This document shows, piece after piece, positions 1 to 64,000 of a stretch of DNA of 64,000 nucleotides. Below the pieces are notes generated by a model. It was not told the DNA's origin and ran no database searches. It saw nothing but the letters and a program-made list of their open reading frames with translations. A program made the position numbers and the translations under genes. Numbering within the stretch: the stretch's first letter is position 1; each line of letters starts with the position of its first letter. This DNA is from Candidatus Thorarchaeota archaeon (GTDB lineage: Archaea > Asgardarchaeota > Thorarchaeia > Thorarchaeales > Thorarchaeaceae). Location of the stretch: contig PRDH01000081.1 of assembly GCA_003345545.1 (NCBI GenBank), positions 32,001 to 96,000 of the forward strand, in the 5' to 3' direction.

Positions 1-1
1 C

Positions 2-754
2 CTTGAAGGCTTAATCAAAGAGCCCTATGTTCTTGGCGTGATGTTGTGGGGGAGCAGGGCGACAGGCTTTGGAGCTCCGACAGCAGACTGGGATGCACTC
101 ATCTATGTCACTGAGGAATATTATAACACTCTCAAGCTCAAGGACACAATCTGGTTGGAGTTCGATGAGTCTGTAGAGCCTCGCAAGCTGGTGATTGATT
201 TCTCTCCTGTGTCTGACGCTTGGTTCAGACAGCAGATCGAATCTCCCCTTGATATGGACCACTTTCCATATGTCGAAGGTGTTGTGATTCATGATCCAAC
301 GGGCAAGCTTGAGGAGTGGCGGAAGAGACTCGCTAGATATCCCGAGGAGGAACACCTCGACCGGCTCAAGAACAAGTACTGCACTCTGCTTGGTTCTTTA
401 GGATATGCTGATATCAACAGCAGACGAGGCCACATATACGACTCGAAATTGAATGCTTTCCGCTCGGTCGTGGCTGCTGCCAATCTGTGGTTCACAATAC
501 AGAAACAATGGACCCCTCCTCTGAAGTGGTGGACTCCCCATGTGAAGAATATGGGCATGTCTGAGGAAACCTACAAGTTGTTCTGTCACGCATTGGATGA
601 TCCAAAGTTTGAAACTGCTCTTGAACTGTTTAAGAAACTGAAGCAGGAAATCCTTGAGAAGGACTATGATTTTCCCAACGATTCAATGTCAACCTTCCTC
701 GAAACAATCCATGTGAACGGTCGTCCTGCCCAGATTCGTCACACCTATCTCTAG
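2..754 (+). CDS. Nucleotidyltransferase-domain protein (Pol beta superfamily), 5'-truncated by window edge
   Basis: GS-x8-DWD motif (WGSRATGFGAPTADWD); frame is open back to base 2. Confidence 0.7.
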   Translation, partial: LEGLIKEPYVLGVMLWGSRATGFGAPTADWDALIYVTEEYYNTLKLKDTIWLEFDESVEPRKLVIDFSPVSDAWFRQQIESPLDMDHFPYVEGVVIHDPTGKLEEWRKRLARYPEEEHLDRLKNKYCTLLGSLGYADINSRRGHIYDSKLNAFRSVVAAANLWFTIQKQWTPPLKWWTPHVKNMGMSEETYKLFCHALDDPKFETALELFKKLKQEILEKDYDFPNDSMSTFLETIHVNGRPAQIRHTYL

Positions 755-875
755 ACAGCATTGGCGCTATATCACGGTCTTCTCTCTGAGAACAACCCTC
801 TTGATGGCTCTCATCTTGAACGAAGAAGTAGCCGAGGCAGTGCTGCCCCAGAGCATTGATCAATAGCCCCTTCTA

Positions 876-2762
876 CTACAACTTCAGTCGAAAGACGTAC
901 TCCTCATCCTGTATCGAGATCTTGCTCTCTACAACCTTGCCCGTCTTATGGATGAAACGAATCATCGGTTGGTTCTGAGGATGCACAATGGCGATGAATG
1001 CCTCAACCCCCTTACTCTTTGCAATCCTCATCAGATGATTCAACAGGAATGTACCTATGCCCTTGCCTTGGTAGTCATCGTTTATGAGCAGAGCAAATTC
1101 AGCTTCGTTGGTGCTCCTGTCGAGGACGTATCTGCCTGCTCCAATAATCCGTTCAGTTTCGCCATCTGTATCCGACTTTATCACTGCTACAACACTGATA
1201 TCACGGGACTGGTCCACATTATAGAAGTCCTGGAGTGTCTGCCTTCTTAGACTCCTCAGCGGGGTGAGGAACCTGAAGTAGATACTCTCCTCGCTGAGCC
1301 CATAGAACAGCTCTTTGATTCGGTCAGTATCGTCAGGTCGGATAAGTCTAAAGTGTACATCAACTGGTCCCTCGGGACCTTTGAATCTCTCAGTCATCTC
1401 ATACTCGGAGGCAAAGTACGTTCCCTGTACTAGAAACGGGACCTGATCCTCAAAGACATAGCGCATCTTCTTTGCGGCCTCAAGGAGCTCATTTCGGAAC
1501 TTGGGGTGTGCAATAGCTATGAGGGATAATACACGTTCTCGGATAGTCTTCCCATACATGTTTGCCAGGCCATACTCCGTTATTATTACGTCTACATCTC
1601 CACGAGTAGTTACGACGCCGGCTCCCTCGCTCAGTTGCGGAACGATTCTTGACACTGTTCCATCAACAGCTGTGGAGGGCAAACAAATGATGGCCTTCCC
1701 TCCCACAGACCTCTTGGCTCCTCGAATGAAGTCAACTTGTCCTCCGATTCCACTGTAGAACCTGTGACCAATCGAGTCTGCACAGACCTGACCCGTGAGG
1801 TCGACCTCCAATGCGGAGTTTATTGCGATCATCTTTCTATTCTGCCCGATGACGTACGGGTCATTGACATACGCTGTGTCATGGAACTGGAAGAGAGGAT
1901 TGTCGTCAATGTACTCGTACAGCTTGCTAGACCCCATGGCGAAGCTCGCTATCACTTTTCCCTTGTTGATTGACTTCTTCTTGTTGGTCACAATACCAGC
2001 GTCTATCAGAGGAAGCAGGCTATCACTGAACATCTCTGTATGGATGCCCAAGTCTCGGACTCCCGAGTCCAAAAGGTTGTTACATACAGACTGTGGGAGT
2101 GCTCCAATTCCAAGCTCAAGAGTCGATTCATTCTCAACCAGTCTTGCTACATATTTACCAATGAGGTCTACTGTCTCTGTAATCTCATCACCTTGGAACT
2201 CTCTCAGTGGTTCGTTGAAGGGGACAAGATAGTCAATCTCTCGTATATCTACGAACGAGTCACCATGTGTTATTGGCATTTTGTCATTGACCTGTGCTAT
2301 GACGATATCAGCACTCTCGGAGGCAGCTTTTGTGATATCCACTGAGATACCCAGGGAACAGTATCCATAGCGGTCGGGTGGGCTAATCTGTATCATGGCG
2401 ACATCGAGAGGCATTCTCTTCTGTCTGAAGAGGTCAGGAATATCGGACAGCATCATGGGTGTATAGTCCGCGCGTCCCTCTGCGACTGCATCTCTGATGT
2501 TTGCGCTGACAAAGAACGTGTTGTGACGGAACTGGCTCTGGAATTTTGGATCTGCAGAAGGTGTATCTCCAAGAGTGAGAAGGTGTACAATCTCGTTGTC
2601 TGCCATCTGGTCGGCATGAGCTGCCAATTCTTGCACAAGATGATATGGTACGCCGCATCCCGTTCCCAAGAAGATTCTCGATCCTCGCCTAATCTTCTTG
2701 ATGGCCTTTGAGGCTGTCAGGATTTTGCTCTTGTATTGTTCAGTCCAATCAACCGCGACCAT
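876..2762 (-). CDS. Acetyl-CoA hydrolase/4-hydroxybutyrate CoA-transferase fused to a C-terminal GNAT domain
   Basis: LGIGALP, LGIHTEM and SGIGGQVDFIRGA motifs; C-terminal YQGKGIG acetyl-CoA-binding motif. Confidence 0.9.
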   Translation of the reverse strand: MVAVDWTEQYKSKILTASKAIKKIRRGSRIFLGTGCGVPYHLVQELAAHADQMADNEIVHLLTLGDTPSADPKFQSQFRHNTFFVSANIRDAVAEGRADYTPMMLSDIPDLFRQKRMPLDVAMIQISPPDRYGYCSLGISVDITKAASESADIVIAQVNDKMPITHGDSFVDIREIDYLVPFNEPLREFQGDEITETVDLIGKYVARLVENESTLELGIGALPQSVCNNLLDSGVRDLGIHTEMFSDSLLPLIDAGIVTNKKKSINKGKVIASFAMGSSKLYEYIDDNPLFQFHDTAYVNDPYVIGQNRKMIAINSALEVDLTGQVCADSIGHRFYSGIGGQVDFIRGAKRSVGGKAIICLPSTAVDGTVSRIVPQLSEGAGVVTTRGDVDVIITEYGLANMYGKTIRERVLSLIAIAHPKFRNELLEAAKKMRYVFEDQVPFLVQGTYFASEYEMTERFKGPEGPVDVHFRLIRPDDTDRIKELFYGLSEESIYFRFLTPLRSLRRQTLQDFYNVDQSRDISVVAVIKSDTDGETERIIGAGRYVLDRSTNEAEFALLINDDYQGKGIGTFLLNHLMRIAKSKGVEAFIAIVHPQNQPMIRFIHKTGKVVESKISIQDEEYVFRLKL

Positions 2763-2931
2763 CGTAGTTTCCTCTGTGAATGTGCTTCTCCCTTAGGCTC
2801 GCTATATAGGCATTTCCACATGGCATACTAAGCAAAGGGCGGTTGATTGTGTACCTAGAAGACGGAAGACTTTTAGTGCAGAACTATTCGCAAGCGATGT
2901 AGTATCTGACACATTACTAGGTGGATATCAT

Positions 2932-4197
2932 ATGTCGGAAGAAAAGATAGGAAATCGAAACCTGGTCGTACTCGGCGCAATCATAGTACAGCTCTGCCTT
3001 GGATCTATCTATGCATGGGGGATATTTCAGAATGAGCTGTACAGGCTTGACGGCTTGTATGGATGGGATAAGTTGTGGTCTAATCTGCCATTTGCAGCTG
3101 GTCTTGCATCATTTGCGATTGTCATGATATATGCTGGTCGCAGACAAGACCGTGTAGGCCCCCGTAAGGTTGCCACACTTGGGGGTGTCCTACTAGGAAT
3201 AGGTGTAATCCTCTCTGGATTAGTTGACATACTTGGGTTCGGAGCTGATATGGTTCAAGGTACACTGTATCTGATAATCACCTATGGTATCGTTGGTGGT
3301 GCTGGAATTGGGTTTGCCTACGTCTGTCCAATTGCAGCTCTTGTAAAATGGTTCCCTGACAAAAAAGGATTCATGACCGGAATCGCAGTTGCTGGTTTTG
3401 GTGGCGGTGCATTGATTTTCAACTTTGTTGAACAGGGTCTAATCAGTTACTTTGGATATGTCATTGGATATCCATTGATGATTCTTGGAGCAATCTATCT
3501 CATATTCACAGTACTCGGTGCTCAACTGCTAGTCAATCCCCCGGTTGGTTGGCTTCCTCAGGGCTTCACACCTCCCGCAACAACAGCGGACGGCAAAGGT
3601 ACAGGATGCGTGCCAGGTGTAATGATTCGAACGAGTAGTTTTTGGGTTCTCTGGTTGATGTTCATCTTTGCTGCAACAGCTGGTCTGATGACCCTTGGCA
3701 ATGTTGTATCAGCAGCTAGAGGCATCGATCTGACCATCACAGCGTTCATCGCCGCTCTGATTCCAAGTATTATGGCAATCTTCAATGCAGCTGGAAGAAT
3801 AGTCTGGGGGACAGTTTCTGATAGGATTGGGAGAATCTCTACCTTCATCATGATGTTCTCGATTCTTGCCTTAGCTATGTTTGGACTTGCATTCATTCCA
3901 ACAGGGACTTCATGGATTGTGATCACTCTCATAGCATCTGTTGTAGGATTCTGCTTTGGAGGCAACTTTGCTCTATTCCCATCCGCAACAGCAGATTACT
4001 TCGGCTCTGCAAACGTTGGTAAAAACTACGGTGTCGTCTTCACTGCCTATGGAATTGCAGGAATTACTGGTGCTCTAGTTGCAGGCACATTTGGTCAAGC
4101 CTTCGGCTACTCAATGGCCTTTCTTGTAACAGGAATTCTTGCCGTTATAGCAGTACTACTGACTTTCGCTCTAAAATCGTGCAGAAAGAATGCATAA
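2932..4197 (+). CDS. OFA-family (oxalate/formate antiporter-like) MFS transporter
   Basis: About 12 hydrophobic segments; KWFPDKKG and DYFGSANVGKNYG motifs. Confidence 0.9.
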   Translation: MSEEKIGNRNLVVLGAIIVQLCLGSIYAWGIFQNELYRLDGLYGWDKLWSNLPFAAGLASFAIVMIYAGRRQDRVGPRKVATLGGVLLGIGVILSGLVDILGFGADMVQGTLYLIITYGIVGGAGIGFAYVCPIAALVKWFPDKKGFMTGIAVAGFGGGALIFNFVEQGLISYFGYVIGYPLMILGAIYLIFTVLGAQLLVNPPVGWLPQGFTPPATTADGKGTGCVPGVMIRTSSFWVLWLMFIFAATAGLMTLGNVVSAARGIDLTITAFIAALIPSIMAIFNAAGRIVWGTVSDRIGRISTFIMMFSILALAMFGLAFIPTGTSWIVITLIASVVGFCFGGNFALFPSATADYFGSANVGKNYGVVFTAYGIAGITGALVAGTFGQAFGYSMAFLVTGILAVIAVLLTFALKSCRKNA

Positions 4198-4207
4198 TCA
4201 GTACCAT

Positions 4208-4254
4208 GAGAGGTCAGAGGATGTGAATTCTCCGACCTCTTGTCACTCTTTTTT
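4208..4254 (+). terminator. Hairpin followed by T-tract after the OFA transporter
   Basis: GAGAGGTC...GACCTCTT inverted repeat, then ctcttttttg. Confidence 0.5.
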
Positions 4255-4355
4255 GGGAACTAACCCTCTGAACAATTTCCGTTCCGATTGGACAAGCTTC
4301 ATATAGTACATTTCTTGTGGCCGGTCAAATCATCTACCGGATTTGGTGACCGATT

Positions 4356-6344
4356 TTGTCAACAGATAAGAAGATTACAGTTTACAGCCAAGAGGAAAGG
4401 CATTTTCCACCTCCAAAGAGCTTCTCCAAGAAGGCTTACATAAAGAGCCAAGAAGAGCGGATGAAGATGTGGAAGGAGTCTATAGAAAAGCCTGACACCT
4501 TCTGGCTAAAGGCAGCAAAGGAATTGTGTTACTGGAAGAAGGAGCCGACCAAGGCTCTCGATTGGAAGGACCCCAAGAATGCAGTATTCACGTGGTTCGA
4601 AGACGGTGTGACCAACATGGCTTACAACTGTCTTGACAAGCATGTGAAAGCAGGTAAGGGCGATCAGATTGCACTCATCTGGCAGGGCGAGCCTTTGGAT
4701 GAGTCAAGGACCTTCACCTACAAACAGCTTCTCAGCGAGGTCAACAAGGCTGCGAATATTCTGAAGAGCCTCGGGGTCAAGAAGGGCGACAGAGTCACGA
4801 TCTATCTCCCGATGATTCCTGAGCTCGGAATCATCATGCTTGCATGTGTGAGGATTGGCGCGGTCCACAGCGTCGTCTTTGGCGGGTTCAGTGCTGATTC
4901 CTTGGTGGATAGGATTACAGACTCTCAAGGCAAGGTCCTAGTCACGGCTGATGGTTACTACCGCAGTGGCAAGGTTGTCCCACAAAAGGCAGGTGCTGAC
5001 AAAGCACTCGAATCTGTTCCTGTGGTAGAGAAGGTTCTTGTTATCAAGAGAGTTGGAATCGACGTTCCATGGGTCAAGGGCAGAGATGTCTGGTACCATG
5101 AAGAGCAAGCAAAAGTCAATGACAAGTGTGAGACCGAGTGGATGAAGGCTGAAGATCCCCTATTCATCCTCTATACTTCAGGTTCTACTGGCAAACCAAA
5201 GGGTGTGCTTCACACACTTGCGGGATTCATGGTCTACACAACTCAATCCTTTCTCTATATCTTTGACTGGCACCCTGGAGATGTCTACTGGTGTACTGCT
5301 GACATCGGCTGGATTACAGGTCATTCCTACATCTTGTATGGCCCTCTCTCAGCTGGAGCGACAACTCTGATGTATGAGTCGGTACCTACATACCCTGACA
5401 ATGACCGCTTCTGGCATGAAGTAGAACACTGGAAAGTGAACGAGTTCTACACGGCTCCTACTGCACTTCGTGCACTAATGAGATTCGGTGATGGCCCCGT
5501 ACTGAAGCACAATCTGTCAAGCCTGAAACTTCTCGGGACCGTTGGTGAGCCAATCAATCCGGAGGCCTGGATGTGGTATCATAGGGTAGTTGGCAAAGAG
5601 AAATGCCCGATTGTTGACACCTACTGGCAGACTGAAACGGGTGGTGTGATTCTCACACCTCTACCTGGTGCAACGTCAACAATCCCCGGTTCAGCCACTT
5701 TCCCCTACTTTGGTCTTGAGCCCCTCATCGTTGCCGAAGACGGAGTACCCGTAGGTCCAAACGAGGGTGGCTATCTCTGCTTCAAGAAACCTTGGCCAGG
5801 TCTCATGAGGACTGTCTATGGCAACCACAAACGATTCATCGAAACTTACTGGGTCCAGTTCAAGAACCCCGAAGACAAGAAGCCGATGTACTACACTGGT
5901 GATGGCGCTCGATTCAACCAAGATGGCTACTACTTTGTTATGGGCCGTCTAGACGATGTCTTGAAAGTTTCCGGCCATAGACTCGGAACTGCAGAGATTG
6001 AGTCTTCACTCGTCAAGCATCCTGCTGTTGCGGAGTGTGCAGTTGTTGGATTCCCACACGAGATCAAGGGAGAAGACATCTACTGCTTCGTGACCCTCAA
6101 GGTGGGTGTTGAGAAGACTGATGCGCTCCGTCAGGAACTCAAGAACCACGTTCGTAATGATGTAGGCCCCATCGCAACCCCGGCCAAGATACAGTTTGCA
6201 GATGCTTTACCCAAGACTCGCTCCGGCAAGATCATGCGCCGCATTCTGAAGCGCATTGCTGCGGGTCAGATAGACGATCTCGGTGATGTCACCACGTTGG
6301 CAGACCCATCAGTCGTCGATACCTTAGTCAGTGAGCGTCAGTAG
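4356..6344 (+). CDS. acs: AMP-forming acetyl-CoA synthetase
   Basis: YTSGSTGKPKG, DTYWQTETG and PKTRSGKIMRR signatures. Confidence 0.97.
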   Translation: MSTDKKITVYSQEERHFPPPKSFSKKAYIKSQEERMKMWKESIEKPDTFWLKAAKELCYWKKEPTKALDWKDPKNAVFTWFEDGVTNMAYNCLDKHVKAGKGDQIALIWQGEPLDESRTFTYKQLLSEVNKAANILKSLGVKKGDRVTIYLPMIPELGIIMLACVRIGAVHSVVFGGFSADSLVDRITDSQGKVLVTADGYYRSGKVVPQKAGADKALESVPVVEKVLVIKRVGIDVPWVKGRDVWYHEEQAKVNDKCETEWMKAEDPLFILYTSGSTGKPKGVLHTLAGFMVYTTQSFLYIFDWHPGDVYWCTADIGWITGHSYILYGPLSAGATTLMYESVPTYPDNDRFWHEVEHWKVNEFYTAPTALRALMRFGDGPVLKHNLSSLKLLGTVGEPINPEAWMWYHRVVGKEKCPIVDTYWQTETGGVILTPLPGATSTIPGSATFPYFGLEPLIVAEDGVPVGPNEGGYLCFKKPWPGLMRTVYGNHKRFIETYWVQFKNPEDKKPMYYTGDGARFNQDGYYFVMGRLDDVLKVSGHRLGTAEIESSLVKHPAVAECAVVGFPHEIKGEDIYCFVTLKVGVEKTDALRQELKNHVRNDVGPIATPAKIQFADALPKTRSGKIMRRILKRIAAGQIDDLGDVTTLADPSVVDTLVSERQ

Positions 6345-6359
6345 TAATTCGCTATTTTA

Positions 6360-6396
6360 CGAGAGACCTACAAAGGTCTCTCGAGTTCTTCTTTTT
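6360..6396 (+). terminator. Perfect 10-bp hairpin plus T-tract after acs
   Basis: CGAGAGACCT-ACAA-AGGTCTCTCG followed by agttcttcttttt. Confidence 0.65.
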
Positions 6397-6704
6397 CAGA
6401 GTGATCACATGTTTCGACAACGCTCGGCTATCGAGCGGGTTCAGTCAGAGTTTCCGAGAAGGATAATGACCATTGATATACGCATCATCTCAAAGTCCGT
6501 GTCTACTACTGTATCTGACAAGAGATAAGCTACCAGACGGTCTTGGGACGTCTCAGAACGTTTCTTCCAATGATTTCTCTTTTGAGTTCGGCAATCACGA
6601 TACTCGTTCTTGGAAGCGTAGATGTGCTGCAATACTCTGCTGGTTTGGGGAAAACCATGACACCTCTCAAGCATTGGATTGAACATGGTGTTCGATACTG
6701 ATGT

Positions 6705-8801
6705 CTACTTGCAGATTTCGCCATACTTCCTCTTGAAGTTCGCAGCCATCTCCGGAAAACCATACTTGACCCAGGCTCTGTACGCCAAATCGAATGTTTC
6801 CCTTGCCAGTTGAGGGTACTTCTTGTTGTCCAGTCGCTTGCACGCGTCCATTAGTATCCCTACATACTGGCTCGACATCATGGCTACCTCGTAGTCGTAT
6901 TTTGTTGGGTCTTGAACTGCAATTCGGTTGAGTGCAATCACCCTGTCTACGACTTCTTCCAACTCCTTCGCCTTCAAGGACCCCGTGACCAGAGAGGCAT
7001 GAAAACTAGCAGACATTATATCATCCCTGCAGATTATGCCCCTAGAAACAAACCACTCTTGGGTGTCCAATATGACCTCCACGCATCTCTTGAGAACTAC
7101 TATCCTCTCATCGCGCTTGAGCAGCCTTGCAGCAAGCGCAGTCAGTGCAGTTACTGCATTTCCGAGGCTTGTGGCATAGGCCTCTGGTTTTGTTATCTGT
7201 TCTGCGTCAATCGTATTGACGTCAAGCGATTTCATAGCGATATAGATCAGACGCGTTTCATCTTCAGATAAGATGTCTGCCCTTGTAAGAATCGGACTAA
7301 GAGAATTCGCAACTACGAATACCGAGAATTGCACCTGTGCCTTCTGCCATTCTCCGTCTATGGTACTATAGATATCCAAGAGAAACTCTAATGATTGATT
7401 CAGATGCTGTTCGCGAGCATCGCCAGTTGCCAAGAAGTAGTACTCTGCGTAAGCAACACCTAGACTCTGGAATACACTATCTAGTGTGTAGTTGAAGATG
7501 GGAATCTCAGTTGTCAGTAGGCTCCTGAAGTAGTCTCGATACAACATGAGGACTTCCTCGAGTATCTTCCTGCGTTCGTCTATTGTGAGCACAGGGGATT
7601 CAGCCAGGGCGGTAAGAATCGCGATGTAATTCTGCAGCTTCAGAGAAGCTGTGACACCAATCTCGATTCCCTTTCCCTCTTTCTTTAACTCCCATAACAG
7701 ATCCGGGTCAAGCACCCAGTTGATATTTCCAAGGATACCTGTAATCTTCGACTTATATGCTCCTAACTCGTCACGAAAACCATCATAGCTTGTGATTGAG
7801 TAGAGTTTTTTGAATAACTTGCCTCGTTCATCAATAGCCTCAATGAATGTACAATACACATCTGACTTCTCTCTATACATATCGAGTATTCTCGCGGCGA
7901 ACTCCGGGTAATCTACAACTCTCACATCAAAAAACAGAAAACCAAGTAGAAGATGCTCATCATCATTCCTGAACTCAAAATGCTTCACTGCCTCTCTGAA
8001 TGCCCGAGAGTAATCAGCAGGAATGAGGTCCCCAGCTGTAAAGCCTACGAGTGTCCGGGCAAGATCTGTGAAAGGATAGTCCTGTGGAAGAGCTGCGGCA
8101 ATTCTCTTCAGTTCTGCCATCGGAGGTGAAACCGCCTTAGTCATGGTATGCGTCAATGCACCCATCTTGAGACAGAAGACGCTGGCCAGTGCCCCCTCTT
8201 GACTCATCGCCACAGCACATGCTCTATCGAACTCTCCCTGAAGGGCCAATTCAAGTGCATCATCGAGAGTTCCCTTCGCTTTTGTCTTGAGATTATTCCA
8301 CTTCTCAATGGATTCTGCCCTACTGAAAAGTGACTCCACGTCCTGAAGAGCCTTGGAGAGTTTCTTATCTTGCATCAAGACCTTCAGTGTGGGATTCCAG
8401 ATGCCGTATATTGTTTCCGCGAATCCTGTTTCAATGTGATCTCGTGTATAGGTATGAAGAATCTGATCAATTGTCCTTGTGTGAGTGTCACCCACTAATC
8501 CATCTGCTGCCACTAAGTCCGAGTCATCAATTGCATCTGCTATCACTCGGAGGAGGCTATCCATGTAGTCTTCTGCCCTGTCTACAAGTGCGACAACTGT
8601 GTAGCCCTTCTTGCACTCCGTCACAATCAGAGTGTTCTCCCTAAAACCCAGCTTTCTGACCTCTCCGCTCCCTATGACATTACTCAGTGCCTTTGCAGCC
8701 TCTATCAGGGGGCCAAGGATCATCTCACCATCTGCATCCATTGAGCTCTTGATCTTGATAGGGACGCCGCCTGTGGTCAGGACACCGATGAGCCGAATCA
8801 T
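6705..8801 (-). CDS. Hypothetical protein, N-terminal longin-like domain and long helical region
   Basis: 698-aa ORF; N-terminus shows a beta-beta-alpha-beta-beta-beta-alpha pattern typical of longin folds (by eye). Confidence 0.55.
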   Translation of the reverse strand: MIRLIGVLTTGGVPIKIKSSMDADGEMILGPLIEAAKALSNVIGSGEVRKLGFRENTLIVTECKKGYTVVALVDRAEDYMDSLLRVIADAIDDSDLVAADGLVGDTHTRTIDQILHTYTRDHIETGFAETIYGIWNPTLKVLMQDKKLSKALQDVESLFSRAESIEKWNNLKTKAKGTLDDALELALQGEFDRACAVAMSQEGALASVFCLKMGALTHTMTKAVSPPMAELKRIAAALPQDYPFTDLARTLVGFTAGDLIPADYSRAFREAVKHFEFRNDDEHLLLGFLFFDVRVVDYPEFAARILDMYREKSDVYCTFIEAIDERGKLFKKLYSITSYDGFRDELGAYKSKITGILGNINWVLDPDLLWELKKEGKGIEIGVTASLKLQNYIAILTALAESPVLTIDERRKILEEVLMLYRDYFRSLLTTEIPIFNYTLDSVFQSLGVAYAEYYFLATGDAREQHLNQSLEFLLDIYSTIDGEWQKAQVQFSVFVVANSLSPILTRADILSEDETRLIYIAMKSLDVNTIDAEQITKPEAYATSLGNAVTALTALAARLLKRDERIVVLKRCVEVILDTQEWFVSRGIICRDDIMSASFHASLVTGSLKAKELEEVVDRVIALNRIAVQDPTKYDYEVAMMSSQYVGILMDACKRLDNKKYPQLARETFDLAYRAWVKYGFPEMAANFKRKYGEICK

Positions 8802-8997
8802 ATGGGCACTCCTCTATAGACCTCTCTACATACTATAGCATGTGAAAAGGGTTCTTACGACTTAGTGCTGTGACTCAGTCTACTGATGCTAATACTCCTT
8901 CAGAATCCGGAGAAAAACAGGCATAGCTCTTGAAGCAAGCCTGATCATGCAATGATTCGGCATCATTTCCCTCTGGCGGGAGTCTTAAATATCGCAA

Positions 8998-9921
8998 TTG
9001 AATTCAGAAGGTATTACTCTCCCGAAGACTGAATTGAATACGGCGATGAAAATGTGTCAATGGTGTTTCAAACACGGCGATGGCGGCAAGTGGTACAACA
9101 ATGCCCGGCTCTACCGGAACGAACTGGCTGATGAGTATAATGCGAGTGAGTACCTGCAGGAACAGTGGAAGAACATGGAAACCCTCTTTATTCGTAAGAT
9201 TATGGGATTCAACTCCATTGGCCTAGGTTACAAGATGCAGATGCCAATCATAGGGCGAGTCATTCGCAAGGTCGTTGAGGCTCAGATACATAGTGAGAAG
9301 AAGAACAGAAATCCAGTACGTGCCGACGGCCACTTCGGACAGGTTGTCCCCCTCGAAGATGCTCAGCACATCCTTGGGAATCTTGCGGCTGAACCTATCA
9401 TCAAGAACTACTGTGTCTGCAGATGGATGCAGAGAGGAGTAAAGGATGCAGTCTGCATCAACTTCGGTCAGTTGTCAGGGATAATTGAGAAATGCACGCG
9501 ATATATCCCTGAGGGCGTGAAGTATAAACTCGACCGTGAAGAAGCAATCCAAGCGCTTCAAGAGCAGAACCAAAAAGGCTACGTTGCGACGGTCTGGTTC
9601 CAACCAATACCCTACATCAATGCGGTCTGTTCCTGTGAGAGTCCCGAGTGCGGAGGTCTCAGACTGAGAAACGACTTCAATCTGAGGACCGTGTACAAGG
9701 GTGAGTACGTCATCAACATTGATATTGACAAATGCCAAGGCTGCCAGTCGTGCGTCAAGATGTGTCAGTTCAGCGCGCTCAGATATCTTCCATCTGTGAA
9801 GCGGACCATTGTAGACCTAGACAAGTGTTTTGGGTGTGGTGTCTGTCGGCATGCATGTAAGCATGATGCGCTCAGCTTAGTCCCGAGAGAGTCTGTCCCC
9901 GGGCAAGCCGGGAGGTACTGA
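8998..9921 (+). CDS. 4Fe-4S ferredoxin-domain protein (start may be ~9046)
   Basis: Two CxxCxxCxxxC motifs at C-terminus plus CxCR and CSC motifs. Confidence 0.85.
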   Translation: MNSEGITLPKTELNTAMKMCQWCFKHGDGGKWYNNARLYRNELADEYNASEYLQEQWKNMETLFIRKIMGFNSIGLGYKMQMPIIGRVIRKVVEAQIHSEKKNRNPVRADGHFGQVVPLEDAQHILGNLAAEPIIKNYCVCRWMQRGVKDAVCINFGQLSGIIEKCTRYIPEGVKYKLDREEAIQALQEQNQKGYVATVWFQPIPYINAVCSCESPECGGLRLRNDFNLRTVYKGEYVINIDIDKCQGCQSCVKMCQFSALRYLPSVKRTIVDLDKCFGCGVCRHACKHDALSLVPRESVPGQAGRY

Positions 9922-9922
9922 G

Positions 9923-10216
9923 GTGTGTGAAATGGTCAAGAGAACGAGCATCAAGATTGACTATTCCAAATGTCATAGTGGAGCTAGCACAGACCCGCGC
10001 GAGTGCAGAAAATGTCTCTTTGTCTGTGACCCCGCAGTATATCTGATGCATCCGACGTTGGAGAACCACCCAGACCCCTATAATCCTGAGATCTGGCGCA
10101 TTGACGCGATTTGGCTCTCAAAATGCACTGGATGCATGAAATGTGTCGAAGTCTGCCCGGAGAAAGCAATCACAGTGAAACCTGGAGACTCGCTCATGAC
10201 GATCAGGGGATACTGA
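9923..10216 (+). CDS. Small 4Fe-4S ferredoxin
   Basis: CTGCMKCVEVCP motif. Confidence 0.85.
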   Translation: MCEMVKRTSIKIDYSKCHSGASTDPRECRKCLFVCDPAVYLMHPTLENHPDPYNPEIWRIDAIWLSKCTGCMKCVEVCPEKAITVKPGDSLMTIRGY

Positions 10217-11195
10217 GAGTAGTTATCGGTCGTGATTGAAGAATCACAATCTCACCGTCTGATTTGATACACCACTCGATGTCTTGGGGTGTTCCCATCA
10301 TCTGCTCAATCTCCAGTCCTATCTGTGCCACCTTCAGCACTAATCGATTATCCAGAGTGAACTCCTCACGTTTCTCCCTGGGCGTATCGTGTGTTGTGGC
10401 CTTAGCGCTGTTCTCTGAGACTGAAGCAATACTAGTAATCATCTTCGTTCCTAGTTCTCTCTGTAGGACACGTCGCGGTTTCTTGGATAGTATGAAGGTG
10501 TCGGGAATGACTCTCCCCGATACTAGTGTTTCTCCTAGTCCCCAAGTTGCGTTGATCAACATCTCGTTCGTGTTGCTATTCACTACATTAGCTGTGAACA
10601 TTACACCTGAAACAACGGCAGGTATCATCTCCTGAACTACTACAGCCATCTTGACTTGTTTCAATGGAATTCCCTTGGACTTCAGATAGATTGCTGCGCT
10701 TGGAGAGTATGCTGATCTCCAGACCCGTTTCACAGCTTCAAATATGTCTGAAGTGTTTCTGATACAGAGAAGAGTTTCTGCTTGACCTGCAAAGGAAATA
10801 TCACTGCGGTCTTCGATTGTGGCTGACGAACGAACCGCATAACCTGCCTTAGAGCCGGTTGTTGATTCCTGCATACTCTGAAGTCCCTTCATAATCTCGG
10901 ATTTCAGATCCTCCCCCAACTGACAGAGACTCACCAGTGTCTGGATCTTTTCTGCAAGAAGAAGCATCTCTTCGAAGTCATCCACAGATTCGATTTTATC
11001 AAGCAGTCTGATCACATCTGGAATTCTATCTCTCATCCGAACGAAGTTATGACTCGAGATTGAAAACCCTCTTGGTGTACGAAACCCCTCACGGCGCAGA
11101 TGGGCAAGGCTCGTTGCCTTACCACCATGAGTTTCAATATCCTCTGGTCGAATGCTGTCCAGAGATTGAATCAGAGGAATCTTGCAGTTGTCCAA
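10203..11195 (-). CDS. Stand-alone PEP/pyruvate-binding (ATP-grasp, PPDK_N) domain protein
   Basis: GGKA, AVRSSATIED, SFAGQ, GLGETLVSG, QDIEW and LQSRPIT motifs; no His or pyruvate domain. Confidence 0.92.
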   Translation of the reverse strand: MDNCKIPLIQSLDSIRPEDIETHGGKATSLAHLRREGFRTPRGFSISSHNFVRMRDRIPDVIRLLDKIESVDDFEEMLLLAEKIQTLVSLCQLGEDLKSEIMKGLQSMQESTTGSKAGYAVRSSATIEDRSDISFAGQAETLLCIRNTSDIFEAVKRVWRSAYSPSAAIYLKSKGIPLKQVKMAVVVQEMIPAVVSGVMFTANVVNSNTNEMLINATWGLGETLVSGRVIPDTFILSKKPRRVLQRELGTKMITSIASVSENSAKATTHDTPREKREEFTLDNRLVLKVAQIGLEIEQMMGTPQDIEWCIKSDGEIVILQSRPITTLSIP

Positions 11196-11212
11196 GTGTT
11201 GATGCGCCTCAA

Positions 11213-11563
11213 CTATTCGCCTACATAGAGAACCCCTGAAGCACCCTCTTCAGGCTTGATCATGGCATGTTTTCCATTGAGCCCTTCTGGGTCCTCTATC
11301 TTCACCCCCATCAGTGCCGGTATCTCAAACTCACGAGTGACAATGGCTAGGTGTGATCCCAATGCCCCAGACCTGCACACAACGCCTGCCAATCTTGAGA
11401 GAACTGGCGCAAGGAAAGTGGTGCCTGCATCATCTACGAGTACTATCTTTCCATCGGGCCCTTCTTTCAAAAGCTTGACCACTTCCTGAACAGAGGTAAT
11501 GTACCTGAGTTCACCCTCTGCACTCAGTTTCAATGAGATAAGTCCATCTCCAACTCGTTTCAA
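11213..11563 (-). CDS. Stand-alone PEP-utilising phosphohistidine swivel domain
   Basis: SHLAIVTREFEIP motif. Confidence 0.88.
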   Translation of the reverse strand: MKRVGDGLISLKLSAEGELRYITSVQEVVKLLKEGPDGKIVLVDDAGTTFLAPVLSRLAGVVCRSGALGSHLAIVTREFEIPALMGVKIEDPEGLNGKHAMIKPEEGASGVLYVGE

Positions 11564-11676
11564 CAGAAATCGGCCACCCGGGGCTTTCTTTGTTTAGGAA
11601 TATCCGAATTATAAGACTGCTTATGCTTTCGAACAACTTAATACTGACAGTGACTGCGGCATCATTTCAATGAGCA

Positions 11677-12858
11677 TTGCTCTCTGTGGAGATGAATGCA
11701 TTGGAAACCAGCGAGATTAACCAACAACTAACTCACCTGTCTCAAGTCTTCTCTGATATTCTTGCGGAACGTGGTCTTCTCGAGTCAAAGCTCTTCCCTG
11801 TGAACGAGTACATCTGTGTGAGTTTCTACCAGACGTATGAACATCTCTTTGATGTGATGACTCAGGTGTGGAAGAAGATTACTCCTGAGGTGCTTGCCAA
11901 GAAGAGCAAGACGCTTCTCTCAGAGATTCAGGCACTGTCAATCACCTACCTCTGGCTTTACTATGGTCTGGCACGGATGGGTGTGATTTTCAACAAATGT
12001 AATAGTGACCCCTCAAAAGAACCCACTGAGCGTCAGGAACAGTGGAAATGGATGCTTGAGCAGTGGTACAGACTAGGCACGAACTACTTCAACACAGGCA
12101 AGCCCACGGTTGCATCATCGGGAGGGGTGAACCTTGCCCTTCGCAATGACAGTATCAGCTGGTTGAAAGACCATCTAGAACCCGTGAGTGAGGAACAAGT
12201 ACGCAAGATTCGTCGTCAGATTGGTGCGGTCGATCTCTATGCCTTCATGGATGAGTGCGAGGCTAGAGCAAAGATCATTGATCACGGTCCGTACCCCGTT
12301 GGGCACAACGAGGTCCTCATCATCTCAGAGTATACTCATCTTCATGATGGAAAAGAGGCACTATGGCTACCTTGGTCTGACACAGAATCGAAACTTCCAT
12401 CCGCATCGCTTGGCATCGCTATGACCATGCGTGACTGTACGACCTTCTTCAATGACGTCGGTACTGCGACCGTTCAGCCTGGTGACTACTCCAAGCTGGT
12501 TACTAATGCTTGTGCATACACAAAACATGGCTCCAAGATTGTGGCACTAGGCTTGGATGAGCTCTCAGCATTTGCTGAGGCAGCTGATGCTGCTCAGACA
12601 GAGCTATACCTGAAGTTTGCAGAATGGGACAAGAAGACACTCATGATTGCGGGAGCTGAAGCATACTGGAGGTGCTATGCTCGCTATACAAATCAGGTTG
12701 GAATCACTAGTAAGATAGACTGGAAGATATCTCAGGCCGTCATAGACGAACATGTGCCGTTCTTCATGGATAATGATGCGGACCCAGCTTTCATGCGATT
12801 TGGCCGATTCGATGATGAAATGGAGGCAGACCCAACTCTCTACTTGCTTCCCGAGTAG
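11677..12858 (+). CDS. Hypothetical protein
   Basis: 393-aa ORF, divergent from the PEP-utiliser genes. Confidence 0.75.
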   Translation: MLSVEMNALETSEINQQLTHLSQVFSDILAERGLLESKLFPVNEYICVSFYQTYEHLFDVMTQVWKKITPEVLAKKSKTLLSEIQALSITYLWLYYGLARMGVIFNKCNSDPSKEPTERQEQWKWMLEQWYRLGTNYFNTGKPTVASSGGVNLALRNDSISWLKDHLEPVSEEQVRKIRRQIGAVDLYAFMDECEARAKIIDHGPYPVGHNEVLIISEYTHLHDGKEALWLPWSDTESKLPSASLGIAMTMRDCTTFFNDVGTATVQPGDYSKLVTNACAYTKHGSKIVALGLDELSAFAEAADAAQTELYLKFAEWDKKTLMIAGAEAYWRCYARYTNQVGITSKIDWKISQAVIDEHVPFFMDNDADPAFMRFGRFDDEMEADPTLYLLPE

Positions 12859-12870
12859 GAGTGAACGCAG

Positions 12871-13767
12871 TTGAGAAGACACCGTTTCACACAGAGCGAC
12901 GAATATGCGCATGAGGCAGATGAGCGCCCTGATTGGCGTGAGAGCTACTACTTCAACTGGGTCGATCTTGATGCACGGATATCTGGCTTCTCTACTATCG
13001 GCCTTCTTCCGAACACCAACAAGCGTGAGTTTGTGTGTGCACTCTTCTATGATGATGAGCGTGAGGTCCATTTCAATGAGCCACTCAGCTCAATCTCTGA
13101 TGACCTATCAGAGTCGTTGACCGATGGCGTACTATCGTACAACTTGGTCAAACCGATGAAGGAGTGGAGAATCACTTACAGAGGCAAGAGTCTCAATGCA
13201 GACATCATCTGGTCTGCTCGATTCCCACCTTATGACTTTGGCAGTGGAAGTGGGACATCCTGGGCCGGCCATTTCGAGCAATCTGGTGTGCCCCATGGTA
13301 CAGTCAAGTTCTCAGATGGGACTGCTGTGACGATACAGGGGTACGGCGAGCGTGACAAGAGCTGGGGCTCTCGAGACTGGCACATTGAGAGCTGGTTTGC
13401 TCTGCATGCACAGTTTGATGATATGTCAATAGGACTTCGACGTGACGTGGTCAAGGGTGAAGAGCATCCCTCTGGCGGAATCAGCAATATCGATGGCAAC
13501 GTTCCTATCAAGAGCGTGAAACTGGTGACAGAGACACACAAGGAGTCTGGAATACCCATCGGAGCGAAGGTCCGGATCATAGGCAGGGATGATGCTGTCT
13601 ACAATCTCAAGTCCCATCTGATTAGCCCCAAGAGTTTCGCGCGATTCGCTCGAGAGTTTCCGGGTGGCACCACCGAGCTCTACGAGGGGATGGCAGTCCA
13701 TGAGTGCAAGGAACTGGGTACCACTGGCACAGGATTACTTGAGTGGTTGTTCACTCATCCCAAGTAG
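12871..13767 (+). CDS. Hypothetical protein, CrtC/tocopherol-cyclase-like beta-barrel fold
   Basis: WRESYYFNW, HFEQSG and GERDKSWGSRDW motifs. Confidence 0.65.
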   Translation: MRRHRFTQSDEYAHEADERPDWRESYYFNWVDLDARISGFSTIGLLPNTNKREFVCALFYDDEREVHFNEPLSSISDDLSESLTDGVLSYNLVKPMKEWRITYRGKSLNADIIWSARFPPYDFGSGSGTSWAGHFEQSGVPHGTVKFSDGTAVTIQGYGERDKSWGSRDWHIESWFALHAQFDDMSIGLRRDVVKGEEHPSGGISNIDGNVPIKSVKLVTETHKESGIPIGAKVRIIGRDDAVYNLKSHLISPKSFARFAREFPGGTTELYEGMAVHECKELGTTGTGLLEWLFTHPK

Positions 13768-13829
13768 TGACCCCTGTAGGCAATCCAGCAGCGATCTCAC
13801 CCCAGTTTGTTGTGACTCATCATAGTCTA

Positions 13830-15539
13830 TCATCTGAATGACAGTATTGATGCCAGTAACCATGCACATATCATTGCGTTGACCATCGCGCCAAGCCATC
13901 TGTTTCCTGTCAGACGGTATCCAAACATAGTGATCAGGGTGCATACTGCGAACCATGGTGTAAAGGCATAGAAGAACAACCACGAGTACCCAATCATACC
14001 TGGAATGACCGGCGCACCCGCAATCAGACCACCAAGAAACTCGATAGCGATCAGAGCGAGATATGGAATGCACTTGATGAAGACTGCTGTTACAGACCAC
14101 TCGAGCTGCACTCTTGCCCAGCTCCCCGTACTCTTTGGCAACATGATACTCGTGAACCAAGTTCCTTCTACGACGGAGTACACAAGAAATACAACAAAGT
14201 ATAGGGGTACTAGAATCGCTTGCAGCAATGTGAGGTCATGAAGCCCGGGCAGGAAACATCTCAGGTCCAATACGAAACCGAGATCGACCATCAAGGTCAG
14301 GGCGTATAGCCAGACAAAGACGATAGCTGTCAAGAGGACAAGTCTGACGATATCCGGAAGGCCTCTCTCAGTCCCTACTGATACCAATTTGCGAAGGCTG
14401 AGCTGTGGATTGCCTCGGCGTCTTAGCAGCAATGTAAGTGCCCCAGCCGCAATCAGCCCGCTCCCCAACATCCATGACATCACTGGCAGTCCATTGTATT
14501 GTGGGAAGGGAATGACTAATTGCAGTACTGTTCCAAGAATCAAGAAAGGAAAGAATGTTGCAACCCCGATTGCGCCGTAAAGTGTCCCATATGCCAGAAT
14601 GGATCCTGTGCTCTGTGCTTTCTCCTGAGGTAGAGTTCTACGCAGGTCCGAGAAAAATGGCAGGCTCAGTAGTATTGCCAGCAGAGGGAAGATTGTGAGT
14701 ATGGCACCAAGCAGTCCGAATAGGCCACCGATCAACCACGCTGAAAACAGAAGAATCGAACTGTCTATCCAGTGTTCGTCTTCAACGCCTCCCTTTAGGC
14801 TCATCCTCATCCAGTCAACACTCTCGCTCACGATGGTGGGGTCTATGGTTTCAAAGAGGTGATTGGTCGGAGGGAAAACAGCTCTCCTTGCTGTATTATT
14901 TGCGAAGTCACCATATGTGATACCAGGTACAACCCCAGTCACATTGAAGTATGGGTCAAGTTTAGTATGATTGCCGGGATAGCTCGAGAGTGAGTCAAAG
15001 CTACCGACTGCTACAAGCGTATTTGGTATGTAAACTGCAGTTGGGCTGAAGCCTGATCCAACAAGAACCAATGCACGCACATACACGCTTGAGCCTGCTA
15101 TGGCAGTCCACGCGATACCGCCTCCCATGCTGTGACCAATCAATCCAATCTCTGTGTTGTCGACATAGTCCAGTGAAGCGATATAGTCAAGTGCTGCAGG
15201 TCCACTTCCTGTACCTGGGTCAGAGTTGCCATGACCGTTGGCATCAATCGTGAGCACGACAAAGCCTCGTCGTGCGAGTTCAATGCCAAACGCCATCAGC
15301 CACTCCTTGTTCTGCAATGAGCCATGAATCACGACTACGCCCGGGAGAGGATTAGCGCTGGTGCCGTATATTGGACGTTGTAGTGTACTGTGAATTGTAG
15401 AGCCGTCCGCAGCCTGAAAATCGACTTCGGTGACACTCACAGTCCCATGACCGCTCTGGGTATATGCCGCCACACTGACCCCTGCTGACAGCATTATGAG
15501 ACCAAGGATCAGTACTAGGTATCTCCTTCTGATTGCCAT
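13830..15539 (-). CDS. Alpha/beta hydrolase with multi-pass membrane C-terminus
   Basis: GHSMGG nucleophile elbow, N-terminal signal, several TM helices. Confidence 0.85.
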   Translation of the reverse strand: MAIRRRYLVLILGLIMLSAGVSVAAYTQSGHGTVSVTEVDFQAADGSTIHSTLQRPIYGTSANPLPGVVVIHGSLQNKEWLMAFGIELARRGFVVLTIDANGHGNSDPGTGSGPAALDYIASLDYVDNTEIGLIGHSMGGGIAWTAIAGSSVYVRALVLVGSGFSPTAVYIPNTLVAVGSFDSLSSYPGNHTKLDPYFNVTGVVPGITYGDFANNTARRAVFPPTNHLFETIDPTIVSESVDWMRMSLKGGVEDEHWIDSSILLFSAWLIGGLFGLLGAILTIFPLLAILLSLPFFSDLRRTLPQEKAQSTGSILAYGTLYGAIGVATFFPFLILGTVLQLVIPFPQYNGLPVMSWMLGSGLIAAGALTLLLRRRGNPQLSLRKLVSVGTERGLPDIVRLVLLTAIVFVWLYALTLMVDLGFVLDLRCFLPGLHDLTLLQAILVPLYFVVFLVYSVVEGTWFTSIMLPKSTGSWARVQLEWSVTAVFIKCIPYLALIAIEFLGGLIAGAPVIPGMIGYSWLFFYAFTPWFAVCTLITMFGYRLTGNRWLGAMVNAMICAWLLASILSFR

Positions 15540-15632
15540 CGACGAGAGAACTCCTGAGATTTGTGAGTCCGATGTAACGACTCCGGTCTTTTATTTACCC
15601 CGATACTTGATAGTATTCATATAAATCACAGA

Positions 15633-16283
15633 ATGACAACTCCCAGTACCATGCCTACCTGGGATAGTATCTTCAGAGAACAAGGGTACTTGTTTGTTGA
15701 TCCTCACCCAGATATGGCAAGGATTGCTGTTCTCTTCAAGGAACATGGTGTCAAGAGAGTCCTTGACCTAGGTTGTGGCACTGGCCGACATCTTGTGTAT
15801 CTATCAAGACTGGACTTTCAGATGGATGGCCTTGATTCTTCCTCACATGCTCTTGCACTCTCCAATAGATGGTTGGATGAAGAGGGTCTTTCTGCAAGCC
15901 TGAGAGAGCATCTGATAGAACGGCCATTTCCTTACCCAGACGGAATGTTCGACGCTCTGATTTCGATACAAGTGATTCATCACAATCTGCTCAAGGACAT
16001 TGTCTTCACAGTTTCTGAGATCGAACGTGTTCTGAAACCTGGCGCTTTCGTCTTCATCACTGTTCCCACACTAGGGCTGAAGCGGGAGAATCATGAGGAG
16101 GACTGGCAGCTTCGTCAAGTCGAGGATGGAACCTACATTCCAATGGGAGGCCGTGAGAGTGGTATACCTCATCACTACTTCACCGAGAATGAACTACGTG
16201 AAGTGTTCGGCAGTTTTGAAATTCTTGAGATCTTTCTGGACAGTACTGGCCACAGGTGTCTCTTGGGTTCTAAGAGAGTGTAG
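15633..16283 (+). CDS. Class I SAM-dependent methyltransferase
   Basis: VLDLGCGTGRH motif. Confidence 0.9.
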   Translation: MTTPSTMPTWDSIFREQGYLFVDPHPDMARIAVLFKEHGVKRVLDLGCGTGRHLVYLSRLDFQMDGLDSSSHALALSNRWLDEEGLSASLREHLIERPFPYPDGMFDALISIQVIHHNLLKDIVFTVSEIERVLKPGAFVFITVPTLGLKRENHEEDWQLRQVEDGTYIPMGGRESGIPHHYFTENELREVFGSFEILEIFLDSTGHRCLLGSKRV

Positions 16284-16293
16284 GCGCTGATGG

Positions 16294-17574
16294 TCACTCT
16301 AGCCCGAACACGGGGAATATGAGTTCCTTCACCTTATTGATGGCATCATCAACAGCACGCTTGACCTTGGGATAGTGCTTCTCGTCCATCCTACTTGGCC
16401 TGTCAGTCCAGCCATCCCGCCCCATCTTGAGGCCATACTTCTCAATCAGCACTAGCCATTTGTTCGGCAGTACTGGCGGCAGTGCCATATCTGCAAGACC
16501 TGCAAGCACTATTGTCCATACCTTCGCTGTTGTTACAGGGTTGTAGCCTCCACCCCCTACAGCAACAAGCTTTCTTTCTCCCTCATGTACAAGCTGTCGG
16601 ACTGTCATAGTCAGGCGATGGTATGTATCAAAGGTGAGCATTAGGTCTGCTAAGGGATCGCCAAAATGTGCATCCGCTCCGACGTTCCAGAACACAAGGT
16701 CTGGTTTGTAGACCTGCCAGATGGGAACAATGGCATCTTCGAAGGCCCTCCAGTACTCAACATCATCGGTCAGTGGTGGAAGGGGGACATTGACGGAGTA
16801 GCCTTTTCCTTCACCTATCCCCATTTCTTCTGGTTTTCCAGTTCCAGGGAAGAATCCCATGCTCTTCTCGTGAAGTGATATGGTGAGAACATCCGGGTCG
16901 GCATAGAACGCTTTCTGTGTACCATCACCATGATGAACATCCGTGTCGAGATACAGAACCTTCTTGCCCGGATTCACTTCTTTGTATTTCTTGATGGCAA
17001 CTACCGTGTCATTGAGGTAACAGAATCCTGCAGCTTGGCTCTCCATAGCATGATGGAAACCGCCAACAAACGACATCGCATTTTTGAACTTCCCCTTGGC
17101 AACACCTATTGTGGCATCAATCACTCCCCCTACTGGTAGACGTGCGTACCTATGAACCCCCGGAAAAACAGGGCAATCATCAGTATCAAGACCAAATCGG
17201 GCAGAGAATGCTGACCCTGTGTTCCCAAAGAGATCAAGCGTTTCTACAAAGGATGGATCGTGGAAGGTCAGCAATTCCTCCTTGGTCGCCTCCCTCATTT
17301 GCTGGAGAGAGATCTTCGAACTCTCGGTCATTCCTGCCATCACTGGAAGACTCCACGTGACATCAAGACGTGCTCTATTCCAGAAGGGATTGACTACTGC
17401 CTTCATCCTCTCCAGCTCATCGATACCATCTAGAGCTAAGAGGCTCTCAGGACTATAGAGGGCTGTGCGTTCAGTCACTTGGTTCCCACCGCATGCAAAT
17501 AGGTACTGCCTTTCTCCAACATGAAGTCTACTTATGTGTGATGGCATATCACTCTTCGAAAGCCTCATTATCAT
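16294..17574 (-). CDS. acuC: Zn-dependent deacetylase, AcuC/HDAC family
   Basis: GGFHHA, GFCYLND, DTDVHHGDG and GGGGY motifs. Confidence 0.88.
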   Translation of the reverse strand: MIMRLSKSDMPSHISRLHVGERQYLFACGGNQVTERTALYSPESLLALDGIDELERMKAVVNPFWNRARLDVTWSLPVMAGMTESSKISLQQMREATKEELLTFHDPSFVETLDLFGNTGSAFSARFGLDTDDCPVFPGVHRYARLPVGGVIDATIGVAKGKFKNAMSFVGGFHHAMESQAAGFCYLNDTVVAIKKYKEVNPGKKVLYLDTDVHHGDGTQKAFYADPDVLTISLHEKSMGFFPGTGKPEEMGIGEGKGYSVNVPLPPLTDDVEYWRAFEDAIVPIWQVYKPDLVFWNVGADAHFGDPLADLMLTFDTYHRLTMTVRQLVHEGERKLVAVGGGGYNPVTTAKVWTIVLAGLADMALPPVLPNKWLVLIEKYGLKMGRDGWTDRPSRMDEKHYPKVKRAVDDAINKVKELIFPVFGLE

Positions 17575-17596
17575 GAATGGAGATTGAAGATGTGTT

Positions 17597-18610
17597 ATGT
17601 CGAAGTATGAACTTCTGAAGGAAACATTTCTTGGAAACCTTGGGGAGCAGATACCTGTTTCCCTATGGAAGCATCACCCCGACCTGGATCGTACCCCTGA
17701 GGGACTGGCAAATGCTGAGATTGAGTTTCACAGAAAGTTTGACCATGATCTCCTCAAAGTATCCTTCTTTGGTCACTATCCATGCATTGACTTTGGATGT
17801 ACTGCAGAATACGATGGTGCCAGCACTGGGTCTACTACATTGACTTCTTATCCCATTAAGGACTCAGCTGGCTGGGAGGTCCTTGAGCCAGTCGATGTGA
17901 ATGCCGGTGAATTCGGCAACCAGGTTAGGGCAGTAGAACTGATTCAGAGGTATGCACACGGGAAAGTCCCAACTATGGCCACCCTCTTCGATCCTGCCAT
18001 GGTTGCTGATAGACTGTGTGGTCAGAATCTAGTCAAGTATGCGGATGAGGTCCCTGTCATCCTGAAGAGAGCTCTTGATCTGATCTGTGACGTGATGATT
18101 GATTTTGCACGAGCTACGCTTGAATCAGGGGCTGATGGACTGTTCATCGCCAGCCAGCACTCGACTCTTTCATCAATTTCAGATAAACACTATAATACCT
18201 TCATCTATCCCTATCATCTGAGGATGGTTTCCAAGCTGCGTAGCAAGGCCAAGTTCATCATCATGCATCTCCATACGAGAGAGGAGAGAGAAGAGATTCG
18301 ATTCAACAGAATCGCTGAAACTCCCGGGGTTGTTGGCATCAACTGGGAGGATCGGAGTTCTTCGCTGTCACTCAGAGAAGGCAAGAGAAGATCACGAAAG
18401 ACTGTGCTGGGCGGTATCGACCATAATGGCGTATTGAGGACCGGGACGCCCCATGAGGCCGAGAAACAGGTCTTGAATGCAGTGGATGAGGCTGGGTTCG
18501 AACACCTCATTGTGGCTCCAGGCTGCGTAATCACTGTCGATACACCGCCTGAAAACGTACTAGCTGTCAGGGATGCAATACGGTCCATCGACCCATTCAG
18601 AGGCAAATAG
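17597..18610 (+). CDS. Uroporphyrinogen decarboxylase / MtaA-like family protein
   Basis: GADGLF, LGGID and IVAPGC motifs. Confidence 0.8.
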   Translation: MSKYELLKETFLGNLGEQIPVSLWKHHPDLDRTPEGLANAEIEFHRKFDHDLLKVSFFGHYPCIDFGCTAEYDGASTGSTTLTSYPIKDSAGWEVLEPVDVNAGEFGNQVRAVELIQRYAHGKVPTMATLFDPAMVADRLCGQNLVKYADEVPVILKRALDLICDVMIDFARATLESGADGLFIASQHSTLSSISDKHYNTFIYPYHLRMVSKLRSKAKFIIMHLHTREEREEIRFNRIAETPGVVGINWEDRSSSLSLREGKRRSRKTVLGGIDHNGVLRTGTPHEAEKQVLNAVDEAGFEHLIVAPGCVITVDTPPENVLAVRDAIRSIDPFRGK

Positions 18611-18620
18611 GAGGAAGAGA

Positions 18621-20339
18621 TTGTTGACAAGAAACGCTGAGGTTGCACGAGTCCTGAAGGAAATAGGCCTGCTTCTAGAGTTCGAGGGAAAGGAACCCTT
18701 CAAGGTCAAGGCATACCAGCGAGCTGTCAGATCCATCGCAGCTCTTGGTGAAGATGTTGCTGTACTAGCAGAACGTCGAGAGCTCACCAGTATTGCAGGC
18801 ATTGGTAAAGGTCTTGCTGAAGTCATCACGAGCTATCTCGAAACCGGGCATGTTGCGGTTCTCGATGAATTGAGAACACGTGTTCCAATAAGAATCATGG
18901 AGCTCGATGCTATTCCGGGCGTTGGCATCAAGACAATCAAGTTGGTCTATGAGAGGCTAGGAGTCACTAATCTGGACTCACTCGAGAAAGCCGCCAACGA
19001 GAACAAGCTATCACAGCTGCCTGGTCTTGGAGCGAAGACACAAGAACAGATCATTGAGGGGATTCAAGTCGCGCGAGGTGGTCTGAGCAGGACCCTTCTA
19101 GCTGATGCGCTGTCAATCGCCAGTGACGTGGAGAAACAACTTCGCAGGTTACCCGTGGTTCGCCAGTTCGTCATTGCAGGTTCCATGCGTAGGAGAAAGG
19201 AAACGATTGGTGACATTGACATACTTGTCGAAGCGACTGATTCAAAGCTAGTGATGGACACATTTGTAACCCTTAAGGAGGTGTCAAGTATCTCTGCCCA
19301 TGGTGAGACCAAATCCTCAGTACGGCTCTCAGGTGGAATTCAGGTGGACCTCCGAGTGCTGCCTGCTGACAGCTTTGGTGCTGGTCTTCAATACTTCACT
19401 GGCAGTATCGACCACAATGTGAAACTACGTGCCATTGCACAGAAGAAGGGGCACAGACTGAACGAGTACGGTCTCTTTAGAGGGGAAGAGAAGATTGCTG
19501 GAAAAGACGAGTCTGGCATATACCGCAGCTTGGGAATGGACACAATCCCACCAGAGCTCAGAGAAGACTGGGGTGAGATAGAGGCAGCTCAGAACGGGAC
19601 TCTACCTACGCTCATCGAGTTGAAGGATATACGTGGCGACCTTCACAGCCACACTGATCAGTCTGATGGAAAGAATACCATTGATGAGATGCTGGATGCG
19701 GCCCAAGCAAAGAGGTACGAATACTATTGCGTATCGGACCACACGCAGAGCCTCACGATTGCCAATGGAATGGATGAGGACCGATTGTTGAGGCGCATTG
19801 ATGAGATTGATGAACTGAATGCCTCTGGTCGCTGGAAGATGAAGATTCTCAAGGGTGCAGAGGTGGATATCTTGTCTGATGGTTCATTAGACATCAAGGA
19901 TGAGGTCCTGTCTCAACTCGACATTGTCACAGCGTCAATCCACAGTAGAATGAAGGATGACCGGAAGACCATGACTGAACGTGTCTGCCGAGCTCTTGAG
20001 AGCAAATATGTGCATATCCTCGGTCACCCTACTGGTCGCATGCTTTTGAAGAGAACAGAGTTTGAGATTGACCTTGAGGCAGTATTTGAGTCCGCTAAGA
20101 AGAACAATATTGTGATGGAGTTGAATGCACACCCAGAGCGTCTCGATCTCAATGCCAGCAATTTGCGGGCTGCAACCAAGGTGGGCCTGCGCATTGCAGT
20201 TAACACTGACGCTCACTGGACAACAGAACTCGACCATATGCAATTCGGGGTCTACCAAGCACGGCGTGGCTGGCTGTCAAGAGACGATGTCATCAATACC
20301 TATCCCCTGAAGAAGATGATGAGCACAATCAGAAAGTAA
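18621..20339 (+). CDS. polX: DNA polymerase X with PHP domain
   Basis: AGSMRR, GDIDIL, YFTGS, GDLHSHT and NTDAH motifs; TTG start after gaggaaga inferred. Confidence 0.95.
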   Translation: MLTRNAEVARVLKEIGLLLEFEGKEPFKVKAYQRAVRSIAALGEDVAVLAERRELTSIAGIGKGLAEVITSYLETGHVAVLDELRTRVPIRIMELDAIPGVGIKTIKLVYERLGVTNLDSLEKAANENKLSQLPGLGAKTQEQIIEGIQVARGGLSRTLLADALSIASDVEKQLRRLPVVRQFVIAGSMRRRKETIGDIDILVEATDSKLVMDTFVTLKEVSSISAHGETKSSVRLSGGIQVDLRVLPADSFGAGLQYFTGSIDHNVKLRAIAQKKGHRLNEYGLFRGEEKIAGKDESGIYRSLGMDTIPPELREDWGEIEAAQNGTLPTLIELKDIRGDLHSHTDQSDGKNTIDEMLDAAQAKRYEYYCVSDHTQSLTIANGMDEDRLLRRIDEIDELNASGRWKMKILKGAEVDILSDGSLDIKDEVLSQLDIVTASIHSRMKDDRKTMTERVCRALESKYVHILGHPTGRMLLKRTEFEIDLEAVFESAKKNNIVMELNAHPERLDLNASNLRAATKVGLRIAVNTDAHWTTELDHMQFGVYQARRGWLSRDDVINTYPLKKMMSTIRK

Positions 20340-20419
20340 GAATCAAGAGAGATTGGTCGGATTCAATAACTCTTGTTCAATAATCGACAGTATCTATCAT
20401 AGTTCCTGTAATACCGCCT

Positions 20420-21334
20420 CTATGAGATCATTTCAATGAAATTGTATTGCTTGAGAGATATCAAGCACTCGACAGTTATCTTTCCTGCCCATTCCTTTTT
20501 TGCATGTGACCAGCTATCCATGTATTGACCCCACTCCCATGTTGGCCACCAACCCCCATCATCGGATTGTTTCTGTATCTGGGAGGCGATTAGCCCAGTC
20601 ACTCTGTCGGGGTAAAGTCGGTACAAGAGTGATTGAGGATCTGGAGCTATCACAAAGACCCGGACCTCTCGTAATACTTGTTCAATCGTCGGCATAATCT
20701 TTCGCAGAGTTCTTTCAATCTTATCAGTAGCCTTCCTTCTCAAGGCATCAGGAAGGTATGAATATGCACGATTCCAACATACGATATCGTAAATCAGACC
20801 TTCAATATATGTTGAACTCTCAAGATTGAGAAGGGCACGCCGATTTACAGCGATTAGAACGTCCTTCGGAACATGTATTGCGTACTTGTTCATATAGCCC
20901 ACAAGCTCTGCATTTGGATTCGGCCATCCTGCCTCTGATGGCGAAATGACGCTCTCTACATGCCACCAAGGTGCATGTGGCTCTTCATTTACATTCATAA
21001 ATGTGGGCGGCCAATATCCGCCATCTGATTGATATGTAGATACAAGATACTTCATCGCCGATTCAATGATTGGGTCAGCAGAGTCTAATTCAATTTGAGT
21101 GCAGTACTGTAATCCTACTGATGTTGCCATTGGAGAAGATGCTTTGAGTCGAAAATCGGGGTCTATCGCATTACCAAATCCTCCGTCTGGATTTTGGTAC
21201 TTTACTAAGGCCTTACGTACTTCCTTCTCTGATTCGTTTCCAAATTGAGATTCAATCAGTTTCCTATCCAGTTCTCTTGCATTGTTCTTGACAAACTCAA
21301 ATGCTTGCAAGAATTCTTCACGTTTGAGTAACAT
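20420..21334 (-). CDS. Hypothetical protein with prenyltransferase/squalene-oxidase-like repeats
   Basis: YQNPDGGFG and QSDDGGWW repeats. Confidence 0.7.
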   Translation of the reverse strand: MLLKREEFLQAFEFVKNNARELDRKLIESQFGNESEKEVRKALVKYQNPDGGFGNAIDPDFRLKASSPMATSVGLQYCTQIELDSADPIIESAMKYLVSTYQSDGGYWPPTFMNVNEEPHAPWWHVESVISPSEAGWPNPNAELVGYMNKYAIHVPKDVLIAVNRRALLNLESSTYIEGLIYDIVCWNRAYSYLPDALRRKATDKIERTLRKIMPTIEQVLREVRVFVIAPDPQSLLYRLYPDRVTGLIASQIQKQSDDGGWWPTWEWGQYMDSWSHAKKEWAGKITVECLISLKQYNFIEMIS

Positions 21335-21497
21335 TTCAGATCATCGATGAGTTGTTTTATTCTCGATGGCACAACTGACCTGCTGCAGTCTCTCGCCTTA
21401 ATCAGTATTGTTTAGTGTATACCTTACTGCATTGCAGGGAGTTCAATATTCAGAATAATATGCAATCCGCCTACCTTTGATATTCTTGAAGAAGGAA

Positions 21498-21649
21498 TGG
21501 TGCCGAGAATGGGATTTTCGGATCAGATGCAAACCATCTAATCCTTCGAACCCATGAACCCCTACGAGAGTGGATTTCTCCTGGGAGTCAAGCCGGCAGC
21601 TTGAACGATCTTGAGCCCACCGCCTTTAACCGGGCTTGGCTATCTCGGC
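21498..21649 (-). tRNA. tRNA-Leu(CAA) with two introns: 37/38 (21576-21609, 34 nt) and T-loop 59/60 (21515-21544, 30 nt); CCA encoded
   Basis: Acceptor GCCGAGA/TCTCGGC, long variable arm; cloverleaf is restored after removing both introns. Confidence 0.92.
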
Positions 21650-21898
21650 TTGGACTCCCAGAAATCCAATCAGTATATAGTCATTTTGGACAGACGCACA
21701 GCGATGATGGAACCATCCTTGCTAATCTGTGCAAATAAGGAAAAGGAGCGCCACTTTGGACACGATGAACCGTTCGAGAGCGAGTAATCGATTTTGATGT
21801 TATACTAATAGAGATGAGATTCACATTGAGGATGGCGAAGAAAGGACTGCCTCCAATATGACGAATAAAGAGCCCACCAACGACCGATGACTGGTTCA

Positions 21899-21944
21899 AA
21901 AATGAAGAGGGTGGCTCAAAACAAACAGCAAGGGTAAGTTCCCT
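21899..21944 (-). repeat. Short diverged copy of the 16S 3' trailer repeat, inverted relative to the 16S gene
   Basis: Reverse complement reads agggaacttacccttgctgtttgttttgagccaccctcttcatt. Confidence 0.8.
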
Positions 21945-22011
21945 GATATGATTTTTGAGAATTGGAAATCATACACTCTATGGTGCCGGTAATCGTCTGG
22001 ATGGATAGACC

Positions 22012-22437
22012 ATGAAGAGATCAGTTTTGATCATGACTGGGATATCTTTGCTTGCTACTTTGATTGCACTCACTATTGAAGTATACTATATTATTCTTCA
22101 GACTGAACCCATAGAACTCGATGTAAGGACTAGAGGGGTTACGGAAATTCTTCTCTTTCTCATAAGTGCTCCCTTATTTGCTGCAGCCTGGAATTTGAAG
22201 CAGAAGACAGACAAGACTGTAGTGCTCATTCTGATAGCGATTGGGATTCTCGGCGCCAGTGGAACTTGGGTATTTCACGATTCACTTGCAAGTATTTTCT
22301 TTCCGAAATTGTCCATAATCACATTCTTGATCATCGATTTTGCATGGTTTTGTTTTGTTGGCTTCTTTCTATGGGTTCGTCGGTTGGGCACTCCAGCCAA
22401 ACGAGAGCTAGAGAATCCCCTAAAGATAACAAACTAA
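22012..22437 (+). CDS. Hypothetical 4-TM membrane protein
   Basis: 141-aa hydrophobic ORF between two trailer repeats. Confidence 0.7.
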   Translation: MKRSVLIMTGISLLATLIALTIEVYYIILQTEPIELDVRTRGVTEILLFLISAPLFAAAWNLKQKTDKTVVLILIAIGILGASGTWVFHDSLASIFFPKLSIITFLIIDFAWFCFVGFFLWVRRLGTPAKRELENPLKITN

Positions 22438-22440
22438 CGA

Positions 22441-22532
22441 AAAAAAGGAAGGGTGGCTCAACAGCGACAAGCTAAGGGAGAGTTCGACGATTACCTGACC
22501 CCATCGAAAGCCCGCACCTCTGCCTGTCTGAA
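22441..22532 (-). repeat. Diverged copy of the 16S 3' trailer repeat, inverted relative to the 16S gene
   Basis: Reverse complement ttcagacaggcagaggtgcgggctttcgatgggg...tgtcgctgttgagccacccttcctttttt aligns to 36477-36595. Confidence 0.85.
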
Positions 22533-22612
22533 GCAAGGACAAACAAGAGGATGCGCCAGTCTGCTTTGACGTTCGGAATTACAGGTGAAGAATATCATTG
22601 CACTAGCCCAAT

Positions 22613-22696
22613 GAGAGTGGATGTCTCATCGGAGACAAGCCAGCAGCCTGAATGACCTTGAATCCACGGCCTTTAACCGGATTTGGCTACCTCGGC
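22613..22696 (-). pseudogene. 3'-truncated, diverged tRNA-Leu(CAA) copy retaining the 34-nt 37/38 intron
   Basis: Aligns to 21566-21649; lacks T arm and 3' acceptor strand. Confidence 0.85.
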
Positions 22697-22776
22697 CCAT
22701 ATAGCCAGAAATGAATTACCTGTTACTATTTCAATAGTCCTTCGACGAATATTTCTTTCATACTCGTCTTGAATTT

Positions 22777-23289
22777 CTAGTTGGAATCCTCAACAACTGT
22801 TGATTCATCCCATGGAGAATCTAGCTTTTTCACAACTTTGGACACAAGCAGTAGGGCTATTATCCCTGTACTGGGGACGGGGATACACAGGAGAGGGTTT
22901 GTCGAGATTGGGCAAGGAATGAATATCCAAATGATTAGTATATAGACTACCTGCAATAGAAGAACTTGTTCCAAGTATGTATATCTACTCAAGTTTGGAT
23001 TCTTGAATCCACGCCACACATACGTTGCAACAATAATTCCAGGTGAATAGAACGGAAACATGAAGAGAGTTAGCAAGATTGATACGACAATTGGAGAGGT
23101 TGAGTAGGGATTGCTTGGAAGATATGACCATAGACCAGCATAGATGATGATATTCAGGTTGCCCGAAGTGGGAAGTATGATCTTCAGTGGAGTGAGAAGA
23201 TTCCAAATATGCAAGAAGACTGTTGTTCGTGCTGGAGACCACAAGACCATCCCATTATTCCCCTGAACGTTTCGCCCTCGTTTGCCCAT
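22777..23289 (-). CDS. Hypothetical membrane protein (family shared with 38219-38674)
   Basis: Hydrophobic ORF; ...AGLWS...IPVPSTGIIALLL...PW pattern. Confidence 0.65.
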   Translation of the reverse strand: MGKRGRNVQGNNGMVLWSPARTTVFLHIWNLLTPLKIILPTSGNLNIIIYAGLWSYLPSNPYSTSPIVVSILLTLFMFPFYSPGIIVATYVWRGFKNPNLSRYTYLEQVLLLQVVYILIIWIFIPCPISTNPLLCIPVPSTGIIALLLVSKVVKKLDSPWDESTVVEDSN

Positions 23290-23314
23290 CTACGGTCTAA
23301 ACTCCGACGCTAGA

Positions 23315-23347
23315 TGGCTACCTCGCCCATATAGCCAGAACTGAATT
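23315..23347 (-). repeat. Stub of tRNA-Leu 5' end plus upstream flank
   Basis: tggctacctcgcccatatagccagaactgaatt nearly identical to 22684-22717. Confidence 0.75.
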
Positions 23348-23378
23348 GTCTATAGTATTTAGCCATTTCCGTAGAAAA

Positions 23379-23669
23379 TCAGGGACCTTCGAGGTGTGGC
23401 CTGATTATTTCATAGAACTCGGAGATGATCTTGGACTTGGGATCCTCGGTTTCTAGAATGAACAGGCGTATCTGCTGCCCGACCTTGATCTCCTTGACAA
23501 TACCCATGTCAACCAGAGGCTGCATCACACGATGGATGGTAGAATGTGCCAGACCTGTTTCCTTCGCGACTCTACTGAGGTTGAAGAAATCCTTTGGACG
23601 GTCCAAGAAATGCTGGACCACACGTGTCTGAGCTCGGGATGCGAAAACTTTCTCAAGTAACTTCTTCAA
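23379..23669 (-). CDS. Winged-helix DNA-binding protein
   Basis: LSRVAKETGLAHSTIHRVM helix-turn-helix. Confidence 0.8.
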   Translation of the reverse strand: MKKLLEKVFASRAQTRVVQHFLDRPKDFFNLSRVAKETGLAHSTIHRVMQPLVDMGIVKEIKVGQQIRLFILETEDPKSKIISEFYEIIRPHLEGP

Positions 23670-23675
23670 GTCATT

Positions 23676-24377
23676 CTACCTCTGCTTTGCATTATCATAT
23701 ACAACTCGGGTACCAATCTTTTCTCCACGAAAGGCTCGCGAGAAATTGCTTGCATCTGTCCCATCGAAAATGATCGTAGGTATCTTTGATCGCTCAACAA
23801 CCCTAATGGCGACCGGATCGAACAGCTTGTACTCTCCAGCTTTTGTACCTCCGGCTTCGAGTATCTTTCGCAACTTGTCAATGGTGACAGACTCCAGTTT
23901 TACAGCGCCCGTCTTCTTAGGATCTCTGTCATAGACCCCATCGACATTGGTTGCATTAAACAGAATCTCTGCTCGAACAGTTTCGGCTGCTACTGCTGCG
24001 ACTGCATTGGTGGACTGTGCTGGTATCAGGCCTCCCATTAATACAACCTTGTTCAAGTTGACAGCGACTTCAAGCTCATCAAGGGTTTCCACTATCGTCG
24101 GATACGCAATACTGCCAAGGGCTGCGCATAACAGCTCTGCATTGTCCCTAGCTAGTTTAATTCCAAGCCAGTCACACTGAGCCTCGGTTGCTCCGAGAGA
24201 CCGAGCTGCATCTATGAACGTTCGTGCTGGCTTGCCGCCACCGACCACGACAATAATGGAATGGCCCTCTTTCACCAAGGACTTGATGATATTGGCATAG
24301 TCCTTCACTCTATCGACGATTACACTGCCGTCTTTGTCATAGAGGAGAGACCCTCCAAGTTTCAACACTGCTCTCAT
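23676..24377 (-). CDS. pyrH: Uridylate kinase
   Basis: VLKLGGS, VVGGGKPAR and TNVDGVYDRDP motifs; start re-set to MRAVLK. Confidence 0.95.
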   Translation of the reverse strand: MRAVLKLGGSLLYDKDGSVIVDRVKDYANIIKSLVKEGHSIIVVVGGGKPARTFIDAARSLGATEAQCDWLGIKLARDNAELLCAALGSIAYPTIVETLDELEVAVNLNKVVLMGGLIPAQSTNAVAAVAAETVRAEILFNATNVDGVYDRDPKKTGAVKLESVTIDKLRKILEAGGTKAGEYKLFDPVAIRVVERSKIPTIIFDGTDASNFSRAFRGEKIGTRVVYDNAKQR

Positions 24378-24614
24378 GGCAAGTCCTCTTGGTATGCCTT
24401 GTGGATAGTTTTCCTTCTGACCATTAAAGAAGCTTTCTTGAATGCACCAGTTCGCCGAATTTTCGAACACTACCAGTTTTCTCCCAGAATCCCTGTAATG
24501 TCATGCGGGCCACATAGGCAAATAGAACTGACCAAAGCCCTTTTAGGTGGAATAACCTCAGCGAGTCTAAGCGGCGAGAGCCGACCCTTGTTGACATCAA
24601 GGAGATTGATCCTT

Positions 24615-27086
24615 TTGTCGAACTTAGAACCCAAAATCAAGTCCAAACGGTGGACACCTGAATCAGAGGCTGAACTGCTGGAAACTTGGGCAAAGGAAGA
24701 TACATACGAGTTCAATATGGACTCAGGGAAGAAGATCTACACGGTTGATACTCCCCCTCCCTATCTCTCAGGCCCCATGCACGTAGGGCAGGTCACGCAC
24801 TATACACAGATTGACGCTATTGCACGCTACAGACGAATGCAGGGGTTCGAGGTCAATTTCCCACTTGGAATTGATCGTAATGGTCTACCGGTAGAGATTC
24901 GAGTCGAGAAGGATCTCGGTATTAGTATGCACAGGACACCCCGTGATGAGTTTCTCCACCTGTGCAAGAAACGTCTAGATGATGATGAAAAGATAGCTAT
25001 TCGTGCCTTCAAGAGACTTGGAATCGCCTTCAACACGTATGAGGATAGGGGCAGTTATCGTACCGATAGCCCACGATTCAGGGCTGTGACTCAGGCCACG
25101 TTCATTGAGATTTGGAACAAGGGACTCGTGTATTCTGATGTACGTCCAAACAACTGGTGCTTTGAGTGTGGTACAACTATCGCAGATGCTGAAGTGGAGT
25201 ACTCTGAGCGTCAGACTACCCTGAACTATCTACACTTTGAGGTAGAAGGACTTGATCCGATTGAGATTGCTACAACAAGACCTGAGCTACTCTGTGCATG
25301 TGGCGCAGTGTTTGTTCATCCTGATGATGCACGATATTCTGCTTATCATGGAAAGAAAGCCAGGGTTCCAATCTTCAACATTGAAGTACCCATAATAGCA
25401 AGCTCTGCTGCTCAGATGGAGTTTGCCACAGGAGCTCTAATGGTCTGTAGTTATGGTGATCAGGCTGATGTGATGGCTTTCAGAGATCATGCGCTTACTC
25501 CGATTGCTGCTGTTACACCTGAGGGTACAATGACTGAGGCTGCTGGGAAATATGCCGGCATGACGATGGCTGACGCTAGGAAAGCAATTCTGGCTGATCT
25601 CAAGAAGAAGAAACTGCTTATCCGACAGGAACAGACAATGCAGAGGATACCCCTATGCTGGCGTAGTGGTACACCCATTGAGTTCATTGCGATGAACGAG
25701 TATTACGTGAAACAGGTGGAGTTCGTCGAGGACCTGCTGAAGATCGCCAGAGAAATGACCTTCTACCCACCATTTCACAGGCAGATTCTCATTGATTGGC
25801 TCAACAGAGTCACTGTAGACTGGCCAGTCAGCAGACGCAGATACTATGGCACTGAAATCCCAATCTGGTACTGCAAGTCATGCGGAGCGGCTGTTCTTCC
25901 TGAGCTGACTGGAGAGCCTAAGTATTACCAACCATGGCGAGAGAATCCTCCCTTCTCTAAGTGTCCCAAGTGTGGTGTGGAAGAGGGATTCAGAGGAGAA
26001 GAACGCACCTTTGATACATGGATGGACTCGTCTACTACTGGCCTCCAAATCATAGGATTCATGCGTAATGAAAAGCTGTTCAAGAAAGCCTTTGGAAACG
26101 TACTTCGCCCACAGGGAAAGGACATTGTAAGGACTTGGCTCTATTACTCTCTTCTCCGGACTCTGCAGCTGACAGGGAAGCCTGCGTTTAAAGAAGCATG
26201 GATTTCCGGTCATGTAGTGGATGAAAACGGCGAAACAATGAGCAAGTCCAAAGGCAACTCACCACCTCCGATGCCATTCGTCGAGAAGTATGGTGCCGAT
26301 GCGATGCGTATGTTCGGAATTCTTGAGGCTGGACTCGGCAGCGATGTTCGTTTCTCCGAGGATCGCTTGGCTGGAGTATCGAAATTCATGACCAAGCTCT
26401 GGAATATCGCTCGTTTCATCTCGATGTTTCCAATACCCAAAGAGATGGGATTCAAGAAGCTCACTAGTGTGGATCAATGGATTCTTGCAGAACTGAACAA
26501 GGTCTTGGAGCGAATAGTGCCTGAATGTGATCTTCTTGACTTTCACAAGCCCGCAACAGAAGTCCGAGGATTCACTTGGAACTTCTTCGCGGACATTGTC
26601 ATGGAGATGATCAAGGGACGTGCACTCAATACGAACGGCACCTTTTCAGCAGATGAACAGAAATCTGCCTGGTCCACCTTACATGAGGTATTGAAGAAAG
26701 TGACTCGAGCACTGGCTCCAATTACTCCCTTCATCACTGATCGAATCTACAGAGAGCTCTATGATGAGAGAGGAGTTCACAGACAGAGCTATCCCTTAGT
26801 GCGTAAGGACTGGGAGTCAGATTTGACGGAACACACAGTGCTCTTGCTTCAGACAAACCAAGCACTCTGGAAATTCAAGCGTGAGAATGGGATTTCACTG
26901 AGACAGGGACTCCCTGAGGCCTATATCCCAGAGAATCTTAGACCTTGGTCAAAGGACCTTCAGGCAATGCATGGCATTGAGAGAATCAGCTTTGGACAGC
27001 CCAACGATGCCAAGTTTGTGGAAGTCAAGTTTCTTGAGGTGGAAGGTGCAATCTACATTCGTCCCCCGGCAGAGAATAAGACATGA
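24615..27086 (+). CDS. valS: Valine--tRNA ligase (archaeal type)
   Basis: DTPPPY, HVGQ (HIGH-like), TMSKS (KMSKS), DWPVSRRRYYG; TTG start after aggaga. Confidence 0.95.
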   Translation: MSNLEPKIKSKRWTPESEAELLETWAKEDTYEFNMDSGKKIYTVDTPPPYLSGPMHVGQVTHYTQIDAIARYRRMQGFEVNFPLGIDRNGLPVEIRVEKDLGISMHRTPRDEFLHLCKKRLDDDEKIAIRAFKRLGIAFNTYEDRGSYRTDSPRFRAVTQATFIEIWNKGLVYSDVRPNNWCFECGTTIADAEVEYSERQTTLNYLHFEVEGLDPIEIATTRPELLCACGAVFVHPDDARYSAYHGKKARVPIFNIEVPIIASSAAQMEFATGALMVCSYGDQADVMAFRDHALTPIAAVTPEGTMTEAAGKYAGMTMADARKAILADLKKKKLLIRQEQTMQRIPLCWRSGTPIEFIAMNEYYVKQVEFVEDLLKIAREMTFYPPFHRQILIDWLNRVTVDWPVSRRRYYGTEIPIWYCKSCGAAVLPELTGEPKYYQPWRENPPFSKCPKCGVEEGFRGEERTFDTWMDSSTTGLQIIGFMRNEKLFKKAFGNVLRPQGKDIVRTWLYYSLLRTLQLTGKPAFKEAWISGHVVDENGETMSKSKGNSPPPMPFVEKYGADAMRMFGILEAGLGSDVRFSEDRLAGVSKFMTKLWNIARFISMFPIPKEMGFKKLTSVDQWILAELNKVLERIVPECDLLDFHKPATEVRGFTWNFFADIVMEMIKGRALNTNGTFSADEQKSAWSTLHEVLKKVTRALAPITPFITDRIYRELYDERGVHRQSYPLVRKDWESDLTEHTVLLLQTNQALWKFKRENGISLRQGLPEAYIPENLRPWSKDLQAMHGIERISFGQPNDAKFVEVKFLEVEGAIYIRPPAENKT

Positions 27087-27107
27087 TAATGCCCGCTCCA
27101 CTCGATT

Positions 27108-27542
27108 CTATCCCACTGTCACTTCATTTACATGCTCAGTTGGACACTTCATGCTGTTGGACACAAGGCAGTACTTCCCAGCGAGTTCCAACGCTCGTTC
27201 TGCCTTTGGTATGAGATCTTCAGTGTCGACCGTCACCTTTGTTCTCAGAAGAAGCTTGGTGAACTGAAAGCCCTTCTCCACCTTCTCCAGCGTTCCAAGC
27301 CCTTCACAGGCGAATGACTTGAATTCAACGTGTACTTTCTTTGCGAATGTAATGAAGGTTGTCAGGAAACATGAGGTGGCAGCTGCTACAAAGAGGTCCT
27401 CTGGACTGATGATTCCTTCAGGTCCATCGAATTCAGGAGGTGCTGAGATCTGTATCTTGGGTTTTCCTTTTACAGTCAGATCTCCAACCCTACCGTGTGT
27501 CCAATCAATCTTCACAAGATACTCGTGTGACTCGTCACTCAT
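27108..27542 (-). CDS. OsmC-family protein
   Basis: SPEDLFVAAATSC...KYCLVSNS. Confidence 0.9.
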   Translation of the reverse strand: MSDESHEYLVKIDWTHGRVGDLTVKGKPKIQISAPPEFDGPEGIISPEDLFVAAATSCFLTTFITFAKKVHVEFKSFACEGLGTLEKVEKGFQFTKLLLRTKVTVDTEDLIPKAERALELAGKYCLVSNSMKCPTEHVNEVTVG

Positions 27543-27603
27543 CTCTTTCGCCGTAGTTTCTAGCCTTCATCTCCATGAAAAAAGGATTTGGTTCTTGCCG
27601 CAA

Positions 27604-28038
27604 CTACAGAACAACAATCTCAACATCATGTGAGATTGGGCACTTCATACTGTTACCAACAAAACAATACTTCTTTGCTAGCTCTAGGGCCCGACCAATC
27701 TTATCACGAAGCTCTTCGGATTCAATCTGGGCTCTAGCCCTTATCCGAATTCTGGTTATCTCAAAGCTGCGACCGACCTTCTCCAGTGTCCCGACAGCAT
27801 CACATGTGAATGCCTTGAAATCGATGTGCATCTTTCTTGTGAAATCGACGAAGCCATTCATGTAGCAGACTGATGCGGAGGCTACAAAGAGGTCTTCTGG
27901 AGAATGATAGTTCGCCTCCTCAGGATCGCTTGATGAGGTACCAGTTCTTATGACTGCTTTCCCCTCGACTGATAACTTGCCGGTCCTTCCACCGGTCCAG
28001 ACAAGGCTCACAGGAAAAAGTGTTGGCTCTTCACTCAT
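27604..28038 (-). CDS. OsmC-family protein (tandem paralogue)
   Basis: SPEDLFVASASVC...KYCFVGNS. Confidence 0.9.
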   Translation of the reverse strand: MSEEPTLFPVSLVWTGGRTGKLSVEGKAVIRTGTSSSDPEEANYHSPEDLFVASASVCYMNGFVDFTRKMHIDFKAFTCDAVGTLEKVGRSFEITRIRIRARAQIESEELRDKIGRALELAKKYCFVGNSMKCPISHDVEIVVL

Positions 28039-28098
28039 TCAATACACCTATCCTTTCTCTTGCATAGTCCTGAAAAAGCATTTAGGCGTGGCAACGCT

Positions 28099-28872
28099 CT
28101 ATCCCTTTTCGCCCTTGAAGACGGCAAAGAACGGAATTCGATGCTCTCGATCAAAGAACGCATCATCAGCTGTTGGCTGGGGCTCTCTGAAGGCTACGAG
28201 ATTGAAGCCAGAAGCAATTAGCGCATTCAGGTATGTGCCAAGAGTTCTGTGAAAGAAGCTTATTGCTGCTGGAAATCTCTCGCCTGTCCGAGTGGTCCAA
28301 TAACGTTCGTACTCTCTCTCATCAAAGTACTTGTCGACTTTGAAGTACACCCCCTCTCTTCTTCCAGTCTTAGGGTCTTTCTCACCCATCTCCCAAGAAC
28401 CAGGACCATAGAGATTGAAGGCAGGGTGCACGATGGAGAATACAAGATGTCCACCTTCTCGAAGGACTCGGTAGAACTCTCTGAGTGCCTCTCTGAGGCA
28501 TGGAACATTCAGAAGGACTAGATTTGCGAGCACAATGTCGAATTCGTGGTCTGGAATCGAATCCAGATGACATATGTCCGTCGCTCTGTATTCAACGATG
28601 ATTCCCTCGCGCTTTGCCAGGCTCCTAGACGTTTCTATTAGACGCTCAGATAAGTCGACAGCAGTGACAGAAGCTCCCTTCCCTGCGTAATATCGAGATA
28701 GGTATCCCTCTCCACACCCTGCATCAAGGAGCTTCTTGCCCTTGACATCACCGAGGAGCTGCTCGACGCATGGATTCAGAATGTGTCTGTGGTGAGGTGT
28801 ACCACTTTCTGCAATGAGATCCGCGAATGCCTCTGCATTAGCTTCCCACTGCTGTCGAAATCGGTCGTCCAT
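28099..28872 (-). CDS. Class I SAM-dependent methyltransferase
   Basis: LLDAGCGEG motif. Confidence 0.9.
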   Translation of the reverse strand: MDDRFRQQWEANAEAFADLIAESGTPHHRHILNPCVEQLLGDVKGKKLLDAGCGEGYLSRYYAGKGASVTAVDLSERLIETSRSLAKREGIIVEYRATDICHLDSIPDHEFDIVLANLVLLNVPCLREALREFYRVLREGGHLVFSIVHPAFNLYGPGSWEMGEKDPKTGRREGVYFKVDKYFDEREYERYWTTRTGERFPAAISFFHRTLGTYLNALIASGFNLVAFREPQPTADDAFFDREHRIPFFAVFKGEKG

Positions 28873-29095
28873 GAGCTGTCAACCTAGATCGGCTCTTCTC
28901 AAGTTTTCGCTTGCCTAACCATATTCTATCCCAGGCCTTGCGGACCCGTTTTCTGGTCTTCCCAAGTACTGGGCAACGGTCTACTTGATTGCAGGCCCCA
29001 CTTCGGCTGCAATCTCGTTTTCTACGTGAATTCATGACAAATCAGACCAATCAAAATAAGAGGTCGTAGATATCCGTGCATTTTGGTAGTTCAAG

Positions 29096-30298
29096 ATGGT
29101 CATCGACGAACGGCACTCAGATGAAGCAAAAACAGAGAGAAATCCGGCATACGTGCTTGGACTCGCCTCTTTGCTTAATGATACTGGATCTGATATGATT
29201 GCTCCTATCTGGCCTGCCTTTCTTACCACTCAGCTTGGCATAGATCCCGGTGTTGTACAGATGATTGATGGTCTGGCATTGACAGTCACTTCCCTCTCAA
29301 AGCTAGGCGCTGGCTATGCTTCAGACAAAACAGGCAAACGGAAGCCATTCATTGCTCTGGGATATGCCCTGTCGTCTATTGCACGCATAGGATTCATTCT
29401 TGCCACCTTTGGATACCAGTTCTTCCAGATACTCCTCTGGAAGTCTATGGACCGACTTGGCAAAATGCGAGGGCCCCCACGTGATGCAATAGTTGCTGCT
29501 TACGCATCAGAGAAGAAACGGGGACGTACATTTGGTGTACTGCGGGCACTTGACACCACAGGTGCAGTTCTGGGCTCGTTTATTACCCTCCTTCTCTTTG
29601 CCTATTTAGGTTATACGGGGATTATCCTGTTGGCCGTTGTTCCAGGTCTCGGTTCCGTTGTTGTAGTTTCTGCACTTATAAAGGAAAGAAGAGGAAGAGA
29701 TGCCTTCAAGGGGGTGAATTTCCGTGGTCTTGACCGCAATCTTAAGGTATTTCTCGTGGCCTCTGTTCTCTTTGCTCTTGCGACTTTCAGCTACTCACTA
29801 TTGATTCTCTATTCAGCCACTTTTGGGCACACAGTCATTCAACAGACGGCTCTCTATCTGCTGTTCACGATTGTGTACGCTGCCACAGCATACCCCTTTG
29901 GCAGAATCTCGGATAGGGTGGGTCGAAAACCTGTACTAATTGCTGCCTTCCTCTTCTTGATACTGACAGCAGTCTGGGCCTACTCATTCACCACTGATAT
30001 GCTGACTATCGTGCCTCTCTTCATCCTCTTTGGACTGATGAATGGTGCTCTCGATCCTGTTCAGACAAGCCTGGTCGCTGACCTAGTGGAGGAGAAGCGC
30101 CGTGCGAGTGTCATTGGAGCATTTCAAATGGCGATTGGTATGTCCGCGCTTCCTGGGGGACTGATTATTGGATATCTCTGGGATCAATTCAATCCTCAAG
30201 CAGTCTTCCTGTATTCAATCGTTCTCACATTTCTAGCATTGATTCTACTGTTACTCATACGAACGAAAAGGAGCGAACTGGTAACCAGCGCAAGTTGA
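29096..30298 (+). CDS. MFS transporter
   Basis: GYASDKTGKRK and GRISDRVGRK motif A; about 12 TM. Confidence 0.92.
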   Translation: MVIDERHSDEAKTERNPAYVLGLASLLNDTGSDMIAPIWPAFLTTQLGIDPGVVQMIDGLALTVTSLSKLGAGYASDKTGKRKPFIALGYALSSIARIGFILATFGYQFFQILLWKSMDRLGKMRGPPRDAIVAAYASEKKRGRTFGVLRALDTTGAVLGSFITLLLFAYLGYTGIILLAVVPGLGSVVVVSALIKERRGRDAFKGVNFRGLDRNLKVFLVASVLFALATFSYSLLILYSATFGHTVIQQTALYLLFTIVYAATAYPFGRISDRVGRKPVLIAAFLFLILTAVWAYSFTTDMLTIVPLFILFGLMNGALDPVQTSLVADLVEEKRRASVIGAFQMAIGMSALPGGLIIGYLWDQFNPQAVFLYSIVLTFLALILLLLIRTKRSELVTSAS

Positions 30299-30301
30299 AG
30301 A

Positions 30302-30408
30302 TGGTGGACCGGGCGAGATTTGAACTCGCGGCCTTCTGAAGTGTCGGCCTGTGGCTAACACCAGCAAGCTTGCGAATCAGACGATCTACCGGTCTGATCT
30401 ACCGGCCC
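30302..30408 (-). tRNA. tRNA-Ala(CGC) with a 30-nt anticodon-loop intron (30341-30370); CCA encoded
   Basis: GGGCCGG/CCGGTCC acceptor with G3:U70, TCTGA/TCAGA anticodon stem, TTCAAAT T-loop. Confidence 0.93.
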
Positions 30409-30460
30409 ACTGAGATGCTTCTCCGTATGGATTTCTTAAAAGATTGTCTGCTCATATGAA

Positions 30461-30754
30461 TCAGATCTCAATCCCAAATGCCTCGGAGAACCGTTCCATT
30501 CTAAGGAACTCCCGAAGGAACTCTCTGCCTTTCTCTGTCAGCAGGTATGACCGATTGTTACTATCAGGGCCCACCTCTTGCACGAGTGCTTTTTCGACCA
30601 GTTCTTCCAGATATTGGGTCAATCGATCATGGGACAGATTTGCCGCGTAGAGTATCTTAGTCGGGCCTGTGCCTTCCTCCCCCTCACTCTGAATGGCACG
30701 CATCATATCTGCTAGGATGCGCATCTTTGAGCGATAGGGTCGCTTCTTACTCAT
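30461..30754 (-). CDS. Archaeal winged-helix transcriptional regulator
   Basis: RSKMRILADM...TKILYAANLS...YLLTEKG pattern. Confidence 0.88.
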   Translation of the reverse strand: MSKKRPYRSKMRILADMMRAIQSEGEEGTGPTKILYAANLSHDRLTQYLEELVEKALVQEVGPDSNNRSYLLTEKGREFLREFLRMERFSEAFGIEI

Positions 30755-31368
30755 ACGTTTCGGCCTGCCTTATAGAGCATGACCAATAGCGACAAGAAAC
30801 CAAGGAATTGCGCTCCTTGGCTCAACAGATAGAGGCCGGGAGCTGCAGCGACTTGAGCCATCATAATGTGGCTCAATAGGATGAGGAAGAATCCAACTAG
30901 GACATAACGTGCGAACTTGCTACGCGTTGCCAAGTAGTTGAGGATGGCCTGGAGAACCACCACGACTAGTACCAGTATTGCAACGATCTCGAGACTCGGA
31001 TTGACCAGAAAGGTTGCCATCAACAGCATAGTGACACTTGCTGTGTCTTGGTTCTCTGTTTCCCTACGTGTGGGTTTCGTGGAGATTACGAAAATGGCAT
31101 AGGCCATGATTCTGGATACTCCGTAGGCTATTGTGACAATGTCGGAGATTACATCTGTTGGTTCCCTTACAAGAAAATACCATGTCCCAATCACTCGCCC
31201 GAACATGCCTGCAGATAGGACAAGGAATCCAGTAGATAGATCTGAGAGTCTCTTCTCACCAGTCAGTCGATATGCCTTTGTGGCATAGTAAGACACCATC
31301 AAGGCGATTATCCCACTGACTGCTTCAAAGAGTAAGTCTAGTCTGATGATTCCGGGATCTACTTGCAT
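30751..31368 (-). CDS. Hypothetical multi-pass membrane protein, overlapping the wHTH start
   Basis: 6-7 hydrophobic segments; 4-nt overlap with the downstream gene. Confidence 0.75.
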   Translation of the reverse strand: MQVDPGIIRLDLLFEAVSGIIALMVSYYATKAYRLTGEKRLSDLSTGFLVLSAGMFGRVIGTWYFLVREPTDVISDIVTIAYGVSRIMAYAIFVISTKPTRRETENQDTASVTMLLMATFLVNPSLEIVAILVLVVVVLQAILNYLATRSKFARYVLVGFFLILLSHIMMAQVAAAPGLYLLSQGAQFLGFLSLLVMLYKAGRNV

Positions 31369-31494
31369 TGGGTGACGCCTGTCCTATTCTTGTCAGCTTT
31401 GGTCTTATTACTGGTGAATGAATCATCTATGGCTTTTCTCTAATTCGGTGACATAATCCCCTGCTTCAGACGGTCTTTAGTGCGGATACTTCTT

Positions 31495-31511
31495 CTAGAT
31501 GAATCATCTAG
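31495..31511. promoter_or_regulatory. Palindromic candidate operator CTAGATGA-A-TCATCTAG (partial second copy 31418-31429)
   Basis: Perfect 8-bp inverted repeat upstream of the membrane protein/wHTH operon. Confidence 0.45.
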
Positions 31512-31736
31512 TGGTATCGTTCATCGCGCCTTTATATCGAGAATGCACTATACTTAACGTGCAAATCATGGAGCATGCCAAGAAGGCACTTGCATTCGTG
31601 GTTGCACAGATGGGCCGAACTCTCACGGCCCAACACATGATGGAAGAGTTCCGACAACTGCAAGATGAGCAGACAGGTAGACACTGTTTCTGCTTTGAAA
31701 GGCGGAGGAAACTCCGCCCTTCCATCGCCTTTTGTT

Positions 31737-34346
31737 CTATCCCTCTTTCTTCTCTAGCATAGACTCTATCTTGTCCAATCGGTCCTTGAGGTCTCTGTTT
31801 TGTTTCTCCAGTTCTTCTATACTCTTTTTCAGAGAATCGATTTCTTTTGGCTCCTTCTTCTTGCTCAGGTTTCTAATAGCAATCCTGCATCTACGAACGG
31901 TTCCACTCTCGGCAGCCTGCTCAGCAAGCCGTGACAGCGCAGGTATGAGAGATGCGTCCTCATAGTCTGAAATTGCGGAGATCGTCATGCTCTGCACTCG
32001 GTATGATTTGTCAAGGATATGACTCTCAAGGATTGAGCGTATCTCGGGATGCTCCTTTTTGAAGCGCTTTCCAAGAGTGGCAAGCATGCTAGGAATAGCA
32101 CGTCGAATCCAATCGCTGTTGCCCAGTTCGAGGTACTTCTTGACAACGTCAATGGCTTCCTCTTTCTCAGTCGCTGCAATTCCCTCTAGGCAGCCTATCT
32201 CGACGATATCGTGCCAGCCTGGAGGACATTTCTTCAGGAATTTTGTCAGAATGGCAAATGCATCATCATGTTGCGTCTTGCCAATGGATGTTGCAGCAGC
32301 TGCCACCACAAAGTAGCTCTCCGTATCTCCTAAGATCTTTCTTAGAGCTGTTAATGCTTTGTCGCTCTTGTAGAACTCACCGAGAGCTCTGGCGACAGCG
32401 GTTCTCGCCTTTGTGTTCTTTAGTGTGGTTGCCTTGAGAAGCCATTCTAGAGCCGGCTCGGACTTTAGCGAGCCAAGGACTCTAGCAATCTCGACCTGTG
32501 TTCCCCAGAATTTCTCCTTCAGAAGCACCTCTCCAAGAGCTCCAACAGCCTTTGGGGTTGCCTTCTTCCCCAATGCCTGTGCAGCTTTGATTTTCTGGAT
32601 GGTATTAGTCCCGTTCTGTAGCTGTTCAATCCACATGGGTTCGGGTTTCTCAATATTCCAGTCCATCAGAGTCGCATAATCAGGATCAATTACTATCTGC
32701 GCTGGCTTGCTTCGAACTGGATAATAGAAACCATGCACTCGTTCATTGACCTGCATGGTATGGCGGACCCGTGTTCCTTTTTCATCTACAGACTCCACTG
32801 TGAGTGGGAATCGAAACATCTCTGGTGTCATCCCGTCATCACTACTCTGAGTCTGTTCAATGGTTACATGTACGTGGCCAAGCATCTCATCATGGGTGAC
32901 CTTAATCTTGCACTCCGGGTATCCTGCCTTGTATAGCCACTGCTCGAAGAACCAACCGAAGTCTTCACCTGTCATCTCCGTGAATAGGCTCTCTAGGTCG
33001 TGTGTGTAGGCAGACCTGTGGGAGAACCGGGTCAACCACTCACCTAGTATCTTCCACCAGCGGTCCTCCCCTACAAGATGCTTCAACATATAGTATCTCC
33101 ATGCTGCTCCCGGGTAGAGATGGGCATCAAAGACATCTGAGCCTCGTTCCCACTCATTCTTCACGATTGGTCGACGGTATCTATTCTTGTCCTCGTCAAA
33201 ATAGGACTGCTGCTTTCCGTATTGATCATAGAGATACTCCTCTTCGCCCTTGTCATGGCGTTTCCACTCATTCTGCATCTGAGTCCCCCACCCCTCATTG
33301 AGCCACCCATGTGACCACGTTCTGCATGTGACAAGGTCTCCGCCCCACATATGCGCCAGCTCATGTGCAACAAGGCCCTCTGAGTCAAAGTCGTTATGCG
33401 TCTTCCCATCGTGGAGCGTGGCGTCAGTCTGCGTAGTTGCACTGACATTCTCCATTCCCCCAATGACGAAATTAGCAGCAGTCACTTGCGCGTATTTTGC
33501 CCACGGGTATCTGACTCCAAGTTTTGACTCAAAGAATCTAATCATCTCAGGAGTCTTACCGAAGGAACGGTATACCGTTTCCCTGTCCCACCTCTTGTGG
33601 GCATAATAGCTTACTTCTAGACCGTTGAAACTTTCCTTGTACTCCACATATTCCGAAACTGCTATCGTCATTAGGTATGCGGGAATGGGCTTCTCTTGTA
33701 CCCAGTGGAAGGTTTCCGTTCCATCACTGTTCTCTGTTCGCTCTTTCAAGTAGCCGTTGCTCATCGCAAAGAAACCCTTCGGAACGGTGACGACTGTTTC
33801 AACAGGGAACTTGTGACTTGGGTTATCATATACAGGAACACAATACCGTGCATAATCATCCTGCATCTGTGTCCAAGCACTGGTCTCGACATCTGGAAAT
33901 TGAGGGCTTCGGTTAGTGAAGTACAGTCCAGTTCGAGGATGGTCTATGGAATAAACAAAGGTCAGCTCTTCCATCTCTCTCTCGTTCAGAGTCTGAACCA
34001 AGTCAACTGACATTGTCTGTTCGTCTGGCATCATCTCAAATCTCAAAGAGTTTCCTTCTTTGTCAGTTACTCTCTCAATCATCAATTCCGTTGCGTGTAG
34101 AAAGACTCTCTTTAGTTCCGGAGCAATACTCTCTATACGAATTGAAGAAACTGCATCAACATGCTCATTCCCTAGATTCATCTTCCACTCCAATTTCAGA
34201 TGCAGAATATTGTAGTGCCTTGGAGGTGCCCACTGAGGTTTTGCTGTGGGAAAAGTAAATCCCTCTCTCTCAGCCATTAACATGTTCTCCGCTTCTCGGA
34301 TGCCATCGCGCATCAATGACTCAAGATACTTATGAAAATCCGTCAC
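31737..34346 (-). CDS. pepN: M1-family aminopeptidase with C-terminal HEAT-like repeats
   Basis: GGMEN and HELAH-x18-E (WLNEG) motifs. Confidence 0.9.
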   Translation of the reverse strand: MTDFHKYLESLMRDGIREAENMLMAEREGFTFPTAKPQWAPPRHYNILHLKLEWKMNLGNEHVDAVSSIRIESIAPELKRVFLHATELMIERVTDKEGNSLRFEMMPDEQTMSVDLVQTLNEREMEELTFVYSIDHPRTGLYFTNRSPQFPDVETSAWTQMQDDYARYCVPVYDNPSHKFPVETVVTVPKGFFAMSNGYLKERTENSDGTETFHWVQEKPIPAYLMTIAVSEYVEYKESFNGLEVSYYAHKRWDRETVYRSFGKTPEMIRFFESKLGVRYPWAKYAQVTAANFVIGGMENVSATTQTDATLHDGKTHNDFDSEGLVAHELAHMWGGDLVTCRTWSHGWLNEGWGTQMQNEWKRHDKGEEEYLYDQYGKQQSYFDEDKNRYRRPIVKNEWERGSDVFDAHLYPGAAWRYYMLKHLVGEDRWWKILGEWLTRFSHRSAYTHDLESLFTEMTGEDFGWFFEQWLYKAGYPECKIKVTHDEMLGHVHVTIEQTQSSDDGMTPEMFRFPLTVESVDEKGTRVRHTMQVNERVHGFYYPVRSKPAQIVIDPDYATLMDWNIEKPEPMWIEQLQNGTNTIQKIKAAQALGKKATPKAVGALGEVLLKEKFWGTQVEIARVLGSLKSEPALEWLLKATTLKNTKARTAVARALGEFYKSDKALTALRKILGDTESYFVVAAAATSIGKTQHDDAFAILTKFLKKCPPGWHDIVEIGCLEGIAATEKEEAIDVVKKYLELGNSDWIRRAIPSMLATLGKRFKKEHPEIRSILESHILDKSYRVQSMTISAISDYEDASLIPALSRLAEQAAESGTVRRCRIAIRNLSKKKEPKEIDSLKKSIEELEKQNRDLKDRLDKIESMLEKKEG

Positions 34347-34709
34347 CTGGGCTCTCTCCAGTTTCTTTTACTGGGCTTCTCCACGGATGGAGTATGTTAT
34401 GAAGTTTCGTGCCTCCGCAGGTGAAAGCGCACTGAGAGCCAAGCTTGACCAGAATCATCTACTGAATGGCTCACGAATGGAGCCGCATAGCCCTTTTCTG
34501 TGGGTGCAGTTGTTTCTTTAGCAGCCCCTTGGAAAGCTTTTTATTAGAACTCTTCGCGGAAGAGTTTGCTTTCGCATCATACGGTGTCAGGCCGGATGCT
34601 GTCGGCGAATGCCAAGCTATGATGGCTCGTGATTTCCAGATGCGATGACAAGATGCGGACGTGAGATAGACTGGCACACATGTGACAGAATACCCTCAGG
34701 TCTAAGAAA

Positions 34710-34782
34710 GGCTCAACAGTGTGCAGGTATAACATGGGTAAGCTATCTCTGCTAACCCCGTTAAGCCTGTACTTCATCAAGC
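34710..34782 (+). other. 5' leader strand of the pre-16S processing stem
   Basis: Colinear complementarity to the trailer 36466-36580 in six blocks (see findings). Confidence 0.8.
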
Positions 34783-34870
34783 GAATTAAGTTCTGTGTGT
34801 AAAAGTGTTGTACAAAGTGACTGAGTACTACTCCAGTCATTCCTTGCTAAGATGTACAATATTAGGACCA

Positions 34871-36432
<1,562 letters not shown>

Positions 36433-36600
36433 AAGTTTTCACCATCTTCAAGATGGTGAAGATTAGCTTGCCTGTCTTCGGACAGGTAGAGGTACAGGCC
36501 TTCGACGGGGAACGCGGTGCAATCGTAAGGTTGCCCCGACGCCAAAGTGGAGAACTTGCTCTTGCTGTCGCTGTTGAGCCACCCTTTTCCTTTTTCATTC
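36433..36600 (+). repeat. Native 16S 3' trailer (hairpins, processing-stem strand, T-tract); prototype of the array repeat
   Basis: Directly follows the 16S gene; ends ctgttgagccaccc-ttttccttttt. Confidence 0.9.
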
Positions 36601-36712
36601 ATTTACATATGCAAGTTGACTCTCTATGTGTCATCTTGGAGGAAGTCCTTTCTTGATTTTCTCCAAGAGATCTCGTACCTCGCCAAACATCGCATCATAA
36701 TCGATGACTATG

Positions 36713-37924
36713 CTAGAGTATCTCCGGAGTCGATTTTGAATCAATACCTGTGCGAGTCGCGCGAATTCTTCGTCTTCTCCAACGAAGACCAAGGATACCA
36801 ATAGTGAGTGCAATTGCAATTCCAGCGGTTCCAATGACTATCAGTAGAAGGTCCTCTTGACCTGAGAGGAGAAGCATGTCAAGATTGCCTCCTGCAGAGG
36901 TTCTGAGAATACAGCCATCGTATCCTACTACCCATCCGTGCAACTCATCAACGAAACAGACAGCCATCCTGCGACTGCCTATGTCGGTAGGAACTGATTG
37001 TTGATACCAGGTACTTCCACCATTCGGCGTGTGCATCACAGGGATCTCATCGCCTACGATCCATCCGTGCTGGTCATCAATGAATTGTATATCTGAACAA
37101 TATGGAGATCTGAGCCGAAATGAAGGAAGTCTTCCGGGGACAGCCAGCTCCTCCCACGTATGGTCTTGCTCCATGTGGAGGAGGTAGCCATCACTGACAC
37201 CCCATGCTTCGTCTTCGTTGGGAAACGATAGGCTCCAGCCTCCCTTATCAAAGACCTTCTCCCAGGTCTCCGCGCCATCATCGCTATGGTAGATACCATC
37301 ATAGCCAATCGCCCATACTTCATGCTCGGTCAAGAAATGCATGTCCCGAGGATTATCGTCAAACGTCCAACCAGTCATATTCTGCCAGGTCTGCCCTCCA
37401 TCAGTTGTTTTGAAAAGCATCTGCATCGTGGCAGTCCATCCATGGGTCTCATTGAGGAACTCCACCGTACTCATGGTCGACAGACGATTACTACCCGCAA
37501 GAGAGGTATGCCATGACGCTCCACTATCGTTTGTGAAGTAGAGACGACCGAGTCCAGTCACCCATACTGTTCGATCATTCACTACCTCAATTTGTCTGAA
37601 TATCTGCGAATCATCAGCGAGCTGGGTCTCCCAGGTGTCCCCACCGTCTTCTGTGTGAAGAATAATACCACCTCTAGTTATGTTAGGGTACAATATTCCC
37701 ACGACCCATCCGTGAGAGGAATTGATGAACTCAACATCACGAAATGTAGCCTCTGGGTAGTCGCTCTCAAGGGATATCCACGTTGTGGCCTGAGTCTGTG
37801 CAGGTCCTATCGACGCTGCATCTGTAGAAGTTATAGGCAGACCTGTGTATGCAAATCCAAGTAGGATCAGCAGTAGTATAGCACTGAGCCTGCGACCGGT
37901 TCTGGATGTTCTCAGGGGAATCAT
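36713..37924 (-). CDS. Ycf48/BNR-repeat beta-propeller surface protein with C-terminal membrane anchor
   Basis: Repeated TxDGGxTW Asp-boxes; start re-set to MIPLR because the longer ORF reads through the repeat. Confidence 0.88.
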   Translation of the reverse strand: MIPLRTSRTGRRLSAILLLILLGFAYTGLPITSTDAASIGPAQTQATTWISLESDYPEATFRDVEFINSSHGWVVGILYPNITRGGIILHTEDGGDTWETQLADDSQIFRQIEVVNDRTVWVTGLGRLYFTNDSGASWHTSLAGSNRLSTMSTVEFLNETHGWTATMQMLFKTTDGGQTWQNMTGWTFDDNPRDMHFLTEHEVWAIGYDGIYHSDDGAETWEKVFDKGGWSLSFPNEDEAWGVSDGYLLHMEQDHTWEELAVPGRLPSFRLRSPYCSDIQFIDDQHGWIVGDEIPVMHTPNGGSTWYQQSVPTDIGSRRMAVCFVDELHGWVVGYDGCILRTSAGGNLDMLLLSGQEDLLLIVIGTAGIAIALTIGILGLRWRRRRIRATRTGIDSKSTPEIL

Positions 37925-38000
37925 GCTCAGCTTATTCCTTACAGAATTGGTCTTGAATGAGTTATCATATAGGTCTTTGTCCACCTTAGGTGGATACGAA

Positions 38001-38110
38001 GTAGAGGTACAGGCCTTCGACGGGGAACGCGGTGCAATCGTCAGGTTGCCCGATGCCAAAGTGGGGAACTTGCTCGTGCTGTCGCTGTTGAGCCACCCTT
38101 TTCCTTTTTC
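38001..38110 (+). repeat. Trailer repeat copy 1
   Basis: Near-identical to 36486-36596. Confidence 0.95.
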
Positions 38111-38218
38111 ACCCATCTATCAGACTCAGTGGACCATTTATCAATTGATTTAAGAATCAGTCTGACTCCAAGTTCCTTGACTTTGATTACGTGGTAATGA
38201 TAGGGTGGCTAATGAAGA

Positions 38219-38674
38219 ATGACCAGTGACAGACTGGCAAAATGGATCATGGCTATTACAACTCTGTTTGCCCCCTTTGGCGTGTACGCTTTCTCAGTAC
38301 GTAACTCTATCCTCACGGTATCAATGCACGCTGTGTTATGGGGTATCATGCCAGGAGAGTCTGGAAATACTGGGTCGACACTATTTGATATGTACATCAT
38401 TATAGGGAGGGGTTTATTTTATGGCATCTTTAACATCTGGTTTGGCATAGAGGTCATCAGATACTTCAATGACTACACCCGTAGACGAATGGCCATTCAA
38501 TCGGGAATCATATCATTACTCTACCCCTTTGCAATGGTCATCATTTCATGGCCTTGGCTTCAACATTCAACAACATTTGAGTATCTTGGACCAATTCCCA
38601 TCCAATTTATCGTTGGTCTCTTGTTGATGAAGTACTTTGGAGAACAAAAACCTCTTGAACCTTGGAGCGATTAA
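38219..38674 (+). CDS. Hypothetical membrane protein
   Basis: 151-aa hydrophobic ORF, GPIPIQFIVGLLLMK motif. Confidence 0.75.
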   Translation: MTSDRLAKWIMAITTLFAPFGVYAFSVRNSILTVSMHAVLWGIMPGESGNTGSTLFDMYIIIGRGLFYGIFNIWFGIEVIRYFNDYTRRRMAIQSGIISLLYPFAMVIISWPWLQHSTTFEYLGPIPIQFIVGLLLMKYFGEQKPLEPWSD

Positions 38675-38858
38675 AATAGTGGCATTTGCTTCTCTATCTA
38701 CTACCTCGGTGGAAACCCTCTCTTGACACGTTTTAGCATGAATCGCATATTGGTTGAGAGTAGTTAATATTGACCGTTTCAGACAACTACATAGAGAGTT
38801 GATTCACAATCCCATAGATGAAAGAGTTTAATTCATAACCTTCGGATGGTAGTACATA

Positions 38859-39095
38859 ATGATGAAAGTAAAATTCACTGCTGTTGTATGGGAAGAAGAG
38901 GGGACATACGTTTCCAAATGTCCCGAGATTGATGTATCATCTGCAGGGGACACCGTTGAAGAGGCTCTGGCTAACCTCACAGAGGCAATAGAGCTCTGGC
39001 TCGTCAATGCACGTGAGCTTGGAATCATGGATGAGTATCTTCCGATGATGACTGCCTCTGAGAAGTCCACACGTACGATCGAGATCAACGTCTGA
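38859..39095 (+). CDS. hicB: HicB-family antitoxin
   Basis: YVSKCPEIDVSSAGDTVEEALANLTEAIELW. Confidence 0.92.
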   Translation: MMKVKFTAVVWEEEGTYVSKCPEIDVSSAGDTVEEALANLTEAIELWLVNARELGIMDEYLPMMTASEKSTRTIEINV

Positions 39096-39140
39096 GTTCT
39101 AGATTTGTATGGCCGTTATAGCTGGCACACAGTGATGTCA

Positions 39141-39374
39141 ATGAGTAAGTTACCTCAGATCAGTAGTAAGAAGCTCATCCGGAGGTTACTCAAGGCTGGT
39201 TTTCAATACGCTCCTGTGAAAGGAAAAGGTAGTCATACCGCTCTCGTCAGGTATGATGATAATCGACCATATCTCGTTATCATTCCTCACAGAGATCCGA
39301 TTCCAAAGGGAACTCTTCTCTCAATCATCAAACAGAGTGGACTATCAAAAGAGAAATTTCTAGGCTTGTTATGA
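39141..39374 (+). CDS. hicA: HicA-family toxin
   Basis: KGSH and IIPH...IPKGTLLSIIKQSGL motifs. Confidence 0.92.
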   Translation: MSKLPQISSKKLIRRLLKAGFQYAPVKGKGSHTALVRYDDNRPYLVIIPHRDPIPKGTLLSIIKQSGLSKEKFLGLL

Positions 39375-39422
39375 AGATTCGAGTACTCCTTTTGAAGGAC
39401 TGACTTGTTCATCCCAAATGAA

Positions 39423-39529
39423 TACAGGTCTTCGACGGCGGGGAACGCGGTGCAATCGTCAGGTTGCCCGATGCCAAAGTGGGGAACTTGCTCGTGCTGT
39501 TCGCTGTTGAGCCACCCTTTCGTTTTTCA
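39423..39529 (+). repeat. Trailer repeat copy 2
   Basis: tacaggtcttcgacggcggggaacgcgg...gctgttgagccacccttt. Confidence 0.95.
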
Positions 39530-39573
39530 CTAGTTACTTCAATCAGTGCTGATTGAGGTTGAATGCAGGAGTT

Positions 39574-39780
39574 TCAAGTCTCTCTGTAACTGAGTTTCAA
39601 TATTGCTAGAGCCACTGCAGATAGACCTAATGCAAGCACGATCATTTGAGCTCCAGCTATCACATCTGCGTTGAAGCCGCCCGATAGACTACCCAAGAGT
39701 AATGTTGCTGTTAATAATGCTAACACTACTAGAATATACACCAAAACTGATAGAACTCTCTGATGATTAATTGGAAACAC
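39574..39780 (-). CDS. Small 2-TM hypothetical protein
   Basis: 68-aa hydrophobic ORF filling the interval between two repeats. Confidence 0.5.
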   Translation of the reverse strand: MFPINHQRVLSVLVYILVVLALLTATLLLGSLSGGFNADVIAGAQMIVLALGLSAVALAILKLSYRET

Positions 39781-39886
39781 CTCCCAGTATTACATAACTA
39801 GAGATTCACTCAGAAGAACCTTCCTCTTCTATCCTAGTATTCCATGTTATCAGCTTTTCCGAATGCATATCTCTCTGATGGACCTC

Positions 39887-39958
39887 GGGTACGGACCAAC
39901 GGGGTCGGACTGTCGGGGAACTTGCCCCTGCTGTCGCTGTTGAGCCACCCCTTCATTC
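39887..39958 (+). repeat. Trailer repeat copy 3 (short variant)
   Basis: ggggaacttgcccctgctgtcgctgttgagccacccc. Confidence 0.9.
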
Positions 39959-40034
39959 TTCAGCTGGCTGTTTGAGTGCAGATTGATGGAGGAGTTTATA
40001 TATCTACATCTACACATGTAGATTGTGAAGTAGT

Positions 40035-40283
40035 ATGACATCAAAGACAATCTCTGTGACAGAAGATGTCTACAACCTTCTCCGGAAGATGCGATTACCT
40101 GGTGAGAGTTTCGGTGATACCATCAACCGACTATGTAAGTCCAAGACATCACTCTCTCTCCGTATATGGGCTGAGTCCTCCGATGGCTGGAGCGATTTGA
40201 CCCCTGAAGAAGCTACACGACTGGAAAACACCCTTGAAACAATCCGCATCACACTTCATCCCGAAGAGGTCGATCTAGATTGA
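40035..40283 (+). CDS. vapB: VapB-family antitoxin
   Basis: KTISVTEDVY...GESFGDTINRL pattern; overlaps a PIN gene. Confidence 0.88.
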   Translation: MTSKTISVTEDVYNLLRKMRLPGESFGDTINRLCKSKTSLSLRIWAESSDGWSDLTPEEATRLENTLETIRITLHPEEVDLD

Positions 40284-40687
40284 TCTTCTTGGACACCACC
40301 CTTCTTGTAGACATCCTGAGAAAGGATAGGGTGGCAATCTCATGGCTGAATGACCTTGAAGAGCAAGCTCTGTATACATCAGAAATCAATGTCTTTGAAC
40401 TATATACCGGCCTCTTCCGCGTTTCCCAAGGTTCTACTACAAAAAGAAAGAAGAGGGCTCTCGAGCTCGAGCAACTTCTCTCCAGGATGGAAGTACTTAC
40501 GTTTGACAGAAATGCTGCCATTGAATCCGCGAAGATACTCTCCCTCCTGATGAGCAGAGGAGAACCCATTGGTACGCGTGACATCATGATTGCTGGTGTG
40601 GCACTATCCACGGGGATAACACAGCTAGTGACACGCAATATCCAAGAGTTCCAAAGGATTCCAGGTATACGTGTTGACTCCTACTAG
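40280..40687 (+). CDS. vapC: VapC/PIN-domain toxin
   Basis: FLDTTLLVD...EL...DIMIAG...VTRNIQEF. Confidence 0.93.
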   Translation: MIFLDTTLLVDILRKDRVAISWLNDLEEQALYTSEINVFELYTGLFRVSQGSTTKRKKRALELEQLLSRMEVLTFDRNAAIESAKILSLLMSRGEPIGTRDIMIAGVALSTGITQLVTRNIQEFQRIPGIRVDSY

Positions 40688-40749
40688 ATTGACTTCTTGC
40701 ATGAATCAATAATCACGAAGCATAGAATGGTTCAATAACCTTGAAGCAT

Positions 40750-41122
40750 ATGAAGGCTGAAACCGTGTTAATCTCATTGCTGTTCTGTGGCAGTTCCCTG
40801 CAATCTCAGACGCCCCTCATTTCGAGATACTCTCTAGTCTTCGGTTGGTTTTCTTCATAGTTGTAATGACATACATCTGGTCTTCGCACTATCAGTCAAT
40901 GAGTACTTACAAGGAAAATCAACTGCATTCAGGGTCTCCATACTCTGGGCTGTCAGTCAGACGCCTATTCATGTACTTAGCCTTCCCCGTTGTTTTACAG
41001 GGTCATATCCTGGATCGATCTTCTACACCGGTCCTACATTCATAATTCTGATTGCCGGGTTGCTCTTGATGAAGCTCGTTCGGCAACGCAGCAATAGGCT
41101 GTGGGTCGAGTCTACTCAGTAG
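40750..41122 (+). pseudogene. Frameshifted relic of the 38219-type membrane protein
   Basis: 3' frame reads GPTFIILIAGLLLMKLVRQRSNRLW*, similar to GPIPIQFIVGLLLMKYFGEQKPLEPW; no continuous ORF. Confidence 0.55.
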
Positions 41123-41152
41123 GACACTCTCGAGACGATGAATCATGCATAT

Positions 41153-41250
41153 GCTTTCAAGGCAAAATGCAGTGCAATCTTCAGGTTGCCCCGACGCCAA
41201 GGTGGGGAACTTGCCCCTGCTGTTCGCTGTTGAGCCACCCTTTTCTTTTT
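41153..41250 (+). repeat. Trailer repeat copy 4
   Basis: gcagtgcaatcttcaggttgccccgacgcc...gctgttgagccacccttttcttttt. Confidence 0.93.
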
Positions 41251-41409
41251 ACAATATCTTTCAGAATGAGTTGAGTCTATTTTCTATCATGAGATCATTG
41301 TGATATTGAGATGTCCGTTAGAATTCTCTTCACATCATCTATTGTCAACAATCTGAAATGGACCATTATTGATGGTGTTTTTTTGAGCATCTCTATTGAT
41401 TCAATCGAA

Positions 41410-41847
41410 TTAGATATTGGTCGGGTCAAGTCTTGTTAGACCTTCTATTCTATCATAGATACGATCTGTTGAAGCAATAGTATGATCCGGATTGTCATTA
41501 CTGAGTGAAACTGCTGCATAAATCGCATCAAAGATGGAACCCAATCTATAATTCTCCAAGAGATATAGCGCTGCTAGTTGATGATCAATTGTAGAAGGGA
41601 CAACTGAGATATTTGGGAACGTAACAACGTGACTTATGATATCACGAACTGAGGACACACCAGTGAGGTTTCTCAAGACATAGTAAAGTTCTATGGAGAA
41701 GATACTTGGAACAAGGACACTCCCGAACTTACCTTCTTCAATACTTGAGAAAAGTCGAGTCGCATGCGTTTTTAGATTGTCATTCTTCTTATAGAACGCC
41801 AAGATCATATCGTTCTCGATTAGCATTCCGTTTCTTTCCGCCTCCAT
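41410..41847 (-). CDS. PIN-domain (VapC-like) toxin (start probably ~41826)
   Basis: LIENDMI...IEL...FDAIYAA...STDRIYD. Confidence 0.88.
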   Translation of the reverse strand: MEAERNGMLIENDMILAFYKKNDNLKTHATRLFSSIEEGKFGSVLVPSIFSIELYYVLRNLTGVSSVRDIISHVVTFPNISVVPSTIDHQLAALYLLENYRLGSIFDAIYAAVSLSNDNPDHTIASTDRIYDRIEGLTRLDPTNI

Positions 41848-42068
41848 CGTTTGGATACATCCTTCGCAATCTCTGCATCTGCTTTGGCAAGGAGGTCCGC
41901 AATTGGTCCCTCAATATCCAATTCTGGTTTATCAGAGGGGATAGGAAAGAGGATATGATAAGATCCAATGGTAAGGAGAAGAAAAGTATCTCCTTCGAGT
42001 CCTGCCTTTCTTGGGATTCTGATGCGTCTTTGATCATCCATTCGAACTCTTACCATCAAGATGAACAC
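41820..42068 (-). CDS. AbrB/MazE-like antitoxin
   Basis: VRMDDQRRIRIP motif; overlaps the PIN gene. Confidence 0.8.
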   Translation of the reverse strand: MFILMVRVRMDDQRRIRIPRKAGLEGDTFLLLTIGSYHILFPIPSDKPELDIEGPIADLLAKADAEIAKDVSKRWRRKETEC

Positions 42069-42202
42069 CTCGTATGATTGTAAGACAAATATGATTTAAA
42101 GATATGGATGAAATTCACACTTTATGGATGAAATATGTATATATTGACCTATTTCTATCAGGCTACAATATTCGGCGACATCTCATTCGATTGATTCAGG
42201 GA

Positions 42203-42431
42203 GTATCCGACGCGGAAGCTGCGGATGGAAGAAGTTGAGATTTCCTCATCTTCCATCACTCACCTCCTATTTTTTCTACTTCATAGAGGTAGAAGCAGCT
42301 TGGCTCGCAGTCCTTCGGGGCTGTGGGAGAAGTACGGGCCTTCGACAGCGGGGAACGCGGTGCAATCGTCAGGTTGCCCCGACGCCAAAGTGGGGAACTT
42401 GCTCTTGCTGCGGCTGTTGAGCCACCCTTTT
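42203..42431 (+). repeat. Trailer repeat copy 5, including an orphan 16S 3' end (helix 45 and anti-SD, 42203-42268) interrupted by a 30-nt BHB intron (42230-42259)
   Basis: gtatccgacgcggaagctgcggatgga[30 nt]tcacctcct, then a complete diverged trailer. Confidence 0.93.
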
Positions 42432-42532
42432 CGTTGTCTATCGTCAATTTCGGATGAGTGTAAGTCAGGTTTATCTTCTCTCTCGTTTGCTTTCAGGTTT
42501 AAATATGTGACTTGACCAAGTGGGAATAATCA

Positions 42533-43300
42533 GTGAAAGTCAAATGTTTTGATTGTGATGAAGTGATTGAAGCGGACAGCCTTGAAATGCTAGCAGATGT
42601 TTTTGTGACACATGGTATAAGGATCCATTCTTGGGAGTATCCCGAAGAGGCGATAAGAAATTACGCCTGCAATTACGCAGAAGCAGTAGAGCGACTCACA
42701 GGTGATACAGCAAGAAAAGAGGAAATTGGCGAAATCACGATACATCCAGTCACAAAGGACTCCATAGATGATTGGTTACATTTTTTCGATCATGATGGTT
42801 TCGCCGATAATCCTGGGTGGGCATCCTGCTACTGCCTCCAACCACATTTACCTACGACAGATGAGAACCTAGATCGTCCATGGCGTGAATCACGATCAAT
42901 CATGGTCAAACGCCTCTTAAAGGGAGAAACATTTGGGTACTTAGCGTATGTTGATAACAAACCAGTGGGATGGGTAAACGCTTCTTTGTGCAGTGAGTAT
43001 AAGCTTCTTCAACAAAGCGATCCGAATGGTCCTGAGTCAGCATCAATAATTGGTATCTCGTGTTTCGTGGTTGCTCCGCCCTATAGAAGACATGGAATTG
43101 CGTCAGCCTTACTCGATCGTGTTATTGCGGACGCTGCCTCCCGTGGTGCATTGTGGATTGAGGGCTACCCTCGCAATAAGCCCGAGAGTAAAGATGACGC
43201 GCACTTTCGAGGACCTAGTAGTATGTACACTAATCGTGGATTCCAACCAGTTGTTGTTCGAGGACGTGATACTGTAATGCGTTTGCAGGTACACTATTGA
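42533..43300 (+). CDS. GNAT-family acetyltransferase
   Basis: CYC...ISCFVVAPPYRRHGIA...IEGYP. Confidence 0.9.
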   Translation: MKVKCFDCDEVIEADSLEMLADVFVTHGIRIHSWEYPEEAIRNYACNYAEAVERLTGDTARKEEIGEITIHPVTKDSIDDWLHFFDHDGFADNPGWASCYCLQPHLPTTDENLDRPWRESRSIMVKRLLKGETFGYLAYVDNKPVGWVNASLCSEYKLLQQSDPNGPESASIIGISCFVVAPPYRRHGIASALLDRVIADAASRGALWIEGYPRNKPESKDDAHFRGPSSMYTNRGFQPVVVRGRDTVMRLQVHY

Positions 43301-43344
43301 CTTCCCTTCAATGAAATTATAAGTAATCATCAACATTATGATTT

Positions 43345-43542
43345 ATGATAGATATGGGCGAGACCACTACGATTCCACTGACTAAAGAGACACGTGATCT
43401 CCTGAAGAAACATGGTCAGAAGGGAGAGACCTACGACGAACTAATTCGTCGTCTTCTTCAGATAGCCGAACAAGTGGAGTTTGCCAGAAGACAGAAACGA
43501 ATTCTCGAGGAAGAGGAGTTCGTTCCACTTGACCAAGTATAG
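43345..43542 (+). CDS. Putative antitoxin (archaeal RHH-like)
   Basis: TTIPLTKETRDLLKK...GETYDELIRRL; overlaps relE. Confidence 0.8.
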   Translation: MIDMGETTTIPLTKETRDLLKKHGQKGETYDELIRRLLQIAEQVEFARRQKRILEEEEFVPLDQV

Positions 43543-43810
43543 GGTCTTGCTGTCCAGAACAGCAGTTGCGCAGTTAGACTTACTGAACCCCAAACAGAAG
43601 AATCGGGTCAAATCGAGTCTAGAACAGTTGGAAGACGACCCGTTTCGAAGACGTTCTGGCGCGGACATCAAGAGACCTCTCACTCATGGCGAACTACCTC
43701 TCTACCGATTACGCATAGGTGACCATCGCGCCATTTACTTCGTGATAGAACATGAAGTCAGAGCCACTGAAATAATCCATAGAAGTAGAGGATACAAATG
43801 GTTGGAGTAG
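43529..43810 (+). CDS. relE: RelE/ParE-family toxin
   Basis: YRLRIGDHRAIY...IIHRSRGY; TTG start inferred. Confidence 0.88.
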   Translation: MTKYRVLLSRTAVAQLDLLNPKQKNRVKSSLEQLEDDPFRRRSGADIKRPLTHGELPLYRLRIGDHRAIYFVIEHEVRATEIIHRSRGYKWLE

Positions 43811-43830
43811 CTCACCTCAGATAGAGTTTC

Positions 43831-43937
43831 GAAGTAGAGGGGGCGGCGAACGCGGTGCAATCGTAAGGTTGCCTCGACGCCAAAGTGGAGAACTTGCTCT
43901 TGCTGTTCGCTGTTGAGCCACCCTTTCATTTTTCATT
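43831..43937 (+). repeat. Trailer repeat copy 6
   Basis: gaacgcggtgcaatcgtaaggttgcc...gctgttgagccaccctttc. Confidence 0.95.
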
Positions 43938-43998
43938 AGAGCATTACTCAAATTCCTCTATCATAGTAGTGATATTTGGAAATGTGAAGGATTGAATT

Positions 43999-44160
43999 AT
44001 GAAGAAGAACGCAACTCTCTTTGAATGTGAGGAATGCCATCTGCTGTATGATGAAGAAAGCTGGGCAAAGAAGTGTGAGCAGTGGTGTATCGAGCACAAA
44101 TCATGCAATCTAGAAATAGCTCGGCACGCAACGAAACAATCCAAGCTATCACTCTCATAG
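43999..44160 (+). CDS. Small Cys-rich (Zn-finger-like) protein, 53 aa, not in the ORF track
   Basis: MKKNATLFECEECHLLYDEESWAKKCEQWCIEHKSCNLEIARHATKQSKLSLS*. Confidence 0.7.
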   Translation: MKKNATLFECEECHLLYDEESWAKKCEQWCIEHKSCNLEIARHATKQSKLSLS

Positions 44161-44189
44161 TATGCTCACCAAGCGTTTCATACGGACAC

Positions 44190-44268
44190 GAAGTAGTGGC
44201 GGAGGGGACGGGTGATTTGGGAACTTTCCTTTAGTTTGTCGCTGTTGAGCCACTCTTTTTTCATTCAT
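44190..44268 (+). repeat. Trailer repeat copy 7 (diverged, short)
   Basis: gggaactttcctttagtttgtcgctgttgagccactctttttt. Confidence 0.85.
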
Positions 44269-44385
44269 CTATTCTTATGACTGGACTCTCGTTTTTGTTC
44301 GAATAAATTCCCGACTGTCACAACTCTAATATGATATTGTGATCTACATCTACTTTGAGTGGGCTAACTAGGATGGAGGTCAAAG

Positions 44386-45135
44386 ATGGCTGGCAATAGT
44401 CTTGGACTCAGTCCTCTTCAGAAGAGCATGATTATAGGCTATGCCTTCTTTGTTGTTGCGTACAGTCTAAGCATCATGACCGCACTCTTGATTGGAGGTA
44501 TCGGAGGACTTGTGCCTAGGGGCTCTCTCTGGTTCCGGGTGACCTACGACCTGCTCAGGCAGAGCACCAATCTTGCAATGCCGGTGTTCATCTCCATTCT
44601 CCCCCTGTTAGTCATGCTCAACCTGAACTATATATGGTTCAAACACCTATCCACGTCCGAGCCTCTCTCTGCAAGGAAAGTGTCTATTCAGACTGTCCTT
44701 GGCGTCTTCGTTGCTCTTCCTCTCTTGATACTTGCCGTGAGCATGATGGTCGTTTCTGCAGAGTCGATTATCGGGTGGTATGAACAATGGCCTGTCTATG
44801 GTGTTATTTTCTTCGTCGTATCTCTGCTGTACATGCTTGTAATCTCCGTCATCTCAGCAAGTGAGAAGAAGCGGTTCCTAGTTCAAAGTCTTACGAGTGC
44901 TCGCCTGTGGGTGCCATATGTCCTCGTCTCCGTCTTGCTGGCTTTCCCAGTTGCTGGAGTAATTCTCCCCTTCTTCAAGGGGTATTGGATGTCAATTCCT
45001 CTTGGCCGAGCGTTAGACACTTTTTTGAGAGCATTCTGGGTATCCTTGGTCCTGCCGGTTCTTCCGTACATATTTGCTCGCCTAAGCGTGAAACCTGATT
45101 CTCCTAGCGGATTCTCAGATGAAGGCTCGAAGTAG
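44386..45135 (+). CDS. Hypothetical multi-pass membrane protein
   Basis: About 6 TM segments; stop codon overlaps the next repeat. Confidence 0.75.
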   Translation: MAGNSLGLSPLQKSMIIGYAFFVVAYSLSIMTALLIGGIGGLVPRGSLWFRVTYDLLRQSTNLAMPVFISILPLLVMLNLNYIWFKHLSTSEPLSARKVSIQTVLGVFVALPLLILAVSMMVVSAESIIGWYEQWPVYGVIFFVVSLLYMLVISVISASEKKRFLVQSLTSARLWVPYVLVSVLLAFPVAGVILPFFKGYWMSIPLGRALDTFLRAFWVSLVLPVLPYIFARLSVKPDSPSGFSDEGSK

Positions 45136-45232
45136 GGACGGCGGGGAACGCGGTGTAATCGTCAGGTTGCCCCGATGCCAAAGTGGGGAACTTGCTCTTG
45201 CTGTTCGCTATTGAGCCACCCTCTCATTCTTC
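45129..45232 (+). repeat. Trailer repeat copy 8
   Basis: gacggcggggaacgcggtgtaatcgtcagg...ctattgagccaccc. Confidence 0.93.
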
Positions 45233-45320
45233 ACCCGTCTAATCACCCCAGTTGATTCTCCATTTGCTATCTGGGGATTCCATCTAATTCATCACTTGGG
45301 TGGAGTTTCAGAATCTCCTG

Positions 45321-46463
45321 TTAGGCCCTACCACCCTCCACGCTATCACCCGGCGTTCTTACCCTTTTCAACCACCAGCATAGGATAACAATGGCTGCTA
45401 ATCCACCAACGAGTAAGAGCGGTTCCAAGCCTATGCTAGGTCCACCACTCTCTCTGATTTCCAGAATGACGAACCCGTTATCTTGGTCTGTCATATAGAC
45501 TAGATTACCGACCACTTCAACACGGTTAGGCTTACCGCCATCGAAGTAGCGGGTAACTTCAGTAAGCTGAGTTGGATTTTGAATATCTAGTAGCAGTAGT
45601 CCTAATTCAAGATCACAGAGAAATGCAAGATTGCGCTCAGTGTCAATGTGAACAGAAAAAGCATCCAAACTCTCATTGAATTCAGATACAACTCTGATGT
45701 TTGATAGATCACTTATATTCAGTACCTTGAGGCTCTTATCCCAATAACTTAGAAAAGCTAAATCTCCAACGATCTCAAGATCACCCATGTCAGTATCGCT
45801 AGTCGACTGTCCTATGTACTGTGCTAGTAGTATTGGATTAGTGTAGTTACCAACGTCAAAAACAGTGAACCCTTTGTAGCTTGTCGTCACAAATGCCAGA
45901 TTATCCAAAACCTCAATATCGGTTGCACCTCCAATTGTGATGAAACTGCTCAGTAGTGTAGGTGTGGTAGGATCCGTCACATTGACAATCGTCAGTTTCC
46001 CACCACTGCCTGGGAATCCATTGGCAACGAAGGCTACATCTCCTATCACTTCTACATCCCACGCATAATCACCAGTGAACTGACTCAGAACAGCGGGGCT
46101 AGATATGTTCTCGAAATCGATAATTCTGAGTCCGCCATGACCATCCCCTATGAACACTAGATTATCACGCATGACAAGTTGGTGTGCATATCCACTTGAG
46201 GAAGAAGATACGTTTGCTATCTCAATCGGATTAGTCGGGTCACTAATATCAAAGACCTTTACTCCAGAGTAACCACATGTAACATAGGCCATGTCATTGT
46301 CGGTATCGACCCACACGTCATAGGCATCACCAGTTTCAATCTGTCCAGCTTTTGTTAGCACAATCCCACTCGTACTCGCTCCAGACGCGAAACAGATTGC
46401 TCCTGACTCTAGAATGAGGACTAACGCTAGAATGCAAACGACGGTAATGAGTCTGCTCTTCAT
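45321..46463 (-). CDS. LVIVD-repeat beta-propeller surface protein
   Basis: Repeated (V/I)xDxSxPTxP units, signal peptide, C-terminal TM. Confidence 0.88.
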   Translation of the reverse strand: MKSRLITVVCILALVLILESGAICFASGASTSGIVLTKAGQIETGDAYDVWVDTDNDMAYVTCGYSGVKVFDISDPTNPIEIANVSSSSSGYAHQLVMRDNLVFIGDGHGGLRIIDFENISSPAVLSQFTGDYAWDVEVIGDVAFVANGFPGSGGKLTIVNVTDPTTPTLLSSFITIGGATDIEVLDNLAFVTTSYKGFTVFDVGNYTNPILLAQYIGQSTSDTDMGDLEIVGDLAFLSYWDKSLKVLNISDLSNIRVVSEFNESLDAFSVHIDTERNLAFLCDLELGLLLLDIQNPTQLTEVTRYFDGGKPNRVEVVGNLVYMTDQDNGFVILEIRESGGPSIGLEPLLLVGGLAAIVILCWWLKRVRTPGDSVEGGRA

Positions 46464-46739
46464 TCTATGTTTCCTCCATCACTGATTTCCATCAACATTT
46501 CGGCTCCTAATGCCCTAATTCTCAGATTGCATGAAGACAAAATCATGCACCAAGAGTCGCGATGTTTCATTGAATTAAGAATGGCGTTCAGCGCAGGCGA
46601 TGTGTACATACTCCACAATGTTCGAGCATCGCAAGAAGCCATACCGCAAGAGTGTCTTCTTTCATGGCTGACATCGTGCATTAGAAATGTAATAGGAGCA
46701 GATTCCGCCGTTCCTAGGAACTGGATCTCTTGGCAGAGA

Positions 46740-46817
46740 GAAGTATAGATTGGTGGAGTCTGGTAATCAGGGAACTTGCCCCTGCTGTTCGCTGTTGAGC
46801 CACCCTTTTCATTTTTC
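46740..46817 (+). repeat. Trailer repeat copy 9 (short variant)
   Basis: cagggaacttgcccctgctgttcgctgttgagccacccttttc. Confidence 0.92.
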
Positions 46818-46958
46818 ACAGTGTTATCTTAATGAGTAGAGCCTATCTTCCTTATCGGAATGTCTTCGTTCGAAACATCTTTCACAGTTGTACCACACTC
46901 TATGAATCTGTGTAGCTTTATAACTGTCAGAACCCACGCTGATTTGAGGTACGCATCA

Positions 46959-47318
46959 ATGGTTAAAGAGATAGAGATTTCCGTGGAGGCTTACAGTCTT
47001 TTAGAAAAGGCGAGATTGCAGGGTTGGCAATAGCTGCAAGACACTTGAACAGAGTTGGACAGGTGCTTATATAGTTCAGTCCGAACTAGTCCTGTGAGGA
47101 TGACCCGACATGAACTCTATCCTCACGGAGTTGTGCCCAGTGCCGTCTTCTGGGCGGACAGCACTCTGGTGTCCAAGTTTGTCCAACTAACAATGAACGG
47201 TGAAGATATCAGTGATACGATCCTCCGCCTAATAGAGTTGAGAGAACGAACTGAATTCGTCAAGCGTCAGAAGCAAATTGCTGAGGCTGAGGACTTCCTT
47301 CCACTTAATCAATCCTGA
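46959..47318 (+). pseudogene. VapB-like antitoxin gene interrupted by a 177-bp insertion
   Basis: MVKEIEISVEAYSLLEKARLQG / EDISDTILRLIEL...FLPLNQS rejoin in frame when 47025-47201 is removed. Confidence 0.75.
47025..47201. mobile_element. Putative non-autonomous insertion (MITE-like) with subterminal inverted repeats
   Basis: GGT at both junctions; AGTTGGACA (47053-47061) / TGTCCAACT (47180-47188); internal hairpins. Confidence 0.5.
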
Positions 47319-47345
47319 GATTGAGTCAAGTCTGAAACCAGACAG

Positions 47346-47693
47346 ATGTCTTCATATACTCTGTCATACATAGTATACATGATAGAGATGGGCGATGTTC
47401 TTTCAGTCAGAATGGATGAAGAATTGGAGAAGCGTCTTGCATTCCTGATGGAGAAGAAGAAGATAGTGGATAAATCATCATATGTAAGGCAGCTCATTGA
47501 TAGGTCTCTATCAGATGATCTTCTCGATTATCTGTCTGAGGAAGTTGCTGCTAGACATATCAGCATCTGGAAGGCTGCTTCTATTGCCGGTATCCCACTC
47601 AGGGCCATGATGAGTGAGCTGGCAAAACGTAACATATCGATGTATGATGAACAAGCACTCACTGAGGACTTGATTTTTGCAGAGGGCAGATGA
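47346..47693 (+). CDS. UPF0175-family putative antitoxin (start probably ~47388)
   Basis: LSVRMDEEL...ISIWKAASIAGI pattern; precedes a DUF3368-like gene. Confidence 0.8.
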   Translation: MSSYTLSYIVYMIEMGDVLSVRMDEELEKRLAFLMEKKKIVDKSSYVRQLIDRSLSDDLLDYLSEEVAARHISIWKAASIAGIPLRAMMSELAKRNISMYDEQALTEDLIFAEGR

Positions 47694-47694
47694 A

Positions 47695-48198
47695 TTGATT
47701 GCAGTCGTCAACTCATCACCTCTCATATACTTGGGGAAACTTGGTCTTCTTAGCTTGCTACAACAATTGTTTGACCATGTGCTCACTGTTCCTTCTGTGA
47801 AGGAAGAGGTTCTTGATTCTTCTGCTTCTGAATATGCCACACTGCAGAGTGCATTCTCAGACTGGTTGATAGTGTCTGATGTTCCAAAAAGCGTTCTCTC
47901 AACAAGACTGAGCGATATGGGCCTCCATCAAGGCGAGGTGGACACTCTTGTACTTGCTTATCATACGAAAGAGCAACAATCCGATTCGGTCATTATTATT
48001 GATGACCTAGCAGCTAGAGACGTAGCTAGATCGCTAGGGCTGAGAGTGGCCGGAACTATCGGTATTATTCTACGAGCAACAAAGAATGGGTTACTTACAA
48101 AAAATGAATCACGCGCCAGAATTCGTTTTCTTGTTGAAGAAACATCATTCCGGATGTCAGCTGCATTGTACTCCAGAGTCATCTCTGGTCTAGAATGA
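47695..48198 (+). CDS. DUF3368-family PIN-like protein
   Basis: VVNSSPLIYL...LHQGE...IIDD..AR...GTIGII. Confidence 0.88.
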   Translation: MIAVVNSSPLIYLGKLGLLSLLQQLFDHVLTVPSVKEEVLDSSASEYATLQSAFSDWLIVSDVPKSVLSTRLSDMGLHQGEVDTLVLAYHTKEQQSDSVIIIDDLAARDVARSLGLRVAGTIGIILRATKNGLLTKNESRARIRFLVEETSFRMSAALYSRVISGLE

Positions 48199-48222
48199 GT
48201 GAATCTTAGAGTTACTGAGAAT

Positions 48223-48330
48223 GACAGGTATGAGCCCTCGACGGCGAACGCAGTGCAACAGTCAGGTTGCCCCGACGTCAGAGTGGGGAACTTGCCCTTG
48301 CGTTCGTTGTTGAGCCACCCTCTTCATTTT
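48223..48330 (+). repeat. Trailer repeat copy 10
   Basis: ccctcgacggcgaacgcagtgcaacagtcaggttgcccc...gttgttgagccaccc. Confidence 0.9.
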
Positions 48331-48406
48331 ACTTAGCGATTCCGCTACTAGGAACCACATCTTCATAGGCAGAGGGCACCATAAACACCAATGAGATGAT
48401 AGGTGA

Positions 48407-49075
48407 ATGAGTGATATTGAGCGTCAAACACTGTGTTTTCAGTACTGTGGTGAAGTGAATACTGAAAGAACATTGTTAGCTGCAAGAGAGCGCTGCAAGA
48501 CGCTTGATTTGAGCAAAGTGGTAGTTGCTTCCGAAACTGGAAGAAGCGCCTTGAAAGCTGTTGAGGTCTTCAAGAATTCGGATATCATCTTGATTGTTGT
48601 GACTCACTATCCTGCCTCAACATGGGGCCCAAAAGGAAGGATACCGATAGGTCTTGGTCGTCACGAATACACTGATACTCGAGAAGCTTTGGTTAACCAT
48701 GGTGTCAAAATAGTCCAGAGCACAAGACCATTCGCACCACCGTCAAGATCTTTAGACTGGAACTATCCTACGCCTGAGGCAATCATCGATCGAACACTCG
48801 ATGTATTCGGTTCCGGGACCAAAATTGCTATTGAAGCGGCAATCATTGCTGTGGACTGCGGAGAAGTCGAAGAGGGTGAAGATGTCATTTCATGTGCAGG
48901 CACATTCAAGGGACTCGATACAGCTCTATGCGTTCGGCCAACATATACGATGAATTTCTTTAAGTCATTCGAGATTCGAGAAATAATCGCCAGACCCGTG
49001 TGCAGAGTTCAGACACTGCCAGAGCATGAACACAAGAACTGGAAAGGTAACCTCGACCAATATCTTACTCAATGA
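48407..49075 (+). CDS. Pyruvate-kinase C-terminal-like domain protein
   Basis: GEVNTERTL...VVASETGRSA...FGSGTKIAIE...GLDTA pattern. Confidence 0.75.
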   Translation: MSDIERQTLCFQYCGEVNTERTLLAARERCKTLDLSKVVVASETGRSALKAVEVFKNSDIILIVVTHYPASTWGPKGRIPIGLGRHEYTDTREALVNHGVKIVQSTRPFAPPSRSLDWNYPTPEAIIDRTLDVFGSGTKIAIEAAIIAVDCGEVEEGEDVISCAGTFKGLDTALCVRPTYTMNFFKSFEIREIIARPVCRVQTLPEHEHKNWKGNLDQYLTQ

Positions 49076-49123
49076 CAACAAAGTTGAATCAAGAAAGTAG
49101 ATTATATCCATTCCACCACTCTT

Positions 49124-50143
49124 TTGAGAGGCCTTCTTCCGCCAAACCCTGAAATGCAAACCATTGCTGTGATTTGGCTCATGGTCTTCTTAGGAGGATA
49201 CATCGCAATCTACCTTCTAGCTGATCTCATCATCGACGCTCTAGAGAATCTCAGTCAATCATTTGCTATCTCTCCCATAGTCTTAGGACTACTAGTCCTT
49301 GGAATTGATGTAGAAGAGAGCATTGTTTCCTTAGTTGCAGCTGTAGATGGTCTCCCCTATCTTTCACTTGGCCAACTCATAGGAAACACAGTGATAGCAA
49401 TTGCGATTGCATTCGGCGTACCTGCTCTCTTTCTCAGAATTGAGGTCGACCAGCTTCCAAGATTCTACTATGCTGAGCTGGTGATTGCAGGTATAGTAGT
49501 GTTGGTATCAATGGTCCTGACAAGCTACCTGATCGTATTCGGACTTCTGGCCATTGCTCTCTTCGTCATTCATTTACGCCACACTTTTCACATACAAAGG
49601 GAATTCAGGTCGGCCGTCAGAAGTCCGGAACGGTTTGAACTGACTCCCAATTTGGAACGTGAAAAATGCACAGGCGAAAAGAGTGAAGGTCGTGCGCGGT
49701 TTGTAATCAAATTGCTGCTGGCTCTACTTGCTGTGTTCGTTAGCGGTGAGGTCTTGGTTGTCAGTGCTGAGGAGCTTGTCGTCTTAACCGGACTAAGTGA
49801 AACTTTCTTTGGATTGGTCATAATGGCGGCTGTGACCAATGTTGAGGAGTTCTGGCTCATTGTCAAGGCGGTACAAAAAGGTCAGACTGCATTGGGTGTG
49901 AGTGCGCAGGTTGGTAAGATAATCTGGAACACCACGTTAATCTTCGGGCTCTGCAGCCTGTTTCTGTTTCAGTTCACATTTGAGATGATAATGCTGACGA
50001 GCTCGATTATCTTTGTCTTTGCACTCGTCGTATTGGTAGTTAATCTCACTCAGAATCGATCATCGAGAGCGACCGGTATTGGCTATCTATTGATTCTCCT
50101 GATTTTCCTAGCCATCAATTCCCTTGGTTTTCTGATAGGCTGA
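49124..50143 (+). CDS. Sodium:calcium antiporter-like membrane protein
   Basis: Two internal repeats (LGLLVLG...EE; FGLVIMAAVTNVEE), about 10 TM. Confidence 0.8.
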   Translation: MRGLLPPNPEMQTIAVIWLMVFLGGYIAIYLLADLIIDALENLSQSFAISPIVLGLLVLGIDVEESIVSLVAAVDGLPYLSLGQLIGNTVIAIAIAFGVPALFLRIEVDQLPRFYYAELVIAGIVVLVSMVLTSYLIVFGLLAIALFVIHLRHTFHIQREFRSAVRSPERFELTPNLEREKCTGEKSEGRARFVIKLLLALLAVFVSGEVLVVSAEELVVLTGLSETFFGLVIMAAVTNVEEFWLIVKAVQKGQTALGVSAQVGKIIWNTTLIFGLCSLFLFQFTFEMIMLTSSIIFVFALVVLVVNLTQNRSSRATGIGYLLILLIFLAINSLGFLIG

Positions 50144-50157
50144 ATCTGGTGATGAAA

Positions 50158-50236
50158 GAAGTAGAGGCTGACGGAGTCAGGCGTTCAGGGAACTCTCCAG
50201 TTCCTCGAACTGGTGAGCCATCCTTCTCGTTTTCAC
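50158..50236 (+). repeat. Trailer repeat copy 11 (degenerate)
   Basis: gaagtagagg...cagggaactctcc...ctggtgagccatccttctcgttttc. Confidence 0.65.
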
Positions 50237-50273
50237 TTATCTCATCAATCTTAGAACAGGAGCAATTCCTCGA

Positions 50274-51053
50274 TTATAGTGCCTCTCTGACCTCTCTCTT
50301 GAAGTTCTCAGCGTCAAAGAATCCTGACCTTATTGGTCGCTGGTTGACAATGCAATCAGGGACTCTGCCTCCTCTCTTCTCAACCTCTTCAGGCTGATTG
50401 AGCTTGTTGATGGTCTGTATCGGGATGCTAGGAGAAACCTCTCTAATCAGCTGTACCATCTTTTCGACGAAGCGAATGCTGAATGGACAAGTCCCATCGA
50501 AAAAGATCAGAGCCTTCTCTCTGTCCTCGCTCCTCCGAGTGTATCTCTCTTTTGGAGGCGTGTAGGTTACACCATCCCTTAATGGGTAGCAGAGTAGGTG
50601 AGGATCTTCGGCGGTCGCACTAAACCCCTTCTTCCGATAGAACTCATGTTGAGTGTATGTCCCAGGAACATCAAATGCATTGGTCACAAGTGCTTTGACA
50701 GTCATATTTCTGAAACATGACACAGGAGTCGTCACATCATCGATCAAGCTCTTCAGCAAAGCGCTACCAATCCCCTTTCTAAGATGCTTGTCGCTTGGAA
50801 CGAATATGCAGGCTATTTTGACCACGTTTTCGTCTGGGCAAGGCAGGTATTGAATCATACCGACAGGTTTTGTACCATCGTAGGCGAGTTTTCCGATACA
50901 CCCTTTCTCGGCCAGCATACGTTCAACCCAATCAGCCTTCAGGCTTATTCCTCTCTTGAAGGAAGATTCATCAGCTCTATCAGCTGGCACACACAATCTG
51001 ACGAAGTCCTCTAGGTTCTCTCTGCTGACATTCCTAGTATGAAATCTAGCCAT
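50274..51053 (-). CDS. GNAT-family acetyltransferase (YoaP-like)
   Basis: VGMIQYLP...IACIFV...RKGIGSALL; C-terminal CPF. Confidence 0.85.
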   Translation of the reverse strand: MARFHTRNVSRENLEDFVRLCVPADRADESSFKRGISLKADWVERMLAEKGCIGKLAYDGTKPVGMIQYLPCPDENVVKIACIFVPSDKHLRKGIGSALLKSLIDDVTTPVSCFRNMTVKALVTNAFDVPGTYTQHEFYRKKGFSATAEDPHLLCYPLRDGVTYTPPKERYTRRSEDREKALIFFDGTCPFSIRFVEKMVQLIREVSPSIPIQTINKLNQPEEVEKRGGRVPDCIVNQRPIRSGFFDAENFKREVREAL

Positions 51054-51180
51054 ATGTTCTCATACACGCCATTTGTGAATTGCATTCTACGTGAGAGAAT
51101 ACAAGCCTTTCCGTAATCTCTGAATCACCTGAAGCAGAACCTGATTGAGCACCAAAAGCGCCAATAGGCTACCCCGCCGC

Positions 51181-51228
51181 CGAAGCAGGGAATTTGTCCT
51201 TTGCCGTTGAGCTACTTTTTCATTTTTC
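51181..51228 (+). repeat. Trailer repeat copy 12 (very degenerate)
   Basis: cagggaatttgtcctttgccgttgagctactttttcattttt. Confidence 0.55.
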
Positions 51229-51252
51229 GTTCACTTACATTTTCGAGTGAAC

Positions 51253-52179
51253 TCACTTGTTTCTGATAATGGTGAATAACAAAACCAGCCCAACCAATAA
51301 CCCGACTCCAGAGGACACGCTAAAGAAGAGGTTGAATCCGTGTGTTTCTGCTTGAGCGAATGTAACAGTGCTGAGTAAGGCCACCAATCCAGTGATGAGA
51401 ACTAACATACCTCTCTCAAGCCTGGAGAAATATCTCTGATCTAATGAGAATATCCGTATCCATAGTATTGCACTCACTATCGCCAAGGGGGGGATAGTGA
51501 CTAAAACAAACGAGATTGGAAGTAATAAGAGGCCACTGAGGACTGCACGTATCGTGAATAATCGTGCTCCGTACCTCTCAAACTCCTCTTGAGCAACACG
51601 TCCATAGTCCTTTCTAATCTTGGATTGATATCCTCTCCAGATCGAGAACTTCCATGCATCTACTCTTTGGTGAACGCCACCGGTCTTTGTCTGGTCCAGA
51701 TCTGGAGCATATTCGCTCTTGAGTATTGGAAGTATGTAGACCATGATGATTAGCGACCATACACCAAATATGGCTATGGCATACTCGATGAACGACAATG
51801 GCCTTGAGAGGAAGAGGGCACTCCATATTGTATAGATCGCATATGCTGCCAAGGCCAGCGCTGGAATTAGGACTAACAGAGTCGCCATTCTGAGCCTTTT
51901 CCTCTTTCCTCTAATCCAGGATGACAACACCCTGAAGACAAATGTGCAAAAGGATGCATAGGTCAGTGCTATTCCAAGACCACCCAAGAAGCGCATGACT
52001 GTACCTGTGACTACCGCAAGTGTCAAAAACTCCTCCCCGAGTATCAGTGAAATAATGTCCCACCCTCTGAAGAACAGTACTATTACATACAGAGCGAGTC
52101 CTGCTACTACTCCAATGATGTACGAATTCCTCTGATTATCCGCGATTCTTTTACTGAACTCTGCGATTGTCTTCTGCAT
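51253..52179 (-). CDS. Hypothetical multi-pass membrane protein
   Basis: 308-aa hydrophobic ORF. Confidence 0.75.
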   Translation of the reverse strand: MQKTIAEFSKRIADNQRNSYIIGVVAGLALYVIVLFFRGWDIISLILGEEFLTLAVVTGTVMRFLGGLGIALTYASFCTFVFRVLSSWIRGKRKRLRMATLLVLIPALALAAYAIYTIWSALFLSRPLSFIEYAIAIFGVWSLIIMVYILPILKSEYAPDLDQTKTGGVHQRVDAWKFSIWRGYQSKIRKDYGRVAQEEFERYGARLFTIRAVLSGLLLLPISFVLVTIPPLAIVSAILWIRIFSLDQRYFSRLERGMLVLITGLVALLSTVTFAQAETHGFNLFFSVSSGVGLLVGLVLLFTIIRNK

Positions 52180-52356
52180 CTGAGTACATTCCTCTGTGCT
52201 ATTGTTCCTGAGTCAGGACGTCATAGTCGATAATCATCCTGTGCATATTAGCATCGTGATTTGCTGATGTGAGCATCGACAGTCTTTCAAGAGTCTGCAT
52301 TGATGGAGGTGTGAGTTTGCATTAAGTGATCGATTGGCCAGACAACCCTCTTTATA

Positions 52357-53379
52357 TTGTCCATGATGAGAATACCTCAACTGGTCTTTCTACTCATGAT
52401 GAATCGGATTGACGGGGTATCAAGAATTGAGATACCTACACCGTTTCCTGTTGGCAACGTCAATTGTTACTTGATAGAAGGCTCACCCCTTACTCTGATT
52501 GATACCGGTCCAAAGACCTCCAAGGGTCTAGAAGCAATGCAGAGAGAACTTCATGCATTGTCCTACGATTTGTCTGAGATTGAACAGATTCTCCTGACAC
52601 ACAATCACATGGATCACATTGGGCTAGTGGCACAATTCGTTAGAGAACGGGTGCGCATTGACGGCAGTCCTCCAGAGGTATGGATTCATCAAAGGGATGC
52701 TGAGGCTCTTCTCAATTATGAGCGATACATGGAGCTCTACTTGGCGTCTGTTGTGAAGCTAATCGGGGCGTCCGGTGTCCCAAAGAATGAGGCACTGAAG
52801 TTTGCACGAGGTCGCACAGAGTTTTTCAAGTCAATGGGCGGTTCTGTTCCAGCAGTTCGCTGTTTCGAAGATAAGGCATCTTTCAAAACTGGCATTGGCA
52901 AACTTTCTGTGGTCTGGGTTCCAGGTCACTCTCCCGGGTCAACATGCTTTGTATGTGATAAACAACGGGTTATCTTTAGCGGAGACCATGTCTTGGGAGA
53001 TATCAGTTCAAACCCAAGCATATCGTTTGACAGATCTGAAGGAATAGGTATGGTAACCTACCTTGCGTCTTTGAATCGAATCTCACCCAGAGGAAGTTAC
53101 GTTGCGCTCCCGGGTCATAGAGAGCCAATACTTGACCTTGCATCTAGGATTGAAGTGCTGCGTGCTGATTATGACGACAAACTCCGGAGGGCTGCGGGTT
53201 TATTGACAAGCAGTCCTCTGACGGTCTATGAGATATCAAGAATGATCTATGGCGATTATGATATGAATTCGCTTATTTTGGCTGTCGCTGAGAGCTATGA
53301 CCTTGTTAGAATCTTAGAAAGTAGGAATCAAGCGAAATCAACTAGTCATAATGGTGTCATCCACGTTGTCAAACATTGA
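52357..53379 (+). CDS. MBL-fold metallo-hydrolase
   Basis: THNHMDH, PGHSPG, SGDH and LPGH motifs. Confidence 0.92.
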   Translation: MSMMRIPQLVFLLMMNRIDGVSRIEIPTPFPVGNVNCYLIEGSPLTLIDTGPKTSKGLEAMQRELHALSYDLSEIEQILLTHNHMDHIGLVAQFVRERVRIDGSPPEVWIHQRDAEALLNYERYMELYLASVVKLIGASGVPKNEALKFARGRTEFFKSMGGSVPAVRCFEDKASFKTGIGKLSVVWVPGHSPGSTCFVCDKQRVIFSGDHVLGDISSNPSISFDRSEGIGMVTYLASLNRISPRGSYVALPGHREPILDLASRIEVLRADYDDKLRRAAGLLTSSPLTVYEISRMIYGDYDMNSLILAVAESYDLVRILESRNQAKSTSHNGVIHVVKH

Positions 53380-53437
53380 CAAGTGAGAAGTCCAAAAGCA
53401 GCTCGGCAGTGGCCAACAGATTCCCGCTCGATAGGCA

Positions 53438-55849
53438 CTAACGCATCGACTTCTGAAATCTTCCAATGATTTCATCTTGAATTGCTTTTCCTAAGTCCAC
53501 ATAATATGCACTGTAACCTGCAACTCTAACGACCAGGTTCCTGTATGAGCTGGGATTTGCCTGTGCGTCACGAAGAGTTTCCGGGTCGATCAGATTGAAT
53601 TGTATATGCATGCCACCAAGCTCTACGTAGGACTTCAGTAGGGATACGAGGGACTCCAAACCATCATCTCCTGCTATGTAGCTGGGATCCAAAGAGAGCG
53701 TGAAGGCCATTCCGTTAGGATAGAGTGTATAATCAATACTTGTGACTGAACGAAGGACTGCAGTCAGACCATTGGCGGGGGCTGAAACCACAGGCGAAGC
53801 CCCATTACTCAAGGGGGTTGACGGTAGTCTTCCACTAGGCAGAGCGCCGGTGAATAGACCAAAGGGTATGTGTGTAGTCACTGAGTACATACCAGCGATA
53901 AAAGACCCACCTCTGATGTTCTTGTGTTTCTCTACTTCCTCGCTATATATACCTGCCACGAGTTGGGCATAGTCATCTACGAATCTTTCGTCATTGCCGT
54001 ACTTTGGAGCTTTGTTCAGCAGTAGTTGTCTTAGCGGCTCATCATCTTCAAATCCACCTCTCAGAGCGGTGATGAGTTCGCTCATGCTCGATTTCTTCTC
54101 CTTGAATACAATCTGGTCTATTGCTGCAAGGGAATCTGCAACATCAGCAATACCAACTCCCTGAACTCCAGTGAAGTTGTACCTTGCCGAACCTGTCGTT
54201 ATATCTCGACCAATCTCAAAGCAGTCCTCTACACAAAGTGAGAGTAATGGTGTTGGCATCATTTCTATATTCAATTGCTCGAAAGATGCAGAGCCCTCCG
54301 CCATGAGTCCTACCAAGTATGAAACCTGTTTTCGAAATGCCTGAATAACATCATCCATTGACTGGAACTGCAAAGGGTCACCCGTCTTTAGACCAAGTTC
54401 TGCTCCTAATAGTAGGCTTTTGCCGTCATTCAATGCGAGCTCCAAACACATGGCGAGGTTGAAAAGCGCGGCATCCGATGAAGTGAAGCTATTTCCAAAT
54501 GGGGCCAGTTCGACACATCCAACAGTTGCGTAGTTTCTTGCCTCCTTTGTAGGGATTCCCTGTCGTTCCCATGATTTGACAATCGTTTCATCGTTGAAGA
54601 CTGCTATATTATTCGAACCCGACGCAACAATTGCTGCAATCTCTTTCAAGAGTCGTGATGGACTATTTCGATGAATCCGAACATGGACATTTGGCAGGGG
54701 GAGCCCCACATCCTTTGTTGCTTCTAAAATCAGGTACGTCATGTCATTTGTTGTGTCAATTCCTTCTCTATCGAAGCCACCAATCGTCGCTGCTTGGGTA
54801 GTCAGTAACCCCTCAAAGTACAATCCAGAAAAGCTGTCATAGACTGGGACATGCTCGTTTGTCTTTATCCACAACATCTCTAGAAGTTCTAGTGCTTCCT
54901 CCCTTGTCAGTTTGCCCGATTTGATATCATTCTCATAGAATGGCTGTAGGTATTGATCAATTCGTCCCATTGAGATGGCTTGACCATCATAGGCCTCAAT
55001 ACTGAGAGCGAGATGAGTGAACCTAATGAACTGAATGGCCTCATGGAAATTCCTTGGCGGTCTGGCAGGAACCCATTGACATATCTCAGCAATCCTCTCA
55101 AGCTCTTCCTTTCTCTGGATGTCTTTTTCACCCTTCGCCATCATCGCTGCTTTTTTGGAATAGCGATGCGCGAATTGGATTATTGCATCAGCCACTGTCT
55201 TGGTTGCCTTATAGAAGTGGGTCTTGTTAAGATGCTCTTGGCCTGTTTTCGAACTGTGTTCGCCAATTCGTTTCTCAGCCATCTTGCTGAGTCTATCAAA
55301 GCCTATAGAAAAGAGCATAGGGTAGTTTATGCTTAAATGTCCGAATCCCGCCACTTCTGTGAGAAGAAACACAGAACCAGTGTACAACGTTTCCATTATC
55401 TTCTCAGGAGTCCTTTTTTCAGCCTGTGCCAACATGGACCTTTCCGCCCAATATGACGCAATATCATCCTGCACAGTCTTGATGTCTTCAGGCGTGACTT
55501 CTATCACTCGGCAATCTCGTGTCTTTAATCCTTCAAGCTCAGGAATTATTCGAGATCCGTGAGCCTCTGGATAAATCATAGCACCGCGAATCTTGTCTGC
55601 AATAGTCCCAACAACAAGTTCCTCGGGGAATATTCTCACAGAAATGTGTTCTAGCAGGTATGCCAGAGCTTTTGCTTGTCGGAGTATCTGTGGCTCCCCT
55701 TCAGTCGTCTTCATGGACTCGGTATACAATCTGGTCCTCTCGATACATAGATGTGTCGCAGACTCCAGAATACGACTCCGCATTGCCTGGCTCTTCGAAA
55801 GCATCGTTTTCACTGCTGATTCTATGCATACTCTGTCCATATATCTCAT
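53438..55849 (-). CDS. Glycyl radical enzyme (PFL2/glycerol dehydratase-like)
   Basis: GCVE Cys loop and C-terminal RVAGYS glycyl radical motif. Confidence 0.93.
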   Translation of the reverse strand: MRYMDRVCIESAVKTMLSKSQAMRSRILESATHLCIERTRLYTESMKTTEGEPQILRQAKALAYLLEHISVRIFPEELVVGTIADKIRGAMIYPEAHGSRIIPELEGLKTRDCRVIEVTPEDIKTVQDDIASYWAERSMLAQAEKRTPEKIMETLYTGSVFLLTEVAGFGHLSINYPMLFSIGFDRLSKMAEKRIGEHSSKTGQEHLNKTHFYKATKTVADAIIQFAHRYSKKAAMMAKGEKDIQRKEELERIAEICQWVPARPPRNFHEAIQFIRFTHLALSIEAYDGQAISMGRIDQYLQPFYENDIKSGKLTREEALELLEMLWIKTNEHVPVYDSFSGLYFEGLLTTQAATIGGFDREGIDTTNDMTYLILEATKDVGLPLPNVHVRIHRNSPSRLLKEIAAIVASGSNNIAVFNDETIVKSWERQGIPTKEARNYATVGCVELAPFGNSFTSSDAALFNLAMCLELALNDGKSLLLGAELGLKTGDPLQFQSMDDVIQAFRKQVSYLVGLMAEGSASFEQLNIEMMPTPLLSLCVEDCFEIGRDITTGSARYNFTGVQGVGIADVADSLAAIDQIVFKEKKSSMSELITALRGGFEDDEPLRQLLLNKAPKYGNDERFVDDYAQLVAGIYSEEVEKHKNIRGGSFIAGMYSVTTHIPFGLFTGALPSGRLPSTPLSNGASPVVSAPANGLTAVLRSVTSIDYTLYPNGMAFTLSLDPSYIAGDDGLESLVSLLKSYVELGGMHIQFNLIDPETLRDAQANPSSYRNLVVRVAGYSAYYVDLGKAIQDEIIGRFQKSMR

Positions 55850-55911
55850 GCTCTCTACCAGAACATAGAAACGCGATGCAATGGTCAGGTTGACCCGAGA
55901 TTATAATGTAG

Positions 55912-57756
55912 TTAACTGGGCTCCTTCCCACGCAGTTTGAGCAATGATTTAGCGAAACGCGGTCTTACAAGTCTATCTAGAATCTGCATTGAGGGTATTG
56001 CCGCTACTAATGCAAAAGCCCCTATTCCAGCTTCAACTGGGAAAACATAACCAAAGTACTCAAACACTCCACTGAAGATGACATAGAGCACAGCAATGAC
56101 CACGAGCAGTGGTAGCCACAGTACAACAGCAGCTCTGAATTGAAATCGATAGCGAAACGCAGAGAGTGCAATGATGAAACAGATGCCCGTGAGCACTGCT
56201 GGTAGAAACCAGCCTCCTAGCAAGAAGCTCTCGCCGTATAGCTCAATGAATCCCAATACAGAGAGACCTGTTCGTCCTTGAATTGTAAAGAATGGTAGAA
56301 TGAAGCCTGCACCAAGTGCGAAGACTCCAATCATATAGGGAATCTCCCGGATGAGATGAATCCTCCGAGGGTGCCATATGTTGAAATGGAGAAGGAGCAA
56401 TATTCCCAGGCTAGATAGAATGAGCAACGCCGGAAAGAAGATAGAACCTGCGCTTCCTACGAAAATCCTCGATGATATCTGAATCGAGTCCTCTTGCATG
56501 ATGACTATAAAGAAGAGGACCTTTCCATTTGCAAGCGGTACTATCTCTCCTGTGTAATACTTGAAGAGAGCTCCACTTCCGGGCTCCAACTCAGTGGAGA
56601 ACCATACGGCCCCCGGTTCACTTGATCTCCAGCACAGGAAGACACTATCCGCATTCTCTACCTCTGCTATGACTTTGATTGTGCTTCCCTGAAGCGTTAT
56701 CTCGTTGTTGTACAAGACTTCGTATGATGGAATGGGTGCGCCATCTCTGAATTTACAGTCAATCCACCTGACGATGTTATGACTCCATTGAGGATTGACT
56801 CCGTGGCCCCAGTTTGGAACGATGTTCAGGGTAAGTTCAGCATCTATTGACTCGATAGTGTCCATCATTGACGTAATCGGAAAGAACGGGTCATTAGTGC
56901 CAATTATCATGAAAACAGGGTCAGTCAGCAGTCTCGTATATGCAAGAGGGTCAAACCACCTTATTATATTGGTCATTTCCACGGATCCAATTTGATATGT
57001 GGGCACTACTATACTATTGAGCAGAGACCCTGAAGTCAATGAGTTGAGGAGATTCCCTCCAGCAATCATCGGGACTGACCCATCAACACGCGTATCAATC
57101 CCCGAGAGGATGAATGTAGCCAGCGCTCCCATTGAGTTGCCTGCAACAACCATGGCATCAGTTCGTACCTGAGGTACTATTTCAAGGAGTGTCAACGCTC
57201 GGGACGCAGCCCAGACAGAGTGATAGAGGCTAGAATCCTGAGGCCCATTTGTCACGCTCAAAAAAGTGAATGAATTGAGAGCTGGATATCCTGTGGAGCT
57301 GCCCGACCCTGGTTGATCAATTCCCATGACTACAAACCCTGCCGCGGCTAACTCCCTCAGCATCTGCATGAACTCTGCATATTGCTCACCAAAACCATGA
57401 AGGTACAGAATTGCAGGTGTCGGCGTCGTGAGATTCTGTCTCATGAGAATAATGGAGTTTATTCTTACGGCTTCGCCATTGAACATTTCACTCATGTAAT
57501 CAAAGTACCACTCGTGAACAGAAACTGTCGCATTTTGATACTCAACATCAGAAGTAGTGATCGAATGATTCTTCACATCAAGAGGTGATACAAGCGCGTC
57601 AGTGATGTTCCAAAAACTGGTATCAAAGTCGTCTTCCGAGGGGGGAGCCGCAGTTCTCATAGGAAAGTTCAAGCCTGCGAAGAATAGCATAGCTGTGATA
57701 CTGCCCATGAACAGGACCATCACAGCAACTGCAGCAACTGATACTCCCGTTTCCAT
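55912..57756 (-). CDS. Membrane-anchored alpha/beta hydrolase
   Basis: LHGFG, GNSMG, GTND and WGH triad-like motifs; C-terminal TMs. Confidence 0.82.
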   Translation of the reverse strand: METGVSVAAVAVMVLFMGSITAMLFFAGLNFPMRTAAPPSEDDFDTSFWNITDALVSPLDVKNHSITTSDVEYQNATVSVHEWYFDYMSEMFNGEAVRINSIILMRQNLTTPTPAILYLHGFGEQYAEFMQMLRELAAAGFVVMGIDQPGSGSSTGYPALNSFTFLSVTNGPQDSSLYHSVWAASRALTLLEIVPQVRTDAMVVAGNSMGALATFILSGIDTRVDGSVPMIAGGNLLNSLTSGSLLNSIVVPTYQIGSVEMTNIIRWFDPLAYTRLLTDPVFMIIGTNDPFFPITSMMDTIESIDAELTLNIVPNWGHGVNPQWSHNIVRWIDCKFRDGAPIPSYEVLYNNEITLQGSTIKVIAEVENADSVFLCWRSSEPGAVWFSTELEPGSGALFKYYTGEIVPLANGKVLFFIVIMQEDSIQISSRIFVGSAGSIFFPALLILSSLGILLLLHFNIWHPRRIHLIREIPYMIGVFALGAGFILPFFTIQGRTGLSVLGFIELYGESFLLGGWFLPAVLTGICFIIALSAFRYRFQFRAAVVLWLPLLVVIAVLYVIFSGVFEYFGYVFPVEAGIGAFALVAAIPSMQILDRLVRPRFAKSLLKLRGKEPS

Positions 57757-57950
57757 CGATATATCACAGCTCTGTGCGGTGGACCGCGAGTTCTTCGATC
57801 TTGGTCATTCTCTGACTTGCCCTCTGAAGGAATTTGACGTTTAAGAATTCCCTGATTTCTTTTTAGCTATCGGTATCAGCAATCGTGTGAGAGAACTTCA
57901 GCGGCTCTTTAAAAGGCAACGCACAATAGCAGTTGTCGGTGAAAAGTCAA

Positions 57951-58130
57951 ATGCCTGACAATAAGGAACTCGTCTACAAAGCGTTCACAAAATCCACAAA
58001 ACCCCTCAAGGCTGGAGAGGTGGCAGATATCACAGGTATTGAAAAGGCTGAGGTCGCTAAGATCATCAAGACGCTGCAAAAAGAGGGAAAACTGGTTTCT
58101 CCCAAGAACTGCTACTATGCACCCTCCTGA
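57951..58130 (+). CDS. Small winged-helix protein
   Basis: PLKAGEVADITGIEKAEVAKIIKTLQKEG...SPKNCYY. Confidence 0.8.
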   Translation: MPDNKELVYKAFTKSTKPLKAGEVADITGIEKAEVAKIIKTLQKEGKLVSPKNCYYAPS

Positions 58131-58192
58131 AACCTGACCCAAGTCGTTGTGACACAAGGAAGTGCAGATAGCGGAAGTCTTTTGTGGAGACG

Positions 58193-58350
58193 TTCACTAT
58201 AGTTAACTTGTCCAGGCAGGTGGGTACGCAAGGGACACATAACATTCGTGTACTGAGCTCATCGCTCAAAACGGCGAAAGAACGATGGGTGATTAAGACA
58301 TTACGGGAATGGGTCGAACAAGTGTCTTAGGCTTACGGCCCGCTTGGACA
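58193..58350 (+). ncRNA. Unidentified structured RNA candidate, copy A (with upstream operator motif)
   Basis: Diverged direct repeat of 62600-62756; closing stem TGTCCAGGC/GCTTGGACA; compensatory changes. Confidence 0.6.
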
Positions 58351-58414
58351 CCTTATTTTGTGCTGAATCGAAACTCTGAATTTGTTATTGTGACTGAAGT
58401 GACCATAGTGATGG

Positions 58415-59332
58415 ATGTTCCTTCTTAATGAAACTCATAGTGAGGATGGCAACGTAGTGGAAATAGTGAAGTGGGATGGTAGGCGAGAGCAGTTCGACCT
58501 GGACAAATTGCGACATAGCATACTCCGGCTAGGGGCACCTCTGGAGCTTGCCAAGAGTGTTTCAGAACAAATAGAGAGAGAAGCTTACTCTGGTATGACC
58601 TCCAAAGAGATCTTTGATTTGGTCACTGCCAAGCTGAGGACGCATGAACCCGCCATCTCTCTTCGAGAGGACCTAAAGACTGGACTTGCAAGAATGAAGG
58701 GCGGGTCCGAATTCGAGGAGTACGTTCGCCTTATCTTTCGAGCTCATGGATATAGTGTGAAGGGCAATACAGTAGTTCAAGGTCGATGCGTGACGCATGA
58801 AATAGATGGAATTGCTGAGCGAGATGATGAATGTATCTACCTTGAGATCAAGCATCATTCAAGCCCTCACAGCTACACTCCTTTTGATGTCACTTTGGCG
58901 GCCAAGGCAAAATGGGATGACCTACAGTCAGGACACGAATCGGGTTCCACGAGCTATTGTTTCAATCGTGTTCTTGTTGTCAGTAACACCAGATTGAGTG
59001 CGCATGCGCGTCAGTATGCAGAATGCGTAGGTATTGGTCATTTGGGGTGGAATACACCGCCTGGTCGTGGTCTAGATTGCATGATTGAAGAGAAGGGTCT
59101 CTATCCAATCACTGTTCTGAAGGCTCTGCATGAGGAAGAACGAGATATCCTATCGGGGAATGGAATCCTGACACTCCAGCAACTTGAAGCGGCCACAACA
59201 GGAGTAGATGGCATTCAGGAATCACGTTTCAATGAGTTGAAAGATCAAGCGGCCAAAATCATGAAGACACGTCTGCAAGAGAACTGTGACTCTGTGCGTC
59301 AAGACCTGGCAGATACTAAAGGTCGCAAATAG
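58415..59332 (+). CDS. ATP-cone domain fused to a PD-(D/E)XK (Mrr-like) nuclease domain
   Basis: IVKWDGRREQFDLDKL ATP cone; FEEYV...HEIDG...LEIKHH. Confidence 0.85.
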   Translation: MFLLNETHSEDGNVVEIVKWDGRREQFDLDKLRHSILRLGAPLELAKSVSEQIEREAYSGMTSKEIFDLVTAKLRTHEPAISLREDLKTGLARMKGGSEFEEYVRLIFRAHGYSVKGNTVVQGRCVTHEIDGIAERDDECIYLEIKHHSSPHSYTPFDVTLAAKAKWDDLQSGHESGSTSYCFNRVLVVSNTRLSAHARQYAECVGIGHLGWNTPPGRGLDCMIEEKGLYPITVLKALHEEERDILSGNGILTLQQLEAATTGVDGIQESRFNELKDQAAKIMKTRLQENCDSVRQDLADTKGRK

Positions 59333-59452
59333 CACAAAAGGCCTCCACTGATTATTCCTTGGAACAACTCCGATTGCATCCTTGAGCACCAGCCGACATC
59401 CCCTTTCGCAAGACTCATATTGAAACGAATCATATTAACAATAGTGAATACT

Positions 59453-59698
59453 ATGAAGACGATGTCCAAGCAGACAAAGCTCACTTCAGAGAAAATCATG
59501 GAGAAGGCCAAGGAGTACTTCGTTGGCAGGTTTGGATTCAGGATTGTTGAAGAAACAGCCAATTGTTGTGTGGCTTTCGAAAACAATCTTGGTTTTGTCA
59601 ATGTACAAGTCCTGAACAAGGGTGACTGCCGAGAAATAACGCTGACCACCAGAGAATGGGAATATCAGATTGGAGAATTCCTTGGGAAGCTGAAGTAG
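59453..59698 (+). CDS. Hypothetical protein
   Basis: ORF ending TREWEYQIGEFL; start re-set downstream of the operator motif. Confidence 0.7.
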   Translation: MKTMSKQTKLTSEKIMEKAKEYFVGRFGFRIVEETANCCVAFENNLGFVNVQVLNKGDCREITLTTREWEYQIGEFLGKLK

Positions 59699-59739
59699 AG
59701 AATCACTAGTGTACTGTCCACATGATTACTAAATAAGAG

Positions 59740-59997
59740 GTGAAAGGAATGGAAGAGAGAGTCGAGGGCATTATTGTGGCATCAGTGGTAGAGCCAATTA
59801 GCGACACTGACATGAAGGCTGGCTTCATAACAGTCAAAACATCTGAAGATGACTACGTGAAGTTGGAGGTCGGCAGCTACACTACCTTTGCCACTCTGGA
59901 GGAAGGAGAGAAAGTATTGGTTCAGGCGGAAACGCTGGGATCCACAGGAGTGATATACGCCAAGAGTGTGATTCTCAGCGAACGTTCCGCTAAATGA
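59740..59997 (+). CDS. Hypothetical protein (possible OB fold)
   Basis: 85-aa beta-rich ORF with gaggtga SD-like sequence. Confidence 0.6.
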   Translation: MKGMEERVEGIIVASVVEPISDTDMKAGFITVKTSEDDYVKLEVGSYTTFATLEEGEKVLVQAETLGSTGVIYAKSVILSERSAK

Positions 59998-60021
59998 GTG
60001 ACCCCATTGTTTTTACTACGA

Positions 60022-61653
60022 CTAGGTTTCCTCCATATATCGATATACGAACTGCCGTGGGGAGATGAAATTCTCCTTGATGGTCCTCGGTGAAACCCAC
60101 CGCAGGAGGTTGATTCTACTACCCGCTTTGTCATTCGTCCCTGAAGCTCGAGCTCCACCAAAGGGCTGACGGCCGACCACTGCTCCCGTAGGCTTGTCAT
60201 TGATGTAGAAATTGCCAGCAGCGTTTTCAAGTATGTTCGTGGCAAGTAGTATTGCCTCTCTGTCCTTGGCAAAGATTGAACCAGTAAGAGCATATGGTGA
60301 GGTCTCGTCACAGAGATGCAAGGTCTTCTCATATTCCCTATCGGGGTAGACAAAGACTGTCAGAACAGGTCCAAAGATCTCATCTTCCAGCATCTTGGAC
60401 CTTGGATTCGTGGAGAGAACGATTGTGGGCTCTATGAAATAGCCTACCAAGTCATTGTAGGTCCCCCCTGCTAGGATCTCCAAGTCTGGCGATTCTCTTG
60501 CATACTCAATGTACCTGACTATCTTGTCGAATGCTTCCTTATCGATTATCGCATTGACCAGAGTTGTAAAGTCCTCGACATCACCCACACGGATTCTCTT
60601 GAGTGACTCGAGTAGCTTCTTTCTGACATGTGGCCAGATTGATTTAGGAATATACGTTCGAGAAGCTGCAGAGCACTTCTGACCTTGGTATTCAAAGGCG
60701 CCACGGACCAATGCCGTTACGAGAGCATCTACATCTGCAGACTTGTGGGCGACTACAAATCCCTTGCCGCCTGTTTCCCCAATGAGTCGAGGGTATGTTC
60801 TATATGTGTGAATATTCCCGGCGACTTGCTTCCACATCTCTCTGAAGGTTGCTGTACTGCCTGTGAAATGGACGCCTGCCAATGCCGGATGGTTCAGTAC
60901 TGGGTCTCCTACTTCTTGGCCTTTGCCCGGAACGAAGTTGATGACACCTGGGGGAATTCCGGCTTCCATCAGTACTCTCATCACGTGGTATGCCACATAG
61001 ACAGCTGTTGAGGCTGGTTTCCAGACCACGACATTTCCCATCATGGCCGGCGCAGTTGGAAGGTTGCCCATGATGCTGACAAAGTTGAATGGAGTCACAG
61101 CAAAGACAAAGCCTTCAAGAGGCCTGTACTCCATCCTATTCCATTCGTCAGCTCCAGAAGCAACCTGTGTTTCATAGATCTCTTGTGCGTAGTATGCATT
61201 GAAACGCAGAAAATCAACAAGCTCATTTGCAGTATCTATCTCCGCCTGGTAGACATTCTTGCTCAGGCCGAGCATACTAGCCGCATTCAACATCAGCCGG
61301 CTTGGTCCTGCAAGTTGATTAGCGGCCCTGAGGAAAATTGCCAAACGATCAGGCCAGGAAGTACGAGCCCAAGTCCTCCTCGCTTCTAGAGATGCCTCTA
61401 TGGCCTTCAACACTTCCTCCTCTCCTGCCATGTGATACTCCGCCAAAACATGTTGATGACTGTGCGGCATCACAGACTGTTTCAGTCTTCCAGTCCGTAC
61501 CTCTTCTCCTCCAATGATCAGAGGAATTTCTAGCCTCTTGGATTTGAGTTCCTCGAGTTTCTTCTTGAGTTCTACCCTCTCTTCACTGCCCACAAGATAT
61601 CCCAAGGTTGGTTCGTTGAAGGGCTTTGGAACAACGAAACTTGCATTTTGCAT
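60022..61653 (-). CDS. pruA: L-glutamate gamma-semialdehyde (P5C) dehydrogenase
   Basis: FTGSTATF, GETGGK, AFEYQGQKCSA, NDKPTGAVVG and SGTNDKAG motifs. Confidence 0.95.
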   Translation of the reverse strand: MQNASFVVPKPFNEPTLGYLVGSEERVELKKKLEELKSKRLEIPLIIGGEEVRTGRLKQSVMPHSHQHVLAEYHMAGEEEVLKAIEASLEARRTWARTSWPDRLAIFLRAANQLAGPSRLMLNAASMLGLSKNVYQAEIDTANELVDFLRFNAYYAQEIYETQVASGADEWNRMEYRPLEGFVFAVTPFNFVSIMGNLPTAPAMMGNVVVWKPASTAVYVAYHVMRVLMEAGIPPGVINFVPGKGQEVGDPVLNHPALAGVHFTGSTATFREMWKQVAGNIHTYRTYPRLIGETGGKGFVVAHKSADVDALVTALVRGAFEYQGQKCSAASRTYIPKSIWPHVRKKLLESLKRIRVGDVEDFTTLVNAIIDKEAFDKIVRYIEYARESPDLEILAGGTYNDLVGYFIEPTIVLSTNPRSKMLEDEIFGPVLTVFVYPDREYEKTLHLCDETSPYALTGSIFAKDREAILLATNILENAAGNFYINDKPTGAVVGRQPFGGARASGTNDKAGSRINLLRWVSPRTIKENFISPRQFVYRYMEET

Positions 61654-61792
61654 TCAAATCACCGGTTATTAACTATGGTTAATACATTTATAAAGTCGCA
61701 GATACTCACGAGTTTCTTGAGGCCTACTTCACCCGGACACTACATTGTCCTCTCCAGACATGCAATATCCGGCCAGGCTCTCATGTGATAGC

Positions 61793-62359
61793 TTAGTTCA
61801 GCGATAGAGTTTCCCTGTTGGTAGTCGTGTACGTGTCGTACGCAACTCTGAGTATACTCCTGATCTTCTCAGTATGCCATGATCCTCTCTGCCGATCAAA
61901 GAGCTCATCAGATGCATCAACTGACATGACCTCGCCAATGAAGAGTACATGGTTTCCTACAGGGATCTCATTAACGACCTTGCATTCAAATGATGCAACA
62001 GCCTCTCCTATCGATACAGCGTTGACATTCCACCCACTTCGCTGACTAGTAAGACCAGCTGCTGTAATCTTATCCTTGTGCTGCCTACCGGTATGAGTAC
62101 CTGCCCACACTGTCTGTTTCAGGATATCTGTTGATGGCACATTCACTGTGAATACACCAGCACTTCTGATCATCTGAGATGTGTGCTTGTTCGGTGAGAT
62201 TGAGATTCCAAAGAGTGGAGGCCTCACAGAGAGAGGTGTTGCCCATTCCACAGCTAGTACCTCCGTTGCTCCATTACTGCTATCCGCCACAGTCACTAAG
62301 AAGGTCTGACGTGGTGCTGCAACTCCAGAGAAATGACTTCTACTACACGACTGCCTCAT
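61793..62359 (-). CDS. Flavin reductase-family protein
   Basis: SVRPPL...GVFTVNVP...FECKV...GNHVLFIGEV; start re-set to MRQSC. Confidence 0.88.
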   Translation of the reverse strand: MRQSCSRSHFSGVAAPRQTFLVTVADSSNGATEVLAVEWATPLSVRPPLFGISISPNKHTSQMIRSAGVFTVNVPSTDILKQTVWAGTHTGRQHKDKITAAGLTSQRSGWNVNAVSIGEAVASFECKVVNEIPVGNHVLFIGEVMSVDASDELFDRQRGSWHTEKIRSILRVAYDTYTTTNRETLSLN

Positions 62360-62599
62360 GATATTAACTATAGTGAAATCCTCTATTAAATGATACGATA
62401 GGCACATTCACTGACCGCTCATCGAGCAACATCCGAGAGCCGCATTCGCCGAGCATGGATATGCGATTGGTGACTCCCAGAGCATTCTTGCGTATCGACA
62501 ATTCAATGGAGTTGGCTCTGTGATTCAGCGAAAGATCAAGTTCAGTAAATCAATCCAGTACATCTATTCTGCAGGCATCAGAATGTTTATATTGATTTA

Positions 62600-62756
62600 T
62601 TCACTATAGTTAATTTACCCAAGCGGATGAGTACGCAAGGGACACAGAGCATTCTCGCACTGAGCTCGTCACTTAAAACGACTGAAGAGCGATGGGTTAC
62701 AAAGACGTCTCGGGAATGGGTCGTATAAGCGTCCTAGGCTTATAGCCCGCTTGGGT
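62600..62756 (+). ncRNA. Unidentified structured RNA candidate, copy B (with upstream operator motif)
   Basis: Closing stem ACCCAAGCGG/CCGCTTGGGT; tttatatt TATA-like box upstream; T-rich tail. Confidence 0.6.
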
Positions 62757-62819
62757 CTTCATCTTTCTTTGGCTACAGCTGTTCACTCATCATATCTGAG
62801 CAGTTCAAGCACTTCATCT

Positions 62820-63707
62820 CTATAGTCCGCTGACCTTTGTCTGAATCAATTCCTTTAGTTTCTTCTTATCCAGTGCACGCTGAAATAGAGGTCTCTTGTC
62901 CACGTCATAGATGCCTGAGTTCTCTTCGAATGTGGCCCTGGGAAGACCTCTGTAGAGAACACCAAGTGGATACTTATCATGTTCGATGGCTTTCTCAAAT
63001 GCGGCCAATCGATCGGTCGAATCATATGCACCATCCAAGTAGTATGTGTTGTTCTTGAACCACCGAAACGTGTTGATCTTGTTGTATGTGACACATGGTT
63101 GGAAAATGTCTACAAGCGAGAACCCTTTGTGCTGGATTGCTTTCTTCATTATCTCTTTTGTTTGCTCTGTGTCACCAATGAAGGCCCTTGCCACAAATGA
63201 CGCATTCATTGCCACGCCTAGGGCAAGTGGATTGAAAGGTTCAGAGGTCACACCTTGCCTATCCGCAGTCTGCACAAGTGTTTCAAAGCCTCTCTGGCTA
63301 GTGGGAGATGCTTGGCCCTTAGTCAGACCGTACACCATGTTATTGTGCACAAAGACACTGATATCCGGGTTGCGAAGCATGGTATGCATCAAGTGATTGC
63401 CGCCTTCCCCATACATGCATCCATCACCACTCTCTGCAATGACTGTTAGCTCTGGATTAGCGGCTTTGATTGCCATTGCCGCTGGTAGGGCCCTTCCATG
63501 CAGTCCATTGAACACGTTTGTGCGTATGTAGTGCGGTGTCTTTGCAGCCTGACCTATGCCCGAAACTATGACAGTCTCTTGGGGCTTCAAATCGAGTTCC
63601 GCAAGTGCGAGCATCAATGCACTCCTGATTTGGTAGTTGCCGCAGCCTGGACACCAAGCTATGTCGTACTGAACATCGTTCATTATTTCAAAATCATCCG
63701 GCTTCAA
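62820..63707 (-). CDS. 2-oxoacid:ferredoxin oxidoreductase beta subunit
   Basis: WCPGCGN, LHGR, GDG...[15 protein letters not shown] and PCVTYN motifs. Confidence 0.95.
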
Positions 63708-64000
63708 TTCATGATCATCTCCTCTTTTGCTATACCCCTCAGAAAGTCCATCACCTCTTCGACAGCAAATGGAAGTCCATTGTACTTCAGGAGCATACTG
63801 TTTCTATCGATTCCAAATCCAGTTTCTCTCTGAATCAAACCAGCGAATTGAGCTGTTGCATTGTTTTCAACGATTGCAACTCTCTTTGCTGAACGAAGAT
63901 ACTCAAGTGAGGCTTCGTGCAATGGATAGACCTGGCAAAAGTGGAGCATGGCGATACTGTCCTGGCCAAGCTCAGATATTGCTTCTTTGACCACATGATA
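63704..64000 (-). CDS. 2-oxoacid:ferredoxin oxidoreductase alpha subunit, C-terminal part (truncated by window edge)
   Basis: [13 protein letters not shown]...LKYNGLPF; overlaps the beta-subunit start. Confidence 0.9.

Follow-up and report, generated by a model that had tools for sequence, protein, structure and literature searches.

Nearly all tRNA and rRNA introns in one family of Thorarchaeota are versions of a single hairpin module of about 30 nt. What is new is that one module, made up of 1 nt, a 9-bp stem with a G-C-closed AUUUC-like pentaloop, a 4-nt match to the target and 2 nt, recurs at many unrelated sites. The window analyzed here is a stretch of 64,000 nt from a Candidatus Thorarchaeota archaeon (contig PRDH01000081.1, positions 32,001 to 96,000), and all coordinates refer to it. 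An earlier note on this DNA had reported five inserts of exactly 30 nt in its tRNA and rRNA genes, at 21515-21544, 30341-30370, 36229-36258, 36362-36391 and 42230-42259, and all five are present at that length. Judged by their sequence they are genuine archaeal BHB introns, presumably spliced, and they very probably belong to a ~30-nt class that extends across the family.

Five inserts with the architecture of BHB introns

Each of the five inserts forms two 3-nt bulges on opposite strands, flanking a 4-bp helix and holding the splice sites. Their excision yields canonical 16S rRNA, tRNA-Ala and tRNA-Leu, and the EndA rule invoked previously, cleavage of each bulge behind its second base, regains the canonical RNA at 5/5 sites. 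The junctions were also compared directly: the spliced 16S sites and the spliced tRNA-Ala equal those of intron-less congeners, and in tRNA-Leu the sizes of the T-loop and the anticodon loop are restored. The geometry proposed for four of the inserts was borne out as well, namely 1 nt, a 9-bp stem with a 5-nt loop, 4 nt paired with the upstream exon and 2 nt, the tRNA-Ala insert being slightly irregular. In the four regular inserts this 1+9+5+9+4+2 build has 4/4 pairs in the central helix and 8-9/9 pairs in the stem. By hand arithmetic, the chance of finding a 4/4 central helix together with at least 8/9 stem pairs is ~5e-5 per site at the single register that restores the mature RNA. Local fold z-scores range from -4.0 to -2.3 in the regular inserts (listed below by site) and reach -1.0 in tRNA-Ala.

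The strict hBHBh' form is seen in anticodon loops and in the T-loop of tRNA-Leu and is not general, as the exon-side outer helix measures only 0-2 bp at rRNA, D-loop and T-stem sites. The latter sites are relaxed BHB motifs, a form known among substrates of (alpha-beta)2 enzymes.

A tRNA-Leu gene with two introns

21498..21649, minus strand: tRNA-Leu(CAA) gene with encoded CCA (hand reading; a cloverleaf- and BHB-constrained solver agrees)
21515..21544, minus strand: tRNA-Leu T-loop intron (59/60), 30 nt; near-perfect BHB, 9-bp stem, 5-nt loop, z -4.0
21576..21609, minus strand: tRNA-Leu anticodon-loop intron (37/38), 34 nt; irregular hairpin, central helix 3/4, z -0.5

Neither Aragorn nor Rfam detected the tRNA-Leu(CAA) gene, whose 152 nt consist of an 88-nt mature RNA, a 34-nt intron and a 30-nt intron. 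The T-loop intron combines a 4/4 central helix with an outer helix of 5 bp. The 34-nt intron folds weakly on its own; it is a sixth intron within the range and had been left out of the earlier list. Its presence in the same tRNA shows that the length is not fixed at exactly 30 nt, as had been claimed, although a narrow distribution of ~28-34 nt with its mode at 30 does hold in this genome.

Structure is conserved in tRNA-Ala introns while sequence diverges

30302..30408, minus strand: tRNA-Ala(CGC) gene, 107 nt, with G3:U70 and encoded CCA (Rfam, 56 bits; Aragorn; sequence)
30341..30370, minus strand: tRNA-Ala intron at 37/38, 30 nt; stem of 5+4 bp with one bulged C, 4-nt loop, z -1.0

Many congeners carry an intron-less tRNA-Ala(CGC), and the spliced form of the gene in the window is identical to such a congener's tRNA. 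The intron at 30341-30370, whose central helix is 3/4, has orthologues in 11 other genomes, where the 30-nt length is kept and the stem shows compensatory changes. In a covariation test on the resulting 12 tRNA-Ala precursors, 93.6% of cells were paired, as against 32-54% when the partners were slid, and double changes were seen in 7/9 hairpin pairs. Pair 35-64 of the central helix switches along with the anticodon, being C-G where this is CGC and U-A where it is UGC. The 4-nt intron segment thus co-varies with the first base of the anticodon, which upholds the proposal that this segment is adapted to its target. The rare length changes among the orthologues lie mostly within the loop, as read by hand.

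Introns in 16S rRNA

34871..36432, plus strand: 16S rRNA gene, 1562 nt (Rfam SSU_rRNA_archaea, 1246 bits; alignment to congeners)
36229..36258, plus strand: 16S intron near the helix 28/44 junction, 30 nt; after ~E. coli 1386 (hand numbering), z -2.3
36362..36391, plus strand: 16S intron, 30 nt; after ~E. coli 1499 (hand numbering), z -2.4
42203..42268, plus strand: orphan copy of the last 36 nt of 16S, split by an intron; helix 45 and anti-SD, repeat D9
42230..42259, plus strand: intron of the orphan end, 30 nt; after ~E. coli 1531 (hand numbering), z -3.7

The 16S gene has 1562 nt, i.e. the 1502 nt of intron-less congeners plus two 30-nt introns; when it is aligned to the Rfam model, both introns stand out in the 3' region as inserts of exactly 30 nt. 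Both appear as clean 30-column indels against intron-less 16S genes of the same genus. Among five 16S genes of the genus, the intron at 36229-36258 is private to this genome, being absent from four congeners. The one at 36362-36391 is also found, again at 30 nt, in congener G015, whose stem has A-U and G-C in place of G-U pairs. Overall, the rRNA micro-introns of congeners measure 30, 30, 30 and 32 nt, with one of ~31 nt in 23S, and another congener (G014) has a 900-nt intron besides a 30-nt one.

Joining 42203-42229 to 42260-42268 gives helix 45 and the anti-SD tail of the orphan 16S end, which is 93% identical to 36397-36423 (repeat D9) and lies within a repeat-bounded cassette array. It is followed by a copy of the 16S trailer, which resembles the one behind the 16S gene of G015. 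In that genome a homologue of the 42230-42259 intron, 32 nt long, sits at the corresponding position of a 16S gene fragment truncated by the contig end. The orphan is a relic allele: the terminus of an older gene, displaced with its intron still in place. As to the earlier suggestion that such introns could shield RNA genes from integrating elements, it tells no more than that a 16S terminus with an intron was displaced by one lacking it.

Asgard rRNAs are known to bear expansion segments (PMC7594248), and the rRNA inserts might accordingly be small expansion hairpins that stay in mature 16S, leaving only the tRNA inserts as introns. We regard this as highly improbable. The inserts interrupt core sequence that is universally conserved and either single-stranded or functional: one lies beside the decoding region, one inside GUCGUAACAAGG and one in the stretch from helix 45 to the anti-SD. 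Among congeners they come and go as clean 30-nt indels, and they match the tRNA introns in BHB register and hairpin build.

The length constraint extends across the family

The earlier note had called for a genome-wide plot of intron lengths. Our census considered gaps of 8-150 nt and made no use of the splicing motif. It did return a 30-nt peak: lengths run from 24 to 34 nt, mostly 28-33 nt, plus one intron of 63 nt, while gaps of ~60 nt resolve into two introns of ~30 nt. Off-mode lengths are 24, 27-28, 33, 34 and 63 nt, and several D-loop intron boundaries are certain only to ~3 nt.

The constraint reaches well beyond the window, as both tRNA-Ala genes and tRNA lengths in other genera indicate. 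In a survey of tRNA-Ala across the class (~17 genera), in which genes were anchored by the acceptor stem alone, 23/31 single-intron genes contain a 30-nt intron and the others one of 29-32 nt, at five insertion sites altogether. Single-intron genes accordingly measure 106 (2), 107 (23), 108 (4) or 109 (2) nt, and intron-less ones 75-78 nt. The central helix is 4/4 in 27/31 of these genes and 3/4 in the other four; stem pairs number 6-9/9 in all but two introns (5/9 and 4/9). Furthermore, tRNA gene spans are quantised in four other genera and continuous in a genome of the sister family (G025), which has many introns of 13-23 nt. This family-wide test of length draws mainly on one tRNA family and on rough gene spans, and orthologue sets are non-independent samples.

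Could the shared length be a coincidence, or five cases picked from a broad spread? The omission of the 34-nt intron from the earlier list speaks for such selection, as does the fact that just about a third of the measurable introns in this genome are exactly 30 nt. Nevertheless, the motif-free census clusters at 28-33 nt, the acceptor-stem-anchored tRNA-Ala genes give 23/31 at exactly 30 nt, and tRNA spans are quantised in four other genera and not in the sister family, so that this reading is largely refuted and has very little probability left.

Splicing-enzyme genes are present, and EndA is similar in the sister family

The genes for host splicing by an endonuclease and an RtcB-type ligase are present. 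Two EndA paralogues are encoded, 32% identical and each with both Pfam domains; one keeps the Tyr/His/Lys residues, and in the other Ala replaces His. RtcB is encoded too (587 bits). The sister-family genome has the same two-paralogue EndA, and the catalytic subunits align closely. Introns of 13-23 nt are nonetheless numerous in that genome, which weakens one of the causes suggested earlier for the fixed length, selection solely on the geometry of the endonuclease.

A shared loop on unrelated stems

The five introns had been said to share no obvious sequence. This is true of the stems but not of the loop: a G-C-closed, AUUUC-like apical pentaloop, overlooked before, is common to unrelated sites. 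Of 22 non-redundant 30-nt introns, 20 have T at intron position 13, 17 have G at position 10 and 16 have C at position 16. When 29 introns were compared by blastn-short with each other and with the whole genome, no second copy or cross-site relative of any intron was found; matches were limited to 7-9 nt words or to the T-loop-complementary 3' end. Nor did these 29 introns include related ones in different tRNA types, as a transposing family would within one genome.

These results bear on the idea favored by the earlier note, that the uniform length is inherited from the way the introns are made. A lineage-specific process would create a ~30-nt hairpin or copy it into new sites, by reverse splicing followed by reverse transcription and recombination or by templated hairpin synthesis, and only the 4-nt target-pairing segment would be re-fitted at each insertion. 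The same module does occupy many unrelated tRNA and rRNA sites, its apical loop and closing pair recur as a common template predicts, introns are gained and lost between congeners, and the class is confined to one family despite the similar EndA of the sister family. The missing second copies tell against it, since likeness across sites is restricted to the target-complementary 3' end and even the private intron at 36229-36258 has no relative. The best-conserved part is an unpaired loop, which points to selection over descent, and orthologous introns have diverged heavily at constant length, so that selection is required in any case. For other Asgard families, moreover, a preprint found that neither copying nor mobile elements nor reverse transcription was supported (10.64898/2026.10.13.758758). 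On balance we find an origin of the uniform length in intron creation rather unlikely.

Discussion

We favor a reading in which the introns form a BHB class shaped by selection on structure. In the precursor RNA, the four exon bases that directly precede the 5' splice site would pair with intron bases 25-28, giving a 4-bp helix between two 3-nt bulges on which the 9-bp intron hairpin is stacked. A two-subunit endonuclease of the (alpha-beta)2 type would cleave both bulges behind their second base, and RtcB would join the exons, probably with circularisation of the intron. Purifying selection on the hairpin would hold the length while stems drift through compensatory substitution and the 4-nt segment tracks its target, individual introns being gained and lost between species. 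Most likely the hairpin is kept because it folds on its own into a helix of constant length, with a particular U-rich loop, and would so present the splice sites where the exons offer little or no outer helix. A lineage-specific factor or folding requirement may act here, rather than the endonuclease core.

As a whole, and as a blended judgement on the BHB class and on selection, this explanation is likely. Its second part, that selection on structure and not the mode of origin is the main cause of the uniform length, we hold to be evenly balanced. Selection on a hairpin that presents the splice sites leaves unexplained why anticodon-loop introns use the same 9-bp stem although they already have a 5-bp outer helix, and why introns of 13-23 nt suffice in the sister family, whose EndA is very similar. 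A loop-binding factor may play a role. It is a tentative possibility that the hairpin is a dedicated module. Its conserved G-C-closed AUUUC loop and 9-bp stem would then either be recognised by a lineage-specific RNA-binding factor, which would license splicing at otherwise poor BHB sites, or have been stamped in by an intron-inserting process particular to the lineage.

Related systems are known from other archaea. For the tRNA introns of Thermoproteales, the literature searched holds no report of a uniform 30-nt module or a shared loop. These introns vary more in length, and many are shorter. As far as they are described in PMC11291895 and 10.64898/2026.10.13.758758, these non-canonical BHB introns (Sugahara 2008; Fujishima 2010) likewise lie at numerous sites other than 37/38, with several in one gene being common, and are recognised through strict or relaxed BHB motifs by a heterotetrameric (alpha-beta)2 endonuclease, as is predicted here. 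They also form sequence families across tRNA types, 28% at >=80% identity (10.64898/2026.10.13.758758), whereas none was found among the 29 introns compared in this genome.

The small (<50 nt) 16S introns of Thermoproteales (Jay & Inskeep 2015, PMC4496867) are likewise short BHB introns that code for nothing, fold into hairpins and interrupt conserved parts of 16S; their distribution among relatives is patchy, and some lie beside long homing-endonuclease introns. The 16S introns described here share the size below 50 nt, the hairpin and the BHB motif but belong to a different phylum (Asgard), and here rRNA and tRNA introns have one exact build in common. By hand E. coli numbering, the sites at ~1386, ~1499 and ~1531 fall outside the 13 loci listed for Thermoproteales, 1386 lying near locus 1391 (PMC4496867).

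Atabeyarchaeia, Freyarchaeia and Jordiarchaeaceae are also Asgard archaea in which most tRNA genes have introns, often several and often non-canonical, with repeated gains at BHB-competent sites, two EndA paralogues and no copying route found; their median intron length is 22-23 nt (PMC11291895; 10.64898/2026.10.13.758758). In its main text that preprint is silent on Thorarchaeota, on introns in rRNA, and on any fixed length or loop motif.

There are practical consequences. Many such tRNA genes escape standard tRNA finders; in this genome Aragorn without intron search found 10 tRNA genes, and Rfam 23 above cut-off. Likewise, 16S primers across ~1390, 1492 or the 3' end would fail for some members.

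How BHB introns originate and why they fill the tRNA genes of some lineages is an open question, and the latest Asgard study leaves their route of arrival unknown. A family that shares one intron build, length and loop, unlike its sister family, offers a sharp and testable contrast. If a dedicated module were real, it would be the first defined system governing the installation or maintenance of archaeal endonuclease-type introns, and its hosts would belong to the archaea most closely related to eukaryotes. The class may help to show how archaeal introns arise and persist.

The short introns of the window and their splice-site geometry

[quoted passage not shown] All five were confirmed using Rfam, alignments to same-genus genomes (congeners) and reading of the tRNA genes. 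The RNA genes of the window and their introns are as follows.

34871-36432: archaeal 16S rRNA, the sole 16S match in the window (Rfam)
36229-36258: 16S intron, 30 nt, a clean 30-column gap against same-genus 16S
36362-36391: 16S intron, 30 nt, a clean 30-column gap against same-genus 16S
30305-30408, minus: Rfam match of tRNA-Ala(CGC), the only Rfam tRNA in the window
21498-21649, minus: tRNA-Leu(CAA), overlooked by both Rfam and aragorn
21515-21544, minus: T-loop intron of tRNA-Leu(CAA), 30 nt
21576-21609, minus: anticodon-loop intron of tRNA-Leu(CAA), 34 nt, with 3/4 central-helix pairs and an irregular hairpin
42203-42268: orphan copy of the final 36 nt of 16S, interrupted by 30 nt at 42230-42259

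Both 16S inserts lie near the 3' end of the gene in the Rfam alignment. Same-genus 16S genes without inserts measure 1502 nt, and the addition of two times 30 nt accounts exactly for the 1562 nt found here. The tRNA-Ala(CGC) insert of 30 nt occupies site 37/38. Five of the six introns within the window are thus 30 nt long; the 34-nt intron of tRNA-Leu(CAA) lies within the range covered by the earlier note, was not listed there and is a counter-example to its "exactly 30". Aragorn reported no tRNA genes in the window. On the minus strand at about 49764-49797 (G000:C81:81764-81797 in contig numbering), nhmmer gave a weak tRNA-like match to model columns 11-44 (E 2.2), perhaps a tRNA with several interruptions or else a relic.

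Sites were scored by a rule that pairs intron bases L-5 to L-2 (L being the intron length) with the exon bases at -5 to -2 relative to the 5' splice site and places a 3-nt bulge 3' of each strand. This register was satisfied at all five sites. Four inserts share a regular build in which a stem of 9 bp (8-9 pairs) carries a loop of 5 nt; the tRNA-Ala insert is less regular, as had been claimed: its stem of 5+4 bp contains a single bulged base and its loop has 4 nt. Local fold z-scores of the four regular inserts range from -2.3 to -4.0, and minimum-energy folds of both 16S sites recover the 4-bp helix, the 3-nt bulge and the hairpin. Because the outer helix on the exon side is missing at the rRNA sites, these represent relaxed BHB motifs.

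Intron lengths in the genome and its relatives

Intron lengths in the genome under study (G000) were determined by a census independent of the splicing motif, in which nhmmer tRNA fragments were extended by spliced profile alignment (gaps of 8-150 nt permitted) and refined by cloverleaf score. Of the tRNA genes recognised, about 36 in all, about 27 were interrupted; about ten candidate loci were left out as unsolved, among them a cluster on contig C38 and the fragment at ~49764-49797. Among 29 measured introns, 30 nt was found ten times, 31 nt five times, 29 nt four times and 32 nt three times, with an uncertainty of about 3 nt for D-loop introns. Lengths fixed by the cloverleaf (T arm, anticodon arm) were 24, 28, 29, 30, 31, 32, 33 and 34 nt. 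Gaps of ~60 nt resolved into two introns each (Trp 33+28, Tyr 32+31, Pro 31+32), and tRNA-Gly(GCC) is interrupted three times, by introns of 31, 30 and 31 nt. The outlier is a 63-nt single anticodon-loop intron in an elongator-type tRNA-Met(CAT) (G000:C16:48175-48311). These lengths show that the introns of G000 form a narrow class around 30 nt whose length is not fixed. The length constraint proposed in the earlier note therefore holds in substance, as a narrow cluster both in this genome and in the tRNA-Ala set described below, but it is not single-valued, and "exactly 30" was overstated given the span of 24-34 nt and the 63-nt case.

BHB scans of the whole genome at three stringencies gave counts that were flat over lengths, without a 30-nt peak. 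Outside RNA genes the module thus does not form a dispersed repeat, and motif scanning alone is unable to find the introns. Tests combining strict BHB motifs with aragorn splicing were dropped, as they recovered few genes and aragorn passes too many boundary variants. The 23S rRNA of G000 showed no micro-intron in comparison with congeners.

Many tRNA genes of this genome are missed by standard finders (aragorn without intron search, 10; Rfam, 23 above cut-off). Nearly all resolved tRNA genes encode the 3' CCA; in contrast, the tRNA-Met(CAT) with the 63-nt intron apparently does not. Free-standing tRNA-Gly-like 3' halves (T arm, acceptor strand, CCA) occur at G000:C22:3036-3068 and G000:C40:2924-2963, with no recognisable 5' half nearby; they could be remnants of integration or else genes with many interruptions.

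Relatives were surveyed using tRNA-Ala from 28 same-genus genomes and a class-wide set of 81 genomes in 17 genera, with the G3:U70 acceptor stem and terminal CCA as the sole recognition features and 50-170 nt permitted between them. Intron-less genes measured 75-78 nt (30 distinct sequences), and genes with a single intron 106 nt (two), 107 nt (23), 108 nt (four) or 109 nt (two); there was also one of 136 nt with two introns and one of 142 nt. The introns occupy five sites (20, 21, 38, 54 and 59/60) and their stems are unrelated in sequence. Of their 31 central helices, 27 are complete (4/4) and four have 3/4 pairs, and in fixed register the stems form 6-9 of nine pairs in all except two introns. 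Rfam tRNA spans from four other genera of the family clustered at 71-76, 82-85, 101-110, 113-118, 132-139 and 167 nt, with only 98 and 99 nt falling between clusters. In one sister-family genome, 11 of 28 tRNA spans measured 87-97 nt, equivalent to introns of about 13-23 nt. A class-wide tRNA-Gly query matched mostly intron-less genes and so gave little information, as did a phylum-wide tRNA-Ala query on other classes; the flanks of fetched loci held no further tRNA families.

Small hairpin-forming 16S introns of <50 nt are known from Thermoproteales (PMC4496867), and very high tRNA intron loads from Atabeyarchaeia and Freyarchaeia (PMC11291895). For Asgard tRNA introns, a 2026 preprint gives median lengths of 22-23 nt and finds copying, mobile elements and reverse transcription all unsupported; its main text is silent on Thorarchaeota, rRNA introns and uniform length (10.64898/2026.10.13.758758). 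The literature searched held no description of a uniform ~30-nt class, which does not prove its absence.

Covariation with the target and a shared apical loop

Twelve pre-tRNA-Ala genes (orthologous or paralogous, intron at 37/38) aligned without gaps over 107 columns, with almost invariant exons and strongly diverged introns. The BHB structure was paired in 93.6% of cells, compared with 32-54% with slid partners, and seven of nine hairpin pairs had changed on both sides. The central-helix pair 35-64 switches from C-G to U-A in step with the first anticodon base, indicating that the target-adapted segment described in the earlier note is real and evolves in concert with its target. Read by eye, tRNA-Ala introns of 29 and 31 nt differ in length mostly within the loop. 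Congener G015 shares the 16S intron at 36362, with A-U and G-C there in place of two G-U pairs.

We aligned 22 non-redundant 30-nt introns (<70% identical) from G000 and the tRNA-Ala set by geometry. G occupies position 10 in 17 of them, C position 16 in 16 and T position 13 in 20, and the loop consensus reads A-T-T-T-C. The stems hold little information, and positions 25-27 mirror recurrent targets. A search of G000 for donor copies, intron families or cross-site relatives found none. The absence of shared sequence thus stands for the stems, which are unrelated and lack second copies, but the common loop had gone unnoticed: judged from these alignments, the introns are unrelated in their stems, yet carry a common apical motif.

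Intron turnover and the orphan 16S end

The intron at 36229 is missing in all four other same-genus 16S genes. tRNA-Ala(CGC) has no intron in many congeners; in others, the T loop or D loop is interrupted by a 30-nt intron instead. One congener (G014, locus L012) carries a different 30-nt intron as well as a 900-nt intron in its 16S gene; 23S introns measure about 31 nt in two congeners and 783 nt in one (G010, locus L027). At the sites of the two long introns, a short intron or none is found elsewhere.

The orphan 16S end lies in an array (36478-45241) where a ~120-nt 16S trailer repeat occurs about eight times, its copies separating small cargo genes.

36713-38116, minus: BNR/YCF48-like gene
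39105-39374: HicA
40280-40687 and 41410-41847: two PIN proteins
42533-43300: GNAT

No integrase was seen within 36478-45241, which looks like a cassette array anchored at the rRNA 3' end. At the orphan's site, a 16S gene fragment of G015 that is truncated at a contig boundary has a 32-nt intron similar in sequence, followed by a trailer resembling that of the orphan. For this reason the orphan is best interpreted as the end of an older or foreign 16S gene that was displaced by an intron-less terminus, and its intron as a relic outside any working gene.

Splicing enzymes and the nature of the module

G000 encodes the ligase RtcB and two paralogues of the splicing endonuclease EndA, which are 32% identical and both contain the two Pfam domains. 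In the 188-aa protein the Tyr/His/Lys positions are conserved; its 212-aa paralogue aligns Ala to the His position and has an acidic N-terminal tail. The pair would fit an (alpha-beta)2 enzyme, the type that cuts non-canonical introns (PMC5829648). An equivalent pair is present in a sister-family genome, and alignment of the catalytic subunit with that genome revealed no family-specific domain or insertion, so that the endonuclease core alone does not account for intron length. The sole difference lies in the second, non-catalytic subunit, whose acidic N-terminal tail in this family (L022:1168-1806, on contig C16 of G000) exceeds that of the sister-family loci L153 and L154 by 20-30 residues.

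The size and loop of the introns could reflect a factor particular to the lineage, an optimum of folding or the mode of intron making. The introns are best read as a stereotyped hairpin module that would be maintained by selection, appears specific to one family of Thorarchaeota and is predicted to be spliced via ordinary EndA and RtcB.

Follow-up and report, generated by a model that had tools for sequence, protein, structure and literature searches.

Copies of the 16S rRNA gene tail bound an array of exchangeable gene cassettes in Thorarchaeota archaea

Several described systems place mobile or variable DNA beside conserved genes. The SCCmec-type composite islands of staphylococci occupy the 3' end of rlmH (orfX), where Ccr serine recombinases act on a short fixed site, and the hypervariable region HVR2 of SAR11 lies between rRNA genes. 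Naturally transformable bacteria reportedly undergo homology-facilitated illegitimate recombination, in which one end is anchored by homology and the other is joined at a microhomology, usually with deletion rather than duplication; we know of no demonstration of it in archaea. The tycheposons of Prochlorococcus are tandem integrative elements at the 3' ends of tRNA and tmRNA genes (bioRxiv 10.1101/2020.12.28.424599), the elements HeimM2 and HeimV2 of Heimdallarchaeum insert between the 16S and tRNA-Arg genes (Wu et al., 2022, PMC8813620), and integrons including CALINs have been reported from Asgard archaea (Ghaly et al., 2022, PMC9668308). Since the last study lists only two Thorarchaeia MAGs with two attC sites each, the Thorarchaeota arrays considered here were not detected as integrons, and we found no paper describing cassette arrays bounded by 16S tails.

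Like tycheposons and additive flexible islands, the present locus uses the 3' end of a stable-RNA gene as its anchor and has modules bounded by direct partial copies of it, growth by stacking, content varying between close relatives, and many cargo-only modules. Unlike tycheposons, it is anchored on the 16S (and 23S) tail with its processing helix instead of a tRNA gene, its modules are of integron-cassette size with exchange points spread across the repeat, and an integrase was not found in most of the genomes examined and never on an array contig. SCCmec islands likewise consist of stacked, often recombinase-less elements whose direct repeat copies the 3' end of a conserved translation gene, but here no Ccr-type enzyme was found and repeat length is 50-230 nt. 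HeimM2/HeimV2 and HVR2 also exploit an rRNA gene flank as an insertion or hypervariable site, the former in Asgard archaea too, but each consists of either one large element or an island that can be replaced, not of a tail-bounded array of small cassettes. A sequence-only reading of the locus had termed it integron-like, which holds only as an analogy: as in sedentary chromosomal integrons and CALINs, long arrays carry cassettes of 1-3 genes rich in toxin-antitoxin and GNAT genes, the cassettes are shuffled between relatives, and the invariant repeat core includes GTTGAGC, a fit to GTTRRRY, the consensus of the attC R' site. The likeness ends there, as the tail arrays have no IntI, no fixed G|TT crossover and genes on both strands, their repeat derives from the rRNA trailer, and structure prediction gave no attC-type fold or hairpin in the repeats.

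The 64-kb stretch of DNA analysed (the window) contains the only 16S rRNA gene in the whole assembly of this Thorarchaeota (Asgard) archaeon and, as judged with Rfam, no 23S or 5S gene (Table 1). The repeat unit is a copy of the 3' strand of the pre-16S rRNA processing helix, a leader-trailer duplex of ~90 bp, together with a T-rich end, because the leader motifs GGCTCAACAG (34710-34719) and GCCTGTACTTC (34765-34775) pair with the trailer motifs CTGTTGAGCC and GAGGTACAGGC, respectively, and hence with both ends of the unit. The leader motifs of 34695-34785 recur in the genomes G017, G006 and G042, and across the four genomes the leader is conserved and the leader-trailer duplex is predicted at -96 to -120 kcal/mol. 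High conservation of the native helix throughout the family makes every tail copy a piece of portable homology.

Table 1. Features of the 16S rRNA locus and the downstream array, in window coordinates
Feature	Position	Strand	Evidence or remark
Inverted repeat copies flanking a 141-aa membrane-protein ORF, 12 kb upstream of 16S	22438-22515, 21896-21973	-	nhmmer
5' leader strand of pre-16S processing helix	34695-34785	+	Inverted repeats I21, I24; leader-trailer duplex -95.9 kcal/mol
16S rRNA gene, complete, archaeal (anchor)	34871-36432	+	Rfam RF01959, 1246 bits, model positions 1-1478
Two 30-nt mini-intron-like insertions in resident 16S	36229-36258, 36360-36389	+	Comparison with 1502-nt gene of G017
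Proximal trailer, two hairpins (36438-36460, ~36471-36486), preceding processing-helix strand	36433-36484	+	Inverted repeat I20, sequence, fold
Native repeat copy, long type: processing-helix 3' strand, T-rich end, AGTTGACTCTC motif	36485-36624	+	Repeat search, sequence, fold
Cassette 1: Ycf48/BNR-type beta-propeller, ORF 36713-38116 (true start probably internal)	36625-37998	-	Pfam PF14870, 3.5e-26
Repeat copy 2, long, 96% identity to native	37999-38111	+	Repeat search, alignment
Cassette 2, two blocks: unknown 151-aa ORF (38219-38674); HicA (39105-39374) with small partner ORF	38112-39415	+	Pfam PF07927
Repeat copy 3, long	39416-39530	+	Repeat search
360-nt cassette before repeat copy 4: 68-aa ORF	39574-39780	-	ORF list
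Repeat copy 4, short	39887-39963	+	Repeat search
Cassette 4: VapB (40035-40283), VapC/PIN (40280-40687), small ORF	39964-41140	+	Pfam PF02697, PF01850
Repeat copy 5, long, 5'-truncated	41141-41253	+	Repeat search
Cassette 5: PIN toxin (41410-41847), 82-aa partner (41820-42068)	41254-42202	-	Pfam PF01850
Repeat copy 6, with foreign 16S 3' end and full trailer	42203-42440	+	D5 family, alignments
Cassette 6: GNAT (42533-43300), ParD-like/ParE pair (43345-43810)	42441-43819	+	Pfam PF00583, PF05016
Repeat copy 7: short-type 5' start fused to native-like long body	43820-43936	+	Alignment
270-nt cassette before repeat copy 8	43937-44189		Also in G001, G002, G010, G018, G082
Repeat copy 8, short	44190-44268	+	Repeat search
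Cassette 8: unknown 249-aa protein (44386-45135)	44269-45117	+	ORF
Repeat copy 9, long	45118-45234	+	Repeat search
Cassette 9: LVIVD beta-propeller (45321-46463), 119-aa ORF	45235-46740	-	Pfam PF08309, 1.2e-34
Repeat copy 10, short	46741-46818	+	Repeat search
Cassette 10: small ORFs, UPF0175 antitoxin-like (47346-47693), DUF3368 PIN-like (47677-48198)	46819-48220	+	Pfam
Repeat copy 11, long, 83% identity to native	48221-48333	+	Repeat search, alignment
Cassette 11: PK_C-like protein (48407-49075), Na/Ca exchanger (49124-50143)	48334-50158	+	Pfam
Repeat copy 12, short, decayed	50159-50236	+	Repeat search
Cassette 12: GNAT acetyltransferase (50274-51053)	50237-51164	-	Pfam PF00583
Repeat copy 13, most decayed	51165-51256	+	nhmmer E 1.3e-6; D4 family
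Unknown 308-aa gene after repeat copy 13	51253-52179	-	ORF

All 13 trailer copies named in the sequence-only reading were recovered by repeat search and nhmmer (E-values of 8e-33 to 1e-6) as co-oriented units between 36.5 and 51.2 kb, and two minus-strand copies that it had missed were added, with matches at 22440-22514 and 21898-21973. The motif TGAGCCACCC anchors the copies at 36575, 38089, 39508, 39941, 41231, 42418, 43914, 44246, 45212, 46796, 48311 and 50214. Alignment established that the copies have a common 3' end and a variable 5' extent, as had been read from the sequence, and that there are two types of copy, a long one of ~115 nt and a short one of ~80 nt; their median spacing is 1.4 kb, and the cassettes between them measure ~0.3-4 kb. 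Being short, repeated and non-coding, with 157 copies in 24 genomes of the genus, the repeat could be taken for an ordinary non-autonomous MITE-like element that resembles the trailer by chance. However, its 16-nt core is confined to the 16S locus in the whole 2.69-Mb assembly (the reversed-pattern control gave 0), in line with the earlier view that the repeat is not scattered; a repeat-model search of the whole genome added one isolated copy at C12:6830-6912. Rare strays aside, there is one locus per genome; moreover, the copies run in direct orientation with the 16S gene throughout each array, lack terminal inverted repeats and target duplications, and represent the rRNA's own processing strand. 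The MITE reading, which we regard as having next to no likelihood, was rejected on the genome-wide distribution.

An artefact of assembly was also considered, in which contigs had been stitched across the repeat from the 16S flanks of several strains and the array existed in no single cell. Indeed, all the genomes are MAGs from mixed communities, arrays often lie at contig ends, and one pair of copies has an exact match of 62 nt, the longest seen. On the other hand, the next longest match is 41 nt, below the usual final k-mers, so that the array is no simple assembly-graph artefact. In addition, the same architecture was found in dozens of MAGs from different groups and assemblers, contigs of 36 and 243 kb run unbroken from the 16S gene through arrays of 7-10 copies, and the differences between copies track their neighbours. 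We therefore consider such an artefact very improbable; the assemblies are the basis for the cassette order given for each MAG.

The copy at 38.0 kb, nearest to the 16S gene, is almost identical to the native trailer and the weakest copies are found at 50.2 and 51.2 kb, as had been noted from the sequence. In this genome, identity to the native copy falls with distance (rho -0.66, p 0.02), and predicted pairing with the leader weakens from -73 to -36 kcal/mol (rho 0.90, p 5e-5). The earlier expectation that the newest cassettes stand beside the 16S gene thus drew moderate support here, but the gradient was not seen in G017 or G006, and a recent difference between G007 and G017 is located mid-array. 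These data also bear on a reading in which the copies are maintained as RNA elements, either as terminators or processing signals that would insulate cassette transcripts from the strong rRNA promoter or release them, or as decoys for leader pairing, with recombination being secondary. The T-rich end and helix motifs kept in every copy, the leader pairing of most copies far above that of shuffled versions (z -3 to -7), and the shared orientation of all array copies with the 16S gene would suit such roles. The steady decay of pairing with distance, however, is what scars would display, a plus-strand terminator would be useless for the roughly half of cassettes on the opposite strand, and neither the differing gene order at every copy nor the same pattern behind a protein gene (etfA) is explained; we accordingly judge this reading improbable.

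The cargo comprises two VapBC/PIN pairs, HicA, ParE, UPF0175 with DUF3368, two GNATs, propellers and a Na/Ca exchanger; Pfam searches bore out the gene types first read from the sequence, membrane proteins among them, and their placement on both strands. The 249-aa protein of cassette 8 had no match in Pfam or NCBIfam. Many of the modules recur elsewhere. A homologue of cassette 1 occurs twice in G001 (C30); the two blocks of cassette 2, with a break at 38690/38691, are found apart in G003 and G001; cassette 4 is also present in G001, G003, G014 and, in another genus, G092; and cassette 10 is found in G005 and G010 as well. On C17 of G001, cassettes 6 and 9 have counterparts of 95% and 93% identity, the latter at another array position, and a homologue of the 308-aa gene is bounded by one more repeat. 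In six genomes, the ParDE block of cassette 6 begins sharply on the left at 43308.

Co-oriented arrays were identified in 28/28 genomes of the genus, beginning directly after the 16S gene in G017, G006, G042 and G015; this anchoring refers to genomes with an assembled 16S 3' flank. Arrays built from the trailer of the respective genome also occur in at least four further genera of the family, represented by independent Thorarchaeota MAGs, and all contigs with several core matches came from Thorarchaeota MAGs of independent studies. Toxin-antitoxin, GNAT, beta-propeller and membrane-protein cassettes are common to different species and genera, and, as had been anticipated, content and order vary in every related species examined. 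Between this genome and G001, the same cassettes stand in another order at 93-95% identity, versus 83-86% for flanking core genes. Comparison of 155 junctions yielded 188 pairs, with only the left flank in common in 117, only the right in 71, and both in 0. These results showed that species and genera differ by gain, loss and re-ordering of cassettes, and that every copy is a recombination junction.

As for the breakpoints, homology ends at -104 to +12 in pairs with a common left flank, and for most pairs with a common right flank it begins at -94 to +4; the exchange points are scattered over ~100 nt with no fixed crossover. At their 3' end, the copies have ~35 nt that are genome- or clade-specific: in G017, 6/7 copies match the native copy in 3' sequence, while their cassettes are common to other clades. 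In several three-way comparisons, the final switch from left to right sequence lies in or beside the invariant core. Repeat copy 6 includes the ~36-nt 3' end of a 16S gene: helix 45 (42203-42229) and the anti-SD tail TCACCTCCT (42260-42268), with a 30-nt mini-intron (42230-42259) between them that is absent from the resident 16S gene. Its identity to the 16S end native to G003 is 92%, and copies resembling the native trailers of other species had been predicted; cassette 5 adjoining a helix-45-bearing copy was also found in G010 and in G066, of a different genus. Altogether, 17 helix-45-bearing internal copies occur in nine genomes with 12 different left contexts. In these 12 contexts, the start of 16S homology falls -10 to +5 nt from a single 16S base, the 5' foot of a stem-loop, instead of at the variable point of joining that had been proposed, and the 5' limits lie within about 15 nt of the mini-intron site.

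This clustered 5' limit resembles integrase att sites, and plain homologous recombination offers no explanation for it. Such a position, at the 5' foot of a stem-loop, is reportedly typical of integrase sites in tRNA genes. A site-specific enzyme supplied in trans, such as an integrase encoded on a plasmid or virus outside the bins, or a host enzyme that escaped recognition, could accordingly be envisaged, with the tail copies as att sites, insertion at the helix 45 foot or the trailer core, and later homologous recombination blurring the junctions, by analogy with integron CALINs, ccr-less SCC at rlmH and integrase-less tycheposon satellites. The attC-like motif, the switches at the core and the two Heimdallarchaeum elements inserted exactly between 16S and tRNA-Arg (PMC8813620) would agree with it. 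However, the tyrosine recombinase family PF00589 is absent from this genome and from 20/28 genomes of the genus, and was never found on an array contig among the 28. The earlier remark that no integrase is visible was upheld, as none was detected among the larger ORFs at 17.6-59.3 kb of the window. A serine recombinase was found only in G001 of five genomes tested, no Y1 transposase was found in the genomes searched, and the repeat core had no match in IMG/VR. TnpB-like genes are variably present (none in G017), and LAGLIDADG matches lie within ORFs of >1000 aa and not in rRNA introns or arrays. Further, the ~100-nt spread of breakpoints speaks against such an enzyme, the core is fully explained by leader pairing, and at least three unrelated anchors (16S, 23S and etfA) would call for several enzymes or an unusually flexible one. 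With MAG completeness at 71-99% and mobile elements frequently escaping binning, we retain a trans-supplied recombinase as a possible, though rather unlikely, explanation.

The locus is probably, in our judgement with somewhat more than even confidence, an integrase-less additive genomic island that is anchored on the tail of the only 16S gene and shuffled by host homologous recombination within the copies. Because relatives have the same modules in other orders and no integrase was found, the rRNA tail appears to be a landing pad for gene exchange, which supports the rRNA-anchored accretion platform of the sequence-only reading. From the breakpoint spread and the absence of recombinases, we infer that exchange would proceed by general homologous recombination of the host with no need for a dedicated site-specific recombinase, although gene conversion after a site-specific event could have blurred the breakpoints. 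Gene conversion may take place inside the tail copies, and circles excised between direct repeats may re-insert at any copy, including after transfer between relatives. Homologous recombination can shuffle existing copies but would not alone account for the origin of the first tail duplicate. With less confidence, new tail copies might be born at the anchor by break-and-join at preferred points, one of them being the helix 45 foot beside the hairpin mini-intron, where donor DNA anchored by 16S homology would enter by copying or joining and thereby displace the resident tail downstream. Homology-facilitated illegitimate recombination could make a new tail copy with no site-specific enzyme, but joins clustered at a single site, as seen here, are not among its predictions.

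The tail-copy process is general and reaches beyond the 16S anchor of the sequence-only reading: it also operates behind the 23S gene and, in at least one case (etfA), behind a conserved protein gene, where the same tail-copy signature is found. Two copies of the 23S tail and trailer lie downstream of the 23S gene of this genome and enclose a YdjM gene and a HepT/MNT toxin-antitoxin pair, and extra 23S-tail copies were found in five other genomes. In etfA of this genome, the last 46 nt plus 19 nt are duplicated 660 nt downstream. This pattern at 23S and etfA is new here, as are the 16S-bearing copies that start near the mini-intron site in 12 contexts.

All 13 direct copies of the 16S rRNA 3' trailer that an earlier sequence-only reading had placed downstream of the 16S gene were recovered in the source genome G000 (a MAG of 2.69 Mb, 93% complete, with the window at 32001-96000 of contig C81), and comparison of the copies bore out its description of a common 3' end with a differing 5' extent. 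Two further copies, inverted, were located at 21.9 and 22.5 kb, and no 23S or 5S gene was found near the 16S gene of the window. The repeat occurred in two forms, a long one of ~115 nt carrying an extra internal hairpin and a short one of ~80 nt. The intervals between the copies, hereafter cassettes, encoded Ycf48/BNR and LVIVD beta-propeller proteins, HicA, two VapBC/PIN pairs, ParE, a UPF0175/DUF3368 pair, two GNATs, a Na/Ca exchanger and several unknowns, with about half of the cassettes on each strand. Ten unknown cassette proteins gave no NCBIfam match, and two unknown proteins of ~305 aa, one at the outer end of the plus array and one at that of the minus array, were not related to each other. 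The coordinates of the features are summarized in the table.

Table. Features of the 16S-tail array and of related loci. Positions without a contig name are those of the window; G000, source genome; G001 and G017, related genomes; C, contig; L, locus.
Feature	Position	Remarks
Archaeal 16S gene, complete	34871-36432	
16S 5' leader motif GGCTCAACAG	34710-34719	
16S 5' leader motif GCCTGTACTTC	34765-34775	
Two 30-nt insertions in the 16S gene near the 3' end	36229-36258, 36360-36389	Versus the 1502-nt gene of G017; conserved sites
Helix-45-bearing repeat copy	42203-42440	Reaches farther 5'; helix 45, 30-nt mini-intron, anti-SD tail, full trailer
Isolated internal hairpin of the long-type repeat	55869-55905	Between a pyruvate formate-lyase-like gene and an alpha/beta hydrolase gene
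Stray repeat copy, complete, short type, outside any array	G000 C12:6830-6912 (L116, 3831-3913)	Between two small unknown ORFs
23S gene	G000 C34:17067-20140 (L117 is C34:17067-24018)	
23S-tail copy, longer	G000 C34:22006-22136	Last 57 nt of 23S plus 74 nt of trailer; 98%
23S-tail copy, shorter	G000 C34:20977-21035	59 nt
etfA tail repeats	G000 C21:19400-20300 (L118)	Second copy 660 nt on
Possible weaker etfA tail copy	G000 C21:21644-21671	
TnpB/Cas12f-like ORF	G001 C31:6342-6545 (L022)	580 aa
tRNA-like elements, ~84 nt, minus strand	22696-22613, 21649-21566	83% identical
34-nt copy of the tRNA-like 5' part, minus strand	23347-23315	
Intron-containing tRNA, minus strand	30305-30408	104 nt

The two leader motifs of the 16S gene were complementary to both ends of the repeat unit, and co-folding of leader and trailer gave a long helix for the native copies of four genomes (G000 and its relatives G017, G006 and G042), the leader motifs of which were near-identical, as is characteristic of the archaeal pre-rRNA processing stem. 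Because the leader motifs complement the unit ends and leader and trailer fold as a long helix, the repeat unit is, on these predicted folds, the 3' strand of the pre-16S processing helix followed by a T-rich end, an identity that explains the conservation of GAAGTAGAGG, GACGG, GGRAC..TTYCC and TGTTGAGCC within the repeat. About half of the copies in the related loci, including several native trailers, also carried a semi-conserved motif, ATYCATCTAT...AGTGGACTCTCTAT, 15-45 nt past the T-rich end. This motif may extend the trailer or may act as a promoter/terminator element.

A search with a model built on the repeat detected co-oriented arrays in every one of the 28 genomes of the genus, and in each of the four relatives in which the 16S 3' flank was assembled, the array followed directly after the gene. 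Outside the genus, the genome's own trailer was repeated downstream of 16S in other genera of the family (G082, G066, G097, G092 and G075). No such repetition was observed in G045, in G091 or in G025, a member of another family. In total, 157 copies, at a median spacing of 1417 nt, were counted across 39 contigs of 24 genomes, among which mixed copy orientation was confined to the window, the copies elsewhere being direct within the array. Since the public records containing the repeat are Candidatus Thorarchaeota archaeon MAGs from many studies and assemblers, and since the longest exact match between two copies of the window array was 62 nt and the next 41 nt, the array is unlikely to be a stitching artefact, judging from the sequences compared. 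The 16-nt core had no occurrence in the G000 assembly outside the window locus, so that the repeat was, as anticipated, not scattered in the manner of a MITE; with neither dispersal nor terminal inverted repeats, and with direct orientation within arrays, a MITE or other non-autonomous transposon was rejected. The array is real, a cassette island that lacks an integrase, is anchored on the 16S tail and occurs throughout the lineage. A stray copy on another contig adjoins a ThiI gene, with a tRNA-Sec gene ~1.3 kb away, and a solitary internal hairpin of the long-type repeat lies beyond the array.

The cassettes of the window recurred in other species at other places, in line with the variable content predicted beforehand. 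Contig C17 of the relative G001 held the GNAT-ParDE, LVIVD and 43.9-kb cassettes at 85-95% identity in an order unlike that of G000, and the core genes flanking the array were only 83-86% identical between the two genomes. Some cassettes were also common to other genera, always within 16S arrays. VapBC was present in G092, the PIN pair, together with its helix-45-bearing copy, in G066, and the 43.9-kb cassette in G082. When the flanks outside the repeat were compared for 155 junctions, 117 pairs shared the left flank only and 71 the right flank only, and none shared both. Three-way comparisons showed that copies track the left cassette in the 5' body and the right one in the T-rich end and the following DNA; the estimated change-points ranged from -104 to +12 in the left-shared pairs and from -94 to +4 in most right-shared pairs, indicating that the switch did not occur at one place. 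Furthermore, the last ~35 nt of the copies were typical of the genome or clade and not of the cassette. The 3' sequence was identical in six of the seven copies of G017, the native one included, a second 3'-end type was common to G003, G010 and G023, and G014, G042 and G011 shared others. By sequence comparison, this junction pattern is as would be expected for homologous recombination and gene conversion within the repeat, and not for an integron-type enzyme.

The mechanism of the array is inferred, and host homologous recombination within the tail copies appears the most likely, and a reasonably probable, means of shuffling. A site-specific enzyme acting in trans is the main rival, which we regard as rather unlikely. 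The lack of a visible integrase remarked on from the window extended to the whole of G000, which gave no match to PF00589 (tyrosine recombinase); 20 of the 28 genomes of the genus lacked this family, the 97%-complete G001 among them, and in the other eight it never lay on an array contig. No array contig of the 28 genomes matched PF00589 or PF00239. Serine recombinases were found only in G001 among five genomes tested, no Y1 transposases were found, and TnpB-like genes numbered from 0 to 16 per genome; none of PF00589, PF00239, PF01797, PF07282 and PF14528 was common to the array-bearing genomes. LAGLIDADG matches sat inside ORFs of more than 1000 aa and not in rRNA introns or arrays. Two 18-nt cores searched as virus- or plasmid-borne attP sites gave no matches in IMG/VR, and the matches of the helix-45 motif, sought on the integrase contigs of the genus, were instead all (26 of 26) on 16S or array contigs.

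An integron-like character, as proposed in the sequence-only reading, held only by analogy. The array works like an integron, and its cassettes fit in size and content, with the median spacing given above and toxin-antitoxin and GNAT genes, yet five of the 12 cassettes lie on the minus strand, and there was no IntI, attC fold or fixed G|TT crossover. In ten single-strand DNA folds (five copies, both strands), an attC-type hairpin was not supported, the z values being -2.1 to +0.8 versus shuffles; the ends of the repeat unit did not pair with each other in the DNA folds, and RNAalifold found no common self-structure over all copies. As in the additive islands at stable-RNA genes, the array begins at the 3' end of an RNA gene and its units are bounded by direct copies of that end, for both 16S and 23S. 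Unlike in such islands, no unit encodes an integrase.

In G000, identity to the native copy dropped with distance (rho -0.66, p 0.02), and the predicted leader pairing also weakened with distance (rho 0.90, p 5e-5), a gradient in keeping with insertion close to 16S, the older copies having decayed. The internal copies might alternatively be kept by selection as RNA elements, against which the decay of leader pairing argues. The expectation that the newest cassettes lie next to 16S was supported by these trends in G000 but not by G017 and G006, neither of which showed a significant trend, and an age gradient was therefore rejected as a general rule. Given these two genomes, and given that the recent difference between G007 and G017 sits inside the array, proximal insertion is not the sole route.

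The helix-45-bearing copy of the window resembled the native 16S end of G003 (92%) more closely than the resident end, in agreement with the idea that trailer copies match the native ones of other species. Incoming DNA had been supposed to join at a variable point in the resident 3' end or trailer, but all 17 copies that reach into 16S, from nine genomes and in 12 different left contexts, began between -10 and +5 nt relative to the base at which helix 45 starts, and thus had a fixed start point in the target gene, as tandem integrative elements at stable-RNA genes do; trailer-only copies had several different start points. The longest 16S-reaching copies began exactly at the 3' exon start after a 30-nt mini-intron, the more distal of the two 30-nt insertions that look like hairpin mini-introns in the G000 gene. 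A second mini-intron, between GGATGGA and TCACCTCC, was present in nearly all 16S-reaching copies, even where the native gene is without it, and all three sites formed a presence/absence mosaic across the genus. Such a clustered 5' limit would not be predicted by plain homologous recombination, and the alignments point to the foot of helix 45 as a favoured place of breakage or crossover, where a hairpin might induce a break that is then repaired from donor DNA, or where some site-specific step might act.

Tails of other genes were also duplicated. The two 23S-tail copies of G000, downstream of the 23S gene, enclose genes for a HepT/MNT toxin-antitoxin pair and for the membrane protein YdjM, and extra 23S-tail copies were present in G001, G002, G010, G017 and G024. 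At etfA, a stretch made up of the last 46 nt of the gene and the next 19 nt recurs downstream (85% over 65 nt, E 2e-16), and a small insert lies between the two. The occurrence of several unrelated anchors (16S, 23S and etfA) argues for a general process and not for a 16S-specific recombinase. More tentatively, and with considerable doubt, we propose a general capture of genes in Thorarchaeota without an integrase, by break repair in the tails of conserved genes with the DNA of relatives. In genes of very high conservation and expression (16S, 23S, etfA and others), breaks would occur at favoured positions within the tails, one of which adjoins the hairpin mini-intron where helix 45 of 16S has its foot, and would be repaired with relatives' DNA, homology within the gene serving as anchor. 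The repair would push the resident tail downstream, where it could become a reusable recombination site, and the outcome would be integron-like in its working, run by host repair and recombination enzymes.

Among known systems, the closest are the tandem integrative elements at tRNA/tmRNA genes (for example tycheposons) and the integrons/CALINs, both of which the array resembles in its working, differing from the former in having no integrase and no fixed crossover and from the latter in having no integrase, attC structure or fixed crossover, together with the SCC composite islands at rlmH and the 16S-flank insertions HeimM2 and HeimV2 in Heimdallarchaeum (PMC8813620). The study that reported integrons in Asgard archaea (Ghaly et al., 2022; PMC9668308) lists no more than two MAGs of Thorarchaeia, each with two attC sites, and window-type arrays are not these 'integrons', the array core being absent from their data. 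The open-access papers searched contained no account of cassette arrays built on rRNA tails.

Eukaryotes have no closer known relatives than the Asgard archaea, and the uptake of foreign genes by these archaea bears on models of eukaryote origin. The locus offers a family-wide route to gain or swap accessory genes without known integration enzymes, in which the rRNA tail and the processing helix, the most conserved sequence in the cell, act as a common currency between species; if host recombination drives the process, the integron would have here a simple analogue that is enzyme-free. The 16S 3' end, mini-introns included, is a replaceable mosaic, which matters for phylogeny and primer design, the arrays of tail copies break assemblies at rRNA genes, and the 16S flank is the place to seek strain-specific genes of Thorarchaeota.

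A TnpB/Cas12f-like ORF in the first interval (9 kb) behind the 16S gene of G001 shows that the arrays also receive insertion sequences. Upstream of the 16S gene of the window, an intron-containing tRNA was missed by ARAGORN and recognized by Rfam. Two paralogous tRNA-like elements have a class-II-type D-arm and a CAA-anticodon-like loop and lack a T-arm; their identity as tRNAs was rejected, as neither Rfam nor ARAGORN made a call at 21.6 or 22.65 kb. These elements, interleaved with the two inverted trailer copies, occupy a low-GC stretch (21560-23350) that may be a second small insertion hot spot.

Follow-up and report, generated by a model that had tools for sequence, protein, structure and literature searches.

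The detached 16S rRNA 3' end that lies within an accessory-gene array of a Thorarchaeota genome (G000; 82 contigs, 2.69 Mb, 93% complete) is a non-functional relic, and it is best explained as a duplicate of the last 36 nt of the 16S gene, together with a mini-intron, the proximal trailer and a processing-stem arm, which would serve as the boundary unit of one cassette in an array anchored behind the single 16S gene and would move by recombination with the 16S end. We put the probability of this explanation as a whole at about 0.55. It builds on points that the analysis shows, namely which parts the orphan comprises, that it is a relic, that intact genes carry the same end, where the boundaries lie, that cassettes are shared between genomes and that modules at the resident gene were replaced. 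All positions below are those of the window, that is, the whole stretch of 64 kb that was analysed, and all comparisons with relatives use metagenome-assembled genomes (MAGs). The features concerned are as follows.

34871-36432, plus strand: resident 16S rRNA gene (Rfam SSU_rRNA_archaea, 1246 bits).
36433-36597, plus strand: resident trailer, with "type I" proximal hairpins, the 3' strand of the pre-16S processing stem and a T-tract.
41410-42068, minus strand: PIN-toxin cassette of two overlapping ORFs, directly 5' of the orphan end (PF01850; 94-96% identity to G010:C184).
42170-42202, plus strand: left junction, where the end of the PIN cassette is joined to the orphan end (same junction in G010:C184; spanned by a 1162-nt Logan contig).
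42203-42229, plus strand: helix 45 of the orphan end, with a change of TA to AC at 42210-42211 that disrupts two stem pairs.
42230-42259, plus strand: bulge-helix-bulge (BHB) mini-intron at "site 3", 30 nt, inserted between GGATGGA and TCACCTCCT.
42260-42268, plus strand: 3' tail of the orphan end with the anti-Shine-Dalgarno sequence, TCACCTCCT (sequence reading and pattern scan).
42269-42330, plus strand: "type II" proximal trailer, with hairpins at 42275-42295 and 42305-42328.
42328-42433, plus strand: copy of the processing-stem arm, which is the array repeat, with a T-tract (90% identity to the resident 36485-36592).
42533-43300, plus strand: GNAT acetyltransferase cassette, directly 3' of the orphan end (PF00583).

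A reading made from the sequence alone (hereafter, the sequence-only reading) had described 42203-42268 as 16S helix 45 and the anti-Shine-Dalgarno tail split by a 30-nt insert, and the sequence agrees: a pattern of the helix-45 3' strand, a gap of 0-30 and the anti-Shine-Dalgarno sequence occurs exactly twice in the window, at 36408-36432 in the resident gene and at 42214-42268 in the orphan, versus 0 occurrences in 100 shuffles. The orphan, whose helix 45 we take by our own numbering to correspond to about 1506-1531 of E. coli, retains 36 gene bases, lies 5.8 kb from the real 16S gene and is flanked by two accessory-gene cassettes. It is not full length and two pairs of its helix 45 are broken; a search of 42120-42330 gave no Rfam SSU rRNA match even at E 10, and no Rfam family matched either the array repeat or the orphan. 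The tail is followed by a trailer whose sequence type is not that of the resident, with both hairpins at matching positions and in another sequence, just as had been noted from the letters, and then by the copy of the stem arm. Two further candidates were set aside: a second match in G000, on contig C9, falls in a region without any Rfam match and was judged a chance similarity in coding sequence, and an upstream TCGATT, shared with the 3' end of the resident "site 2" intron, was too weak to claim that the orphan reaches into that intron.

The array to which the orphan belongs lies behind the 16S gene. Cofolding of the leader (34710-34775) with the resident trailer gave 56 intermolecular pairs, with the trailer partner at 36489-36580, and the repeat of the array, 65-105 nt long, is this 3' strand of the pre-16S processing stem. 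Twelve copies, all on the same strand, occur between 36.5 and 50.2 kb; the orphan is the sixth of them, in line with the mid-array position proposed for it, and the only one that extends into the gene, a search having found no significant 16S-end remnant at the other eleven units. The cargo between the repeats lies in both orientations and comprises a YCF48-like gene, HicA, two PIN genes, two GNAT genes, ParE, an LVIVD-repeat gene, UPF0175, DUF3368, a gene with a pyruvate-kinase C-terminal domain (PK_C) and a Na/Ca exchanger. Pre-16S leader-trailer helices are cut by the splicing endonuclease. Like the archaeal pre-16S processing stem, the distal 105 nt of the orphan unit are a stem 3' strand that still pairs with the leader of the same genome (59 pairs, which is full pairing); unlike it, only the first copy can serve rRNA maturation, and the orphan lies behind four cassettes. 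A second, small set of the repeat was observed on the minus strand at 21560-22712, about 13 kb 5' of the 16S gene, with two stem-arm copies (21892-21943, 22449-22502) and a pair of 106-nt direct repeats (at 21560 and 22607; 78% identity), interspersed with small ORFs that have no Pfam match.

The 30-nt insert had been read as a BHB intron with a GATG/CATC helix and bulges GA^A and AC^T, and this geometry holds: the central helix of 4 bp is formed by GATG (42224-42227) with CATC (42254-42257), and the two 3-nt bulges lie on opposite strands, while the inner stem of 9 positions contains one U-U mismatch and closes on a loop of 5 nt. Removal of the insert by cuts past the second base of each bulge yields exactly the resident sequence (36414-36432), and the resident gene is uninterrupted at this site, as had been claimed. 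The strict BHB form is not reached, and the motif is to be regarded as relaxed because the outer exon helix is only 1 bp, with one G-C pair possible. The layout of the insert (1 nt, a 23-nt hairpin, 4 nt pairing with the exon, 2 nt) is identical in both resident 16S mini-introns and in a tRNA-Ala intron of the same window, a canonical 37/38 intron of the same BHB topology. Across 40 intron copies 93.4% of cells were paired, versus 32-59% in slid controls, and six of the nine inner-stem pairs show compensatory change; G031 has a wholly different stem sequence in which the pairing is retained. In addition, no fewer than 11 other Thorarchaeota loci with an intact 16S gene have the intron at the same position, which by our own numbering is presumably about 1531/1532, just 3' of helix 45. 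Comparison of the copies thus assigned the insert to a real intron family and makes it a predicted substrate of the tRNA-splicing endonuclease EndA, the enzyme that excises archaeal BHB introns. Heteromeric EndA accepts relaxed BHB motifs, and the two EndA paralogues of G000 (C12:16964-17212 and C16:41472-41729) would fit a heteromeric enzyme that cuts the relaxed motif. Short hairpin introns of this kind are known from archaeal 16S genes, for which Jay and Inskeep (2015; PMC4496867) catalogued 13 intron loci, from position 374 to 1391, all of them in Thermoproteales and their neighbours. The site-3 intron resembles these in being shorter than 50 nt, in its hairpin with BHB at the exon junctions, in having no homing endonuclease gene and in its variable presence among relatives, but it differs in its Asgard host, in a site beyond 1391 and in being copied on a detached gene end. 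The tRNA-Ala gene with its 30-nt intron (30305-30408, minus strand) was detected by Rfam and missed by ARAGORN.

The resident gene carries two mini-introns of its own, each of ~30 nt, near its 3' end at about 36232-36262 and 36359-36388. The alleles at these sites 1 and 2 (36223-36398; compared at loci L021, L026, L037 and L054) form a mosaic across species: at site 1 the resident gene has almost the same intron as G029, a member of another genus, at site 2 almost the same intron as L054, where the neighbouring peptidase has 68% identity, and the sister G001 has unrelated sequence at both sites.

The relic state of the orphan is evident from comparison with intact genes. Over 11 intact intron-bearing genes none of 396 positions differs, and the intronless intact genes have the same reading of helix 45. 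In 29 orphans of relatives, the 5' strand of helix 45 differs at 82 of 319 positions (0 of 121 in the intact genes), the rest of helix 45 at 18 of 464 (0 of 176) and the tail at 4 of 261 (0 of 99). The two changes of the present orphan, at 42210-42211, fall in a stretch that is invariant across the intact genes examined. The sequence-only reading had also placed crossovers inside the 16S gene, and the left boundaries bear this out: all 29 orphans begin in helix 45 or at most ~7 nt 5' of it, at AACAAG, and none extends further 5'. The leftmost reach, TAACAAG, lies no more than 2 nt from the splice junction of the resident site 2 intron.

The same end, intron and type II trailer together, is carried on intact 16S genes by G001, G003, G014, G015, G029 and six more loci, so that organisms with this combination on an intact gene, which had been named as a check, do exist among the relatives. 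Pattern scans of 87 genomes of the class, one with a short gap for intronless ends and one with a longer gap for intron-bearing ends, found intron-bearing copies in 22 genomes, several of them with two to four, and intronless copies in 27. The proximal part of the orphan has 92% identity to the resident end of G003, 90% to that of G029, 86% to that of G001 and 60% to the resident of its own genome, whereas the resident type I proximal trailer best matches G078 of another genus (86%), G027 (83%) and genus g4 (79-82%); the short 16S-end contigs of G001, G003 and G014 in these comparisons rest on binning and could be mis-binned. In a tree of the peptidase gene that adjoins 16S, G000 is sister to G001 with 100% support and 92% protein identity (G029, which has no peptidase beside its 16S, was left off the tree). 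G000 is type I and intronless, G001 is type II, and the deeper branches of the clade, G014, G015 and G003, are type II as well. The intron state requires at least six changes on this 19-taxon tree, which, with the difference between G000 and its sister, substantiates the proposed exchange of 16S 3' ends among relatives. The resident tail of G000 has thus been replaced by an intronless type I module, and type I is not a simple intron loss because both proximal hairpins differ. At the same time, G000, G001 and G027 differ in their proximal modules yet have a homologous resident stem arm, followed by ~110 nt of homologous flank. The assortment of proximal modules is therefore independent of that of distal ones, against a background that stays constant, which argues for patch-wise recombination rather than one clean displacement.

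These distributions bear directly on the history that the sequence-only reading had proposed, in which the orphan is the former 16S end of this very lineage, pushed 5.8 kb downstream by one or more elements that brought an intronless end and integrated by crossover in helix 45, and decayed in place. The sister and the deeper branches within the genus do carry type II, the stem arm of the orphan pairs fully with its own leader, two other congeners, G017 with an intronless resident 16S and G027 with an intronless, type-I-like 16S end, also have intron-bearing orphans, and no intronless orphan was found by exact pattern in genomes with a type II resident end. However, an integrating element should bring its own flank, whereas in G000 the resident stem arm and the following ~110 nt show synteny with the resident flank of the sister; the proximal part of the orphan is nearer to the resident of G003 than to that of the sister; and the junction of PIN cassette and orphan is common to G010 at an identity far above that of the core genes. 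What stands of the proposed fossil is that the orphan is the relic of a different end allele, one found on intact genes of relatives; the syntenic flank and the common junction speak against its being the displaced end of its own gene, and we regard a straightforward displacement as rather unlikely.

The comparison with G010 also indicates how the orphan travels. Positions 41390-42342 match contig C184 of the congener G010, whose placement likewise rests on binning and could be wrong, with 92% identity, although the core genes beside the array have only 68-70% identity to G010 (83-86% to G001), and the PIN cassette, together with the left part of the orphan, was therefore shared between the species long after they split. 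Identity along this match is 94-96% in the PIN cargo, 89% at the intergenic end, about 81% over the junction and helix 45, 83% in the intron, 93% over the tail and the first hairpin and 57% in the second hairpin, and the stem arm is of an unrelated form, which places a recombination breakpoint within the unit near 42300; helix 45 of G010 shows decay of its own, differing from that of the orphan. Since G010 shares the PIN junction far above core identity, the orphan moves as part of a cassette unit. On the other side, orphan and GNAT gene are colinear in G003:C139 (81% over 42212-43300), and 42327-43935 match G001:C17 with 95% identity. Breakpoints between genomes thus fall within the unit at about 42212, 42300, 42327 and 42342. 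Other cassettes recur in G001, G003, G010, G029 and further genomes, reordered and at times with no unit between them. The PIN cassette and the orphan may have passed in either direction, and the orphan could still be native to G000. At 38690/38691 and 43300/43308, cargo modules that are separated by a unit in G001 are directly joined in G000; loss of units with fusion of cassettes is therefore possible.

Could the junction have been made by the assembler, by joining the type II 16S end of a co-occurring strain into the contig? Run X1 does hold another type II variant, on a 525-nt contig over 42203-42302 with 8 differences and a different second hairpin, so that related Thorarchaeota strains must co-occur in the wetland metagenome, and unitigs do break in the repeat core. 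Yet positions 41216-42377 are covered without any difference by one 1162-nt Logan contig in each of runs X1 and X5, which belong to two studies (2018 and 2022) and may include the source samples of the assembly; this contig connects the previous repeat, by way of the PIN cassette and the left junction, with the stem arm of the orphan. The same junction is found in G010 and the same order of orphan and GNAT gene in G003. With the left junction spanned in independent per-run contigs of two studies, the misassembly that had been named as a way to refute the finding is highly improbable. The second such way, another intact 16S gene with this end elsewhere in the genome, is likewise countered: the 82-contig assembly of G000 holds a single 16S gene, and the search found no second one. 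The per-run contigs break in the repeated core of ~30-60 nt, at about 42350-42410, and none bridges to the GNAT cassette, for which the link is supported by the MAG assembly, the colinear order in G003 and the match to G001:C17. Joints in which contigs appeared to skip ahead or go back were rejected as signs of deletions or circles, as the contigs hold several repeat copies, and no circular or excised form of a cassette was seen in the data.

We infer the recombination route and the enzyme from these patterns. In the explanation that we prefer, the units would be attachment-site-like repeats derived from the 16S end, one at the 3' side of each cassette. A cassette-borne unit would recombine with the resident 16S end, or any two units with each other, with the result that cassettes move and hybrid units arise. 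Crossovers may fall anywhere between helix 45 and the stem arm, and one in helix 45 would replace the last bases of the gene, its intron state and its trailer. The present orphan would have kept the intron-bearing type II module typical of the genus, and would have arrived, or been exchanged between species, with the PIN cassette. In the favoured route the partners recombine in the unit that they have in common, either through a single crossover with an excised, circular cassette or through exchange from one array to another. A homologous process is the most likely, given that searches found no dedicated recombinase: no match to the tyrosine recombinases (PF00589, Phage_integrase) exists in G000, G001 or G035 (93-97% complete), so that not even a Xer-type recombinase was detected in these three; in G000 neither a Y1 transposase nor a reverse transcriptase was found, and the search for resolvases gave nothing above the Pfam cut-off and one weak match below it, on contig C15; and no recombinase or integrase was found among the array genes scanned. 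TnpB-like genes lie on other contigs, outside the window. The scattered breakpoints, the assortment of modules and the decay of identity towards the repeat edge would fit homologous recombination or gene conversion between units.

A dedicated but unrecognised site-specific system, integron-like with an unfamiliar or RNA-guided enzyme and with the unit as its recognition site, would account better for some of these features. In roughly 30 orphans from many genomes the left boundary varies by no more than about 15 nt, and a boundary this sharp in about 30 independent orphans looks more like site-specific than homologous recombination; all units have a single orientation; the orphans are 96-98% conserved from the helix-45 loop to the tail although the pairing partner in helix 45 has decayed; and their leftmost reach nearly coincides with the site 2 splice junction. 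Against such a system stand the breakpoints at several places in the unit, the independent assortment of proximal and distal modules, the cargo genes in both orientations and the failure to find a tyrosine, serine or Y1 recombinase or a reverse transcriptase, and we consider it quite improbable. Because the leftmost boundary coincides with the splice junction of the neighbouring intron, the units might originate from RNA pieces cut by the endonuclease. Returning to the recombining boundary unit, we tentatively extend it, with less confidence than we have in the explanation itself, to an integrase-independent cassette platform that may be anchored on the rRNA gene across Thorarchaeia: its cassettes would carry the last 36 bases of 16S, the intron and the trailer, and their insertion could overwrite the real 3' end, keep rewriting this marker gene and spread or remove mini-introns.

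Two known arrangements are close to this array. Like the integrative elements at tRNA and tmRNA 3' ends, it has accessory DNA bounded by a direct repeat of the 3' part of a stable-RNA gene, and the gene stays intact through a replacement end, the displaced ends accumulating in the array. Unlike them, the target is the 16S gene with its processing-stem trailer, the units measure 65-230 nt, the cassettes of 0.3-2 kb have no integrase of their own, and the duplicated end has an intron that is absent from the resident. Chromosomal integrons and integrase-less cassette arrays (CALINs) have been described in Archaea (Ghaly et al. 2022; PMC9668308). As in these, the cassettes of the array are small, have many toxin-antitoxin and GNAT genes among their cargo, are each bordered on one side by a structured repeat and recur in several genomes in changed order. 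In contrast to them, no IntI-type tyrosine recombinase was found at or near the array, the repeat is a copy of the host's own rRNA end, cargo genes point either way, and the unit does not form an imperfect palindrome of the attC type: it ends in a GTTGAGC-like motif, and no complementary inverse core was seen in the alignment. No description of 16S-anchored cassette arrays was found in the literature searched. What this locus adds is boundaries inside the gene, orphans that keep an intron, sisters that differ in their resident end and the co-transfer of an orphan with a cassette.

Among vertical markers, the 16S gene is treated as the most stable. Its tail is nevertheless reshuffled with cassettes here, because sister species carry the version of the orphan on a working 16S gene. 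The last bases, the intron and the trailer are exchanged between species alongside accessory genes, and the mature rRNA is unchanged. Such reshuffling provides a concrete route for the gain and loss of rRNA mini-introns and could be a means of gene exchange in Asgard archaea without a recognisable integrase. In addition, amplicon surveys and MAG assembly of Thorarchaeota are probably affected by mini-introns near the 3' end, one of which by our own numbering presumably falls within the 1492R primer site; many of the contigs examined break at or in the 16S gene. In the sister genome, contig C30 of G001 (L022) holds two copies of a YCF48-like cassette, at 8815-7250 and 13296-12012, one of which is preceded by a full orphan 16S end and by the ~110-nt flank that also comes after the resident trailer, an arrangement that looks like a displaced "resident unit plus first cassette".

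Follow-up and report, generated by a model that had tools for sequence, protein, structure and literature searches.

Two copies of a candidate new structured RNA, probably co-regulated with redox and iron-stress genes, in a Candidatus Thorarchaeota archaeon

The window, a 64,000-nt stretch of a Candidatus Thorarchaeota contig, carries two direct copies of an RNA element, A and B, both located between genes as the initial annotation had described (Table 1). The copies align without gaps from an upstream TGCAG block to just past the closing stem with about 80% identity, all stems and sequence blocks quoted for them earlier are literally found in both, and no further copy exists in the 2.69-Mb genome. 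They are separated by a cargo of five annotated genes. Copy A follows a gene for a small winged-helix protein, whereas copy B is not placed before a co-directional gene, as had been noted, and faces the convergent porB.

Table 1. Features of the two RNA genes and their surroundings (positions in the window)
Feature	Position	Strand	Remarks
Winged-helix protein, 65 aa	57933–58130	+	directly upstream of copy A; weak IclR/TrmB/MarR HTH matches
Copy A promoter region	58163–58192	+	TGCAG 58163–58167; weak A/T-rich TATA-like stretch ~58177–58186
Copy A operator	58193–58206	+	14-bp palindrome TTCACTATAGTTAA, between TATA box and predicted start
Copy A RNA	58209–58350	+	~142 nt
Copy A P1	58209–58219/58340–58350	+	
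Copy A P2	58224–58229/58331–58336	+	
Copy A P2b	58232–58238/58322–58328	+	
Copy A P3	58243–58252/58302–58311	+	
Copy A P4	58257–58267/58280–58290	+	
Copy A apical loop	58268–58279	+	
Copy A candidate pseudoknot	58272–58275 with 58313–58316	+	
Copy A T-rich tail	58351–58362	+	TTATTTT 58353–58359; putative archaeal oligo-T terminator
Cargo	58363–62569		4.2 kb between RNA copies; absent from G001 locus
Degenerate box GTGACCATAGTGAT	58399–58412		directly before ATG of ATP-cone/Mrr_cat gene after copy A
ATP-cone/Mrr_cat protein	58415–59332	+	in cargo, next after copy A
81-aa protein	59453–59698	+	in cargo
85-aa protein	59740–59997	+	in cargo
Aldehyde dehydrogenase	60022–61653	-	in cargo
Flavin reductase	61793–62359	-	in cargo
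Three further palindromic boxes	59435, 61669, 62364		in cargo
Copy B promoter region	62570–62599	+	TGCAG 62570–62574; TATA box TTTATAT 62586–62592
Copy B operator	62600–62613	+	palindrome TTCACTATAGTTAA
Copy B RNA	62616–62757	+	orthologue of single G001 copy
Copy B P1	62616–62626/62747–62757	+	
Copy B P2	62631–62636/62738–62743	+	
Copy B P2b	62639–62645/62729–62735	+	
Copy B P3	62650–62659/62709–62718	+	
Copy B P4	62664–62674/62687–62697	+	
Copy B apical loop	62675–62686	+	
Copy B T-rich tail	62758–62772	+	CTTCATCTTTCTTTG
porB	62820–63707	-	converges on copy B; same layout in G001

Homologues were found in 3 of the 27 other species of the genus (G001, G003, and G010), and the RNA is thus present in 4/28 genus genomes. 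A single homologue (63 bits) was detected in a distant Asgard genome, G184, one of 19 genomes of another family, and four metagenome contigs carry further ones. No homologue was found in the remainder of the approximately 400 Asgard genomes (5 carriers in total), and viral contigs yielded no real matches. The number of copies per genome varies between one and two, the homologues elsewhere being single-copy. Between lineages the RNA is approximately 60% identical, versus 27–47% for the proteins of that contig. The RNA gene is accessory and patchily inherited.

The gene neighbours of the RNA are different at every locus. In G001, the winged-helix gene (91% identical, directly upstream of the RNA), the RNA, and porB are contiguous; the RNA is 80–82% identical to copy B, and the right flank with porB is syntenic. 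Two genomes (G017 and G026) have the winged-helix protein but not the RNA; conversely, the protein could not be found in G003 and G010, both of which keep the RNA and its palindromic box. The protein is a neighbour of the RNA, not an obligate partner. A co-directional ORF lies downstream at four of the six loci (59 nt for copy A, 65 nt for G184, 73 nt for G010, and 177 nt for G003), the downstream genes being an ATP-cone/Mrr_cat nuclease, an FAD/NAD oxidoreductase, and two ORFs of 64 and 155 aa without a Pfam assignment. ATP-cone proteins adjoin the RNA at two loci.

Copy A folds with a minimum free energy of -51.8 kcal/mol (z = -3.7 versus dinucleotide shuffles), and copy B gives z = -2.9 against the same kind of control. 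The fold that covariation supports is a long irregular hairpin of five helices, P1-P2-P2b-P3-P4, with an invariant 12-nt loop, AAAACGRCKRAA, at its tip. In a MAFFT alignment of six sequences the fold is 88% paired, with 11 double-sided pair changes versus a maximum of 5 when the partners were slid. With G184 included the fold is 86% paired and has 20 double-changed pairs, compared with 9.3±1.8 in shuffles (0/500 reach 20) and 3–9 with slid partners; these counts come from seven distinct sequences, six of them from one genus, in an alignment fitted to the model, and the statistics ignore phylogeny. The compensatory changes originally noticed between the two copies still hold after the addition of homologues. 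Approximately 29 G-U cells would become A-C mismatches if read on the opposite strand, and no reading frame open in all copies was found. To judge from the sequences, the RNA is real and is encoded on the plus strand.

The overall picture given by the initial annotation, that of a structured, independent RNA, stands, whereas two of its structural details are not supported in the form proposed. The CATTC/GAATG strands do pair, yet the nested helix P3, which has the best covariation, is a better reading of them than the pseudoknot. For the GACAT/GTGTC stem as drawn, pairing reaches 79%; the stem is disrupted in G001 and G003, and G184 has it in a weak form. Its competitor is GGGACAC/GYGUCYU (87% paired), which the distant homologue G184 favours and both strands of which shorten together there. 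The GTGGGT/GCTTAC stem is present, but its register is ambiguous (81% paired versus 87% for the alternative GUAC.GC/GC.UUAC). The blocks listed as invariant are so between A and B but not across the family, where another set is constant: GACACA, the loop YAAAACGRCKRAAGA, AAGAC, GGGYYG, and CUUGG. Another candidate pseudoknot joins CGRC of the apical loop to GYCG in the internal loop below P3; this pairing is possible in 28/28 cells, although it is not statistically proven. Since CGRC can pair with GYCG below P3, P4 may fold back along P3, which is of roughly the same length, to give a compact pseudoknotted body. With its high degree of structure, invariant loops, and possible pseudoknot, the molecule resembles RNAs that bind ligands or proteins more than it does a classical base-pairing sRNA.

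Known families were searched with the 4227 covariance models of Rfam 15, at the gathering threshold and then at E≤10 around the copies. The whole window gave only 16S rRNA and one tRNA at the gathering score. Copy A with 100 nt on either side had no matches at E≤10, and copy B gave nothing but noise below the threshold, lying outside the RNA or antisense to it. A confident Rfam hit had been named at the outset as evidence against novelty, and the RNA has none; this null result and the covariation with homologues bear out a structured RNA outside the known families. Three candidate classes were rejected individually. Archaeal SRP RNA is approximately 300 nt long versus 142 nt here, and RF01857 gave no match; the canonical SRP RNA (309–313 nt) is encoded elsewhere in 26/27 genus genomes, including the carriers G001, G003, and G010. 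The genome has its own RNase P RNA (RNaseP_arch, 151.9 bits) on contig C12. C/D-box sRNAs are 50–70 nt long, the ends of neither copy have C (RUGAUGA) or D (CUGA) boxes, and there is no same-strand Rfam C/D match.

Upstream and downstream of the RNA, the TGCAG block, TATA box, palindromic box, and T-tail are conserved across all genus copies. The TGCAG block and its spacing are kept in all five genus-level promoters; the TATA boxes, as read from the sequence, are clear in three cases (copy B, G001, and G003), and that of copy A is weak. The palindromic box is kept in G001, G003, and G010, where it sits between the TATA box and the start. The G184 homologue has its own TATA box and T-tail, and the T-rich tails described earlier for A and B are in fact present 3' of P1 in 7/7 sequences. 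Transcription would start approximately 4 nt after the operator, so that the first transcribed bases would be the 5' strand of P1, and would end at the T-rich tract directly 3' of P1. We place the start at P1 by analogy with three leaderless genes, encoding the flavin reductase, the 81-aa protein, and the C26 oxidoreductase, in which the ATG follows the box by 4 nt. Thus, each copy appears to be a full independent transcription unit with a TATA box, operator, start at P1, and T-rich tail.

Strict palindromic boxes occur 10 times in the genome versus 0.2 expected, eight of them besides the two RNA promoters. The genes behind the boxes encode a peroxiredoxin, disulfide oxidoreductase, glyoxalase, FTR1 iron permease, flavin reductase, and aldehyde dehydrogenase, which suggests a redox and iron theme, as judged by the Pfam names of ten genes. 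Since the same operator precedes these genes, the RNA is probably co-regulated with a redox/iron-stress regulon: a putative repressor would keep it off and release it together with these genes. A promoter of its own with the operator of a regulon, the mark of an sRNA under transcription-factor control in stress, was found in five genus-level promoters. Operators of the TrmB family, for instance the Thermococcales glycolytic motif TATCAC-N5-GTGATA (PMC4158304, PMC4706686), resemble the box in being palindromes with TCAC/GTGA half-sites and in lying 3' of the TATA box, the site of action of archaeal repressors; the box differs from the Thermococcales motif in spacing (N4 versus N5) and flanks. 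The single-domain TrmB-type factor OxsR represses when bound 3' of the TATA box (PMC9426492); the redox-stress theme is shared with it, whereas the OxsR motif is CG-rich.

Its own promoter, a box that redox and iron genes also carry, and the T-rich stop make a stress-controlled regulatory RNA the most likely explanation. We favour, with moderate confidence, a structured non-coding RNA of approximately 142 nt and of a new family, encoded by two complete genes, controlled by redox or iron stress, and acting in trans. The RNA would not be the leader of the next gene. The two diverged copies bracket the 4.2-kb cargo. The least certain step is the action in trans, in which the RNA might use its conserved, exposed loops to contact a protein or mRNAs, by analogy with OxyS, RyhB, and archaeal SHOxi. 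When the loop segments were screened by duplex energy against 2391 start regions, no target stood out: the best hits reached ~4–6 SD, A and B had none of them in common, and none belonged to the regulon. A more tentative reading, which we regard as unlikely, is a compact RNA with a pseudoknot that acts as a sensor or binds a protein and is passed horizontally between Asgard archaea as a self-contained promoter-operator-RNA module, joining the redox/iron regulon of its host; its gene might then double as a homology anchor for swaps of accessory cassettes.

A cis-acting leader is unlikely. Here, P1 and the T-tract, which abut, would decide on read-through depending on a metabolite aptamer, the copies B and G001 being orphaned. 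The compact fold, the invariant unpaired nucleotides, the possible pairing of a loop with an internal loop, the co-directional ORFs after A, G010, G184, and G003, and the two ATP-cone neighbours would fit a riboswitch. However, no function, pathway, or ligand link is common to the downstream genes, and known riboswitch families gave no match. Moreover, the RNA comes with a regulated promoter of its own, the gene that follows copy A has a separate box-like promoter and would be leaderless like other regulon genes, and the B/G001 locus keeps the RNA facing a convergent gene in two species. The independence from a downstream gene asserted by the initial annotation is therefore upheld by the TATA box, operator, and T-tract of the RNA and by its orientation at these loci.

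It is likewise improbable, perhaps slightly more so, that the RNA gene (~190 bp) serves mainly as a recombination site for swapping accessory modules between lineages. The two copies do bracket a cargo missing from the contiguous G001 locus, the distribution is patchy (4/28 and 1/19 genomes), and the RNA is more similar between lineages than the proteins are; yet the integrase or recombinase expected next to an attC-type boundary of integron-like cassettes is absent from the cargo and its surroundings, and the copies, only two in number and 77–80% identical, are mosaic with no clean crossover signature. The compensatory changes include G-U pairs, which argues for selection on RNA rather than DNA. 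A role as recombination site is compatible with an RNA function. That the RNA is a small self-cleaving ribozyme, or serves a selfish element as its RNA component, is very unlikely: size, compact fold, possible pseudoknot, patchiness, and duplication would fit, but no Rfam 15 ribozyme matched even at E≤10, no gene for a reverse transcriptase, transposase, or nuclease regularly adjoins it, and the copies are one or two per genome with no real matches in viral contigs. A DNA repeat with no RNA function, a MITE-like element or duplicated promoter fragment, is scarcely credible, since, despite the likeness of P1 to terminal inverted repeats and the inclusion of promoter DNA in the repeat unit, there are only two copies and no target-site duplications, the helices stay paired through double changes and G-U wobbles that are meaningless for DNA, and the homologues elsewhere are single-copy with the same promoter and tail.

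Asgard archaea are the closest known relatives of eukaryotes, and a full-text literature search found no description of a regulatory or structured small RNA in them; if the mobile-module reading is true, this RNA would be the first riboregulator described for the group. The candidate offers defined, predicted ends, a fold backed by covariation, a tertiary contact that can be tested, and a promoter tied to a 10-site redox/iron regulon. It is short enough for probing, pull-down, and searches of sediment metatranscriptomes, and the DNA box can serve as bait for the transcription factor. The scattered distribution of the RNA and the placement of its copies on either side of a cargo bear on the exchange of accessory genes in these genomes.

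Several known RNAs invite comparison. The RNAs raiA, OLE, ROOL, and GOLLD are orphan non-coding RNAs of complex fold and unknown function, all represented in Rfam. The RNA described here shares with them covarying helices, invariant unpaired nucleotides, a possible tertiary pseudoknot, the lack of a conserved neighbour gene, and a patchy distribution, and differs in being much smaller (~142 nt), archaeal, under a regulated promoter, and free of model matches. SreA/SreB and EutX/Rli55 are trans-acting RNAs derived from riboswitches; like them, the present RNA has an aptamer-like fold on a short transcript that is predicted to stand alone and to stop at a terminator, but it fits no known class of aptamer and is tied to no shared pathway. 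With 6S RNA and bacterial 4.5S SRP RNA the shared features are one long irregular hairpin, paired ends, and conserved internal loops; those RNAs are universal within their groups, in contrast to presence in 5 of ~400 Asgard genomes, no Rfam match, and coexistence with a canonical SRP RNA. OxyS (controlled by OxyR) and RyhB (controlled by Fur) are bacterial stress sRNAs under transcription factors. An archaeal counterpart is SHOxi, the oxidative-stress sRNA of Haloferax volcanii (PMC8583180). The present RNA has no sequence or fold similarity to these three, no target complementarity was found for it, and it is far more structured, with paired ends, five helices, and invariant loops. In common with them, it is predicted to be a small transcript made independently, from a promoter and up to a terminator of its own, and it shares an operator with redox and iron genes, with which it is presumably co-induced.

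The two direct copies of a structured RNA proposed in the initial annotation, A and B, were confirmed as approximately 80% identical sequences, the only two in the 2.69-Mb genome of the Thorarchaeota host (a MAG, 93% complete), and both are located on contig C81. Their similarity is gap-free, starting at a TGCAG motif located approximately 45 nt before the RNA and continuing slightly beyond the closing stem. Both copies fold better than dinucleotide-shuffled sequences (z = -3.7 and -2.9). As anticipated from the sequence, the RNA belongs to no known family, with no match in Rfam 15 either at the gathering score or at E<=10. The same Rfam search identified an archaeal 16S rRNA gene in the window. 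No reading frame open throughout all family members was found, and the literature searched contained no description of an Asgard small RNA of such kind. The RNA constitutes a truly new small structured RNA family, and the gene itself is very likely real. The coordinates of the considered features are listed in the Table.

Table. Positions of the RNA copies, the 14-bp boxes, and neighboring or side features (window coordinates unless a contig or locus is named)
Feature	Position	Strand	Remark
RNA copy A	58209-58350	+	
RNA copy B	62616-62757	+	
Box sites in the window	58193, 59435, 61669, 62364, 62600		strict pattern
Box sites on other contigs	C17:19190, C26:44936, C35:6007, C55:21656, C69:27047		strict pattern
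Degenerate box	58399-58412		ends 2 nt before ATG 58415
Flavin reductase gene	61793-62359	-	ATG at 62359, 4 nt after box
81-aa gene	ATG at 59453	+	ATG 4 nt after box
Disulfide oxidoreductase gene	contig C26		ATG 4 nt after box
ATP-cone/Mrr_cat nuclease gene	58415-59332		follows copy A
Glycyl-radical enzyme and hydrolase segment	53438-57756		
tRNA gene	30305-30408	-	33-nt insertion in anticodon loop
sR17-like match	62772-62821	-	porB 3' region
ATP-cone ribonucleotide reductase gene (G003)	L023:7602-9614		divergent from RNA copy
Second palindrome (G010)	L021 ~7240-7262		
False match (G045)	L031:6427-6738		

The nested fold P1-P2-P2b-P3-P4 (helices named from the outermost to the apical one) is 88% paired in an unbiased six-sequence MAFFT alignment, where 11 pairs demonstrate double-sided changes, compared with no more than 5 after shifting the 3' partners by 1-3 columns. 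When the homolog from the distant Asgard genome G184 was added, the resulting seven-sequence alignment, which is model-fitted and tilted towards structure, was 86% paired and contained 20 double-change pairs, versus 9.3±1.8 in shuffles (0/500 reach 20) and 3-9 upon sliding. Hence the compensatory changes initially noticed between the two copies persist once homologs are included, the signal coming mostly from P1, P3, and P4 (8, 6, and 4 double-change pairs, respectively).

The originally proposed closing stem is correct and corresponds to P1. The CATTC/GAATG pairing, suggested to form a crossing pseudoknot, is retained as a pairing and is instead nested, forming the upper half of P3 (CGUCU/AGAUG at this position in the relative G003). 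The suggested GACAT/GTGTC stem, at columns 95-101/122-128, is 79% paired and competes with P2b (GGGACAC/GYGUCYU), which occupies columns 32-38/122-128, shares its 3' strand, and is 87% paired. Both P2b strands are shortened together in G184, to GAAC/GUUC, with AAGAC unaltered, and the nested topology is therefore preferred; the shared 3' strand may switch between its two partners. The register of P2 is ambiguous. A local hairpin around AAGAC is present in copy A, G003, G010, and G184, in differing registers, and was not accepted as conserved. Two further motifs were rejected by eye, namely a K-turn at the base of P4, where the required G at column 91 varies, and an 11-nt tetraloop receptor, whose strands are not opposite one another.

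The most conserved element of the family is the 12-nt apical loop of P4, YAAAACGRCKRAAGA, in which copy A and G184 do not differ. Within this loop, CGRC (columns 72-75) can pair with GYCG (columns 113-116) in the internal loop directly below P3, and all 28 cells (28/28) pair, with A-U, G-U, or G-C at the column pair 74-114. P3 and P4 are of near-equal length (10 and 11 bp), so that a sharp turn at their junction would place the apical loop next to GYCG. With its one double change, the CGRC/GYCG pairing is suggestive of a pseudoknot but does not prove it.

Approximately 29 G-U cells identify the plus strand as the RNA strand. Transcription from the minus strand is disfavored by the G-U content of the covarying helices together with the promoter and the tail, while MFE values by themselves do not discriminate between the strands. 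The possibility of an SRP RNA in disguise was ruled out, as canonical SRP RNA co-occurs with the RNA in relatives. SRP RNA (RF01857) was not found in the host genome and is present in its canonical form in 26/27 genus relatives; its absence is most likely a gap in the 93%-complete assembly.

The five genus-level promoters are all built alike, with TGCAG, an A/T-rich TATA box (that of copy A being weak), and the palindrome TTCACTATAGTTAA, followed by P1. The ATG lies exactly 4 nt past the box at three protein genes, which appear from this spacing to have leaderless mRNAs, and transcription is thus expected to start approximately 4 nt past the box. The RNA would accordingly begin at the first base of P1, approximately 4 nt after the box, and would end at the T-rich tract that directly follows P1 in every family member. 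The G184 RNA has its own TATA box and T-rich tail and lacks the palindrome. For two of the three protein genes, the box falls inside the longest ORF (61793-62407, minus strand; 59420-59698, plus strand). These longest-ORF starts are probably wrong, since an ATG 4 nt after the internal box points to leaderless mRNAs with 188 and 81 codons, respectively.

The strict 14-bp pattern TT[AC]AC[TA]AT[AG]GT[GT]AA has 10 sites in the genome, compared with 0.2 expected. Five of them are clustered within 58193-62613 and belong to both RNA copies, the 81-aa gene, an aldehyde dehydrogenase, and the flavin reductase. The other five precede genes encoding a glyoxalase-family protein, a pyridine-nucleotide disulfide oxidoreductase, an AhpC/TSA peroxiredoxin, an MFS transporter with a DUF3795 protein, and an FTR1 iron permease. 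The box lies 3' of the TATA box, where archaeal repressors act, as was reported for OxsR (PMC9426492), and its TCAC/GTGA half-sites are reminiscent of TrmB-family sites (PMC4158304). The RNA probably belongs to the box regulon. The neighboring winged-helix protein (65 aa) is no obvious candidate for binding the box and was rejected as an obligate partner or box binder, because the protein and the RNA each occur without the other: G017 and G026 have the protein and no RNA, whereas in G003 and G010, which both keep the box and the RNA, the protein was not found.

A degenerate box, GTGACCATAGTGAT, precedes the ATP-cone/Mrr_cat gene and would add a sixth site to the local cluster, outside the strict pattern. 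The gene after copy A having its own box argues against a riboswitch role, in agreement with the initial view of an independent RNA. An ATP-cone gene also neighbors the RNA at an unrelated locus, in G003, which may be a coincidence. In G010, a different palindrome, TTCCTAG-N6-CTAGGAA, separates the tail of the RNA from the FAD/NAD oxidoreductase gene downstream and is probably the operator of this gene.

Flanking genes of the RNA differ at every locus. The order in the relative G001 is the winged-helix gene, the RNA, and the converging porB gene; in the host the same flanks enclose copy A, a 4.2-kb cargo, and copy B. Copy B is the ortholog of the G001 RNA (80-82% identical), copy A being 72-73% identical to it. 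Campbell-type chimeric copies were rejected, as sites differing between A and B agree with G001 as a mosaic, not in blocks. No recombinase was found at the RNA locus. A nearby segment encodes a PFL-like glycyl-radical enzyme and a 614-aa alpha/beta hydrolase, flanked by metallo-beta-lactamase-fold and winged-helix genes; the matching place in G001 (L022) contains only two 69-aa ORFs. The whole neighborhood is an insertion hot spot. The sub-threshold sR17-like C/D-box match is probably not an sRNA (19.4 vs 36 bits; C' box not conserved in G001), and the tRNA insertion is presumably an intron.

BLAST together with three covariance models located single copies in G001, G003, and G010, i.e., in 3/27 of the other species in the genus. 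One copy was also identified in G184 from another Asgard family (63 bits), a truly distant lineage given that proteins on its contig share no more than 27-47% identity with their best host matches. Four metagenome contigs also carry the RNA, three identical to G010 and one with four differing positions. No further homolog was found in 58 genomes from other genera of the family, in 18 other genomes of the G184 family, or by an exact-pattern scan of 400 phylum genomes. Likewise, nothing beyond the known set was found with model R1 in all 86 genomes of the family, with R2 in 151 genomes of the phylum, or with the best model, R3, in the 40 most complete genomes of the family. Viral contigs gave no match to a strict pattern and 18 loci with a looser one. 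These loci represent five distinct A/T-rich sequences, several repeated across contigs, and were dismissed as chance matches multiplied by redundancy, having neither a covariance-model match nor flanking similarity. The 21-bit match in G045 is false, as it falls within the gene for an Rpp21-like RNase P protein, a warning on low-scoring matches of this A-rich covariance model. The family is real, rare, and patchy (5/~400 Asgard genomes searched).

On balance, we lean towards the RNA acting in trans and not in cis; a duplex-energy screen for complementary mRNA start regions, run as a search for trans targets, yielded no clear target. Its closest functional analogs are TF-controlled stress sRNAs such as OxyS and RyhB. 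The haloarchaeal SHOxi (PMC8583180) is also counted among them. In form, the RNA is nearer to orphan complex-folded RNAs than to stress sRNAs.
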